A stretch of 64,000 nt of DNA from Perkinsus chesapeaki ATCC PRA-425 (Eukaryota; Protista; Perkinsozoa): NCBI GenBank assembly GCA_013115145.1, contig JAAPAO010000077.1:25057-89056 (forward strand), given 5' to 3'. Positions 1 through 64,000 of the stretch are shown here, one piece after another (within the stretch, counting starts at the first letter, position 1; each line of letters starts with the position of its first letter). The position numbers were made by a program, and so were the translations under genes. The notes under the pieces were generated by a model that was not told the origin of the DNA, did no database searches, and was given only the letters and a program-made list of their open reading frames with translations.

Positions 1-118
1 AGCTCCCACCTCTCAGCATTTGCCTACCCGTGTCCCCACCACATTATGTGGACTTACTGATGAATCCGATGCCGTAGCGACCCGGCCGGCGTCAGCTCCT
101 CGAGCAACGAAGTTTTCT

Positions 119-3100
119 CTAGCATTTCCGATCGCTTTGAGGAGTTCTTCCTGACACACCGCGAGACCTAGAGGGCAATCGACTCTCATTAAACCTCACA
201 GTGAGCTCCCTCTGTGTTGGGACGTCTCCAGTCGAGCCTTCCTCCGAGGCCCTAACGCGCTTCTTTCGAAATCTCTCAGCAACGTCGTCGATCGTTGCAG
301 TTAATGACTCCGTGATCATTTCTGACACAGCTACGCGAGTGAGGGACTTCCTACCACTTGGAATCTCATCAACGTCGACAAGCGACTTCATCCAGCCGGT
401 GGAGCCATCGATCCCCCGATTTCTCTCACTTCTATCATCATCGCATAGGATGCTTTCTGCCACGTTGGTAGTGCCTGAATAATCAACCATTACTTTGCAT
501 TCTCCAGTGCATATCCAGAAAAGCGTCAACCTCCCATGTCCTTGCGAACTCAAGACTTGTGACAAGTCACTTGTCAGGTACCCGGATAAGCTCCTGGCTG
601 TACTCGCTCAATGACGTTCCTAATTCGATGCAACTTGATAAGCGAAAGCTACCCAATTTCCGCCAGGGTGGGTTCGACTCACAACCGCCATTACTAAAGA
701 CGTCCGAAAAAGAATGGCTTTTCAGCAGAAAGACCGAAACAGCCGACGGCTTCACCAAATGAACAGACTTACCTCCGTCTCCGTCACTCGCTACCATCTC
801 CCGCAGAGTTCGATCCCACTGTAACTCAGCAATACGTCGGAACTTAGGATGGCAGACATGTTTAAGGAACATTTTCTTCGATAGTGGAGAGTCCCTGGCA
901 TCATCAACTCATAACTCCACCAGGTCGCCAATGCTTACATGCTCTCAAAAATCCCCAAGGAGATCGCTCTGTCAACCGCGGCCGCGTCCGCTAGCCCTCG
1001 TCGAATTGCTTCTCTCAGGGTTAATAGCCCCAAATCGGTCCCTGAAAGGCCTCCATTCCGCGACTTTGAAAACAGTTCCTCACCGTAATGGCGCAAAAAG
1101 TTCTGCTGCTTCCTTACGGAAGTGAGCTCGAACAATCGACCCATGAGATTCTTCTCAGCCGTTGGTGAGACCAAAACAGACTCAAGCTCGCCAAGATACT
1201 TTCTGCGATTGGCAGAAACATTCTACTCGAAAGATACTATTGAAACTTACATAATCCACTCATCAACGAGATCATCGCCAGCGCACGGACAGAGGGACTT
1301 CAATAGCGTCCGGAAGGAGACGACTCCGATCCCCAAAGCGCCGCCCTTGAGGCTCATAAACCAGCTCTTAAAGTAGGATACCTGCAATCATTCACAGCGC
1401 ATCGATCAGGAGCGATGAGACCTACCTTGTTGCAAAGCTCTCTGTGTAGGACGGTCATAGCGGCTTTCTCAACCTCCACAGTTCCGTCGTCTATCAGCAT
1501 ACTCCTGGCTCGCTCATAAAGTCGACGGAACTCGGAAAGCAGCACTTGACGATACGATCCATCATAGGTCCTAAGAGACGGGACAATTGCAGAAAAACGG
1601 AGGATCTTGAAAATGCAGACACCACAGGCTTGTGAAGACATTTTAAAGAACCTCTGACAGAGGTTGCCCAAAAACATATATACACAAGGACGTGCGTTTC
1701 GAAACGGTCAAGAATTGCTCTAGAAGGATTTGCAGGCTTACAGAGGACACGAGCGATAATGAAAATATAACAAACAAAGGAGGGTTCTCCGAACTCATTT
1801 AACCCTCGGCAAGTTAGTTCCTGGTTGTTGCCCCTCACCTATCAGCGTGCGTCTTCATAAGCGCTAGGACGTTGGAAGCAACTACAACTTCATATTCATT
1901 GAGATACCGGCATTCGCTTCGATGGCTATGGATTGGGCAAACCCGACCGAAACCTGGGGGAAGGCAAATCCCAACATTCCAGAAAGTGGTTCAACTTACC
2001 AGCAGATAGCTCCACAGAGTATGTCGGGTCGTCCAAGGCCACCCTATCAGCAGCACTCTCCTTCAGCCCTCCTTTCGGTGACCCAGCAGCAGCAGCATTC
2101 GGCCTGATGTGGGAAGTACATCGAGCAACACAAGGGCAGATTCCTTATTAGAATTATTAGGAGCTAGTCTGAGCATGAGGATGATGTGCGAGCTCGTAAT
2201 CGTCGAGATATCTTCCAAGCCCGAACTCTATTCTCAGAGAGCTTTTCGTACAATACAATATGACGTGAATAAATCGAACATCTTACTTTAGAAGTATCCC
2301 CCACGGAGACCAACATCTCAAACGGAAAATAGCATTGCGCTCGACGAGAGGCAAGTAAACAGCAAAAGCGCTATACTCACTTTACGAGGCCATCGTAATA
2401 TATTTCACCCGCAACACTTCGGCTGTCTCCCACCTACCTCAGAGAGGGTAAAGCCGCCATGGACCTCGAGACAGCTCCGTCCTCCAAGGCCCATCGGACT
2501 ACTTCATCAACCGAGAGGCACGCTGTCTTTGGAAGATCATCAAATGACAGGTACCTGGAATACATAATATCAATTTGCTGGTGTTGAAATATACTCCTTC
2601 ATATGTGCGCCGACGAAGAAAGTTTCGACAGGAAAATAGGGTCGATTTTTCGGAGCCTTCTAGCTCGAAGTAATGCACATATTGCGATCATTCGGCATGA
2701 CAATTTTAGGACCCGCTTGAGGAACCGTCTACCTGTCGACCGTCCCAACAGCGAGGTCAAACTCTGCAAGTCCCCGGAACTTCTTACACGATATCGGCTA
2801 TCATCTTAGCCTGCTCGTGATGACCAATGACATTTCCTCCACCTTCATCAGCAGCAGCTTGATACGGTGAAGCTTCCCCGCCCTCGATGATGATCCTCGA
2901 GGATACTGTGGTGAAGGCTCGAAGAAAATTGGCGACAAGCAAAACCTAAAAAAGGAAGCTGAAAATTCGGTGAATGCGCCGCTGGAACTTTTAGAGTCCT
3001 TGAGAAGCGATGCATTTATTATCAATGGGCGCTCAGCGATCAAGTGTTTGGTTTGGTCATGCATGGGCTAAAGCGGATCCGATGGATCTAGCTTGACCTC

Positions 3101-3960
3101 AGAAATATCTTTTCATCATTGCTTCCGACCAACTAAGCCCCACCGCCTTTGGATTCTCTAAGCACTCAGTAAGTACTGGACGGATTCAGGGCCAAGCCTC
3201 TCCCACACTAATAGAGCTCAATAAAGTTATAAGTCATTTAAATTCTAAGTAAAGTAAGATTCTGATGGAGAACAACTCTAAATATCGCGCACCCATTCCC
3301 ATTGAAGCTCCGTCTAAAGCCACGTGCGCACCGCCGTCTATGCGTATAATTAGCTTTCTAGGTTGAAGCTTGCTCGTAACGTCTCTCAAAGATACTCACC
3401 AGCTCATCGTATCCGATCAGGCCATCTCGGTCAAAATCAAACATGCCCGCAATAAACCTCAATTTCGCTTCCACTGTCAATCCTCTACTCCAAAGGCACC
3501 CAACAGCCAGCAGTTGATACATATCAACACCAAGGTTAACTGCCTGCAAGCCATCAGATTCCCCGTCAATACGCAAACCCACACAGTACCTTTCCCAGCT
3601 CTGATGACGTAAAGTTTCCTCGATGATGAAGCGAGCACGCTAATTTCCGCGCATCCCCAACAGATAGGCCGATCAACTGCGCCGTAGCCTCTTGCGTCAG
3701 TAGCGGTCCTGCATTCGTATGATAACTTATAACTATACAGACATCATATCACCTTTAACGCAGCGGCGCCTGATAAAATGTGTGTACATCTCACAAAGCT
3801 CTGCTTGACTCTTTGATTTAAACACATCGAATTCGGGTACAGAGACAGCCTGAGCAGCACCAATCAATTCTCTGTATTTCCAACGGGCCCCTCCCGAAGA
3901 TGCTCACTGAGCTATATAGAATACTTTGCATTCGAGTTGGTCCTATGAGGCTCTCTGGTT
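119..3960 (-). CDS. Spliced hypothetical gene(s) with EF-hand-like Ca-binding loop(s); may be one or two genes
   Basis: Minus-strand exons flanked by GT/AG. They include LRFIAGMFDFDRDGLIGYDELVSIF (EF-hand loop DxDxDGxIxxxE, ~3370-3460), YLSFDDLPKTACLSVDEVVRW (~2440-2555) and VSFRTLLKSLCPCAGDDLVDEWI (~1250-1320). Boundaries and gene number are uncertain. Confidence 0.45.
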
Positions 3961-4972
3961 TTAACTATTACAGTTTGATATAGTTTCCAAAAAGTATAGA
4001 CCGAGTCTATTATATGCCAATAAAAGGAGTTAGTTCGTGGAAGATTCTCACCAACTGGCCAACGTCCACAGATGTCATTCCTGCCATAGTAATACGGAGA
4101 TACGAGTTATTCCAAGTCGCAATATCATGCACTCTGCAACGTCCGATGCAATCAACCCTCTAACACCCAGTCGCCGTTCCAGACCCCCTCCCCATGATTC
4201 GATTCTCAATGCTTTTACAGTGCAGCTCATCAACATTTTACCTGGCATTTAACTGGAAGCACCTCTTTAGTACATTCCCTAAAGAGTTCCCCCTGGCAAA
4301 GGATGTAGGCTAATTTCGCTAGCACACTGAATCCTTTTCGTAATCAAGCGAGTTGTACCGGGCAATATACACATACACTTAAACCAGACGTCGATTATAC
4401 TCTCATCACTGACCCTAGTATGACCTTCGTTCTTCCCTTCTCCATTCCAACTATCAGCGGGTCTAGTAATGAACTATGTTCAGACCCCATTCAAGTGCTG
4501 CATCTCGGCCATTATAAGAAGAACTACCAAACGCTACAAAACGCTCCCCCTCCCAACACAAGCATGCTTCACTGGAAACGTTACAGTTTTCACACTTTAG
4601 TGTTGGTAGCTTTTAGTACAAGTATATGAGCTGCTTGGACTCCAGCCACCGTACCCGATATCATCACACAATGCTTCCATCTGAACAACGACCAACCGTA
4701 ACCGTCTTCTAATTGATGACATTCTCCTTTCTTTTAAAGTGTGACAAATCTACTTGACAATTATAACCGCTGGTGAAAACATTTTTCCAATACGAGAAAC
4801 CTAGGATACGGTGCCTAGGATACGCAATTGTGTGTCGACTATCACATCAACTTCCCCATCTTGCCGCAGAAACACAAGCGTAAGCAACGTATCTTGGAGA
4901 TGCTATCTTCTACAAATCCCTCTTCCACTAGCCTCAATAACAGTAAGCAAAACCCTTAGACGTCCCTCAATA

Positions 4973-6357
4973 TTACTTCGCTGCAAGTTGCTGACTAGTT
5001 ATCAATGTACCAGTCTTAGCCATTATACTATCCAGTTCTCCTTCCTTTATTATCCTCTCCAAAGCCTCCTTATCAACATGGCATTCAATCACACAATGTG
5101 TCTTCATAACCTCCATTCCCTCTCTTGCTCCATCACCAATAACATCTGCCGTAATCGATGTTGACGCTGGCGTCTCAGCATTCGATATGACCATTGAGGA
5201 ATCTTCAAGGCCGTTCAACAAACCAACTCTGACACTCGGAATGCTTTCCTCCAATCTCCGATATACGCTCGCCTCTCCTTGATAAAATTAAGCTGACTAT
5301 CGTTCCCTCTGGCTCACCTTCCGACAACTAATGGATATATCCATCGGAATCATTTGAGAGATGTCAGATTTGCGTACTCAGGACACCTATTGAAGTTCAG
5401 TCCCCTGAATGTTTAACGAGAATCCCGAGGCTCCAGTGAGGATACCAATCAGATGATCCCGTTTCGGCTTTTCACAACTACCTGCCCAAAATTGACCTCG
5501 AACATTGCTCTACCACTCTCCCTATTGATACAAACACAACATCATCATTCCCCGCCAACTCCGAGAAAGAAAAAATACACAAGTGTCGATATACACTAAT
5601 AACCCGCCCAGACTTGATGCAAGTAGCGCTCGCCCAGATAATCGATATATAATAATTACGTTACTACTAGCTCGAAGGTGGAGCAGCTGCCATCACTCCA
5701 TTGGCCCCTGTCTGCTGCTGTTGCTGCATGAGGATGTCGTTCTGCTGCTCCGCGGCCTTTTTCAACGTTTTCGATTCCTTCACTCGGTTGCATTTGTTAA
5801 TGCGAATCCCTCCACGCTTCTTTATTTTCATACGAATGCGATCTCCCGATGATAGATTGTAATACGCCAAAGACTTGCTGTCGTCGCTGAAAACATTAAG
5901 GTGCTTTCCCCCATCACCAGCGAGACATACCGGCCAAATTTAATCCGGAATTCCGGCCTTCATACCCCATATACGACAATACAATTTCTCTAGGGCCAAT
6001 CCGGAGACCCGTTATCAACGTAATAATTGTGAAGTCCGTTCTACCCTGTTCACTATATATTCGAAGACCGCCACTATCAAAGCCACGATCTTTTTTTGTG
6101 GTCATACAGTTATCTCGAAGTTTCCCCTTCCCCCAGAGCCCTTATTACTTCAGCACTCCAGTTTCCCTCACAATAAGCTTCATAACCCCTGTTTTCCATC
6201 CCTGTGCTCTCGACTCTAGCATAGCCTTAAGCTCCCCAATGGTCATTCGCATACTCAAATCATCAATAACTATATTATTAGGTGACACTTGGCCCTTCTG
6301 TCGAATCGGTGCTGGAATTCTTTGTATTATACGTAGAGAGAGAGTATCACCTGCCAT
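4973..6357 (-). CDS. Spliced hypothetical protein, possible N-terminal ubiquitin-like domain
   Basis: ATG at 6357; MAGDTLSLRII...MTIGELKAML...MKLIVR resembles a Ubl fold pattern. Downstream exons include a Q/A-rich tract (5667-5780). 3' end uncertain. Confidence 0.4.
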
Positions 6358-6363
6358 AAGACT

Positions 6364-6385
6364 AAATCGATCACGTGATCGATTT
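6364..6385. promoter_or_regulatory. Perfect 22-bp palindrome AAATCGATCACGTGATCGATTT just upstream of an ATG
   Basis: Self-reverse-complementary by inspection. A 21/22 copy lies at 11484-11505. Confidence 0.6.
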
Positions 6386-6934
6386 CATCATTCTACGCAC
6401 TCTCAAGAATTTTCTAAACGTTCTCAAAGACCATTATTCAGACGACGAGACAGAGCCAGTCATCGACCCGATGCCTGGCAACGGTTATATTTTAAAAAGT
6501 TGAAAACGGTTGAAAAGATAACTGAATTTTCTTCAGTTTTGCCGGCTAAATCCCACTTCAGTCACCCAGCACAAGCACTACCTTTCTTAGCAATCCATTT
6601 ATCCTCGGGCAGCAGATCAACTCCCAATGGTCTTCTAATGCACAGATCACGCATGTGGCCTCGCCAAGGGTCGATGGCTCCGAATCCACGGACGTCCAAT
6701 TCACCCCTTTTCGCTTTATCACAAGTTGATATGATGAAGCCGGCCTTGGAATGGGCGTTCAGGAAAAACGCGCTAAAATAGTTTGGAAGATATGAACGAA
6801 ATCTGGGATGTTTTGGCTTATTTCAACCACAAGCAATTAAACCGCTCTTAAATGAAAATAAATGAACTTGAGCCGCCGCCTTCTAGTTGATCTTCTAGTA
6901 GTTCTAGATTGATCCCGATTCCTTTTGCCACTTC

Positions 6935-7583
6935 AGTACATGGCCGGAAAATCACAAAGTGCCCTTGAACCAACCTGGGCCGAATGACGAGGAAAATATG
7001 TATTTTGAGTGGCTTCAAATTTAAAAGGGTTACTTGGCATGCTTTTCATAAGGTCAGAGATATTATTCAACAAAGCCCTGAAGCGATGGACTCTTACCGA
7101 TCCGCATCCAAATGGTCCATAACCTTCAACAAAAGAACATCCGGAAGAGATTGCATCACCACCACACACTTGAGATCAAGTTCACCAGGGCGAAGTGTTC
7201 CATCTGAAGCCGTAAAAATTCATACCACATTTCCTCCTACTCGCGCTCAGGTATTACCCCGAGACCTCGCCGCCGAGTGCAATGCGGGTGTCTCCACGGC
7301 AATCTCAGACTGGTCCCTCACCCAGACCAAAATCGATCATTCGATCGATTCGCGCTATTCCTCCATTACTACCTTCCAAGTACTTCACGATCCTACTCCT
7401 CACTGGTTTCGGCAGGAATCTTGCCGCGTTCATCGCAGCATCGTCGCCGTATTTATCCAACTCCGGGCAATAACTATCCGGCTGCGTCCCCAACCCTAGC
7501 GGTGTCTCATCCACAGGATTCCATTGCATTCCAACATACGTATCACGATCACCTAACAACAACCAACATTCGTCACGCGCCAC
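6935..7583 (-). CDS. Hypothetical protein (spliced), weak F-box-like segment
   Basis: ORF 7305-7583 plus a downstream segment QSLPDVLLLKVMDHLD (~7100-7160). No firm homology. Confidence 0.3.
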
Positions 7584-8610
7584 AAAACTCCCCTTAATTA
7601 CTCAGAACTTTCATCTGCGCACATTGTATATGCTTCGCTCTCTCCTCCGGTGTAGCCAATGTAGTTTCATGACCATTACCGCCAGCGATAGGACGTGGCT
7701 CGCGCATGGCCGAAGGTGGCTGCGGCATACCCGACATCATACTCCCGTTATGGTTCATATTGAAACTCATCGAACACTAACATACATAGCGAATCAGTTC
7801 ATACCGACATTCCCTCCGTTATCTACTTGGTAACTCTCTCGAAGTACCCCTGTACTCCCTAGGATAGTCTAATACAGCCCTCCCCAATGAAATAAAACAT
7901 TTCGTTTTTTAACGATTTCTCGTCTGCTATTGAGTGTGCGACCTTAAAATTCTGCAGCATAGTACTAGAAGACACAGCAAGGAAGAATATGCAAATCGAT
8001 CAACCATTTCATGCCTGGGTGCAAAGATACCGGCGCGCGAAATTTACCGCGCGCGCAGGACTGCCTCGGTAAAATAGAATACTTTCGGAAGACACGCGAT
8101 AGAACCCTTCAATAGTATAACTAAATTTCAAAGAACAGCTCTACTCCATTCCTCAACAGTGGTGGGCGTTGGGACGCGGCGTCATCGGCCGTCAGCTCTC
8201 TACTCATAGGAGCGACACTTTATCCCAAGCCCATCATCCACCGATTTGAGGGCAACGCCAGGGAGGTCACTTGTCATCATACATGTCATACCCCAGACTA
8301 CTGAATCATAACCGAGAGCTAGCCAAAACCGCCGCGGTTAATTGGTAGAACCAGAGCCCTTCTAATATTACCAAGAGCTAGTTCAAGCAATCCTCCCGGA
8401 ACCTCCTAATAAGAAGACGCGAACCCGACTAAAGCGAAAGAATTAATAACTGCATTTATCCACAATCTACCCTCATCCTCCAATAGGGCCCTATAAGACA
8501 TGCTTAACCAAAAGGAAGAGTAGGTGAACTCAACAGTTACTATTGCTACTACGTAGGATAATAAGTTGGGAAATTGTAATGAGTGATCATTCGATCGTTC
8601 ATCATCATCA

Positions 8611-11600
8611 TCACACTGTGATCTCGACCTCATACTCGTGATCGGCACCCATGAAACTATCGCTCATCAAACACCTAAAATATGATACAGTACATAGTCA
8701 ACAATTATCAATTATAAAATATATATCGGAAGAGGAGCGGTATGGAAAGCTAAGAGAATTGTTAATATTGCAACAATAGCGAATGATGACAAAGACAAGT
8801 AAAATGTAAAAATCGATCGCAGAGAGAGATACCAACTATACGATGTAAGTGGCAAATATATGGCAATGTACAAAATAACAGAGATACTGTTTCCATCCAG
8901 GATCCTCCAAAACGAAAACGCTTCACCGAAACCAGAGCAACCAAGAGCGCGTATTCGTCCCTACAATGTATAAGCGTATTTCCCAGGCTTCTCCGGCAGC
9001 CTAAACTGCAGCTTCGCCTTCACTTGAGCTTGATTGATAGTAACTCTACGGATCGCAACAAGACTGTCCTTCATACCAGCCACTAACCACCAGGATTCCT
9101 CCTTCTCACCAGGATAATACCTAGCAGCTTCAACCATGCACCACACCCGATCTAAAGATACTCTTACTTAGCGTAAACCGGCACGAATCCAGCCGTTTTA
9201 TCGATCACACCCAGATCGCCATCCCTCTCCAATACAATAGGAATCTGTCACGAAATCGATCAACCAAATCGATCAACCGTTTCATCCTACAGTCACAGTC
9301 GTGCCATCCTTAGACTTGTTGATTTTATACTCCATATTGATGCTCGGGAACTGATTGCACGCTTGCGCAACTTCAGCAACTTGTGACTCCGACAAATTCC
9401 GGAATAGTTTATTCCTCTTATCATCGTCCAAGTCCAATATATCAAGCACATCTTCAACCTAAGATACCATCCCACAAAATGGTAAGCAAAAATCGCTTCG
9501 CTCCGCCTACATCCATTTTCTTAGCCTCATCCACGATATCCTGAGTAATATACGGTAACTGCATCAACAGACTAGTGTCCGGTCCCATCGCCTGGACAAT
9601 CATCTGTGACAACTCCATTGCTCTCAATGCTACTCGGTACCTAACACCAAATCGATCACCTGGGCGCGCGCTAAATACAAATCCTACCATTCGTTACTGG
9701 CAACAACATCAACCATGGCTTGAATAAGCCTGGTGGAGTTGATGAGGATGGTCCTCTGGTCGGCTGCGAGATCAGATCCTGGAAGCCTTTGGCGGGCCAG
9801 GTGGGCGTGGAGGAGAATAATGCACTTAACGACCGGATCGCCCTGCTTCAACTTGTTAGTTTCCACAGGAACCTAATCGATCAAAGTGCATCCAAGTCAA
9901 CCTTAAGATACTCCCCACCTTCAGACGCTCAGCCAAGTTCCTGAGAGGTCCCTCCTCGCCAGGGCGAACAGGAATAGACTCGAATTCCGTCGCGCCACAT
10001 AATGCTTCGACCAGAGCGCGCCTCTTGCTGGTGCGGGTGATGTTGCGTGAGAAGATCTCAATAGTCGATGGTCTCGTGTAGTAATACCTGATTAAGATAA
10101 CAACAATTTTTAAATACAAGTGTTGATCATATAATTTAATTTTAATAATCAATTCACTCAATCTGACAGTAAAAATTTTTAAATAAGTCTTGAATTGTAA
10201 AACATAAGCTTAGCATCAACCTAAGATACCAAAACCAACCCAGACAGTTCTATTATGTATATTATTTTGATTCCACAATAATCAATATGTAGCCTGCGTA
10301 TCTGTGATATAACGACGAAGCTCAGCCCACACCACATTGCACCATGCTCACACTACAACCCCATCGAACGAGACTACTATTTTCGATCAACTTGATAATA
10401 TTTCTTCTCAAAAACGTCAAGACGGTCACGCCTGGCGATTCCCCCTCGGAAGATTCCAAAATATCCCCTTAAACGTTGATTGAAATGTATAGAGAAGCGA
10501 TATGACGTAAATATAAGACAACAGCAAATACATCCCACTTACGCTGCCACCATGCCAAGATTAGTGCTGCTCAAGGTTATCTCATCATCACCAATTTCGA
10601 TACAGCCTGTCTGAGCCAAAGCATCAGCAGTCGACTCGATAATCTCAGACAAGAAATCTGATATCTCTTGTGGCGACACACCCTACAAAAAAGTTAAACA
10701 AAAAACGCTTCGCTCCGCCGCTTACCTGTAACGAATAGTAGTTAGGATTGCGTGTGATTCTTCTATAGAAGAATGTCCATGTTAACCAATCCACCGCATC
10801 TTGCTTGTTCTCTATGGTACCCGAAACAACCTAGAAAGAATCTTATCATCGCACTATAAAGATTTCAGATCCGCCCCATTGAGCGATCAATGACATTCCA
10901 AGGAACATCATCACTTTTCCATTTCCCATCCAATTTTTAAACCCGGAATTAGCCCATTTCGTTTTTAAAATGAATCCTCCAGTTCAAGTTCCCATGTATC
11001 GTATTCAGGAAGTGTCCATGACAGTTTATATCGGTATCATAGAAAAGTTCTTCACAAAATTCCGAGTCCTAACTCTACCATTCAGTCCAGAGGTTTATTC
11101 TCATCTACTCTATAATATTAAATATTATTATGACGCATTTATATTAATATTTTTTATTATATTTCATGTATATAATATCTACATAAATTCACACCATGCA
11201 TAATCAATTCCTCAACCCGCCCACCTCAGCATTAAGATGATCCGTAAGTTTCTGATCAAGTTGAGATTCAACGGGCATCGGCTCATAAATGAACTTCTTA
11301 TAGTAATCCTTCTTGGTAGTCGGACACAACAGTGCACACCTACAAAACCGGTAAACAAAAATCGCTTCGCTTCGCTAAACCTACGTAGCATGATCATCAA
11401 TTCCAGGCCGACCAGCAATGGACATCATCTCAACTACATCAGCAACATCATAATCGACATAACGACGTTGCCTGATCAAACGCAAATCGATCACGCGATC
11501 GATTTCACATCCATCTCACCTGGCATCATACTTAACCGTATCCATCACCACAACCATTCTACAGCCCGCATTGCGCGACTGCGGCAAAAGCCCCCAAGCA

Positions 11601-14600
11601 AGGTCAACAGTCACCACCATAATCTGCACAAAAATGCCCCTGCCTCGGTTCGAACCCACGCCCTTACCTGTACTGCGCCACTTTCAAACAGCTCCATTAG
11701 ACAGTCCCTTTCCCTATTGCTCAGACCTTCATGCATGTATCCGACGCCATGCATCAATGACGTCACCAATCCACGCTCGCGAGTCTTCCAACCGTACTCC
11801 TTCGAAAGACCGCTGATATGCTCCTTCATAGCTTCCTCTGATATATGACGGAATCTGCACGCATGCACATAAAGATACAAAATAGGTTAACTCGAATGCA
11901 CCCTTACCTGTCCGGACTGTTATCAGCTGTGGCTTGGAGCATCAGGTCGGCTGCCACCATTCTGCTCTGTCGGCGATCCCCAACAAACACCACCACCGGT
12001 TGAGTCGGAGAGTTCGCCTTAATCAAATTATACCTGTTAAACAAAAACAGTCATTCGTGAATCGCTTCGCTCCGCTAAAGTACGTAGGTCTGGTCATTGC
12101 AGCCATTCTCGCATTTCTGCTGTAGATGTCGTAACCATGAATGATGACCTTCACCGGCACCGCACGAATCTTGGTCGGGAAGTTAAATTGAGAGGATACC
12201 GGTGCGCCCATCCAACCACCGAGATCGTTGGCATTCTGAAAATAAAATGTACCAACCAGGATTCGAACCCACGGCCTCCTTTCTTCAAGAGACCTCCGAG
12301 CCGGATTGACACCAGTGTAGCAATGCAAGTGGCACGTTATCAACCCGATAGTTTCGAAGATTTGCCACCAAATCCCCAAAATGAGTCTATTCCCCAGCGA
12401 AATGGCACTGCAAAAATCTACCGGAAATTTCCACCAATTTTTCCCTTACCAACAACTGTGAGCGGAAATTCACATTTCATCACCGATTTACACCTTGAAG
12501 ATTTTATAAACATAATTCCGCTCGTCTGACTTATGAAAAAGTGCGCCCGATAAAGCGACCGATAAAGGGGACCTACCGAGACGGACGCCGCCAAACCGAT
12601 GATCCTGCATGGCTTGAAAGTCTCTCCATTTTCGGATGCCTGCGCTGCCAAGTTCGAGGTGATATATCTGATACCGACATTCCCAAATCTACACGCATGC
12701 ACATGACACATACCTCATCCTCGACACGCACACTTCCATTGTGGCACCGACTGTAGGGTGATTCAAAAGATGCAGGTCATCGGCAATGAAGAGAGATACC
12801 TGACAATAATGCGAAATGGCCACCAACGGTACATTATCCAACTCGATGCCCAAGTACGGTGGTAAATCCATCGAGCAAAATGCGATTTAATAATCTACAT
12901 TATGATATTAATTCTTTGATGTTACGGGAATGATTCTGATTCTGAATTTCATGACTGGGTAAAAAGTGCTAATTTTTCCACCAAAAACCAATTCCAAAGG
13001 AAATTAAATTTCCCCAATATCGAGAACCTACTCTAAAAAGCATAACGTTGTCATTATTCCACAAAGAACCGCGTTCGAGCACATTCCCTTCCGGCCAAAT
13101 TCAACGGCTTCTCACCTGTTGCACCGGCTTCCGAGTTCTCCACCTCCTCGACAACATATCCCAGTGCTCTGGTGTGGTGATGATAATATGCGACGAATCC
13201 AACAGCTTCAAGTCTTGCGAAGCCTCACCTGACAATCGCCATAATTTAGCTAATTTTCAACCAACGCGAAAATCTTCTCACCAGTGAGTTTCGTAACAAC
13301 ACAGCCGAGGCCTTCTGACCCGAACTTCTTCTGCCAGTCAGTCAACCTCAACTCCGCAAGCCGTTCAAACGGGCACATATATACGCATCGTTTAATCTGA
13401 CAAAATTGGTAAACATGAAACGCTTCGCTCCGCCTACATCATATTCTTTCAGCATCCTTAACACAGCAAACTCGGCACACTGCAATTTTCCAGAGTTGGC
13501 CGGCGCGCACAAGAGCGTGTTCTCATCGCTCTGGAACATCTGTGTGAACGTCTGCGTCTGTATAGGGTTCAACTTGCCAGCTAAGACAATGCGCATGCGT
13601 GCAGGCCTATCTCATACCGCTCTTTCCCCTACTCGCGCCATAGAAGACCTGCTCGGCCTTAGGCCACTTCAGTGCGGTTATCGGCAATGGCATCAGATCC
13701 AACAGCTCAGTCTCTGGAGGATTCCTCTCCGGTAGAATCAAACGACGGAAGTTAACGGGCAACAGAGACTCTGCTCCAATCCACCTGATTGAGAAAAAAA
13801 CGAAATCTTCGCAGTGCGAAAGATACGCCTCAGGGGCTGGCGTATTCCCAACAATTCCAAAGGCGACCCAAAAATTTTCGCGAACCTAATTCGGTTTTTG
13901 CGATCGCCCATCGGCCTTAGGCTTATCAAACGAAACTCAAAGGTAAGCGAAAATTTTCCACTGGTGTCTTTCGATCAACCTATTTGGAATCTTTTGCCCC
14001 GAATGCCATTCCCAAATCCTTACCTGTCCGACACACATCTTATAAAGTAATGTGGCGGCATTGGATCTGTGATAGGCACCGTGAAGGTAAGCGTATGCTC
14101 CTGGTCAGCCTGGGACTGCCTCAGCGCAAACAACTCGTAATATAGTATAGTCTCCTGCTGAGTATCTTCAACAAAGATCCAGAAGGGCTCCGTAGTGGAG
14201 TGAACCTGAAACTCAATTTCTACTACTTCACCCATTTTCGAAATTCCTCTCAAACTGCTACGCGAAATCCCCCTAGTGGCTACGAAAGCAATAGTCTCTA
14301 TAAAATATTCCACCGAATATGATATACTATTCGATATCATACACCTAAGACACCCCATCCCCACAACGCCGCTCACCTTCGGGTCGAACTGGAAATCTGG
14401 CGTCAATGTGAGTTCCACCAGCAGACAGCTACGAGTCAACGGTTGGACATAAGCCGCCAAATCAAGCTTAGGGAACTGATGGACGTATTTGTAGATGTGC
14501 TTTCCTGAAAAGGTCGCGAGTTCAAATCCCAGGTGGGGTATTTTTATAACCTAGTTTCGGCGCCCTCAGAAGTTCACCAATTTCGTGAGGTTTGTAATCA

Positions 14601-17600
14601 TAGTACTGCTCGAAACGAATATCTTTCTTCTCGATTTTACGTAGAATATCCTGAACGTATCCAAGCTTGAAGCGCGCATGATGCAAAATAGCTCATACCT
14701 CCGGTATCTCCTTGAAGTGCCTTAAAGGAGTCTGTACGCTCCAGAAACGCTTCTCGACCACTTTGCTCCAAAGAAGCGCCTTCTTAGCCAGATCGGCCCA
14801 ACCACGACGCAAAGCAATCTCAAATAGAGCACGGAAAATACGACCAGCAGATTGCTCAACATACCTGATCAAACAAAAAGCATGCACGCATGCACAACAT
14901 CATATAAATTCAAAAAGTTGCTATTTCCAAGCGGCGATGTCGGAATACATACCCCTAATCCTAGGCCTTTCAGACCTGCCCCACTGAGTGCTAGAAGGGG
15001 GTCAACCTTGCTATAGCTTTTTACATTAGCATTTATTATTATCTTAATTCCTTAACAAACAGGTTGGTGAAGCATAAAGGACTTAATTTCCAACTGTGTC
15101 CATAACTGAGACTCCACAATACTCCATCATCGTTATTCACTATATTATTATTCCTATAATACCTCAACACTGAAGACCCTCCCTCAGCTTCCCCTCTACC
15201 CCACCATGCCCACACTTACACCATGTCCGCTTGTAAGGCAAATCCATCCAGCGGCAACCGTGAGATATAAGCTTGCAGCAACACGTTTATCTTAGAGCCC
15301 GTCTCCTCAGCACCGCCCTTAACCGGTATGGGCACCTATTTGAGAAAAGATTCCCCAGAGCTTGATTGGCTAACCTCACCTTCTCCACCAGTTTACTGAG
15401 CTCAACCTTCTCCTCTTCTCTAACCGGAATGTATTTGAATTCCGAACTCAATGAGAATAGACGAAGCAGCTCTATATCAGACATGCGGGGCTTTAAATGT
15501 TGATTGTAGACAGCCATAGATGGATATCTGAATTAGAACAGAGGAAGTTACGGTATGAAAATACACAACAAAAAGTTGGAAGATGTCGACCATTTCTTCC
15601 TTAAGTACTTCGTCTAACGAAGCTATCGTTTTATCCTTCGTCAGTTCGACCCTTGCCGAAGCTTCACATGGTCGTTCGTGTTCAGTATATGTTGAGTAAG
15701 TAAAGGGAAGTTGGCCCACTAGTATTAACTGTATAATACTAATTCACATTTCCTATAATAATCATTTGTATAATTTATGCACGTCTCGAACCAGTATTAA
15801 AGATTTTGACGACATCTACAAAAGACTCCCTTCGCCAACGCTGCCTTGCGACCTCGCACGGCAGTGGTGCCAGATGATCATTTCATCCATCACTAGCCAT
15901 CATCTCACCTTCACTTATACCATCACACCATCATCAAAATTTCACGCGCCACAAAATTCCCTTTCTTACTTTATGTAATAATGTGCCGCAACTCTTCCCA
16001 AAGCTGTTATGTGGCATTGACCTGTTCTCTTATCGTATTTTACCAAACCATTCTTATCCAGCATCGACATGGCAGCATGGCAGAGATTAACACGATGCTG
16101 AAAAGGACAGAAATTGACAAATCACACTCACTTCCACAATTCTAAAAATTCTACAAAGCTCAGACCAGCGGGTCCCCCCCCGTCCACGCCGAGCGGCAGA
16201 TAACAAAATCAATATGAAAGCTGGCAAGGACAATTTCGGTGAATTCCCCAGCAGCATTAAAATTCCAATCCAAGCTTACCTGTATGAGCTTAGGATCATC
16301 CCTAGGATTCCCCTCCTCATCCCCCATCGGCACACCGTACAGCTGCGGTGCTTTCATCATCCTTACGTGCAGGTAAGTGTACCCGAGCCAACGGACGGCG
16401 TCATCTCGTGATGCTATGGTGCCAAGTGCCATCTCAGCATTGATCATATCCGGCAGGGCAGATAGCATCTGCGATTCAATGGGAAGTTGAGTATTGTTAA
16501 GTGATAGGTAATATTGAAGCTCAGAACGATTGGTGATGACGATACCTGAGAGAGGGGATGAGAGTGGATTGGACCAGGCTTGAAGTTGAACAAGATTCAC
16601 ACCCGCCATATCAACCCGCATCCCTCAAGCAGCACCAGTGGCAATGCTGTTACCCGTATAACCCAGAACGCACAAGAAATTGATAATTTGATCCATGTTA
16701 TATTATAACAAGAGTATTGATAAAGTGCTTCATATAAAAGTGCCACTACTAATAGCTCTATCCCCCCTATTTCTCACCAATCTAGTAAATGCACTATTAC
16801 CAATGATCTACAACTCGATACGTGTCATTATTATCAATATCTCTCGCCCCCCTACTCACCATGTCCAGTAGTATCATACTGTGGTCGTCCAGCTCTACCC
16901 ATCATCTGCATCATATCCATCGGACTGAGTTCAACCCAATCACCCTTCTCCGGGCTGTACACTTGCGTGCCCTTAATAATAACCGTATGCGCCGGTAAAT
17001 TAACTCCCCACGCCAAAGTCAACGTCGACACCAACACTTGAATGTGACCGTCCGCGAACAGATCCTCCACAGTAGTTCTATCAACTCTGGCCATTCCTGC
17101 ATGATGAATGCCAAAGCCATACTTCAACAGATCCGCCAGATCCGGCGACTTGATCGTGTTCTCAATTTCATTCTCGATAATCTGTTTCGACGCTCCGCTG
17201 TCCGGCAGGAACTTCCCTAAGATTTCCTTCTCCATCGCCATGTCTCTCAGCTCCCTCGCCGTCTTCAACGTATCCTTCCTTGAATGTACAAATATGATAA
17301 TCTGGTTGTTTCCAGCGTCCGCTTCGACCTTTTCAAACAATACTTCGTTCATGACATTAGCCCGTTTAATCGCCTTCTTCGAGCTCACTCCCACATATGT
17401 CTGGTCCAATGGCACCGGTCGATACTCCTGGCCGAAATAGAAGAGCCCACGGTTCAGGTTGACCCTCAAGAAAAGGGCGACATCCTTGTAGTTGGGCAAA
17501 GTGGCCGAAAGTCCCACCAACCGAACGTGCTCCTGAGTCTGCTCAATCTGCCGCAACGTACGAGCAACTATGGATTCGATGACAGGACCACGACTGTCGT

Positions 17601-20600
17601 GTAGAAGATGTATCTGAAATAATGAAACAAGAACCTCCTTGCGCTCAGTAATCTCCACAGTCTATCCCGCGCTCTTCCCCACAACAGTTCTTGCCGCAGT
17701 GAAGCTACTCCCAGTCGGTAAAATGCATACCGACTCGAGCTCCTATGATTCCCCTCCTTCCCCGCATTCCTCCCCCAACTACCTCATCAATTATAATGAG
17801 TTTAACCAAAGCCGTGAAGCCTCGACTTTCGCCCGCCTTCCGAGTGACAACATCCCACTTCTCAGGAGTAGTAACAATAACATTGGTCTGCTCGATCTGT
17901 TCACGGCTGAGGGATTGGTCGCCGGAAAGCTCCTTAACGGTAAGACCGAGGTCTCCCAAACGAAGAGAGAAGGATTGTACGACTTCCTGAAGTACAGAGA
18001 AAATAGCCGGTCGGTATAATCCTTTGCTATCATCCAGGCAACCCCGGTTCGATCCCCGCCCACCTGCACAAGTGCCTTCATTGGCGCGACATAGACCATC
18101 TTGAACGCGCTCGTATCGAAGCCATCTTCAGTCCTATACTGCTTCAACACCTACCACACCAGCAATCCTTCCTATGTCTTCATACCGACTTTTTCTCACA
18201 TTCATGATCGTCAGCATAGCAACATTAGTTTTACCAGCACCAGTTGGCGCACACATCAATAGATTCTCCTCAAACTCGTTGTATGCCACCGGGAAGACCT
18301 GAACAACAGTGCAGCTAGAGGTGTCAGAAAATTCAACAAAACTCCTCACCTTCGATTGTACAGCATTCAACCTCTCAAAGTGCTTGAACGCCGGCCACGC
18401 CCATTCCGGTAGAGCGTCCTTAACCTGATCACCATAATTTAGCTAATTTCCATCGTCTTCGAAAACCCCCCTCTACCTTGATCAAAGCTCCCTCTTTAAC
18501 CTTTGCCTTCGGTGGCGCCTGCACCACCACTTCCTCGTATCCTTTATGGCTCGAGGTAAACACATCGGTGTTCTTAGCGGGCTCAAACGACTGATTGCTC
18601 ATAAACCTAAGCAATCAAAATTACATTAAAAATGCCCGTACCGGGGATCGAACCTGGCTCCTCCAGGCAACTGGAGATTCTCCAGATCCAAGAGCTTGGT
18701 AGGATTAGGCATCTTAGCAGCTTCCTTATTCTCTCCAGTGGAGTCGGGCATCTCAACATCACCATCATCATTGGCTGTAGAGGACCGTTTCTCGCCTTCC
18801 CTCAGTTTCTTAGCCTCGGACCTGAACAAGTTAACTTCACATTCACCCCGCAATACATTAGACATTCCGTAAAAGAAAAGCCCTACAAGACGACCTCCGG
18901 GAACTACGGGCGCAGGCGATATTTTTCTTCCTTTACATTTTTACCAACTAAGTCGGCCTGGAATATTTCAATTTCGCGTGGCTTACAGTGTTCCTGACAA
19001 TCTGACAGCTGCAAATAAGAATATATTTCACTGCCGAGATGCCTTATACCGTGAACCCATCCTCCCACCTTAAATTCCTCCTACGGCTTCCACCGGCCTC
19101 TCTCTCGCCCTCCTTATCCCCTTCGCCAGCCTTGTCGTAGTCTTCGTGATGATGAGCAATACGCCATTCCTCAACAACCTCAGCGGCAGCTGGATCCTCG
19201 GTCATCTCTTTCTCCAAAGCTTCACGCTCCTCTAAAAATAAAAGTACCCTCCGTGGGATTCGAACCTGTGCGGGTTTGCCTACCTGGGGTTTGGGCTTGA
19301 TTTATCTTCGTGCAGTACCATATCTTTATCCTGTTATTAACCAAGATCTTGCAGAAGTCGAAGTGCTTATATTTGAAGATTTGCACCAACTTATTCTCAA
19401 CGCTCTGCGAGTCCGGCAACCTCAGCACGTCCAGAATAGATTTCTCCACCGAGATGACTTCCGAGCTATCCTTAACTCTTTTACCCTGATAACATATGAA
19501 TACAATAGATAGTAATAAAGTAGGTAGGCCACCGCCGGGCCACAAACACATTACCCTAATACCAAGCGAATAAAGGGGCGATGATAATACACAGTACAAA
19601 GGTACCGAGACATATACGAAGAGGAGAAGAAGGAGCAAAAGAGGAAGTTCATAAATTACCAGACAACTTCACCTAGCAACACCAAGGCAAACTATATCTC
19701 AACTGGTTAGACCAATGATACTTGTTGTACATTTTACAAATGCATCTTAACTGTTCAGAGACTAGAACGCGCAGTCACATGAACCACAGGCAATTATCCA
19801 ACCTCAACCGACCCAAGAAGTTTATTACAAGTTCTCTCTGAAGCCAATGTGAATGGATCTTCTGGACTGGCAGGTCGGTCGAGGAAGTGTTCCTCTTCTT
19901 CGCTGCCGGGCCTTCATCCCCCTCCTCATCACCAGCCTTAATACCGGCATCTTCATCATCATCTCCACCTAGAAAAGTAACAGCATCGATTCGAACCCAC
20001 GACCTTCACAATAGCAGCCCAACCCCTTAACCATTACCCCGTTTCCTCCTCTTTCCGCCAGCGTCCATTCTATCATCCGCATCAGAATCTTCAGAATCGC
20101 TACTGGATTCATCCGACACTTCATCAGCGTACAACATATCATCATCTCCTCCCATCTCTGAAATTAATCCACATACCCTTCCAATGGAACGAATCCACAA
20201 TCACACCACTCGATGACGAACAGCTCAACTAGTTTCAGTAAGATATCGAATAAGTTATATTATCAATCTCACACCAGTGGCCGCTCATAAGCGTATTCAC
20301 TGATCGATAATAATAATATAACTATATACAGTACTAGACATCCCACAATTCCTATTATGTACCATAATAGTTTATATACTCTATGGATAAAATATGTATT
20401 ACCCCTACCACACTATAATGACACTGCACTCAATAACAACCAACCTTCCCCCAACTCACCATCATTCTCATCATCCTCATCAAAAGTAACAGCAACACCT
20501 GCCGGATCATCAGCTGCCCCTGCCAGCAGTGCAGCATCGACCTCCTCTGCTCCACCAGCACCGCCGCCCTCAGCGGCAGCCACTCCTTCATCCTCATCAA

Positions 20601-22057
20601 CAGCAAAGTCATGGATTTGTTGGGACAGCCTTAACAGTTGAGTATAAAGCTCATTGGTTAAGGAGCGAGGTGGCAGGATCTAAAACGAAACCCATTTTAA
20701 CGGAGAAAACCCGAAACCCGAAAACCCGGATCCCATGCCGAGTAATATGTATACCTACACATGGCGTGCAAAACCCTAAAGTCATGCATCAGGCAGGGTA
20801 AACGTTTCCCCGATCCCCTCCCTTCACAGCACCGACAGTTTCGAACAAATGACGTACTTATCCATTACCGAAGTGCAAAACTGCCAAACTTCGCCCGCGA
20901 ATTATTCCCTACTAGTGACACCCTTTTTGCTAGTCCTCCCAAATCTCATCGACTTGCCCCAAGCCCCCTATCCTACCTCCTCCACATTCTCCTGCTTCAA
21001 AGCATCCTTCTGGTCCGACTTCAGTGCCATCAATATCTCATGCGCAGCTTCCCTCAATACCGTACTAGTCTCACCAACCAGCACAGTTGATAACACCGAT
21101 AACATCTCATCATACGGCCTTTCAGATGCCCGGGATTTCGGTCTGAGGGAGCTCCTATAAAACCCCTCCTCCACCCCAGAATCTACCTGTATATATCTTC
21201 TCCTGCCTCTCCCACAGTAAGAACTGTCTCCCCTTTATTAATATCAATACCCTTCCGACGTTTACGTAGACCTTTATCACCACCAGCCTCTGTAACAGCT
21301 TTCCTGAACAGATAAAATGCAATAGTAATATTACAGGATTTGGTCGCGTAAAAATTTAGCACATGCCGATTTAATTAACTTCACATTAAAAAATGTAGAT
21401 ATCCGAAATACGTTGATTTCAGACAAGATACAAAATAATTTAATCGGCGAAAAACTAATGGGCAAATTTCTCAAATTTATATTCATTTACCATTTCGACT
21501 TTCCACATCAAAATCGATGCAACGTTCCAGTGTACAGCCTCGCGAGAACTAATAGACACTAATACGTAATTACGGGTTTGAGACAAAGCGGGGTGTGAGA
21601 GAAGTATTACACATGCCGTCGTTTAGCTGCCAAGGCCGCCTCTGGCTTCGGCTTGGTCTTCAGGACCTTGTCTCCCATGGTGTGCATTTTATGGTACCGC
21701 AGAGTCTCTGGCTCACCTGGAAAAGAGAATCGTATATTGCAGATAAATCAACCTAAGTTGCATCTTACTCACTTAACCTCAAGATACGACCCATCCGTAT
21801 GACTACCAAGTGAACTATAACTGAGCCTAATCCGAATTTAGCGCACCTAGCTTAGATACTTTCTACTACAAACAAGGTGGGCATCTAGCACCTCCCCTAC
21901 AACCTATAAAGTATCTTTCTCGCGTGAAGCTAAGATATCCCCTATTACCCGTAGGTTCATTAGCCAGATGACTTCCTCCACCAGGATCCCTCTGTAGGAC
22001 TAAGTTACTGTTCTCCTTATACTCGAACCGCTTGAAACGTTCGAACTCCTCAGCCAT
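8611..22057 (-). CDS. SNRNP200: U5 snRNP 200-kDa Ski2-like RNA helicase (Brr2), ~44 introns
   Basis: N-terminus [24 protein letters not shown]. First cassette: [14 protein letters not shown]|[36 protein letters not shown]. Sec63 region: [21 protein letters not shown]. Second cassette: APANSGK, ADDLHLL. C-terminus YTL|[20 protein letters not shown] (TGA at 8611-8613). Frame is preserved across manually placed GT-AG introns. Confidence 0.97.
11624..11667 (-). pseudogene. tRNA 3'-end fragment forming most of a 44-nt Brr2 intron (sense)
   Basis: GTAAGGGC GTGGG TTCGAAC CGAGG CAGGGGC A TTTTT GTGCAG. Confidence 0.75.
12243..12293 (-). pseudogene. tRNA-Leu-like variable arm + T-arm + terminator at the 3' end of Brr2 intron 12236-12576
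   Basis: GTCTCTTGAAGAAAGGAGGCC GTGGG TTCGAAT CCTGG TTGGTAC A TTTT. Confidence 0.7.
14505..14550 (+). pseudogene. tRNA 3'-end fragment, antisense within a 46-nt Brr2 intron
   Basis: AAGGTC GCGAG TTCAAAT CCCAG GTGGGGT A TTTTT. Confidence 0.75.
17987..18063 (+). pseudogene. Degenerate tRNA-like sequence, antisense within a 77-nt Brr2 intron
   Basis: TAGCCGGTCGGTA (A-box-like) ... GGCAAC CCCGG TTCGATC CCCGC, truncated at the exon boundary. Confidence 0.6.
18607..18658 (-). pseudogene. tRNA 3'-end fragment whose B-box straddles the 5' splice site of a 47-nt Brr2 intron
   Basis: exon ...GCCAG|GTTCGATC CCCGG TACGGGC A TTTTT... Confidence 0.75.
19232..19283 (-). pseudogene. tRNA 3'-end fragment forming a 52-nt Brr2 intron (sense)
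   Basis: GTAGGCAAACCCGC ACAGG TTCGAAT CCCAC GGAGGGT A CTTTTATTTTTAG. Confidence 0.75.
19969..20037 (-). pseudogene. Decayed tRNA-Ser(GCT)-like body forming a 69-nt Brr2 intron
   Basis: GTAATGGTTAAGGGGTTGGGCTGCTATTGTGAAGGTCGTGGGTTCGAATCGATGCTGTTACTTTTCTAG. Confidence 0.65.
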
Positions 22058-23235
22058 GGTGAAGAAGAACAAGGAAGAAGATCTGATCAATCAAATCAAT
22101 CAAGTGCCAGAATGCACTTGATAAAAGCATGGGCAGTTGCGAATGAAAGAACATAGAAATAAGTAATTCATAATAGTGAATTTTTAGGAATTCCGAATTG
22201 CTTTTTACTGTCCTTTCATGAGCCCCTATATTATGATGATTAGTAAATATTAAGTGATGAAGGACTTATAGATAATTGTGATACTTACAGGTGGAAGCAA
22301 AATAATACAGATTGAATAAAGAAGAAGCAATGCAGAGCCTAATTTTCACACAAGCCTTGGAGGCATTCAATCAACCTATTTGGAATCTTCGACAATCGTT
22401 CACAAAACGAGATCCTGTCATATATCTCAGCCAGCAACCTATGGTCATCCTAGGAAGCCCCCAAGTCCAAAGCTTGGCAAAAGATACGGATCAGGTTGAT
22501 TGGAGACCCTCTGCGTCCCTCACGAATAACCTAATCCCATGTTCTGGGGGCCAAATAAAGCGAAATAATATCCCCCAAGGAAAGCCACATCCACGCAAGC
22601 AACCTTGAAGTGTGTATAACCAGCGAATCCAAAAGGGAGTATTGCTCGTCAGCATTATAATATTGTATATTCCCAGGTACTGCAAACTAACAATAAAACC
22701 TTAACCACAATTTGGCGAAAAGTTTATAACGCGAAAGAAAAGCGCGCGCCCGAATGATCGGCGCACTTTGAAAAAGGTCGGGGATTGGTATCGCCTGTGG
22801 GAGCTGTTCTCTTGTAGCTCCTTTGTTTACTTTTGCCCATTACTAGAAGTGTACTCCGCTATTATTGATGCGTAGCCTTGGTATGGGTGTACCCGGTACA
22901 CCTTTGGTTCAACCAACAACCTTACCAACACAAGTAGGGAGACAGCAACACTAGAACGCACCCTATAGATTTGACAACTACTCTGAGACTTAGTTTTACC
23001 AATATAGGTTGACTTTTATTTTCCTCAGGAGATAGTAGCCCACTTCTGGGTCCCCGATACCTCCGACCCCTGGTTGCTGCTCATGCTACTTACCGTGGCG
23101 TGGTGTGTAAGTCAGGCCCCATGGCAAGATATCTTTTACTTCCGGAAAATCGGGCTTTCTTCGGGACTCTAGCAATTCGCCCTTGAGATTCTGTGCTTTG
23201 AAAATCTCTGTTATCTCCTCGACAACCAAAGGCTT

Positions 23236-24600
23236 ATATGTCGATACTACTGTTTGATGTTAATTTAATGCTAATCATTATATTATTCCTATTATACTTA
23301 CGTTTGCGAATCTCATACGGCCGATTCCGAGAGCTGTCGACATCCGTAATTGTTGGTGAGATATATGATGGAGTTCTTTCAAAAATATCATTCCTCCAGG
23401 GTCACCCTGTAGTGACTCAATTTCAAATAATAATCTTTTTGTACAGTAGAACTTCACTCCATCACCCGTCAACTCGTCGAACGCGTTCTTTATGTTCTCA
23501 GATCCTTTATTCGGTCCTAGTGTGCTCGATTGGCTGCATCAATTCGGGTCGCCGAGCCAGGACTCCTATGGGCCGAAAGTTGGCACCATTGACGCCGTTC
23601 TTGGCCAATAACCTCACCAGCCTTGCCAACACAATACTCAGGTCAGGCACAGGCATGCATCGACACAATTTCTGTCTCCCTCAGTTTTACAGCAGTATCA
23701 GTCTTTGCCATACAGCTCAGATCTGACGGAGCAACCATCAGTTCACCCCGGCTAGTTGCAGGACCTTTAATAGAGTATCTTTCCATCGCCTACGTTCTTA
23801 ATCGAGCTTGCTCCCTCCAGACACACCTCTATATTCTACATTGCTTTTGCAGCTTATTGTGTTTACGATATGCTCTGGGTTATCTTCCTCCAGCCCAGCA
23901 TCGATAAGGTTCGTCACTATCATAATACACTAATTACATCTCAATTCTAGGTCATGCTCGGCCATCATCTTTTATTTTTTGCGGTCGTATGGCTTCTCTA
24001 CGCTGAAGAGGTTTTCCCCCTACTAGCAGCCACGCTACTATTACAGGTAGTCCTCCTCCTGCTTTACCTCATATCAGCTCCGCCTCAGGAAGCATCTGGG
24101 CCTTTCGTTTGTATGTTGCATGTCCTAAGAGAAATAGGCATCACCAAAGGGAAGCTCTATACTGCTAATGGCGTCACAATGACCATCACCTTCGGTGTTT
24201 TCAGAGGTACATTATCACCCCTCCACATGTATGTTGAATTTCTCCCCTCAGTGTTGCTCCCATTGCTCTCCATAATACACGTCTTTGTACATTGGCACAG
24301 TTCTGGTATCAACAACCGAATCAATTGGCGGATAATACTTTGCATCACCCTTATCAATGCCGGATATTGTTTGCAGCTTTATTGGTTTGGAAAGATTGTA
24401 AGAGCACCTATATAGGCTCGTCACAACTACTGCTCAGATTCGGGGCCTCATCAAACACGTCATCGACGCGCCTTCTGTTATGTCCGAAAATGGGGAAGAC
24501 GACCTCGAAGATGCCAAACCATTTCTTGAGGACAAAGTAAGTGGCGCTATCAATCAGTATGATATAGTTTGCCCATCAGGTCCGGCAAGATAGAAAGTCG
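23236..24600 (+). CDS. TLC (TRAM/LAG1/CLN8) domain membrane protein, spliced
   Basis: Hydrophobic exons with TLC-type motifs MLGHH, EASGPF, FGVFR and LQLYWFGKI. Ends approximate. Confidence 0.65.
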
Positions 24601-26088
24601 TCGAGTAGTTCATCCTATAACCCGAGACTCAGCGCACGATCGGCTGGCGATGCTGCTGCTGGCACTGGTTGACATGTCATTTATATTAGTTGTCAAACAT
24701 CACATGTGTGTCTAGTTGAAAGATAGTGAAACCGTACACGCTGAATCGTGCCTCTTTTGAGGGAACCTTCCAACACTTCCTTACCATTTCGGTACGGAGA
24801 CCTTGGAAACGGGCCGTCACTTGTCTGGCTATGATGCCAATGGCATCATGCCGTAGTCTAGCTGCGCAAACTGCTTAATTAGATTATCTAGGCGCATCTT
24901 TCCGAGGTGGTCACTGCACGCTTCAACTTGTAGTGTGCACGCTGTTGTGGATTCTGCTAGCCTGCCTTGTACGATCATAGCACACATACTTGCCATAGAT
25001 GGCTTTGTTGATACTCTTTATTGATGCGTGTTGTTATGCCGACTCGCCCGGCGGCTGATAAAAAGCCGAGCAAGGCAAGCGTGCTTGGCACTAGTCGATT
25101 CACAATGCCAAAACTCATACCGCAAAGTCGTTGGGTCCTTTGAAGCCGTTGCGTTCTGGTAGTTGTACACAGGCCCTTGTATGCGTAAGTGAGTTCCACT
25201 AGGATCCTTGAGTGAACCATACAGTGTCAATAACAGTATAGATATTAATCTCTCATTCGAAAGCTGCACATAGTACAGATAGTCTAACTAAGCCTTCTTC
25301 GGCGTTGGACTATAAACTCACACACACATACACCGCAAAGTCACTAACTATCTTGACCAGCAAATACAATGCAGCACTGATTTGCTGTAGTAACGATCAG
25401 GTTGAGCGTCAACCGGAAACTGTAGAGGGAACAATGTTTCCTTATGACCATAGTCTGGTATAATGGCCGAACACAGATGGTCAATGAGCTTTGGTACTAC
25501 TCTAATAGAGTGCCCAGTGACTTGTGGTAGTGATCCTTCTCTACTTGTGAGTTGTCGCTGAGATTAGCTTAAACTTAATATACGAATCGAATGATGTGCA
25601 CACATGAGAGTTGAAACAGCAAGAATATCGAAAGCCAACAGCATCGGAGTTCGCAACTCAGCTCAAAGCCGTCCACTATTTCTGAAAAAAGATCACACGC
25701 CTATATCGGAAGTGTATGGGTATTCAGTGTTACAGTGGGCTTCGTTATATAACCTATTACGCGGGTACGCGTGCCGCAGTCTACCGTAGTGAGAGACGGG
25801 ATGTGACTCAAGTCAGCTAGACGTCGCTGTGTCGCATTTTGAGACATAATCATTAACACCGCTAACTCAGCATCGAGTCGCAGTTTATTAGACTTAGGAA
25901 TCTCATCTGAAGATGGATCATTAGTAGTATGGTAATAGCACTATAATCCCTTCGATATTGATGTCTAGTAAGGTGATACTGTGAAGCTTATAAAGCCCAT
26001 ATAACGGATTGATGTTGTCTCATAAAGCAAACGGTTGACAGTTGACGGCACTCGAGACTCAAGTGCATCCAAGCTCGTCTTCGGTCCT

Positions 26089-27709
26089 TCATAGCTTAGG
26101 TAACCCGGCGAGGACCATGCGGTCTATACCGCATTCGGTGAGTCCTATCTTGAAGAGGCCATGATCGCCCCAATCTTCATTCCAAGAATTGACAACCAGC
26201 CAGTAGTCTTCACCGTTCTCGTTGCCCCAACCAATTATCTTCACAGCATGTCCTCCGAGCGCGTTTCCAGAAGTGTACTTGTAGACACCAGACTTGTAGG
26301 CTAGGAAATCTTCATAAACGGTGAAAGCCGCAGATACCTGACAAACGACACGACAGCCATTCTGCAGCATTCCAAGTAAAGGAAACCCTTCGAGAACCAG
26401 CCTATGGTAGCAGCTACCGGGCCATTGGTCATAATCTCCTTCTTGATGCTGCTGGTGAAGAAGAAATAGCTCGGGAGAAAGCTGCTGGTGTGATGGCGGT
26501 CCCTTCATAAATAAGCTTCACCCGTGATAGCTGGACTGGTTTACTTGTCCAAATCCGTTGTATACTTTTTATTCGGGCAAGTGCCTTCGCATCTCGGTGT
26601 CTTGTACGGATCCTGGCGGCAGAATAAGCGAGGTTATTATAAAGTATCTTTACCTTAGGACAGGCGGGGTACTCAGAGCTATTCACGTGGTGAGCACACT
26701 TGGGGAAGTTGTATGGCCAGCAGCCATCATCTTTAGTCATTTCGTCTTTCTTAATAAAGTCTCCACCTATATTATGACAGTATCACTAAAAAGTGAGAGG
26801 AGCGCACCTGATACGACTCCAGTTGTATATAACCACATCCACGCAAATAATGGATTGCCACCAGAGCACCCGAAAGAACTGAGACAACACGAAGTGTTAT
26901 GCTACAGTTCTGAGGGTATTGAGCCTCCCTCGCGAGGGACTTACAGACAGCCATGGAATAGGCTACAACAGCCGAGCATATCTCCAGGAGAGAGCAGGGT
27001 TGTAATCGTTGCATTCGACTTGATGCATACCCTATCATTGAAGGCCTCAGTTGTGCCGAATGCCCAACAGCTACCACAGTCGGACTGGTCCCTGAAAAAA
27101 GCTCTTGCGCATGAAGTGAAAATCCACTGACACACCTGACATGTCCGATGACCTTCTCACATCCTTTGAAACCCTCACGGGCATCAAAGCTACCGGGCAA
27201 AGTCTTTAGCTCTTCCTCTGGATAAATAACCTCTTCGAGAGTCTCTGTTATGTTCATAAATGTGCCGCATAGCCTTTTGGCGTCGCCAAGCGTGGAACCT
27301 AGGATGAAACCCGTTGGAAAAGGTGGGGCCCAGTCGAAGGCACCTTTGAATCTTTCCTGGTCAACTGAGGCCGTCCAGGTATTCTGCTTGGAGTTGATCT
27401 GGTTGACGAGGCTCTGCATAATGGCTGGTCTGGTATCATCAAAGATCTCAAGTAGCTCGGTCCTCGAGAGGTCCTCGGCCTGCACTTCCAGCTCCTCTTC
27501 GAAACGGGCGAAGTGTTGGGCTTCTTCATCGATAGTATAAACCAGGCCTAATAGTATCCACTGGAGTTCGGAGGCTCTTGTATGGGAACCTTACCCTTGT
27601 TAGCTTTCAAATCACTGAAGGCAGATTTCAGATCTCTCGGCTTAGTTGCCAGCATCACATAAGGCAAGCACAGTAGCACAGCGAATACGAGCAGATGGCC
27701 GAAATTCAT
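26089..27709 (-). CDS. Cathepsin B-like cysteine protease (papain family C1A), spliced
   Basis: Signal peptide [13 protein letters not shown]; catalytic [11 protein letters not shown]; occluding-loop KCAHHV; [11 protein letters not shown]; [13 protein letters not shown]. Confidence 0.95.
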
Positions 27710-28104
27710 TTGCTCGTTAACTAGACTCCTACCTGTCCAATAACGCTCGAGCCAAAGCTGAAGCGCGGTCGAAGATAGGTTTGAGGCGAGGAATCCGAGC
27801 TGTGGTACAGCTGCTGTACGCATCTTTGCGACGCGGTACTAAATCTTTCTATCATGGCTTGCGAGTATATCTGGGCTACTACCCTCAGGGAGTCTGAGTA
27901 GTCCTATACTGATAGAACTACAAAAGATAAGCTCGGCCTTTCTGCTGGCTTTCTAGCGTACCATACCTTGAACCCCGGGCTACGACTGACCTGGCTACAG
28001 TACCAGAAAGTTCGTACGTGTGCATTGCGTCTCTGGGTATCGTGTGATGCACCATTCAATGACTTGTTACAAAGATCCCGCGTGACGAAGACTGACATTA
28101 AACT

Positions 28105-28129
28105 TCTGAGTCAGAAATTCTGACTCAGA
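28105..28129. promoter_or_regulatory. Intergenic inverted repeat TCTGAGTCAGAA-A-TTCTGACTCAGA (two AP-1-like TGASTCA sites)
   Basis: Perfect 12-bp arms, 1-nt spacer, ~400 bp upstream of cathepsin B. Confidence 0.5.
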
Positions 28130-29141
28130 CACACGGGGACATTTTTAGCGCGAGCGCGCGCTTGATAGGGGTCGGGCTCGATAATGTGATATAGATTGAG
28201 AAGGCACGTGGCAGATGATACAGCAAATGGTCATGATTGCTCCATTGTACCGGATACAGTGTACTCTTGTTTATCACGCATATGCCCCTCTCATTGCCAC
28301 ACCTCCGAGGTATTGAGTTAGCATTTGACGACTCTAAAATGGGATATGATGTTCAACATTAACACATTCAACCTCGACCTATTTCGCACTTCAAAGGGTT
28401 GGCGTGATAGCTAATCTCGAGCTAGGGCTCATTGGTTCCACCTTTCACCGGTTGCTTCTTCGACAGTTTGAAGGCAAAGTTGCTCGCTTTCTTTTCCGTT
28501 TACTAAAGTTGACTGCCCCCAAGGAAATTGCTCACTTGGTCATATTCAAGGCTGTAACCATAGCATTAACGGAACCTTCGTCTCAATCGCTACGCCTAGT
28601 CTTTCAGGTGCTTCCAAGCGACACCCTCAGTCTCTACGATACATTATATTCGTGAAGTTTTTGCTTCTCCCACGAACCTTAAAGTAGTGCTGCCTTCGCG
28701 TATGGCTTCCCAAAGGAGAGTTAGGCTACTCGTTTTGTAGTTGGATCCTGAGTCGCTGGAGTGTAAACTGAGTGCTAGTAAGCCAAAGAGTCCAGGAGGG
28801 TTCCTGAGACGGTTGCCAGTGTGGTTTACTGGTTTCCTGTCCTTTGCGAGCCTGCACTATTGGCACAGCAGTGCTCATCGAGCCTGTTGGCAACTGTTGC
28901 CCTAGGGAAGGCATCGCCCTTCTCGAAGCGCGACCAATACCGGGTTCTTGGCATATTTCGAATTGATCACTCATCCCTCGGGGATGACAATTCCTCAGTC
29001 CTTTTCAAAGCAAGTCCGATGAGCACTCCTGAGCCAGGGATCCTGACGTCACTCCCTGCCTTGTATGATAACGCGTTCTCGAGCTTTCTCGAGCTCAACT
29101 TGGAGATACGCAACACTGCTACACTAGTGGGAAACCGCTCA

Positions 29142-30353
29142 TCACTTTCTGCCTTGCACTTCATTAAATATTTGATCCAGAAAAAACAGCATAAATTGAT
29201 GTCTTTCTTCGGCGATCTCTCGCCCAGTTTTGGTCTTCATGGTGCCCTTCAAGTGCAATAATTTCTCATAGAAGTGTGCTATTGCTGTTGGGCTTCCTTC
29301 AGCGTATCTGATACCATAAGGGAGGATACTGCCTGCATTACCGTGACAAACGGATACGTAACAGTCAAGCTTCTTAAATTGATCAAGATGAGATTTTTAG
29401 GCATCCTGTAGACTCGATGTCATCTCACGTAATCATTGTCAGGTAGTAATACGCTCCCAAAGAGGGAGCAATGCTTTTTCGAAAATCGACACTGATTGCT
29501 AAGCCCCATCTAGGATTAAGGATGTACCCTCAAAGGCAGCGAATCCCGAGTTGCAGCAACGTCAACGTCTCCCTATCAAACTTCCTATTGGCAGGATTTC
29601 CCCATTTTAATCGATACAATACAATCCCTTCCCGCCCGACCTCACTTGGCAGCGGTAGGTCTGGTGCTCTCAGGATCACCCTCAAACTCTGTCCGTAGTT
29701 GCATCTCCTGCTTGGCTCCTTCAGATATTATCATCCTATCCTTCGCCCCAGAGTAAGCCATGCACCTTTAACCCATTACAGCACCTCCCCCTCGAACCAC
29801 TCTCACCGACAAACTCCAATCGCTCCTATAGCATCCAGTCTGTCCCCATCTTGCACAATCGCAATGTAAGGATCGCAGGCAGCAGCCTCGCCGCTCCTGC
29901 CGTTCTTCAACTCGGCAGAGTAGCTCATCTGGTCCGAAAGCTTCCGCAAGATTTCATAGAGAATCTTACGTTCTTAATTTTCGTTATAATAAACTCCGCC
30001 GTCGGTCTTGGAAAACCAACCGGAGCCTCCTCGAGCTTCTCTTGGACCTCCACGGCCTTCGCGTTTGGATCCTCGCAATACTTCCGATCGAATGAATCGT
30101 GTAAGTAAGCAATGCAGAGAAGCAGATTCAGATCAACTCCCGCAGAGATCTGCGAACGTTGCCTATGTCAAATGAGAAGAGCAGATGGCTGCTGCACCTG
30201 GTCTCTGAGATAGATAGTCTTGACGGTGGCAACAACCCTTTCTATGTGGGCCATGTCATGAGACGAATCACATTCCTCCATCCATTTTGTAACCAGTTGC
30301 TTAACTAGTTCAACTTGAGTATCGGTAGCGCTTACTGGTTGATGAGAGCTCAT
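29142..30353 (-). CDS. HD-domain metal-dependent phosphohydrolase, spliced
   Basis: DSSHDMAHIERV, IAYLHDSFDRKY, IVQDGDRLDAIGAIG, HFYEKLLHLK..MKTKLG..IAEERHQFM. Confidence 0.85.
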
Positions 30354-30460
30354 GGCGATGTGCTCAGTTAAATAGCAACTGCTGTGGATAGATCCTCCAG
30401 AAGTTTCTTCCCCAATTAACACTAACTTCACCCCAGCCTCATCGACGTTGAAACAATAAA

Positions 30461-31530
30461 TCAAGGTTTATTAGGTATTCCCTCATCAGAGCTCCGCACG
30501 GGTATGCCATGTCTAGCCGCAAACATACCCCCGAACCCCTTCTTGGCCGCTTTGTCCATTTTGAACTTGGACATTCGCTTAGGCTGCACCTCCTCGCTCT
30601 TAACATTTCCTTCGCCATGCTCAGTAACAACACCCGTAAAAGCTTTTGTTCGCCGTGGGAGTTCCTCGTTATCTCCTACAGTCGGTTTCGATCGTACAAA
30701 TGCCTTTTTAACTTCCTCTTCGTCGTGATCCGGCTCGCCATACAGCGGTGCCTTCTCCATCACATCAGCCCACCACTTAACCATTTCCGATCGTTTGGTT
30801 TCGAGATCTTCGTCGTCGATGAGCACCTTGTTCGGAGTGGCCACTTGAGGGGCCTTCGGAGCTTCCTCCTCTTCTATCTTCTCTTCAATGTCAATTATCT
30901 TGTCTCCGTCCTCGTTGGTTGCTCTGAGCGACAACGAGTGAAAGCTACTCCACGAAATCAAACAACAATTTAAGTACTATCCCATAAGATTCATAATAGG
31001 TTGATTCAATGACCTCTAAACGCACAACTGTCAGCTGTTTCCCAAATTTTTACACTGTAAATGCGCTTATCAAGCCTATTAATTGGCAGACCTAACTCGG
31101 AGCTAATTCATTATCCCATTCATCCGTATTTGGACGCCTCTTTAAAGCATCTTACTTTTCTTTCGGTAACTGCTTTAACATCTCCAACAGTTGCCTGAGC
31201 CGTTGAGCCTGTTGCTCCTTTGTCATCGGAGCTTCCTTATTATCCTCCGACGAAGGTCGTGCTGTGGCTGAATTGAAGTATCGTTGAGGTGATGTTCCGC
31301 TATAGGAAGGCATTATAAGAGAGAAATGTTATTCAAGTTACGGGTCTACTGGAAAATTAAATTACAGTAAAAATACCTGAGCCGGGGATCGAACCTGGGA
31401 CCTACCAAAATGCTATGGAAATTCTCTAAAGGCATTCGTTTGCACCTTAAATGCGTCATAGAAAGTACGAGAATCGTCGAGGAGGTGGTCGGCTCGGACG
31501 ACACCGGAAAGTCACCAAATTCGCCGACCA
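30461..31530 (-). CDS. Hypothetical acidic/charged protein, spliced
   Basis: Long exon 30461-30960 (DGDKIIDIEEKIEEEE...KRMSKFK) plus upstream exons. Function not assignable. Confidence 0.45.
31369..31405 (-). pseudogene. tRNA 3'-end fragment at an exon/intron region of a hypothetical gene
   Basis: GTAGGTC CCAGG TTCGATC CCCGG CTCAGGT A TTTTT. Confidence 0.65.
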
Positions 31531-31780
31531 AAGGTGAGCCTGTTGCAACTAAATTTTGAATATCGTAATTTCCTTATCAAATGTTTTCCCTTTATTTTCC
31601 TTCCACCTGTAAGTATCACCATTATCTGTTAATCATTCATCAGTTAATATTTACTAATCATCGTAATATAGGGGCTCATAAAAGGACAACAAAAACCAAT
31701 ACGGAAGTCCGCAAAATTTTATTCCGATTGTTCAAACTATTTTCCGGCATCTGGTTCTCTGGCGACTTTTTGTTATTTTC

Positions 31781-32455
31781 AGAACCCCTTTGGCGAAGGA
31801 CTTCGAAGGAAGAAATGAAGCGCCCAAGAAGGACGATGAAGATCTTATCTTGCCCAACAAAGACGTTGAAGAGGCGGCCACTGAGGGGGAGAGAGCAGAG
31901 GCGAAGGTGACCGAGGGAAAGAAGCTTACTAATAGAGAGAAGCATGCATTGATGAAACAAAAGAACGATGAGAGAAGGAAGAAACAAGGAAAGCCGGTCA
32001 GCACTAAAGTCGGCGATAAGAAGAAGATACAAAGTGACGACGGCGAGACCGGCAAAAGAAAGCGCGGCGAGTTTGGTCCTGATTATGATGAAGACGGGGT
32101 GCCAAGTTTGATGAAACCCTTGGTTCTACCTAAGATACCCCGGTTGGAGGACGTACTTGCCAACATGGAAGCGATGCGTAGTGAAGAAAAGAAGGAGGAG
32201 GAGAATGACGAAAATAAGGATGAAAGTGATGATGAGGAGCCCGTCACCGAGAGGCCTGCATTCGGTGACGTCATTGAAGCACCTCCAGTGTTCTCTAAAA
32301 AGGCCGCTTCGGTCGGTCAGAAGGCAGCGAAACACAGCAATGATGCAGCCAGCAAGAGTGCTGTCATTCAAGGTGTCACTGGGTGGCGACGACAAGTGAA
32401 GGGGAAGTCTTTGGAATCTTTGGTTAAGTCGGTTGAAGCAAGATATGAACATTAA
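31781..32455 (+). CDS. Lys/Glu-rich coiled-coil protein (last exon; true start upstream)
   Basis: 221-codon ORF preceded by an AG acceptor; charged composition with FGDVIEAPP motif. Confidence 0.55.
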   Translation, partial: RTPLAKDFEGRNEAPKKDDEDLILPNKDVEEAATEGERAEAKVTEGKKLTNREKHALMKQKNDERRKKQGKPVSTKVGDKKKIQSDDGETGKRKRGEFGPDYDEDGVPSLMKPLVLPKIPRLEDVLANMEAMRSEEKKEEENDENKDESDDEEPVTERPAFGDVIEAPPVFSKKAASVGQKAAKHSNDAASKSAVIQGVTGWRRQVKGKSLESLVKSVEARYEH

Positions 32456-32569
32456 CGACGATTACTCCACGTAAAACTGTTTCTATTCTTATTTTAGCTT
32501 TTGTGTGGTAATCTACGAGGTGCATGAACCAACCTCCGGAGTATCTTCCACAATAGACCTTAAGATCTC

Positions 32570-33330
32570 ATGACGATCACAGCAATGAATGACCGGCGTC
32601 GGCCCTGCGTGCCGGCTGGGGACGAGCCTCCCTATTACAAGAAAGTTGTGCCGTACCTGCCTCAATGGCCACATTTACATTTCAAAGTGCATCTCACTAA
32701 AGGGATGAGCTGGATGAAAGGCAACGGAAATAAAGTCGTTTATGAAGATAGAAGAAACAGGCTGAATGAACCAACAGTTGCTGAGCAGGTTAGGAGTATC
32801 TTGAGGTTGACCGAGGAAGATACTAATGAGGTCGAGATGACGAAAGCGGAGGCGGTCAGTAAAGCTACTTCGAATTGATTGTATTCCTATTCCAGCAGGT
32901 CCAGCCACCAAGCCCACAGTCGGTCTATTTCGATTTCTGTGAGTTCCCCGAAGATGACGTCAGTCCGGCGCCTCCCGGAAGAGTCCTCGAATTCAACTTT
33001 CACACATGGATGAAAATGAAGCTTGGTACACCAACCTGACCTCGAAAATGTCTTCACAGCATATCTTTTTCAGACGCTGAGATCCTGCTTGAGATCATAG
33101 CAACATCGACCCCTCCCGCTGCCACTCGCCGACGGTCCTCCTTGGCCAGAACGCTCAGCGCGCCCGAGCTGGATATTACCCCAGTCCAGAGGCTTCCTTG
33201 GAGATGCTCCGTCCTCCAAAGAGTCTTTCGAACACGGACGGGTCGACCGGGCATTTGGAAGCAGCTCTCTCATAATGGTCAAATCTACACCTTGACATTG
33301 CCTGAATTCCTTCCACTTTTTCCGAGGTAA
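32570..33330 (+). CDS. Hypothetical protein, probably spliced
   Basis: ORF 32570-32878 with a plausible donor, plus a downstream ORF. No recognisable domain. Confidence 0.35.
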
Positions 33331-34042
33331 GTATCCTATTGGTTCTTTAATCTAGAGTTTTCTCAACAAGAGAACTCCACTCAGTCTTCACCTACTATCA
33401 TTATACCGTATCGCCACTGCACCACCATTGACGTGTGGCAAAGTGTGCGGAACTCGTCTACATGTGTTCGGGGTTTTAGAAAATTCCACGGCCTTCATAC
33501 ACCCTCAGGAATGGCGAACAGACATGAAGAAATTTTAGCAACCGGTAGAGGAAACCCACAAGTCACTAAGCCGCGATAGTCATGACAGTGAAATTCGGTT
33601 TCGTTAGTTCCAAGGTTTCGCCTGGTTCCATGGAGTTACTAGTGCGCCGAGAACGTACTGAAATTCGTGTAGACGAGGTGGCCGTAGGAAAATGTCAAAT
33701 GCGCTCCCCCTTGAGAAGATTATCGTATATTCCCTAAGACTGCCCTAATAATATTTCAGGACCTTCCTCCTTTTTTGGCCTTCTTCCACAACAACCAGCA
33801 TCATCGATCCTTTTGTTAAGCCTAAAGCCTGCAGCAGCTTCCGTGGCCTCACCTCAACAAGCAGCATATCTTCGTCACCGTTTGGATCGGCTCCTGCTCC
33901 TTTGGATTCTGACATTGAAGTCATGACCAATCTTACCAACCTTTTGGAACCTTCTCCATGAGCTCCGTCATGTCCTGTGTTGTTGCCTGATGCTCTTGTT
34001 GTGCTATGAGTTGGTCACAATCGTCCGGCCCAGTCAGTTCTG

Positions 34043-34532
34043 ATGTCTTCGGTAACAGCTGCCACTGTCGCCAACTTTTTATTTTCGGCGCTACTCGGTG
34101 TTGGCGGCGTAATTCCCTTTCCTGCTGTTCTGATTTAACTTCCTCTTCACCAGGTTGTCGGGTATCTCCAGGCTGGTTCGAGGGTCTCTCTCATTGCCGG
34201 CTCCCTCAGCTGCTTAGCTGTAAGGATCACGTATGTCGTCCAGTGGGACTCCTGTCAGGTCGGAGGTGTCGCCGTGGCCTCCAGACTTTTCCCGCAGCAT
34301 CGTAAAGGCCTTCAGAAAACTCAGTTGGTGTTGGCCAGTTTACTCACTTTGTTCTTTGTTAAAAGGCAAGTTGGTTCACGACACATTTCTGCAAATACTT
34401 TGTCTTTTAAGGTTACAGCAAACAGGCAAGTTCATGCCGGGCGGTCTGATGTCCCTAGTTGGGCTTACAGTATCGATGGTCACCGCTGCCGCACTCAAGA
34501 GCGAGAGGTCTCCAGATGATAAAAACGAGTGA
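34043..34532 (+). CDS. TMEM14-family small membrane protein, copy 1 (3 introns, one GC-AG)
   Basis: Spliced reading MSSVTAATVANFLFSALLGVGG|VVGYLQAGSRVSLIAGSLS...KR|LQQTGKFMPGGLM; matches the TMEM14 G-Y-x-x-x-G-S-x-x-S-L and KFMP motifs. Confidence 0.8.
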
Positions 34533-34621
34533 AAATATTCTATAGCTTTGTTTTTACCGCCCAAGTTGTATTTCGTTATCCCTTTTCACTGTGATGCTCA
34601 TCAGCCTATTTCCCCGGTATA

Positions 34622-35164
34622 ATGAGCGCTGTTGCCTTTGCATTCGACGAAGCCTTCTTCTACGCTCTCTTGTTGATCGTTGGCGGTGTAAGTCATACGT
34701 TGGCTTCTCGTTTGAGATAACTCCTATCAGGCTATCGGTTTCGTGCAGGCGAAGAGCAAGCCTTCCCTAATTGCCGGTACCATCTCTGGTGTTCTGGTAT
34801 TCGGCGCTGCTGAAGTTGGATCATCTTATGATAATCTTACTGGTTTGTTTTGCCTGGCTGCTATCGCTCTTATACTCACAGTCTTCTTCTATTCCAGGTG
34901 AGTCACTCACTAGCGGTCACATATTTTTGTGAAAAATTAGACTTTGTGTTTCCTGAAGTTTCCTTGTATTTGACGAAGAACGATTTCCACGTTGAGGCGG
35001 ACGTCCGCCTATCGTTTGTGAATATGGGTTTTCTGTTCATGTTGGCATCTCAATTTTATTTCTCTTTCAGGTATGTGAAGACTCGTAAGTTCATGCCGGG
35101 TGGTCTCATGTGCGTGATCAGCGCGCTCAGTTTTTGCATCTATTTCTACGCTGTTGTCGTTTAA
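34622..35164 (+). CDS. TMEM14-family small membrane protein, copy 2
   Basis: LLIVGG|AIGFVQAKSKPSLIAGTISG...SR|YVKTRKFMPGGLMCV. Confidence 0.85.
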
Positions 35165-35366
35165 GATGCTCATAACATTTTAATCATATTATCGTCTCAC
35201 TGTCCCTTTTTTGTGTTACTATCTAGTCAACTAAAAACAGCCGAATATCCGCACGAAACCGCACATTTCCGGGTAGAAAAGAGAGCGCCACATTAATACC
35301 GTCTCCCTCAAACACGCATTTCGAGCGGCACCGTAAAAATACGAAAGCGAGCCTTTTCACTGCTGC

Positions 35367-36551
35367 TTGTTCATATACCACGTTTCGCGTATTATGTTGT
35401 TTTTAATAGCACTGTTGACGTCGTCGCGATTTCATTTAATGAGGCAACACTCTGTTATCCTCTGGTTCGTGTTACTGGTAACTTGCCGTTCTAAAGAGCT
35501 TCCAGATCTCAAGATGGTCAAGAATAGGGTAACCATAGAGTTCGACGGCCAACCGTTGAGGTTATGGGTTGATACGGGATCCACAAGGCTCCTTGTGGTC
35601 GGTAAAAAATCATATGAAGATATTCACGGTGAAGGAACATGCGAAAAGTTCTCACCGGCATGTTATTCCTGTCCGGCAGATCGGCCCTGTGACTTCACAC
35701 ATGCCCCGAAGTACACGGTTGAATACAGCAGCTTCAAGGTCCTAGAATACGTGCTACACAAAGGCACCTTGCGGATCGGTGATGTCGAAATGCCCGAGTT
35801 TGTCTTTGGTATTGTCGTTAATGCTACTGCCGATGGTGAACCAGTGCGGAAGCCGGAAGGCCAACTCGGACTGTCATTTGGCCGTCCCGATATACCGGTA
35901 ACTTTCCTTGAACAACTGAAAGAACACGGGTTGATGAAGAGCCTATCCTTCTCAATCAATCCTCCAACTTGGTGGAACCGCGAAGGAAGTCTCGTGCTAG
36001 GGCGTCTGAGTGGACCGCAGATTTCTTGGAAATTTACCAGTATAGTTGATAGACCGGATTACCCATTCGAGAAGTTCTTCGTTCGCGTGTCGGCGATCCG
36101 TGTTATCAGTGACGGAAGCCCCATAATGAGTATGACACCAAAGCGTGACACGGCGTTCGTTGACAGCGGTAACGACCTCATTCGAGTGCCGCCTGAAGTG
36201 TACCAGCATGTTGTAGCAGGCCTAGACCCGGCGCAAATTGCGATCGGTCGAGGAGTCATTGAGCGGAGTGATATCCGTTATAAATTGCCAGATCTGGAAT
36301 TTGTCATTGTGGATGGTGATGACGATAGGAACTCTTTTGTCCTCCGTGTGTCAGTGAAGGACTATGTGGTCAACTACCCCAGTGGTAAAGTCGCAATACA
36401 TGTTCGACCCTCGGACAGCTTGATCTTCTTCGGTCAGCCACTCTTCGGAGCCTATAGCGTTTACTTCGATATGGAAAATAAGAAAGTTGCTTTTCGTGAA
36501 AAGGCAGTTGTCAGGCAGGTATCGCGCAGACAGGAAGGAACATCTGTATAA
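35367..36551 (+). CDS. Secreted aspartyl protease (pepsin-like A1), intronless; likely start 35439
   Basis: Catalytic motifs LWVDTGS and AFVDSGN, signal-peptide-like MRQHSVILWFVLLVTC, C-terminal FFGQPLFGAYSVYFD. Confidence 0.9.
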   Translation: MFIYHVSRIMLFLIALLTSSRFHLMRQHSVILWFVLLVTCRSKELPDLKMVKNRVTIEFDGQPLRLWVDTGSTRLLVVGKKSYEDIHGEGTCEKFSPACYSCPADRPCDFTHAPKYTVEYSSFKVLEYVLHKGTLRIGDVEMPEFVFGIVVNATADGEPVRKPEGQLGLSFGRPDIPVTFLEQLKEHGLMKSLSFSINPPTWWNREGSLVLGRLSGPQISWKFTSIVDRPDYPFEKFFVRVSAIRVISDGSPIMSMTPKRDTAFVDSGNDLIRVPPEVYQHVVAGLDPAQIAIGRGVIERSDIRYKLPDLEFVIVDGDDDRNSFVLRVSVKDYVVNYPSGKVAIHVRPSDSLIFFGQPLFGAYSVYFDMENKKVAFREKAVVRQVSRRQEGTSV

Positions 36552-37384
36552 CCATCAATGTTGTACGTTATGTGAGACTGCTCTATCACACGCTGTCTTT
36601 TGGTGTCAATCGGTATTCACTTGAGTTACCCAGTTACTTTAAAACACTGTAACCTACCAAATCTCGCCATGGGTAAGGTCACGCAAGTGCCACGTGCATT
36701 CGTTATTGAAAGAAAGTTGGGGAATACAGGCACTACTAGGGCCGTCCTTGTGAAGCACTGACAGACTCAGGCGAGCAAGAGAAACGATTCTATCGGTCTT
36801 AATAAGAAGGATACATAATGGATTAATATAATAATCCGTTCCTAATAATAACTTTTGTTGAGGATATGGAGGTTTCTTTCGAGTATAGTATACTATATAT
36901 ACTAGTATACATATAGTATACTCAGTATACAGCGACTCTGGTTGCTGCGAACCTTTTGTAATTTCTGGATCACCCAATCTATTGGGTAGACCAGTATCAT
37001 GATGTAGATCATCGCATTGAACTCTTACCGCATAGTTCCGCTAGTTGATAAACACAGTGTACTGTATTCAGTAACGAATGGTAAGAGGGTCTCTATGTTC
37101 CTATATTCTCTCCAGCAACTGCTCCGCCTCAGATCCGTTCGCTGAGCTTTTTATACGATTGGAGGTGTTCGACTAAAGTACTGTAGGGTATGATGCCACT
37201 CATGCTGATATGATGCAATCAACGAGTAAGTCCCGTCTACACGCCATCGTTCGAAATTGTATCAATTATGTTGTCAATAACAGATTGCTTCAGTATACCC
37301 ATGACTTGCCGCTCTCACCAGATTGACTATAGCACTCTAAGCACGCAACGCAACTCAATTAGAGACATAGAGATTGAAGACAGT

Positions 37385-37939
37385 CTAGAGGCTAATCGTA
37401 GTGATCTTACTCCATCCGTTTACTCCATCGAGACCCCCTTCAGTCTTCCATAGTTCGACCGAGTTAATGTGGAAATAGCACCGGCCCTCCAGCGTTGTCG
37501 ACTCCTTCATTCTTTTAGCAATTTCTACACGCTCCGATTTAGAACAGTTACCATAACAAAGCGATATGTGCGGTGTGTAGTCTGTAGTGTGTGCACCGAA
37601 TGCTTGGTGAAGGGCTAACAGGTCACCATTGTGATCGTCGATCCAGTACACCACAGCCATATTCCACTTATCGGCCTCAACCGCGGAAGGTACGGCATCG
37701 AACTCAACGGTAAAACCACCAGTAGTGACTTTCTGTGAATATTTCTTCGCCTTGGTGATGGCATCCTCGTCACTATCAGCCATGAAGGAACCGACAATTG
37801 TTATATGAGGTTGGAAGATAGCATCTGTCATGTGTGGGTTCATCGTGTGAGCCTTTGTAATAAGTTCTGATATTTCTTGGTATATTTCGCTCGAAGGTGG
37901 CGGCGACACCCAGACACTATAATGGATTCCTTTGGACAT
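37385..37939 (-). CDS. 2H phosphoesterase / cyclic nucleotide phosphodiesterase, intronless
   Basis: Two HxT/S motifs (FQPHITI, YTPHISL) and N-terminal YSVWVSP as in plant CPDases. Confidence 0.85.
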   Translation of the reverse strand: MSKGIHYSVWVSPPPSSEIYQEISELITKAHTMNPHMTDAIFQPHITIVGSFMADSDEDAITKAKKYSQKVTTGGFTVEFDAVPSAVEADKWNMAVVYWIDDHNGDLLALHQAFGAHTTDYTPHISLCYGNCSKSERVEIAKRMKESTTLEGRCYFHINSVELWKTEGGLDGVNGWSKITTISL

Positions 37940-38018
37940 TATCAATGACCAGAAATCTTCCATCGAAACTTTTATACCAAACCCAACACGTACTCGGATC
38001 AGAAACACTATCGATAGT

Positions 38019-41000
38019 TCACTCCAGAATTGAACCATGCAGTTGTTGACGGACAAGGTTCGCGTACCTTAGAAAGAGAAAGAGCACGCAGCGATCAGAC
38101 AGCTGAGCTAACCTGCCATCCTCAATTGCTAATAGTTGGTGATGTGTCCCCTGTTCGGCCACGCGACCGTCTTCTATATAGATGACCACGTCCGCTCGCT
38201 GGACTGTAGACAAGCGATGAGCCACGACTATAGTGGTACGTGATGAGCTTAGCCTGAAGAAGGCGTTGACAAACTTGGAAGAGAAAATGGAAAGCGGAAA
38301 TAGGCAGTTTGTCTATTAGTCGCTGATTGGACTGACTAGTAGAGGATCTGCGATGTAAATGAAGTAAGCAGTCCCTATCATTTATTGTAGAAGTGAGCTT
38401 GGGGGCTCCTTATCACTACTAGTAGTAGTAGTAGTAGTAGTAGTAGACAATATTCGGCAGTACAGCTGGGCAGTTGAGAGTCAAACAGTGCGAGAACCCA
38501 TGTACAACGTATCATGTCGAGACCGGTAGGAAATTGTGATGGAGTTCCTGTGGACACTGTAGCAATTTGACAAGGTTGACGGTTCATCACAGTTGACAGG
38601 AGGAATAGGATCTCTTGACACTAACTACATTCTTACTCAGTTACCCATACGGTGACGACAGACACTAACATGCACTCTGGTCCTGCAAAGTTGCACATAA
38701 ACTGCTTTCTTTGGCTTATAAACTCGCACAACCGGATGATTACTCGTCCAGGGCCTCTTGAACCTTTCTTTCGTTCTCGGCATCCAAAGCGCTCGTAGCT
38801 TCATCAAGCAGGAGTATCTTCGGTGAAGCCGCCATTGCTCGAGCGATTGCGACGCGCTGCTTCTGCCTGGATCCAGCAAATTAGAGTTGCCCAGCGAACT
38901 GATGCTACCCTCCGCTGAGTTGAACTCCTCGCTCGCCGACGAGCGTGTTGTAGCCTTCCGGGAAAGACATTATAAAATCGTGGCAGTGTGCTGCTCGGGC
39001 GGAAGCCTCGACCTGGAAGAGGTAGAGCAAGGCGGCCTTGCCAATGCCAGCTTTGAGAGTTCGTCACTTCATCGAGGGTGATGTCATCTGCGGCACCGTA
39101 TTTGATATTGTCCATTATAGACGTTGAGAAGAGCACTGGCTCCTGAGGAGTGACAGTATGGCAATAATGGAATCATAATCCGGATTCAATGTATTAGATA
39201 TCAATCATCAGAACATAATAAAAATTAGCAGCTCATAGAAACGACACGTCGGGAGTGACGTTGTCCTTCATTGGCACTATACTCTTTCAAGCAGTGGAAG
39301 ATTGCAACTAAGTAGTTCTACAATACCGCTTGGGCTCCCCTGCGCATTCTAGCTCGAGGGAATAGCACAACCCACATGTTGGGAACGTTCGACTAGTCAC
39401 AAGAAAGGATGCATCGTTGTATTTGGTTGTATTTCTGAAATACTATTTCACAAGGAAATACAACCGGAATGACAACAAGTTGATCAAATGCAAGAGTTAA
39501 GGTCGAGGGTTCGATCCCCGGTACCGGTATTTATCATACCTGAGCCACCAAGGATACATTTCGTCTTAAACAGTCATCCTTCAACGTAGCCAAGCTCCTT
39601 CCATCCAGAGCGATGATTCCAGAGTTCGGGTCGTAAAAACGGAGGATCAGAGAAATACAAGTCGACTTGCCGGCTCCGCTGTGACCGACTAGTGCCACCG
39701 TCTGAAAGCAGCTCGTCGCAGAATCTGACACTGGAAGTTCCAGTGGGGAACCGACGCCGAGTTTTGGAATTCGTTGTGGGAAGTTTTTCAGGTAGTGAGG
39801 TGGCGAATGTTGGTCTTATTGATGAGATAGGATGGAAAAATACAGGAATGAAAAGATTCCTTATACTCCTCTGAGCGATGTATCTTGGTTGTATGATACA
39901 ACTTGTATCTCAACTTAGGAAAATGTCGATAGCAGACTGGAGGAAGTAGAAGCGATAGGCTAACTCGCATTGACACACCTGTCCTGGCTGTATGGTGAAT
40001 GTTATCCCCTTGAGGACATGGAGGTCACTTCTGGCAGGATAGGCAAACCACACTTCGGTGAAGGACAAAGAGCCGTTACAGACCAAAGGCTGATATACTT
40101 CATCAGAGGCTACCTGACAAAGGCTCAACTCGGAAGCCAGGCAAACGATTGTGGAGCATATCTTTACACCTGAAATGCAACTCCAATAAATTCATAACTG
40201 CACTATTGCACAGCACCACCGGTTCAACTGTACCGAAAACGTTCCTGTGTCATCCGAGTGCTGAACGAACACGTAGGGTGTTCCTCCTTCAAGCGGGAAA
40301 ACATATTTCCTGTCGAACTTTCCAGTACATTTCGGCATGAGGAACACCTCAACCCTTTCGAGGTTGAAGGATTCCCTCCACTCGATAGCTCGCGATAACC
40401 TTTACGTTACAACCAATAGCAGGCTTACTTCGGTCAGCGAGGCTTGTTGCGGCCGGCGATCGATATATTCAAACACTTTCACAGTTGCACCGATGGTCTC
40501 GGCCAATTTGGAGAACACCTCGGACAGGCCAGCCACCGAGCCGCCAATACTGCCGAACGTATAAAAGAGAAATGACATCAACGTGCCTAATGGGAAGCTG
40601 ATGGACACGCGAAATGATGTGGGCTGACCTGGAAGCATTTCGCCTTCGAGCACCAGACCGGCACCGTACCAGACCACGGACGTCATAGCAGTGAAGATCA
40701 TCATACCAACCACCCAGCTGAAGCCTCCGAGACCGAAAGACTTTCTCACGCCAATCCCGTAGCTCTCATCGACATGAGCGGCGTATCTGATCAGAGAGCT
40801 TCCGAAGAACGATATTGAAAGTCCGACCTGGCCTCGGCTTTGGCTTCTCCCTTAGGGAAAGTCTTAACAACTCTTATGCTGCCAAGTGCCTCTGTGGCGA
40901 CCTCGGTCGAATTGGCGAGCTCCTTCTGATACCCTTTAGACAGTTTACCAACGAACTTGGCGTAACACATGGTAGCGATTGCAGCTAGAGGAACAATGGA

Positions 41001-43631
41001 CAGCATTATCTGAGGGAGCTTGATTTCCGCACACCATGGAAAGACGTCAACTGTGCTCCCCGATGACTTGATGTTCTTTAGTGGCTTTTAGCAGCTTAGT
41101 TAAAGCACAAAGGAAGATAAAACAGTACAGAGAGAGATATAGCTTCCCTTTTTATACGGTAAACATGATTCCTGTCAAACTTTCCCTTCTATATCCGACT
41201 AAGGACATTTTTAAGGTTCGTATTCGGACGGCGCGCTTCGATGAACCAATGCTTACCAAAGTGAGCTTGGATGATATAATAAAGAGTATAATTGTGCCGC
41301 CGATGACAGATGCCAATGATCGTACTCCAACCGATACGTTCACAGTAAGAGCGTCTTGCAGTGTCTGAGAAGGCATGTCCAGAAACAAGCACTCCATCGC
41401 ACGTTGCTCTCAGGAAGATTCACTACACCCAGGAGAGTTATATCAGAACATCAATTTCAAGACAAGGAATTCGCTACGTGCTAAATTTCGTAACAGTAAC
41501 ATATTTCCTACCAAAACTTTCTTGGCATCTAAGCATCAGAACCCTTACGTCCCCGAGAAACACACTTTCGGGAGGGTATATGACTCCTTGTGTGGGAATC
41601 GGCTAAAGATTACCCAGGCGGGAGGCCCAAGCGCAGCAGCTACCACTTCTGTTCTCTCCTAAGTGTTTACTATTTACACGTTAATCGAAGTTCTGCAACT
41701 GTTCAGGCAAAAAATGTCTTTGCGGTATCGAGTGCTCGAGTTGAGCGTAGCCGACTTGGTTCATACAGGATGAACCAGGTAAGTGCGTTTTTTTATTTTT
41801 TCTGCAAAGCGAGTAGAACATCTTTGCTTTCGGAAGCTTTTGTCGAAATCTTCGCCTCGGTGAGTGAGTTATCCAATAAAGAGCACACTGGGTCGCCATG
41901 TACAGCACAGGAGCGTCCAACAGACGATTACTACCAAACTTTCCCTCGAGAGGGTTAGAAGCGAAAGCTGGCGGCACAGTTTTGGAAGTGCTATAGCCCC
42001 TACCGTAACATCGTTCGACAGTCTGCTGGTGAGCTCGCCAGATTTGATCTCGTCAAACATGGCTACTTCTTGGTGAAGTAGACTCGAGAATAATTCCTTT
42101 CTGAGGGAAGAATTGGGTAACATCAGACATTGCAGATACACTGGTCCTTGCTGCAAGGACCAGTCCATTACGGATGAGGTGGCATCGAGTGTATAATTTC
42201 AATAGATATCAAAACGTGAGAACTGTGTCGTGCTGGTAGTTGCGGGCTTGTGTTCAGAGCATTCCGAATCTCCCCCCCCCCATATCATCGGATTCGGTCT
42301 TAAAGACGCTTTGTTCGATTCCGCGCGCTATAGAGCAATTAAAAAACTTCACTGACCTGAGACGGGCCACTATACGCTCTCCCGCTATGCTGAACGAAGT
42401 GGCACGGATGCCACTGAAGGCGTTGGCCAAGATTAAACAGACGAGAAGCTCGAAGACTTCTTCGTTGAGCCGGCTGCGCTTTTCCGTGGGGCTCATCGCG
42501 GACGGTACAGAGACCAAGTTGATGATAGCACCAAAGAGCCTAGGATCAGAGTAAAGAGCGGTATGAGATATCGTACAAATACCTTGGCATTGCTAAATTG
42601 GTAGCAGCTGCCGCATATAGAGACAACATGGCTATAGTGTAGAGGGTGATCTCTGGCGATGCTATACGAATGAACCGTCCGATGCCAGTGTTCCCTCGGC
42701 AAACACACTGAAAACAAATAACCGGCTTCTAGCTTAGTTTTGTGAATGCAACTAGGTGCATCACAGAGATACTGTTGTAGCTTCGTAATCAGCACTAATC
42801 ACTACTGCGAACATAGAAAGCCTCGAAACTGATCCGTCCATTTTCCAATGAAGACTTTGCCAGTATAAAAAGTAACCTTGAAATAGTTTCGAGGCTTCGC
42901 AAAACTTTTAATGGTCTCGTAAGATGATACCTTAGCAGACAGTACAAAGCCACCGATGGTCAAAAAAGATAGACCGAGAACAGCGGCAACTGTGTAGATT
43001 ATTATATCGGTGGTGAAGATCGTGAAGGCGTCATCGGTGGGACCAGCGGATGGGACGTGACCTGATAGAGAAGAATCTTCGTTGATTAATCGACAATATG
43101 ACGGTTAGAGAGCCGTAGAAGTTTCCTAGTAGCAACTGTTAAGGATCATGATACATATAAAGTGCAAGTTCTTAGTTCGTGAATCCCTCCTCCTCGGAAC
43201 TGAGCATTTTTGAAGCAGGTTTTAATCGAGATTTCAAAACAGAGTTCATGCTGCCAAATAGATCATGTGTTCTAGATTGTAACGATTGCGCGAGCTTACA
43301 GGTGGAGGAGTAACAGCACTAAGTATACACTGAGTATCAGGTTAAACATCAGAAGCACGCATGAGGTATCGGATACCTGACCTTCTCGGCCCCGACGGAA
43401 AGATGCGCAACACGAACGGGCTAGCTCAATGGGGCTGGCGTCACCTCTGAGATCACTGTTCAATACGGCAAAGCCTCTTCCTAAAGCTATAGCCAACACC
43501 AGACATCCAGTGACGAAACAGACCACCGTGAGAGTTTTTGAGCGGTAAAACAGAGTTGCGCAAGTGATCTCAGCGGACTGATCGCCAAACCGCAGAGGTT
43601 GGACAAGGGGTACTTCAGCTGATGATTCCAT
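38019..43631 (-). CDS. ABC transporter B-family half transporter (TAP/ABCB10-like), many introns
   Basis: TM domain [25 protein letters not shown]; Walker [10 protein letters not shown]; signature LSGG|[10 protein letters not shown]; Walker [13 protein letters not shown]; H-loop AHRLST. Confidence 0.92.
38420..38446. repeat. (TAG)9 microsatellite in an ABC transporter intron
   Basis: Direct reading of the sequence. Confidence 0.9.
39499..39533 (+). pseudogene. tRNA 3'-end fragment, antisense near the 5' end of an ABC transporter intron
   Basis: AAGGTC GAGGG TTCGATC CCCGG TACCGGT A TTT. Confidence 0.7.
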
Positions 43632-44297
43632 CAAAGTGTGGTATGAACTGAGCAGACCGCTTTTTAATCGCTCTTGTTTCCGAGCTTCCCAATCATCATC
43701 GTACTCTACCAGTTAGCAGTTTGAAGATTGCGTCGTCGAATCGAAAATCGACAAGCAGTTCGTCGATTAACTTTTTTCCGTGATGACTGAGGAACACAAC
43801 AGGAAGAGTGGATGTGATACGCACTGCCGCATAATGAGATTACAAAGGCATCGATCAAACAAGATTTGAGATAGCGTCATAGTTATCAATTCTGACCGCC
43901 ACTCTTGGACAAACTAGAAAATCATGGGGACATCCGATGCTGGTGTCTTCGTAATGTTACTCTGTTTCATGGAATCATAAAAAAGTGAACCCGGTCGAGC
44001 GGATCAGATCTGAAGGGTATCTGAAACGCTCACAGATGCGAACCAGTGTTGGGCTGTCTCCTCTCCTTCCCCGCCGCGCTGATTCAGAAAATATCTTCTG
44101 GCAGATTAAAATTTTCTGGAATTTTCCCGGAATCTCCCAGAAATTCCCCCTTATCAACAGGTCCAGGCCCAACTCAATCCCTGCGAAATAAAAACCAAAT
44201 TACCTAACAAGTCCAATTTACTAACAGAGCTGATAATACCAGTACAGTACTACTGTCACAGTAGAGATGATCTCAGATGAACTAAACGGAAACTTAC

Positions 44298-47126
44298 AAC
44301 TAGAAAGTTGGTGGTGATCGCGTTATGCGCATGTCCTGTGTCCACAGAGTCGACCATTTGGCCGCGAACTCTCCTTCCCCCCGCTGAGCAGATTGAATCT
44401 GAAGTGTTCGAGAAATTAAAGCCACGATGGACTATCTTTATCAGAATACAAGGTTGTGTATCTACAAGCCGCTTTACAGTGCTATATAAGTATGAGTATT
44501 CCCGCTCCGCCTCTCCAAACAACGATAGCAAGAGCAGCCAGATATCGTCACAGTGACACTAGCTCAGCCACGAAGAGCAGTATTGCCGAACCGAAACCTC
44601 TATTCAATGGAAGCCGGTTCTGGCTGCGGCTGTCGAAAAGGCTTCCCAGAGCGGCAGCGAGGTTTTGTATTTCACGAAAGAGATTACGCACTAGTCAATT
44701 ATCTTATCATCTGGTGTACTCGAGGAGCAGGATGAAATATTTCAATTGGATCCTTTTTTATGAGAGGATAATAAGATTGGCAGAAGTTCATCTTACCACA
44801 TCAAGCACATATTTGCAGATCGGTCCCGCGCCAAGCTCCTCATCCACAGGCACCTGATCTACCGTGGCACCTTGATGAACTGAACTCATGTGTCCTACAT
44901 GGATGTCCTGGCCCTTGAAGTGTATTAACTTAACTGGACAGACTATAGCCGCCGTACCAGTGCCTGGTCAAGAAACACGCTCTACAACTCATACATTACA
45001 GCTATCAAATGGTGGTGTGAAAAGAGCAACTCTACCAGGGTCACCGCCCTTACCGAATTCAACCGACGCTCGAAGCCGCCGGCGTGACTTACAGCTCATT
45101 TTAATACTTCTGCACTAAACCAACGACTTGCTACAATTTCAGCGAGTTCATTCCAGAGAAGGCTGTGGGCGAACATTCATCGAAACTGCGCCCTCGACCG
45201 GGTACTACCAAAGATTTCTAGAAGGTCGCCTCGATCGTATGCATCGACAATCTCATTGATGGTGATATGCCTCTCTGATACCTTCAATTTATGCCTGTCT
45301 TCCTCCGCCCTCAAGATCTGCAACGCCTGAATAGCAGCACAAACAGTCTAGCAGGCAGGACTCCCATCTGTGGATCCGAAGGTCGTTGGGTCGAACCTTA
45401 CCGAGTCCCTCGTAATTCCGGGCAATATAACATCACTCAAAGGCGGCGTAACGACTTCGATACCATCCGAATGCCGCATCGCAACAAACAAATTCATCGT
45501 ACCTTAAAAACGACCCTTCTCGTGCACACCAGTCATCTGAGACTCACCAACTTCCGTTACAAAGTAATCCTCAGCCGTGGCATCTGTCGGGAGTAACCAC
45601 AAGATTTGTGAAAACCCTTGTTCAACCTAAGATACCGTGTTCCAGCTACATAACAAAGAGTCGTACAGCTTCACGTAAAGGCAAGAGAGTTGGCCCGTAG
45701 TTGCTTCCCACTTTTTGGGCACCAGTACCTATTGAAATGGATAATAGCCTTGTGAGACCTTTACTGACGTACACAATACCTATTTGAAAGCCTGTTTGCA
45801 ACCTGTTAAGGATGCAGTGTAACAAGTTTATATAATTTAAAAGGCTTCGTTCAACACATTGAGCTCTTTAAAAGTATTACTGGGATTTAGAGTAAGCCCG
45901 CTTATGACGCTCTGTTATTGTATCACCGGCTGCCTTGCACACAAAGGCTGTCCCGCACCGAGGTTTTGCGATGGCTCCTGTACTGGTATTGATAGCAGAA
46001 ATATATACGACGATACCCTATCATCGAGCGACCAGTTCGAGCCTACTTACTTCCTGGCCAGGCACGAACACTCTTTGTGGAGGCCAGCAGTGACACCGGT
46101 TTAAAGCCAGATTTATAGTACCTATAAAAGACTCCCAAGATGTTGATTCGTTCACCTACGGCCCCACTGGACTGCTAATTACGAATATCTTAGCATCAGT
46201 CGGCGGGAACACTCCCAAAGTTGGCTGAGAAAGCATATTTTTTCCAGCGCGCCCTGAAATTATTACCTGCGTTCCAATGCAGGTTGGCCTAAGATACAGC
46301 GAGTATCCCGGATCAGATGGTATCATGTGTTCGTCTATCAGCACTAGTTCCCGAATAAGCTCATACCTATGTCGAAGACAGTCTGACCACTGGGGCCCGG
46401 CAGCTAGTGGGCTACAAGGCTGTCTCATCCTCCTTGGTGAGATCCGCCATTGCGCTGCGTCTGATGGAATTCGCAAACCGAGCTATATTACTGGCCAGTC
46501 GAAACTCGCGGACGCCGTCGGGCACTTTATAACTGGGATTGGAGGGAAGTATGGTATGAAAGAAATGCCACCTAGTACACTTTGGTGCCTTCAAAACACT
46601 GCACTGCGTAATGTAGAACATGTGAGGCCGGATGGACACTCAAGTTCCCCATTGGAACTATTCGAGGCTGAGAATCATGACCGCTGCCCTCCGGAATCTT
46701 CCCGCCCCAGCAGTAATAGTACAGTTCCCCATCCATTGACTAGGTTGTAGTCTATTTCCAACATATGGTCCGAGAACTTCTTGCCGAACTCTAGAGTATC
46801 CAACGGTGGCAATGCAGATAGTCTTGGGGCGCTCGTGAACTGATCGGGATTGTCGTTGGGAAGTAAACAGTTGGCGTCTCAAAGATCCGGAACTTAACAT
46901 ATTTTCTGGGATAATATTCTGGTCAACGAAATGTCTTGCGTTAACAACGAACTTGAAAATATGCGACCAAGTACGTTGCTCTACTATTCCAGAATCGCGG
47001 CATTGGCTTATCGAACAAAATTTTAAGTGAAGCACTCACCTCAATAGAGGACTGATCTATCCTATGATGAGTCGGAGGCCGGGCTGCAGCAGTTACCAGA
47101 CCGCGACGGGAGAGACGGGCTAGCAT
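44298..47126 (-). CDS. Branched-chain amino acid aminotransferase (PLP class IV), mitochondrial-type presequence, spliced
   Basis: MLARLSRRG presequence; FSDHML; LHYGLQCFEG; YSLYLRPT; GSNYGP; VTEVG|TMNLF; ILPGITRDS; EIFG|TGTAAIVCPV. 3' end approximate. Confidence 0.9.
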
Positions 47127-47537
47127 TTAGCACCAAGAATGGCCGATGCCTCTACCAAGAATGTTGAGAATCGGAATCGACACTATCTGATTACGATCGA
47201 CTCCATTTGGGCCAATAGAAAGACTGCGGAACACAAATTTTGATTATGGGAAGAAAGCTGCGGAGTTCAGGAAAATGAGTAGGTCATTTTGAACTCAACA
47301 ATACTTAATACCTTTATGAGTCATAGTCTAATACTGGCTTGGTTGATGCTTGATTACAATTGATGTTGATGCTTATTTACATTGGTCCCACCGTGCGCGA
47401 GGTGGCTTCACTTTTTGCGCGGCCATCAGCGACGACGGCGCGTTTGTGAATTTCGCTCGCCCTATCACGCCACGCGCGACCGCGCGGTCGCGCACAAGTA
47501 ACTCGCTCTGATTATAGTAATTATTACTAATCAGTAA

Positions 47538-47918
47538 ATGATGACCATAATGCTCGTCTATATTTTCTGTCTGGTCGGCACCGTGAGCGGAGGCTTCTTC
47601 GACTCTGTGGAGCTAGACCCCTTTTCGGCCGACGAGGCTACGACTGCGCCGTCCGAGTTCTTCGCCGGCATAGTTCTCGACCCTATTCTGAAGGTCGACG
47701 AATTCACCAGCGTCGAGGGGCCCGCGGTGACGATTACAACGACTCTTGTGCCTCCTATTGCGCAAGGCCAGCTCGGTCCGCCGGTCGATTGGGCTGCAAT
47801 AGACAGAAAGATAACCGCGCTGTTGGTCATCACCTCTCTATTGCTGGTAGCGGGCATAGCCTTAATATGTCTGATCGGGGGAGGGATCGCTAGGTGGAAG
47901 ACAGAACAGGTAGGATAG
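47538..47918 (+). CDS. Small secreted/type I membrane protein with 2 F-x-x-(I/V)-x-LDP repeats, copy 1
   Basis: Signal peptide, FDSVELDP / FAGIVLDP repeats, Thr/Pro linker, C-terminal TM helix; paralog at 49187. Confidence 0.7.
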   Translation: MMTIMLVYIFCLVGTVSGGFFDSVELDPFSADEATTAPSEFFAGIVLDPILKVDEFTSVEGPAVTITTTLVPPIAQGQLGPPVDWAAIDRKITALLVITSLLLVAGIALICLIGGGIARWKTEQVG

Positions 47919-48517
47919 CTAATGCTTAATACTCAAGGATAGTGATTTAGGGCTATGATCAAGACTCGGAACCAAAGCATACTGAAACCATGGCGTCCAA
48001 AACTCTTCAGGGAGAATGTAAGTGGTTCCCCCGAACCCTGGCTGGAGTCCCATGATGACCCTTTCAGGTGCTTCTGAAGAATCATTGGACGCAATCGTCT
48101 GAGCCTCGATCTCCGAAGCTTAATGTGTAATTAAAGATACAACATGATGCAATATTATGCCGTACACTCGTGTTGAGTATGAGTAATATATGTTGTGTTA
48201 CAGTTTGGTGTGGAACATTGTTCCCGGAACAAGGCCCTTGATATAAAACGAACCATGGCCTGATGGCAAGAACCAACCTAAACCTTGCCCGTGCCAAATG
48301 GCCCTTACACCACTAGAGCAATCTGACTACACAATTCAATGTCGCATTGACTCAATATTGATCCCTCAAAAAGTGCTAATCGCTCCGACAGACAGACAAA
48401 CTTTGTCTGACAAAGTTTGCTAGTTCATGTCGCCTCTGGGAATTGAACGCTTGACGTTCAGCCGACTCAGGCGACCCAACTAGGTGATTGTCCGTACCCT
48501 CTGGGCCAAAGCTTGAA

Positions 48518-48552
48518 ATTCGTAGAAAGTATAACTTATACTTTCTACGAAT
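48518..48552. repeat. Perfect 17-bp inverted repeat with 1-nt spacer
   Basis: ATTCGTAGAAAGTATAA-C-TTATACTTTCTACGAAT. Confidence 0.9.
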
Positions 48553-49186
48553 ATACCGTGTAAGGGCTGCAAGACGCGCCAGGCGCGTTGTGCCTTCGAT
48601 AGCGCGCGCTGAAAAGGCCACTGAACTGCACGAGAAAGACCCGTTTGGGCGCCTTTTAACTACTAACTTGGGGCGCCTATTAACTACCCGAAGTTATAGT
48701 AAGCCTCTCGAAATATCGGAACCTACGATCGATATAAGACCATCGTTTCTAGGAGCGAATTACACTTGACAAAATGTGTCACGTTTGAAATGTAACGTAA
48801 TATTGTGAAAAATCGGTATTGGCTTACTGAACAACACTTTGTCAAATTGAAACACAGTGTTCCGAACACTCAGCCACTCACGAGAAGAGACGAAGTTCGA
48901 ATAAAGGGCTGGGCCATTTCAAACTCAACGATTATGAATGCCCCGCGCAGAGTCTGCGAGAGTTCGAGTCGCATAGCATGCGGCGCAGACTTCGACTCTC
49001 AGTCCGAGACTAGGATGCTTAGTTACTGGTAACCAGTATCTGGTTGGTGTTCCTCTACCACCAGCCGCGCTGCGCGGCCCGCGTATTTGTGAATCTCGCT
49101 CGCCTTAATACACCAATCCGCGACCGCGCGGTCGCGCAAATGCAACGAACTCTCTAACTCGCAGTAGTTTTACTGAATAACAAGTA

Positions 49187-49618
49187 ATGACTATGACTCT
49201 CATCCATATTTTCTGCCTGGTTTACACCGTGACCGGAGGAATTTTCGACTCCGTGGTGCTCGACCCCTTGCCGGCCGTGGAAGCTACGACTACCCCTCCC
49301 GGGCTCTTTGGTAATATTGTTCTGGACCCGACGTGGGAGACAGATACTACCGAAGAGCTATTCGCTGGTATTGTTCTCGACCCTATCCAAAAGGTCGATG
49401 AATCTACCAGCATGGAGGGACCCAAGGTGACGGCCACGACAACTCTTGCGCCCTCTATGGCACAAGGTGGTCCCGGTTCACCGGTCGATTGGGCAGCATT
49501 AGATAGCAAGATGACCGCGCTTTTGGTCATTGCCTCTCTATTGCTGGTAGTCTGCGTAGCTTCCATGTGCTTGATCATCAGAGGGATCGCTAGATGGAGG
49601 ACAGTTCAGGTGAGGTAA
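49187..49618 (+). CDS. Small secreted/type I membrane protein with 3 F-x-x-(I/V)-VLDP repeats, copy 2
   Basis: Paralog of 47538-47918 with one extra repeat (FGNIVLDP). Confidence 0.7.
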   Translation: MTMTLIHIFCLVYTVTGGIFDSVVLDPLPAVEATTTPPGLFGNIVLDPTWETDTTEELFAGIVLDPIQKVDESTSMEGPKVTATTTLAPSMAQGGPGSPVDWAALDSKMTALLVIASLLLVVCVASMCLIIRGIARWRTVQVR

Positions 49619-50787
49619 ATAGAGTTTGATAAGCAAGAGTAGTGATGTCAGGACTCCGATCAAAGCTCGAACCCGAAGGTTGACATAACCACGGACACTC
49701 CTCAAGCAGAATGTAAGAGATTTCCTCGAGCCCGGACTGGACTTTAATTATTTCCCTTCCCAGACGCTACTGAGCACTCCTTAGACGCAATTGTCTGAGC
49801 TTCGAGCTACGGAAGCTAAATTAGCTTAGCTAATGCGTAATTAAGGATACAACATGGAGTAGTATGATGCCGTAAATTGATATTATGTACGATGAATGTA
49901 TGTTGTGTGACAGTTCGGTGGGGAATCGTTCTCGGGAATACGGGCTCTGGTCAGCTACCAAACTCATGATCAAATTCATCTATGATCACCACTCATCCGC
50001 CGATTTTACGGTCACATGCTCGGATTACTGCTGAATCAGCAGTGCTGATGATTATTGTATTTGATGTGTTTTAGTGCAGCGGTTTTGCCATTAACCGAAT
50101 CCAGCCGTTGATAAAGAACCATATCTTAACCTCTGGCCACACACATTTATATTGCAAGTCAGAAGGCCGTTCTGTTTATCTCGTGAGATACATTATCAGT
50201 ATGAGGTGCGAATTCACGACTAACTACACGAAGCTCGGCTCGCCAAGTTAGTGGCACCAACTGTAGTTGCATGATTCACTTTTGACAAGTCGACGTTGCA
50301 ACAAGGGACCAAAGCTCCCTTCGAATACCATACTGAACGTTTTCCGCGTCGATATGATAGATATATGTAACAGACATGAGCAACGCTGAGCATGTCTTGA
50401 TTAATGAAGAGAAAATACATGCCGACGACCAAAGTCCGTTGTTAAATCAGGCAGCCTCGGTTCTTTGAAAGAACTTCTAAGTTTCATGAGAAAAGATGTT
50501 CAATTTGGACCAGAGGAGTTTTTTAATTTTGAAAAAAGCATCTCAAGTGCATGAAGAATCGTTCAGAAAGCGAACCTGATTTCCTGCTTTAACATCGACT
50601 TTGGAACAGCGAGGATCAGCGGAATATGTGGAACGCTGATGCGATCCCGAGCCGCATCATACATCGAACATCGACGGATCCCCTTCTCTATGACCCCATC
50701 CGGTCTGTTCCGCGAAATGGTGCGCAGAGCTAGTCAAAATCGCAAGAGCTGCCCGTGCTCACGCAAACCAATAGATTTTCGATCCTC

Positions 50788-52844
50788 TTAGCTAATCAAG
50801 GAGGTCACGCTTTTGTGACCATTCTTGACCGGACTCTTGATCACTGCTCTCATATAGTACACCAGGATTCTGTTCTCAGAACACCACTGGATTTTCGGCT
50901 TACTAGTTATCGAGAATTCATAAGATGAATTTGAGTTACATCTCAATTTTGCACATGAATTCAAGTTCATTTTCGTTAGGGAAGTATATGATCATGACTT
51001 CTGTTACCATTCGTAAGAAATGTGACATTATGTTACTTACATTTAAAATCCTTATACCGCAATGTTTCACCAACAAAATGAAAACAGTAGTGCAAATAGG
51101 ACGATTATTATCAATTTTTCACCAACAGGAAGAAGAGTGCATTACAGCATTCGAGGGGTTCAGTATTGAAGTTGCCAGTTAACGCAAGATTCCCAAGTTG
51201 TACACAACAGGTTTATTCACGTGTCGATCTTAATAAATGATATTGATAAATATTTGAGTTGTTCAAAATCGATTCGCTCCTTGAGTTGCTAGCGGTTTCG
51301 GTGTATACTTCGTTCAGTAAGTGCACATGAAGCTTTCTCAAAAGTCGCCAACCGTATACATATGCTTTAATCACTTTATCCCCGACAACACGAACAGTGA
51401 TGTTGAGCATTTTTTCGACGTCGTTATTGATGAGACCGTTCCGATAAGAACCCGTAAAGAAAAAGGTCCTGCAAGAGTCTTTGAGGCTCTCCTCAGTGAG
51501 GTTTTCCAACATCTCCTGCGGTATGCGAGCTCGATTGCGCGATTCAATAGACCGCAGAGCAGACGTATCCAACTTGGGGCTCAGAATCGACCCTGCAAGC
51601 GAATGATATAAAACATGAAAAAGTAACGCACTAAAGTTTCCTGAATCACAGGTACTGGCTTGTGGCCAGCAAGACGCGGCGAAATCGCAAACGTGTTTAC
51701 ATGATATTTCAGAGTTTCACTCGGAGATTTCGAATCCAAGTGGATCATCCTGAAGAGTTTACGCGAGCAAGTTCGTACAACTGGGGATAGCGATTGCTCA
51801 CTCTGCAGTTGGCCAATAGGATTTGAACTCGACGGAAGATATTTCTAACCCTTCAGAGGGACTTTTCATTACCAGATTCACCCTGTACCACGCTGGTCGC
51901 TGCAAAGGGTAAAAACGATATGGATAACTGATCGTTAACCGCCGTGACTTACGAAATCCCCATACTCCATATCATGGAGATTGCCCATATTGTCAAGAAA
52001 TCTGTATCCCTCCTCAACCGTGCCTTCTATTGAACATGTCATAATAGTCCCTCTCTCCATTCCTCACTGCTTGCAAATATTGGTCGATAACCATTTCCAT
52101 TGGCGAATGGGCCAAAGACTTAACACCATCAATCAGTTTATCGCTGGGTTTGACGGGTACGAAAGGTATGTTCCGTAAAACATCTTGGTTCAGCAGCGAC
52201 ACATGATGGTATTGAATTGATGGCTTTGTCTCTATTGTGGCAGGTTCACGGTACCTGCAAAGTAACAGCTTGACAAAGAAATCATGTTACCTGATCAGTT
52301 GCCCTTCAAACAAAAACATGTGACTCCAAACTCACAGCCTTCAACGCGTACGACTCACTTTTTGTCGTAGAATCCGGTGTATGAAATATTAGTGTAATGC
52401 ATACTCTTATCATCATTTTTCACATACCCGATTTCATACTGAAGCACATTGCCAGGATAATTGTCGTTAGCCGCCTGACAGCTTACTCTGCCGAATCCTT
52501 GGCTATGACGGGAGACAAACTCCCTTCTGTAATGCTTCGCAGACTAAACGATAACGAACAAAGATGTCCCACAGGCAAGTGAAGATGCACAGCAGACTCA
52601 CCTGTGTCCCCCCTGAACCGCTTTTTAAGAGTACAGAGCCACTCCTGGATGACAGGAGTGTGACACTGATGTACATAAGTTTCTTTGATTTCGCCAACAT
52701 ATTCAACCACAGAACGGACAAACAAGATACTGTTAAATTCGATTCTTTGTCAGCATTAACTTCCCAAAATCCAGCAAAAATGCAGTCTCGTTTTCTTTTT
52801 AATTCCGCGCACGAGGGCGTCCGAAAAGTAGCTTTAAAAGACAT
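50788..52844 (-). CDS. Hypothetical spliced protein(s)
   Basis: Several minus-strand ORF segments with plausible splice sites (e.g. 51213-51572, 52014-52202). No family recognised. Confidence 0.3.
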
Positions 52845-53147
52845 GTCTCGTCACTGGTGATCCACCGGAGCAGTAGAGCCGCGGCAGGTTGAAATGCCTT
52901 ATGGTGCACGCCTCGAACAGTAATGATAGCCGGCAGAAGCCTACTTCATAGGTCTCAATCGAAGTCACATGCACGAAACTCGCGAAATGTGTGAGTTACA
53001 TTTTAAGTTCATTATCGATCAGTAGGGTTCTCGGGCGCTAACTACCACAGGCTGACACTCAACTCGACATTAGGCAAGCGTGACAATTAGTGCAACAACA
53101 ACAAGTTGACCATGATAACATGATGATGACGATGCTCATCACGATTC

Positions 53148-56100
53148 TCACTCACTCAATGCAACTGCTGCTCTCATACGATACTTATTAGCATTTGTTA
53201 TCAAATGTCTCACGGAATGATGTCTAATTCCAGATCTCTTCGACGCCTTATTATCAACACCAATCAATCCGCTACCATCCCCACGTCCTGCCACTGAGAT
53301 GTCATCATCATCATCATCATCGCCCTCACTCGCCGAGAGCCTCTGTACACTAGTTGGGGTATTATTCCCGTTGGTTGTTTGCTCCGTCAGTATTCTAGAG
53401 CCATCTTGATGGGCAGCGGTACTTAGTCTGGTTTCCCTTGGCCGATTCGCACTATTCATTACGGTCGGTCTACCAGGAAGCGTTCCAACATCAACTGGAG
53501 TATCATGGGCACTGTCCTTCCAGAACGCTACGAACTGCGTCAGCGCGGCGATATCATCAAAGGTGAGAGTGACCTCGACAGGCTCCAGTGCGGCAGGATT
53601 GGCGAGATGGATGGCGTGATGATGCGGACAAGCTGGAAGTTCTCCTTCTTGGCATTTAACTTTCAATACGAGGCCGTCCACGGCGACCAATGAGTGTCGA
53701 CCACATTTATAAGCTACTGGATGATACCGTCGAACATCGAAGGCTTCCAATGGCCCGGCGACCAAATCAGGGCGAAGAACCTGAGCGACAGAGATAGACG
53801 CTTTCAAGAAAAATAGGGTACCTCAATGACATGATCCTCGACTGTGTTGCTGTCACCAGCTATGAGAAGTGCGACTCTCTTCAACGGATGCTCTTCCTCT
53901 TTACCCATGTAAACGTTAGCGCCGATGGTGATATGAGTCACGTGATGGGTGATGGCCGAATCAAGAATGATCTGAACCAATAATGACACAATTTCGGGGA
54001 CAGCATCATGTTCACCTCGGAGAGTCTGTGACCTGCGATCATTGAAGCCGCCATGGCCACCATTCGATCATCATATCGAACAGCGATCAAAGGATTGCTG
54101 GAGAAAGTGACTCGAGCCTCTCCTTGCGGGGCGTAGACGACAGGAGCTCTCGCTGGGCAGTTGCATGTGTGATCCTGGCAGTAGTTGAATACTTGCGGCG
54201 AGCGAGAGCGGAAGGGCTTACGTTCACATGTATGACCGGAAGGGAGTTCTGTACAGTCATTTGAGGTGCTGGTTTAGTGAACTTTGAGGCGTAGTAAGAA
54301 TCAACCTGACAATACTTCTGCCAATTAAAGAATTACAACATCTCAGCACCTTAGCATTGACGACTCTCCCCCATCGAACAAGGAAACCAACAGCAGCGTA
54401 AGGGTCGTCGAAATAGACTGTCAACTTTGGCTCCCTGTTGGGCTGCGTTGACGAATCGATGAAGTGTGAAGGACACGGCACTGTCAAGGCGAACTCGAGC
54501 TCCTTGGTCTGCTGAATGGTAGCATCAGCCTTGTCGCAGATGAAGTATCCAGGCGTATCTTTCATCTGCAAGAAATACCAGCTTCGAGCTCACCGGCTAA
54601 AGTGTTCAATCCACGAACCTGTAGATAATATTTTGATCTGTCCTGCTCCATAGTGGCAGCGATTGCCGGACCGAGATCGGAGGATCCTCTCAGAACCCGT
54701 GTCGAGTGCGACATGATCTCAGGCCCGAGCCCAACCTGATTGATTGAATATAGTCCAGAAGGCTATCACAAAACAAATCCCGTTGCCACGAGTGATCTCC
54801 AAAAGCATCCTCAACGGAGAGGTAATTTTTTGACTATGAAATGGAGGCGAACGACAAGTGAAGTAGACTGGAATGTCGTACAGCACTGTTGAGATATAAC
54901 CGATAGATATGATAGGTACCATACATGATAGATTATAGTGTGATTCTATCCTATCTTCGCTATTATCACAGCGATGAAAGATATGTCTCCACAACTGTAC
55001 CCTAGCACTGGTTGTAAGTAGATATAGAGCCTTTATAAGCCTGCTTTTGTGAACTATATAAGATCTCTACTTCTAAGTTTATGAGTGACCCGAAACCGAG
55101 TAGTGTTCTGAATAACTCGACAACTGACATACACCTGCTGCCTTTCAGTACACCAATTAATCTACCAAAACCACTCTTTCAACAGCGCCATTCTAATCTC
55201 TACAAACGACATAATACACTACTACAGTAATTCACAAACACATTGTCAGTAATGAGCTGAATCATATCATTCAGCTTCTTGAGACGAGCCATAAAAATTT
55301 GATGCCAATTTTTTGCCTTTTCTGGCAATTCTAATCTTCATACATTTCAAACTACGAAGGGTGACTTCCCCAGACAAACTACTTACCGTTCGTTTGGAGA
55401 ATCCTCCCCATTGAATGGCAAACGATACAGCAGCTGACTCTGGGCATTCCAGCTTAACGAAAGCCTTGCTTGTCTCATCGAAATCACAAAGAGCTCTGAC
55501 TGTTGCCACCGCGGGAGCACCAGCATCTTCGGGGATCTCCACGGCAGTTATGACTCGTTCACACTGGTAGTCGAAGACTGATGGCTCGTAACGATAAGGT
55601 GTCACTTGGAAGGTGAGCTGAAAAAAAACTGCTGTCGGCGGGGACCTCAATTCTCAGGTAGATTTGTCGTCATTCCTCAAACGACTCTACATAGGCAATT
55701 CAAACGGGAAAGGTACTATCGTGGCAAGGAGATTTTCCCGAGTTCTATGATCAACAGATTCGTTGAAACTCACTTTGAGCTCTCGCTTGGTCATGTAATT
55801 ATCGTTCTTATTTCCGGGCTTGAATGTAGCGCCCTTCAGTGATGCCGATAATAAAGTGTGAAGGTTATCAATACGTTGGACTGTCACCTTCTGACAAGCC
55901 TTCACCAAATCGTGAGAGATATCCAACTGAAACAAGGCATAAAACATACAAGTCAACAGTGCCCTACTCCGCTGTTATCCGAGTCACCCCAACCATAAGC
56001 GAGGTGCTGCGCCCAAATTGAGCCGTCACAGTGAATCTCGTGACGCTCTTTGAACTCCGATCCACAGTATGCCACAACAATATGGTCCTTCTCGCCTGCG

Positions 56101-59100
56101 TTGATGATAGGCGTTGTCACTGGTGCGCACGACAGAGGATTGGAGGCATCGAGCTGAAGAGTTGGAAATCTCGAAGGTTTTATTCAACCTGACTTACCGG
56201 CAGCTCACGTTGATTGACCACTCGAGATGCACCAAGAGGACCTCCGCAGTGCTTCATTATCGGGTCATCGATTCTCACCTGCTCGAAAATCGTAACGCTA
56301 TCGCCGGTTGCTGCTGAGACCTACTCTAGCGTCTTTCTTGCCACCCCACCAGATGGCAACATGGAGTGTGCTTTCAACACCACCACAGTCCAAATGCTCC
56401 GCAATCGAGCAGTCTTCTCCAGCTGGGCAATTTTCGATGACGTAGTCGACGTCGATCCAAAAGAACCAGTCACGGTAAACAGGGTCGTGGTCCATTTCGC
56501 GAACAGGTTTTCTAAGATTTGGTACGCGAACGGGCTCCTAAAAAGATACTCTTTGATCTCAGGTTTTCGGGGCGGAGCCTCACCGATGTGGTCACGCCCA
56601 TCTCGAGGAAGCTCGGAAGTTGGTCGAAAGCCGGCAAGGATGGTATCGTCTCAGCGTTACGATTTCTGTCATCCTCAGGAGGGCGATCGAAAACCTAAAA
56701 GATACTTAATGATTAATAATAATTACACATTAACTCACTCTGCTGATCTTTGTAGTGTCACGTCCGAATCGATCATGATGATGACGGTCACCTCTTTCAT
56801 AAGGTCTAGCGGGTCCGTGAGAGACCGACGTCTGCGCCACAAACACATCAACATCGTCGAGCTCTAACAGGCAGCACTCACCCTAACGTTGACGTTGGGG
56901 TAATAACCGCCGCCACTGGGATGGGGATACCCAGGAGCTCTGATGCTGGTCTGAAAACGGAAGTCCATCACCGATTCGGTGCCAATACTGAGGAGATGAG
57001 TCCTCTCGGTTTAAGTTGCACATAAAATGGACATAAGTTGGACTAAACCATTTTGCCCGTTGGAAACACACAGACTCAGACGTGGACTCACTTTTATTGT
57101 AGTTCGGAATCCAGGCCAACCGACATGTCTCCGTCCACTTTGACCATTGGCAGTAGGAACCTGAAGGCATCATCATCATCATCCAAGATCTACTTAGGTA
57201 GTTCCATCCATACCGGAGAGGTCGGCACTGGGACCGTTGGCGATGAGGCAGTCGGTACTGGTCGAGTGGGTCGAGGCGCAGCAGTTGCCTGAAGGAAAAT
57301 CGTCTGGTAGCTTTATGCCGCCGACGAGCTCACTGTGCTGCTATCTCGGTCACCAGAGTTGCGGAATCCTCCATAATTCGCTCGCTCAGAGCTGACGAAT
57401 CCAGGACGCCGAGGGGATGGTGAGCTGGTTGGGACCTACAGCACTCGAGATGGCAGCCAAATTTCACGCTTCTCCGTTACCTCGATTTCCGGCTCTTCAG
57501 TGGTGTAATCGGATGGCCAAGTGAGATAACGTAGCCCTTCAGTGCCGTCAATCTCAATTTCTATTGTTGCTGTCAACGGACTCATACCATTCCTGTTCTT
57601 GCACTTGGTCACTTCAGGGACGGCAATCTGAAGCAGAAGCATCGATGAAGCACTTTACAACTACCAACGCACCTCGCGGGTTGGGAAGCCCATAAAGGTG
57701 TTCACGTCCACAGCATCGCCGGGCTCCATGCAGTCCACCGTGGCCTCCTTAAAGCAGTCCAAAACGAAGCGGTAGATCGCTGTGGTGGCGCCTTTATTGA
57801 CCACCAAAACAGGTGGAGTGTCGGCAGTTGACTTGCATACCTCCGAAGTGCCGTCGCCAAACTACCACAAGAAGAGAGTGAAGTGATACATTTCAAAACA
57901 TATCACACTTCACTACTTCTACCCATATGATACTTCTAAATTTTGTCACTAAAGAATTTCCAGTTTCTAGAGCGGCAAAAGATCCTCTGCCGTTGCTATT
58001 ATTTCTTCATAATTATAGCTCATCTGGAGCTGCTGTTTTAAATACACATTTTTATTACATTTACTTTATATTCATATTACGAATACAGGTGCGGGGTTTT
58101 CTGGATGCTCCCTTAGAGTGAATCAATGCTAATCAGGAAGCCATCTAGGCTCACATAAATGACATGATCCTGTGGAATCTAGAAATGCACTAATGCGAAG
58201 TTTCAGTGGGGATTTCGCTAGAAAGGACAGTCGCAGATAAAAAGGGAATGTCAAATGCGGACACTTGATCTTCCTCTTTCTGGTGTTAGTATAAGTGATA
58301 TAATAAAGTGGACATGAGGGCTCCCGATTTCCACAGGGCGGAATCATCGAAGATCAGTAATAATAAAACAAGTCTTACCTGCAACATTTTAGCTTTATGG
58401 ACTCGATCAAAAAGAACCGCAGTGATGTCTTCATAATCTTCCTTGCCGTCACGCTTCACTTTACAGGTGTCGAACTTCGATGGGTCGAGGGAGAGCTGAA
58501 AGACATACCAATGTGGCCACTGCTTTCGAGAGGGTCGTTTGGTGTGCGAGATGTCCGGGGCCCGAGCATCGGCTTCACTTCCCAGCGAAACCGATTGGAT
58601 TCAGATACGGTGGCGTTTAGTGGAGCTCTTACACATATGCTATATCATACAATGGCTGTGTGGTCTAGTGGTATGATTCTCGCTTAGGGTGCGAGAGGTC
58701 CCGAGTTCAATTCTCGGCACAGCCCTTCATCCACCCACGATCTTTCCCCACCTACCACTGCACTAGCATTATATCCTCCCCAGTTCTTAGCAAACTCATC
58801 AGAGCTGTCTCCATCATCATTGCATTCAATCATCACGTCACCCTCCACACCGTCACACTTGGTTCTCATCATTATGGCATCTTTGGCCATTATCAGAGGA
58901 TCTTTTATACCATAGTCGCATCGGTACATGTCACTTGTCTGAATGGGAAGCTCACAGGGATCAAGCGAGCAGCTGGGCAACAGCCTCACCATAAGATATC
59001 TACTCGTCACTTCTCCATTCATATCGGCAGTAATCCACGCTTCAACCAAAGCAGCGCCCTTCAAGTTACGGACATCCTTGCATTCTCCGACAACCGTGGA

Positions 59101-62100
59101 GTCTATCATAATCTAAGGGCATCAAGTGTTGCACGTATGAAAAGCGAGACGGAGGGAGAGCCTTGAGCTCGATAACGATGACCGAAATACTCTATTATGG
59201 ATGAAAATAATGGCAATAGCGGAAATATAGGATCCTGTGGTGAAGGAAACAACCACTTCGGCAGGCGCCGTCCAATATGAGACTTCGGAAACGGGGAAAA
59301 TAGGACGCTTCAAATGTGATGACGTATCTTTCAATTACAAGTAAAGTCACCGTCGCAAAGGTGCTACGGTGGCGGCACCAACTCGAAATGCAAATGGTCT
59401 CCGCACTCAGTAATACAACTCCGTAACTTCTCATTTATTTGCCAGCTTACCTTCGGGTTTGGATGCTCTCCCCATCGCGCAGCAATCCTCAGCATCGGGC
59501 CGATCTCTCCGAGACCACCACAAGATAATTCCTGCTTCGCTCCGCCGCCGCCACTGCAGCCAACCGTCATATGAATATTATCGCCACGGAAGATGAAATC
59601 CGGCACGGGTGTTTCGCAGACATCATCGCCCTAATAACAAAGACCCTACCGAGTCTCAAAGCTCCGACTGTCGCTCACCCATCGCCTTGTCGTTCCTTGC
59701 CATGTTCCATCGACCGAGACGTCATACGTGAGGTCCAGCAAAGGCTCTCCGCCCGGGCGCTCGCATTCAAGCAAAAGTTCAGTGCTAACTTGAACCTAAG
59801 ATACGCTGCTATTTCACAGTTGCTGCCGTTGGGCCATACTTCTTGCTTCGGGTATTTACCCCACTGATGAGCGACACGAACGGCGCTGCCAGGGTCTTGA
59901 CATTTCAGCACGACAGCGTCTTTGCCACCACAGTCGATCTTCACGTGGAATTCTTGCTCAAGGTCGATATCCTCGGGAGCATCAGTCACAGCAGCGCATT
60001 CTAAAGGATCCTTCATGGAGGCGAACTGCAAAAAGGGAATTCGAGCGTCTTCTATACGACCATCGGCCTACAGTCAAATGGCGAGAAGTCTCATCGTAGT
60101 AGGCACCGGTGAGCTCCGCGGACTGGGCACCGATCTCAGCCTCCTTGCAACTCTCAATCACATCAGCAGGCAAACCGATCTGAAGGGGAGATGACCCAGG
60201 TTCGATCCACAGAAACGGTATTTCTACCCCCGATTTCTCCTTGTCGCCCCATCCATGAGCGAACAACTGAGCCCATTCGAGGCCATCACACCTCACTCGG
60301 GTGACCTTCTCTCTGTTCGGACCACAGTCAGCAGTCACAACGTAACCGCCTTGCCCGCTCATCATGATCGGTTTCGTCACGGCGTCACATTCCAGAGGAT
60401 TTCCGGCATCGTACTGAAAAAAATCTCGAGACCTCTCTCAGGATCTCGAAAGCTCACCGGAAGTTCTCGCTGCGCCACAATTCTCGAGGCTCCAATAGGA
60501 CCACCGCAGTGCTCCATAATCGGGTCATCAATTCGCACCTATCACAACTTTGACAATCGATCCAGCCGACCCCGCCCTACTCTAGCATCGGACTTGCCGA
60601 CCCACCACTTCGAGACGAAGAGTGTAGTGGCCACATCACCACAGTTCAGATGATCGAACGCGATGCACTGGTCGTTTTTGCACTCGGTCGCTGTGGCGTT
60701 GAATTCAAGCTCGACCCAGAAGTGCCAGGCACGGTAGACCGGATCGTCATCTTCACTGTTGATGATTTCCCGTCTGACTTCCTGAAAAAAAAGCATGAAA
60801 AATGCAAAGTGTGGACGCAGTAATGGAGATTAAGAGTTCTAACCTATTTCCAACATGAATCGGGAAGTTTCGAAAAACAAGCTTGACTAGAAAATTTTGC
60901 TGAGAATTCCTCAAAGCTACTAAACGAAGTAAAACGCTAAGATATCGTAACAGAGCCAAGATGGACCTCACCTGACTGTTGCGCTGCCGTTCGAGCAAAC
61001 TGCTTGCCTTCGGTGGGACGAGATCGTCACCTTCTAGAGAAACCTGAATGAAAACATTCATTGGCAAAATTTTCGCGTCTTCGACTCACCCCGGTGGTAA
61101 CAGCTGGCTTCCAGGAGGCTGGCCAAGTCTGACAGAAAAGCACACTGAAGCTCCAGTAGCAGCAGCGGGCTCTACGAGTGATCGGGCACCTGTGGTGCCA
61201 TCCGTATTGATGCGAATGGATGCACGCAAAGGAGACATCCCGCCAGTCTTTGACTTGCATTTCTCAACCTCGGGAACGATTACCTAACCGATTCACTCGG
61301 AAAGTTTCACCCAAAAACGTTCCCTACCTCTCGAGTGCGCAGGCCGAAGAACGTGGAAACATCCACGGCGTTGCCCGGCAGAGTGCAACTGATGTCGACG
61401 TAGTTCTTGCGATTGCAGGGCAGCTTCAAGTTGTAGGCGGCATCCTCCTCAGTATTGACAAACAAGCTCGGCGGGGAGCTTGGTGCCACGCAGGTCTCCG
61501 TGGCTTTGTCGGGGAACTGAGGAGAAATAATACCATTAACGCATTTACGGGTCGAAGAGGTTCTCATGGTTGGTCTACGATACTGGTAATGTAACGAGTA
61601 TCAAAGTGGAATTTCACTGTAAAACCAACTTCAACGGGAAATTGAACGTCATTAGAAAGCCTTTTGACAGGGATGATCCTTAATTTCAGCGAGCGTATCT
61701 TCGAATATATAAGCTTCAATCCAACACCAAAAATATTGCTCACACTGAGCTGTATGAGACACAGCACGGACTGAGTCGGCTGAGCAGAGTTGGGAGAGAT
61801 AGCATTTGCGTACGCTGTCTATCTACAGGAGAATGCATCAGCTTTATAAGCTGAAATAATGCAGAGATAGCCAAGCACGGTGTCAGCCTCGACCCCGCCG
61901 GCGATGGACTTGAAACTCTCCGTGAGAGGCTATATAGAATGACGAGCAATGCTTACCACTATGCTTCTGAATCTATTCTCAACATTATACGTGATTGCTG
62001 ATATCTTCTCCATGTCTGACTTCTGACCAGCTCTCATCGCCGAACACGACGAATATAATGAAGGATCCAATAACATCTGAAATACGAGTAGTCACTATAA

Positions 62101-64000
62101 TACTGCTTACCACTGTTATATGAAAAGAAGTAGAGATAGCTCTATTTTCGCGACTCGGAGTAAACTGACGAAGAAGGATCCTCCCAACTCACCACTGGAC
62201 TATCCCAGCCACCCCAATTCCTGGCGAACTCTCGAACTGCATCAAAGCCATTGTCGCAGCTGATAGCTACCGATCCCTCTGCCTTCTGACCATCACATTG
62301 GGTCTTCACTTTCACGCTGTCATCAGATAATATCAACGGTGACTTCACGCCATAGTCACATTGGACCGCCTCACCGGACTGAATGAGAAGCACACTGAAA
62401 AGTTATCTCAACAGCTCGAAGAAGATTCCGTCATCCTTCAGCACACAATATAACTTGATGAAAATCCACGTCGTGATGCGACGCTTTTGAATTAGGGTGC
62501 AAATAAATCCTAATCCACAAATTTCAGGAAAGTCTCAAACATTTGCTGACCTTCAGATGAATTTCGTGGCGCAGTGACTAATGGCAGCAGCAGCAGCAGC
62601 AGAAGTCTTACCCATAAATATCGCTGGATCGTCGAGCCGTCACCGCTGACTCTGAGCCAGGCCGATTCGATCGTACCATCACCGATATTAGTAACAGTCT
62701 TACAGTGATCAACGATGTCTTGGTTAATCAATATCTATATAGGAAAGGCAATGATGGCCTTGACTTTACAATGCGAAATTATCTTCCTGCTTTCACGTTT
62801 CAAAATAGAGAGATTCGAACTTTTCGACTTGTGTGAAATTCTGTCAAATAGGATTAATAATTATCCTTTTTCGGAGACTTCAAATTCGTCACTGTTGACA
62901 CACAATAATCCTCCCATCGGTCGGGCCTTTCCGGAACATAGTTGGATTAATGCCATTAATGGGTAATATCAATCCCATCATTTCAAAACACCTCATATCT
63001 TTCCAATGTGAATCATGCACGCATGAAGCTCGGCCTAATGCTCACCTTAGGATTAGGATTCTCCCCCCACCGTGCAACAATCCTCAAAGTCTCCTTGATG
63101 CCCTCCAAACCGCCACAGCTCAACTTCACCGTCTCCGACCCGCACGATGCGGAAATGGAAATACTATTTCCAATGAACTTCAAATCTGGCACCGGTGTAG
63201 TGCATGTAAGCCCCTTATCCCCGGCAACCTGAACGACAGTAGCGCGCGCCCAGTTGATCGATTTGTATTCCTTACCCAGGATCTGGTAGTGCCTTCCCAT
63301 TTGCCATCTTCACTTACTTCGTACGTCAAAGAAGTCGTCCCAGACGAACCAGCGCATTTCGAAAGCAATTCCTTGCTCACTTGAATCTGCCAGTAAACCT
63401 TGTCACGCGCCACGAAATTACATTACTAACCTCTTGATTGGTGTAAGAGCCCCACAGGTGAGCCATTTTCACGGCAGCCCCCGGATCAGTGCACTTAATG
63501 ATGACATTTTTGGAGCTGCATGTCGTTGTGATGTGATACTCTCCCAGAAGATCCATGTCCTCGGGCGCCTCAGCCACAGCAGAGCAGGCCACCGGATCCT
63601 TCGATGAAGATACCTAGTTAAATCGAAATACGGTTTTTCTATCAGATTTTCCGCAATATGTTAACCGTCCTCACCATAAGCGTTCTCTTCTGTGAAGTAG
63701 GGTCATAAGCGGCACCCAACAGCTTGGCCGGAGCGCCACCGACGGTTACAGCCTCACACTTCTTGATGACATCAGCCGCAATGGAGATCTGCAGGCATAA
63801 AGCGATTCATGCAGGATCACGAAAATGTCGGAAATAAAAAAACATTACTATTACGGAGTTATGGAAGACAGTTTGATAGGAAATATGTTACTAGTGATAC
63901 GGAGGAGGAGATATAATAGAAAGGAAATTGATAGGAAATATGTTACTAGTGATACGGAGGAGGAGATATAATAGAAAGGAGTTTGATAGGAAATATGTTA
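53148..64000 (-). CDS. Large modular repeat gene (~17 Cys/Trp-Gly modules in the window, ~7-module higher-order repeat); 5' part beyond the window; could be split into >1 gene
   Basis: Homologous exon pairs recur, e.g. VRIDDPIM(K/E)HCGGP(L/I)GASR (56250, 60530); DPVYRxWxFW...WWxGKxDAR (56495, 60760); CDYG(I/V)KxPLI...EFAxNWGG (58900, 62370). Phase-0 introns sit at conserved positions. Confidence 0.6.
58654..58725 (+). tRNA. tRNA-Pro (anticodon AGG), antisense within an intron of the modular repeat gene
   Basis: GGCTGTG/CACAGCC acceptor, CTCGC-TTAGGGT-GCGAG anticodon arm, CCGAG-TTCAATT-CTCGG T-arm, 72 nt, close to the canonical eukaryotic tRNA-Pro. Confidence 0.95.
60180..60227 (+). pseudogene. 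tRNA 3'-end fragment, antisense within a 48-nt intron of the modular repeat gene
   Basis: GAC CCAGG TTCGATC CACAG AAACGGT A TTT. Confidence 0.6.
63871..64000. repeat. 55-bp minisatellite (>=2.3 copies, runs off the window), intronic
   Basis: TTGATAGGAAATATGTTACTAGTGATACGGAGGAGGAGATATAATAGAAAGGA.. starts at 63873, 63928 and 63983. Confidence 0.95.

Follow-up and report, generated by a model that had tools for sequence, protein, structure and literature searches.

Remnants of tRNA genes with a conserved B box in introns of Perkinsus chesapeaki

The locus and its repeated motif

Perkinsus chesapeaki is a parasite of oyster and clam hosts. The stretch of its contig JAAPAO010000077.1 analysed here, 64,000 nt long and hereafter called the window, contains ten short non-coding stretches that are remnants of the 3' ends of old tRNA genes. 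Nine of these relics lie in spliceosomal introns, delimited by reading frame and homology, of Brr2, of an ABC transporter and of a modular gene, and the tenth (31394) is located in a spacer between divergent CDSs. A first-pass annotation of the DNA had listed all ten, and each is present where it had been placed, as are the intronic seat of nine copies and the division into six that are sense (11655, 12268, 18653, 19265, 19996 and 31394) and four that are antisense (14520, 18047, 39509 and 60200).

The pattern GTTCRAWYC-N11-ATTT has seven exact matches in the 64-kb window, compared to 0.01 expected from 100 dinucleotide shuffles; within the same window GGTTCRAWYC occurs 11 times (1.04 expected) and RGTTCRAWYC 16 times (2.48 expected). 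The B box GGTTCRAWYC is found at nine of the ten sites, its place being taken by AGTTCAAATC at site 14520. The fixed spacing that had been claimed between B box and T-run is exact in seven copies, while site 19265 reads A-C-TTTT and site 19996 is short by one base. A sequence-only 37-nt profile recovers nine copies with 22-32 bits (E 1e-5 to 8e-9), the tenth (17987/18047) being weak in this profile and devoid of an A-TTT at the fixed distance. Since the copies were ascertained via the B box, likeness among those of the window is circular, and the only unbiased test is that between species.

In Brr2, the sense relic on the (-) strand at site 11624/11655 makes up nearly all of the 44-nt intron 11624..11667, from variable loop to T-run, with GTGCAG after the T-run, at the 3' splice site (reading frame, Brr2 homology, profile 30.7 bits). 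The relic at 12242-12278 (site 12243/12268; (-), sense; spliced alignment, 27 bits) adjoins the 3' splice site (TTTTATTTTCAG) of the 341-nt intron 12236..12576, around which the gene model is imperfect. The 46-nt intron 14505..14550 is filled by a (+) strand relic, antisense to its host (site 14505/14520; 29.8 bits) and with a tRNA-Pro-like T arm; here the host has GTTATAAAAATACC as its 5' splice site and, as its 3' splice site, TTTTCAG, which reads CTGAAAA on the opposite strand. A decayed near-full-length tRNA ((+), antisense; 8.3 bits) occupies the 77-nt intron 17987..18063, where it retains the B box (18046-18055) and remnants of the D and anticodon arms. In the 47-nt intron 18607..18653 (site 18607/18653; (-), sense; 29.2 bits) the GT of the B box is the 5' splice site (G|GTTCGATCC). 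The remaining Brr2 copies, both sense on the (-) strand, lie in the 52-nt intron 19232..19283 (site 19232/19265; 22.5 bits) and in the 69-nt intron 19969..20037 (site 19969/19996; frames in both species, 22.7 bits), the latter being tRNA-like from end to end.

Outside Brr2, the sense relic at 31368..31404 (site 31369/31394; (-); NCBI gene ranges, frames, 32.3 bits), followed by its T-run plus TTTTCCAG, lies in the 137-nt spacer that separates CDSs 30461-31313(-) and 31451-32455(+), outside any coding-region intron; an ATG is found 55 nt downstream of it. The ABC-transporter relic at 39499..39535 (site 39499/39509; (+), antisense; frames, ABC motifs, 29.7 bits) is found immediately 3' of the 5' splice site (CAG|GTATGATAAATACC) of the minus-strand intron 39144-39540, which is ~397 nt long. 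In the minus-strand modular gene, a (+) strand antisense relic (site 60180/60200; 25 bits) fills the 48-nt intron 60180..60227, and the paralogue of this intron, located after 55968, is plain and 41 nt long. The modular gene also harbors, antisense in a larger intron and accompanied by its own flanks, a tRNA-Pro(AGG) on the (+) strand at 58654..58725 (ARAGORN; Rfam 56.9 bits; context), the sole intact tRNA in the window, whose 3' end and the 5' splice site of the host are 31 nt apart.

The proposal that parts of the relics serve as splice signals holds for the T-run, used as polypyrimidine tract, for the GT of GGTTCGA, used as 5' splice site, and for the reverse complement of CTGAAR, used as 3' splice site. 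The terminator end always faces or abuts the nearest exon, and does so in the introns of 341 and 397 nt as well.

Descent from tRNA genes and state of decay

The relic consensus AAGGTCGCGGGTTCGAACCCCGG..GGGGTATTTTT has tRNA spacing, and five relics align with the tRNA-Pro(AGG) of the window with z = 13.3, 7.3 (31368..31404), 7.0 (14505..14550), 6.6 and 6.0, compared to z ≤ 0.4 for four control introns. The best of these alignments is 43 nt long and connects D loop and T loop, so that the likeness to a real tRNA gene of this genome extends beyond the B box and the descent from tRNA genes that had been suspected is borne out. T stems are broken and 5' halves largely missing in most copies, as previously remarked, and T-stem pairing is at about the level to be expected from the B-box consensus alone. 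Neither ARAGORN nor the Rfam tRNA model revealed a complete Pol III gene or foldable tRNA at the relics; the Rfam model, with which partial tRNAs were not scored, yielded no relic in the whole window or in 17950-20100 at E up to 10, and relaxed ARAGORN settings gave chiefly noise.

A graded series is visible, leading from the intact nested tRNA-Pro to near-full relics of 69-80 nt, to 3' parts of 44-52 nt, to a B box at the 5' splice site and, finally, to loss. This series supports the earlier notion of a pruning to B box and T-run and points to a nesting of tRNA genes in introns that preceded it.

Some candidates were abandoned. An A-box pattern is enriched in the window (10 vs 3.5), but A-box relics were dropped, the matches being paralogous coding repeats or the real tRNA. 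CTGAAAA at 14505 was considered as a Phe(GAA) anticodon loop, a reading given up as both the relic and its orthologue match tRNA-Pro. Finally, a 3' flank common to 18653 and 31394 and a 5/7 acceptor identity between 18653 and 39509 are not clearly above chance when all pairs are counted.

Comparison with a related Perkinsus

The orthologous Brr2 locus of a related Perkinsus is found on contig L001, which was not ascertained through its B box. The comparison comprises this one relative and five intron pairs of Brr2, those of sites 14505, 17987, 18607, 19232 and 19969. Brr2 exons of the two species are 72-81% identical and fourfold-degenerate sites 41%. The 19 comparable intron positions are all common to both species, with no presence/absence differences. 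Relics are carried, in unchanged orientation, by four of the five comparable L001 introns, which indicates that the relics are old, and all four lie in introns that have a relic in the window (hypergeometric p 1.3e-3, or 8e-5 with orientation).

As to the individual pairs, the L001 orthologue (4955-5038) of intron 18607..18653 retains GGTTCGATCCC and TTTTTAAT, that of 17987..18063 has its B box at the 5' splice site, that of 19232..19283 is without B box and that of 19969..20037, 76 nt long, can be aligned throughout (pair z = 4.3). B box and 5' splice site overlap at 18653 in the window and at 5596 in L001, the box being internal in the orthologous intron of the other species in both cases, which argues that its constraint is independent of a role in splicing.

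A search for orthologues with the Brr2 exon 12023-12379 as protein query gave no match, and with the aspartyl protease the contig of the window itself was the sole match. Neither of the two small RNA runs listed for P. chesapeaki contained reads over 28900-34800, and Brr2 was absent from both. As regards intron antiquity, and with it the choice between colonised and seeded introns, a comparison of positions has no power: the gene is intronless in P0001 and Amoeboaphelidium, and Brr2 of Galdieria has too few introns, none of which coincides with those of Perkinsus.

Constraint on the B box and alternative readings

The relics could be functionless dead tRNA genes, whose conservation would result from detection bias, from incomplete saturation or from gene conversion. 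As many as >500 copies of five tRNA types have been reported in P. marinus and could act as conversion donors (PMC3706591). This fairly improbable reading is in keeping with the finding that constraint on the B box is not absolute, the box being gone in L001 at aa341 and degenerate (7/10) at aa1178, and with the residual similarity of some non-relic intron pairs (z up to 2.9), which indicates that saturation is incomplete. It is opposed by the identity of the B box (positions 52-61) in the four pairs, 34/40 or 85%, which exceeds the 41% of neutral sites (p=1.4e-8) in a species whose copies were not ascertained through this element, whereas the neighbouring acceptor strand is identical at only 10/28 positions (36%). 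Identity is 11/16 at positions 62-65 and 18/32 at 44-51. In an empirical null made of intron 10-mers, the probability of 9/10 or better is 0.012, the observed values being 10, 9, 8, 7 and 5. Furthermore, gene conversion would have refreshed acceptor and T stem too, and both are randomised. The B-box block is under purifying selection, whereas the remainder of the relics has decayed, and this fits its retention as a putative protein-binding site. The B box probably still has a job, most likely as a docking site of TFIIIC.

An origin of the introns themselves from a tRNA-derived mobile element (SINE or introner), inserted with its own splice signals so that the relics would mark intron gain, is likewise rather unlikely. 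Several introns are indeed nothing but relic (44-52 nt), the relic provides AG|GT-like, T-run+AG and YTTCAG signals, the terminator end is always next to an exon, other Brr2 introns form short repeated families, and sites 18653 and 31394 share ATTTTTAMTGTAATTT, the flank mentioned above, past the T-run. Yet target-site duplications were not found, junction repeats amounting to 3.0 nt as compared to 2.8 nt in ordinary introns, terminal inverted repeats do not exceed 4 nt, and outside the tRNA core the copies have little in common. The sharing of relics and of intron positions with a relative in which neutral sites have come close to saturation, the intact tRNA gene with its own flanks in a larger intron and the plain paralogous intron at the same position also speak against insertion. 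The overall view put forward in the first-pass annotation, that tRNA genes repeatedly colonise spliceosomal introns, stands as far as tRNA origin, intronic seat, pruning and splice-signal use are concerned, but colonisation as an ongoing activity finds no support, given that four of the five comparable copies are also present in a deeply diverged relative and that insertion footprints are lacking.

It is distinctly improbable that the conserved core, UUCGAW, operates at the RNA level as a branch site or intronic enhancer of very short introns. The core TTCGAA is palindromic and would give UCGA in the transcript from either orientation, A58 of the sense copies is 22-41 nt away from the 3' splice site and the T-run is clearly a polypyrimidine tract; on the other hand, two introns have the motif right at their 5' splice site and another has it 60 nt from the 3' splice site, ordinary Brr2 introns are without it and one copy is outside any coding-region intron. 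The branch-point reading in particular was rejected because of position and misfit to yUnAy. Very doubtful, too, is a persistence of the relics as Pol III mini-genes in which B box and terminator drive short functional small RNAs, for, in spite of the exact tRNA spacing of these two elements in seven copies and of an interspecies identity of 12/20 in the T-run, the latter is not significant (p=0.07) and is explained by splicing in the sense copies, A-box partners are absent and, with T stems and acceptor unconserved, no conserved RNA product is apparent.

Proposed history and function

The explanation that we prefer, and whose chances of being right we judge to be about even, is that nested tRNA genes were pruned to a minimal intron, that their B-box block is under purifying selection as an ETC-like TFIIIC site and that the T-run was reused. 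tRNA genes would once have been seated in introns of Perkinsus protein-coding genes (in one case in a short intergenic leader), the intact tRNA-Pro at 58654-58725 representing the undecayed stage. After the death of these genes, deletions would have cut the introns to the minimal size of the organism, ~44-52 nt, leaving the part from variable loop to terminator. The tRNA fold is lost, with T stems broken and the acceptor strand randomised. The B-box block (44-65, chiefly 52-61, GGTTCRAWYC) is held by purifying selection at the DNA level, whichever way the copy is oriented and wherever in the intron it lies. TFIIIC, which binds B boxes through its tauB module, is the likeliest agent, and the result may be transcription-independent sites of the "extra TFIIIC" type within gene bodies. 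In sense copies the T-run has been taken over as polypyrimidine tract, with other bases of the relic supplying splice sites. From what is established of TFIIIC, consequences of its binding might include insulation, chromatin organisation and effects on Pol II; the placement of the terminator end toward the nearest exon is not accounted for by TFIIIC binding.

A farther-reaching version, which we hold to be unlikely, has hundreds to thousands of domesticated intronic tRNA B boxes forming a lattice of dense, selected TFIIIC anchors, the role of which would be to give order to chromatin or to set the pace of Pol II and of co-transcriptional splicing. Three gaps in a row measure 603-613 bp in Brr2. 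Such a lattice would be an architectural system of gene bodies, unlike the sparse, intergenic ETC sites of yeast.

Should the B boxes prove to be sites of TFIIIC, Perkinsus would offer a case of large-scale domestication of a Pol III promoter element within Pol II genes, and a role of TFIIIC other than in Pol III transcription would become testable in a lineage neighbouring the dinoflagellates, whose chromatin is highly unusual. The relics also suggest a life history of intron content, from nested tRNA gene to pruned relic supplying splice signals, and in practice both the counting of tRNA genes and the annotation of introns will be distorted by them in Perkinsus genomes. A search of the literature found no paper describing intronic tRNA-relic B boxes of this kind.

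Relation to known systems

Ordinary tRNA pseudogenes decay uniformly. The relics resemble nested tRNA genes and pseudogenes in that they are decayed counterparts of the intact tRNA-Pro, which is antisense in an intron, but differ in holding a B-box block under constraint and in being trimmed to fill a minimal intron.

tRNA-derived SINEs, such as MIR and B2, have B boxes that bind TFIIIC and can act as insulators. The relics share with them the dispersal of tRNA B boxes in introns and, possibly, TFIIIC recruitment; unlike SINEs, they lack an A box and thus a head with both A and B box, a body unrelated to tRNA, a tail of LINE type or rich in A, and insertion footprints, and they end with a Pol III terminator that adjoins the discriminator base.

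Introners are known from Micromonas, Aureococcus, dinoflagellates and Amoebophrya (PMC7789003). Like them, the relics give short introns with sequence modules common to unrelated genes. Introners, however, are near-identical, lineage-specific and provided with direct and inverted repeats, whereas the relics are old and diverged, only the tRNA core being common while acceptor and flanks differ, are present in both species (four of the five relic introns and all 19 positions recur in L001) and show neither target-site duplications nor terminal inverted repeats.

Both yeasts and humans have established TFIIIC sites that consist of a B box only, the box being extended and conserved (PMC12409998). 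The relics recall the ETC sites of budding yeast and human and the COC sites of fission yeast: an isolated, often extended B box (consensus GGTTCGANNCC), neither A box nor foldable or working tRNA gene, and conservation between relatives beyond the neutral level, seen here in four pairs; copy 31394, moreover, is flanked by divergent genes, an arrangement also known from yeast ETC sites. Unlike ETC and COC sites, the Perkinsus copies, which are candidate TFIIIC sites, are visibly tRNA relics, number ~10 in 64 kb and reside mostly in tiny spliceosomal introns of gene bodies, in either orientation.

Relic copies and their host genes

Each of the ten sites at which the first-pass annotation had recognised decayed tRNA-gene 3′ ends (relics) was found in the window, and its tally of six copies in sense, four in antisense and nine within introns agrees with the placement defined here by reading frame and homology. 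The motif GTTCRAWYC-N11-ATTT, made up of the B box, the remaining T stem, the 7-nt acceptor strand, the discriminator A and the T-run, occurs seven times in the window against 0.01 expected from dinucleotide shuffles, and GGTTCRAWYC 11 times against 1.04. Aligned to the consensus AAGGTCGCGGGTTCGAACCCCGG..GGGGTATTTTTA, the copies need no gaps; a 37-nt sequence-only profile scores nine of them at 22–32 bits and detects a weak tenth at 18044–18058, as well as more copies in L001, an 8.6-kb Logan contig bearing the orthologous Brr2 locus of a related Perkinsus, the single related locus compared.

The window (G+C 46%) forms the final 64 kb of Perkinsus chesapeaki contig JAAPAO010000077.1 (GCA_013115145.1), the locus of whose annotated aspartyl-protease gene agrees at 100% identity with window 25439–46551, and contains closely packed genes with very short introns. 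The spliceosomal helicase Brr2 is encoded on the minus strand at 8.6–22 kb; purpose-written protein-to-genome spliced alignment guided by the 2201-aa Brr2 P0001 gives ~48 introns, the majority of 43–53 nt, in a model that is imperfect at ~13.3 to ~11.8 kb. The host introns of the relics were delimited by reading frames and homology. Sense relics lie in the Brr2 introns 11667–11624 (44 nt), 12576–12236 (341 nt, at the intron 3′ end), 18653–18607 (47 nt, where the GT of GGTTCGA is the 5′ splice site), 19283–19232 (52 nt) and 20037–19969 (69 nt, tRNA-like over its full length), and antisense copies in 14550–14505 (46 nt) and 18063–17987 (77 nt, an almost entire decayed tRNA). Elsewhere, an antisense relic adjoins the 5′ splice site of the ABC transporter intron 39540–39144 (~397 nt), and another occupies intron 60227–60180 (48 nt) of a large modular gene at 53148–64000 (−) built of repeated Cys/Trp-Gly exon modules. 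The length of the latter intron is divisible by three and it has no in-frame stop, so that its retention would add 16 residues instead of truncating the protein.

The copy at 31394 (minus strand, 31349–31404) lies outside coding-region introns, in a 137-nt spacer separating two divergent coding regions, with the ATG of gene 30461–31313 located 55 nt downstream. Its T-run is followed by TTTTCCAG, an arrangement that could represent a candidate acceptor of either a 5′-UTR intron or a spliced leader.

Origin, proposed pruning and age

The copies almost certainly derive from tRNA genes, as judged from the consensus, the tRNA spacing and the alignment of several relics to the only intact tRNA of the window, Pro(AGG) at 58654–58725 (ARAGORN and Rfam). 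The antisense relic in L001 intron 8315–8394 aligns with this gene along 43 nt that reach from the D loop into the T loop (z=13.3 vs shuffles), followed by the window relics 31394 (z=7.3) and 14520 (z=7.0) and the L001 relics at intron positions aa557 (z=6.6) and aa250 (z=6.0), while four ordinary introns used as control gave z ≤0.4. Relic 12268 and the 69-nt intron do not match the window tRNA-Pro, so that more than one tRNA type was probably the source. T stems are mainly unpaired outside the two pairs dictated by the B-box consensus, and an A-box pattern search found no A-box partners of the relics; its hits were enriched, but proved to be coding repeats of the modular gene. At the intact tRNA-Pro (region 58654–58760) no run of at least four T separates the 3′ end from the host exon (only TCTTTCC); by contrast, in every relic a T-run immediately follows the discriminator base.

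The window and L001 together represent all stages of a pruning series, which would lead from an intact tRNA gene that lies antisense within a larger intron, through introns of 69–80 nt that are almost whole decayed tRNAs and introns of 44–52 nt retaining only the variable loop to the terminator, to a splice site placed at the B box and, ultimately, to loss of the relic. The aa1178 pair, an 80-nt L001 intron with D-arm and anticodon-arm remnants and its 46-nt counterpart in the window, appears to show this pruning directly. In the modular gene, whose paralogous exons 56117–55968 and 60377–60228 share 42% identity, the relic intron has an equivalently placed paralogue that is a plain intron of 41 nt.

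L001 is collinear with window 14373–24402, neighbouring gene included, with 72–81% exon identity, and the fourfold-degenerate sites of the large Brr2 exon are identical at 42/102 (41%), a value close to saturation. All 19 comparable intron positions are shared; five of these introns carry relics in the window and four in L001, and all four L001 relics reside, in identical orientation, in introns having a window relic too (hypergeometric p=1.3e-3; with orientation, 8e-5). The aa341 intron of L001 lacks a B box. The relics thus very probably predate the split from the L001 species.

Constraint on the B box

Cross-species identity was determined for four relic pairs anchored on the B box and compared with the 41% of fourfold-degenerate sites. 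The B box (tRNA positions 52–61) is identical at 34/40 (85%; p=1.4e-8), positions 62–65 at 11/16 (p=0.024), positions 44–51 at 18/32 (p=0.061), the T-run at 12/20 (p=0.07) and the acceptor strand at 10/28 (36%, not significant). An empirical null, in which 2539 10-mers of non-relic introns were best-matched to their orthologous introns, gave P(≥8/10)=0.06, P(≥9)=0.012 and P(10)=0.003; for the B boxes of the five relics the scores against the L001 orthologous introns are 10, 9, 8, 7 and 5 out of 10, which supports the constraint. As it was in the window that relics were ascertained, the test is unbiased as regards L001. On these comparisons the B box is probably under purifying selection.

Alternative readings

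Four less likely rival readings are neutral wreckage, an ancient intron-creating element, a splicing signal read in the RNA and residual Pol III mini-genes. Every copy is oriented with its terminator end towards the closest exon, i.e., the 3′ splice site in sense copies, which end 4–21 nt upstream of it, and the 5′ splice site in antisense copies, those with a T-run (14520, 39509, 60200) bearing it 4–7 nt downstream. The rule also holds in the long introns 12236–12576 and 39144–39540, and the intact tRNA-Pro's 3′ end is 31 nt from its host 5′ splice site. The T-run clearly serves sense copies as polypyrimidine tract; in antisense copies the rule has no good explanation, so that an origin in which the element contributed to making the splice junction keeps some plausibility. 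Target-site duplications or terminal repeats did not exceed, in relic introns, the level of ordinary introns.

In the window the aa425 B box forms the 5′ splice site, and in L001 it is internal; at aa557 the two are reversed, so that the constraint is independent of a splicing role; furthermore, it operates in either orientation, and these two properties point to a reader of the B box acting at the DNA level. Neutral wreckage is opposed by the contrast in identity between the B box and the adjoining acceptor strand of the relics. Residual Pol III mini-genes would be in keeping with the retained B box and T-run, but A-box partners are absent.

Other patterns in Brr2 introns

A second family of tiny introns (11340–11384, 10683–10725, 9459–9510 and 13397–13428, minus strand) has in common GCGGAGCGAAGCG, a T-run and GYTTACC right behind the 5′ splice site; its members resemble one another over entire introns, as introners do, and match neither U6 nor any other Rfam entry. 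A third module, TGATCGATTTG, lies 10–20 nt upstream of the 3′ splice site in several introns (11472–11519, 9641–9687, 9245–9290 and 9873–9918, minus strand). Neighbouring B boxes (11655, 12268, 18050, 18653, 19265) are 603–613 bp apart in three of six gaps (p=0.0017, a post hoc permutation over intron positions), and no periodicity is evident across the whole Brr2 gene.

Relation to known TFIIIC sites

Full-text literature searches found neither tRNA-relic introns nor B boxes within introns described for Perkinsus. For P. marinus, Kojima and Jurka (PMC3706591) report tRNA genes in unusually high number, along with Dada transposons that target tRNA genes, a background for the spread of tRNA genes in this lineage. 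We favour the reading that the relics are putative domesticated sites akin to extra-TFIIIC (ETC) sites, the chances that TFIIIC itself is the reader of the B box being about even. In yeasts, worms and mammals it is established that TFIIIC, in the absence of TFIIIB and Pol III, binds sites consisting of a B box only; their extended B boxes are conserved, and they show activity as barriers or insulators (PMC12409998). The Perkinsus relics share all sequence-level characteristics of these sites, but are denser, of evident tRNA-gene ancestry and housed in tiny introns.
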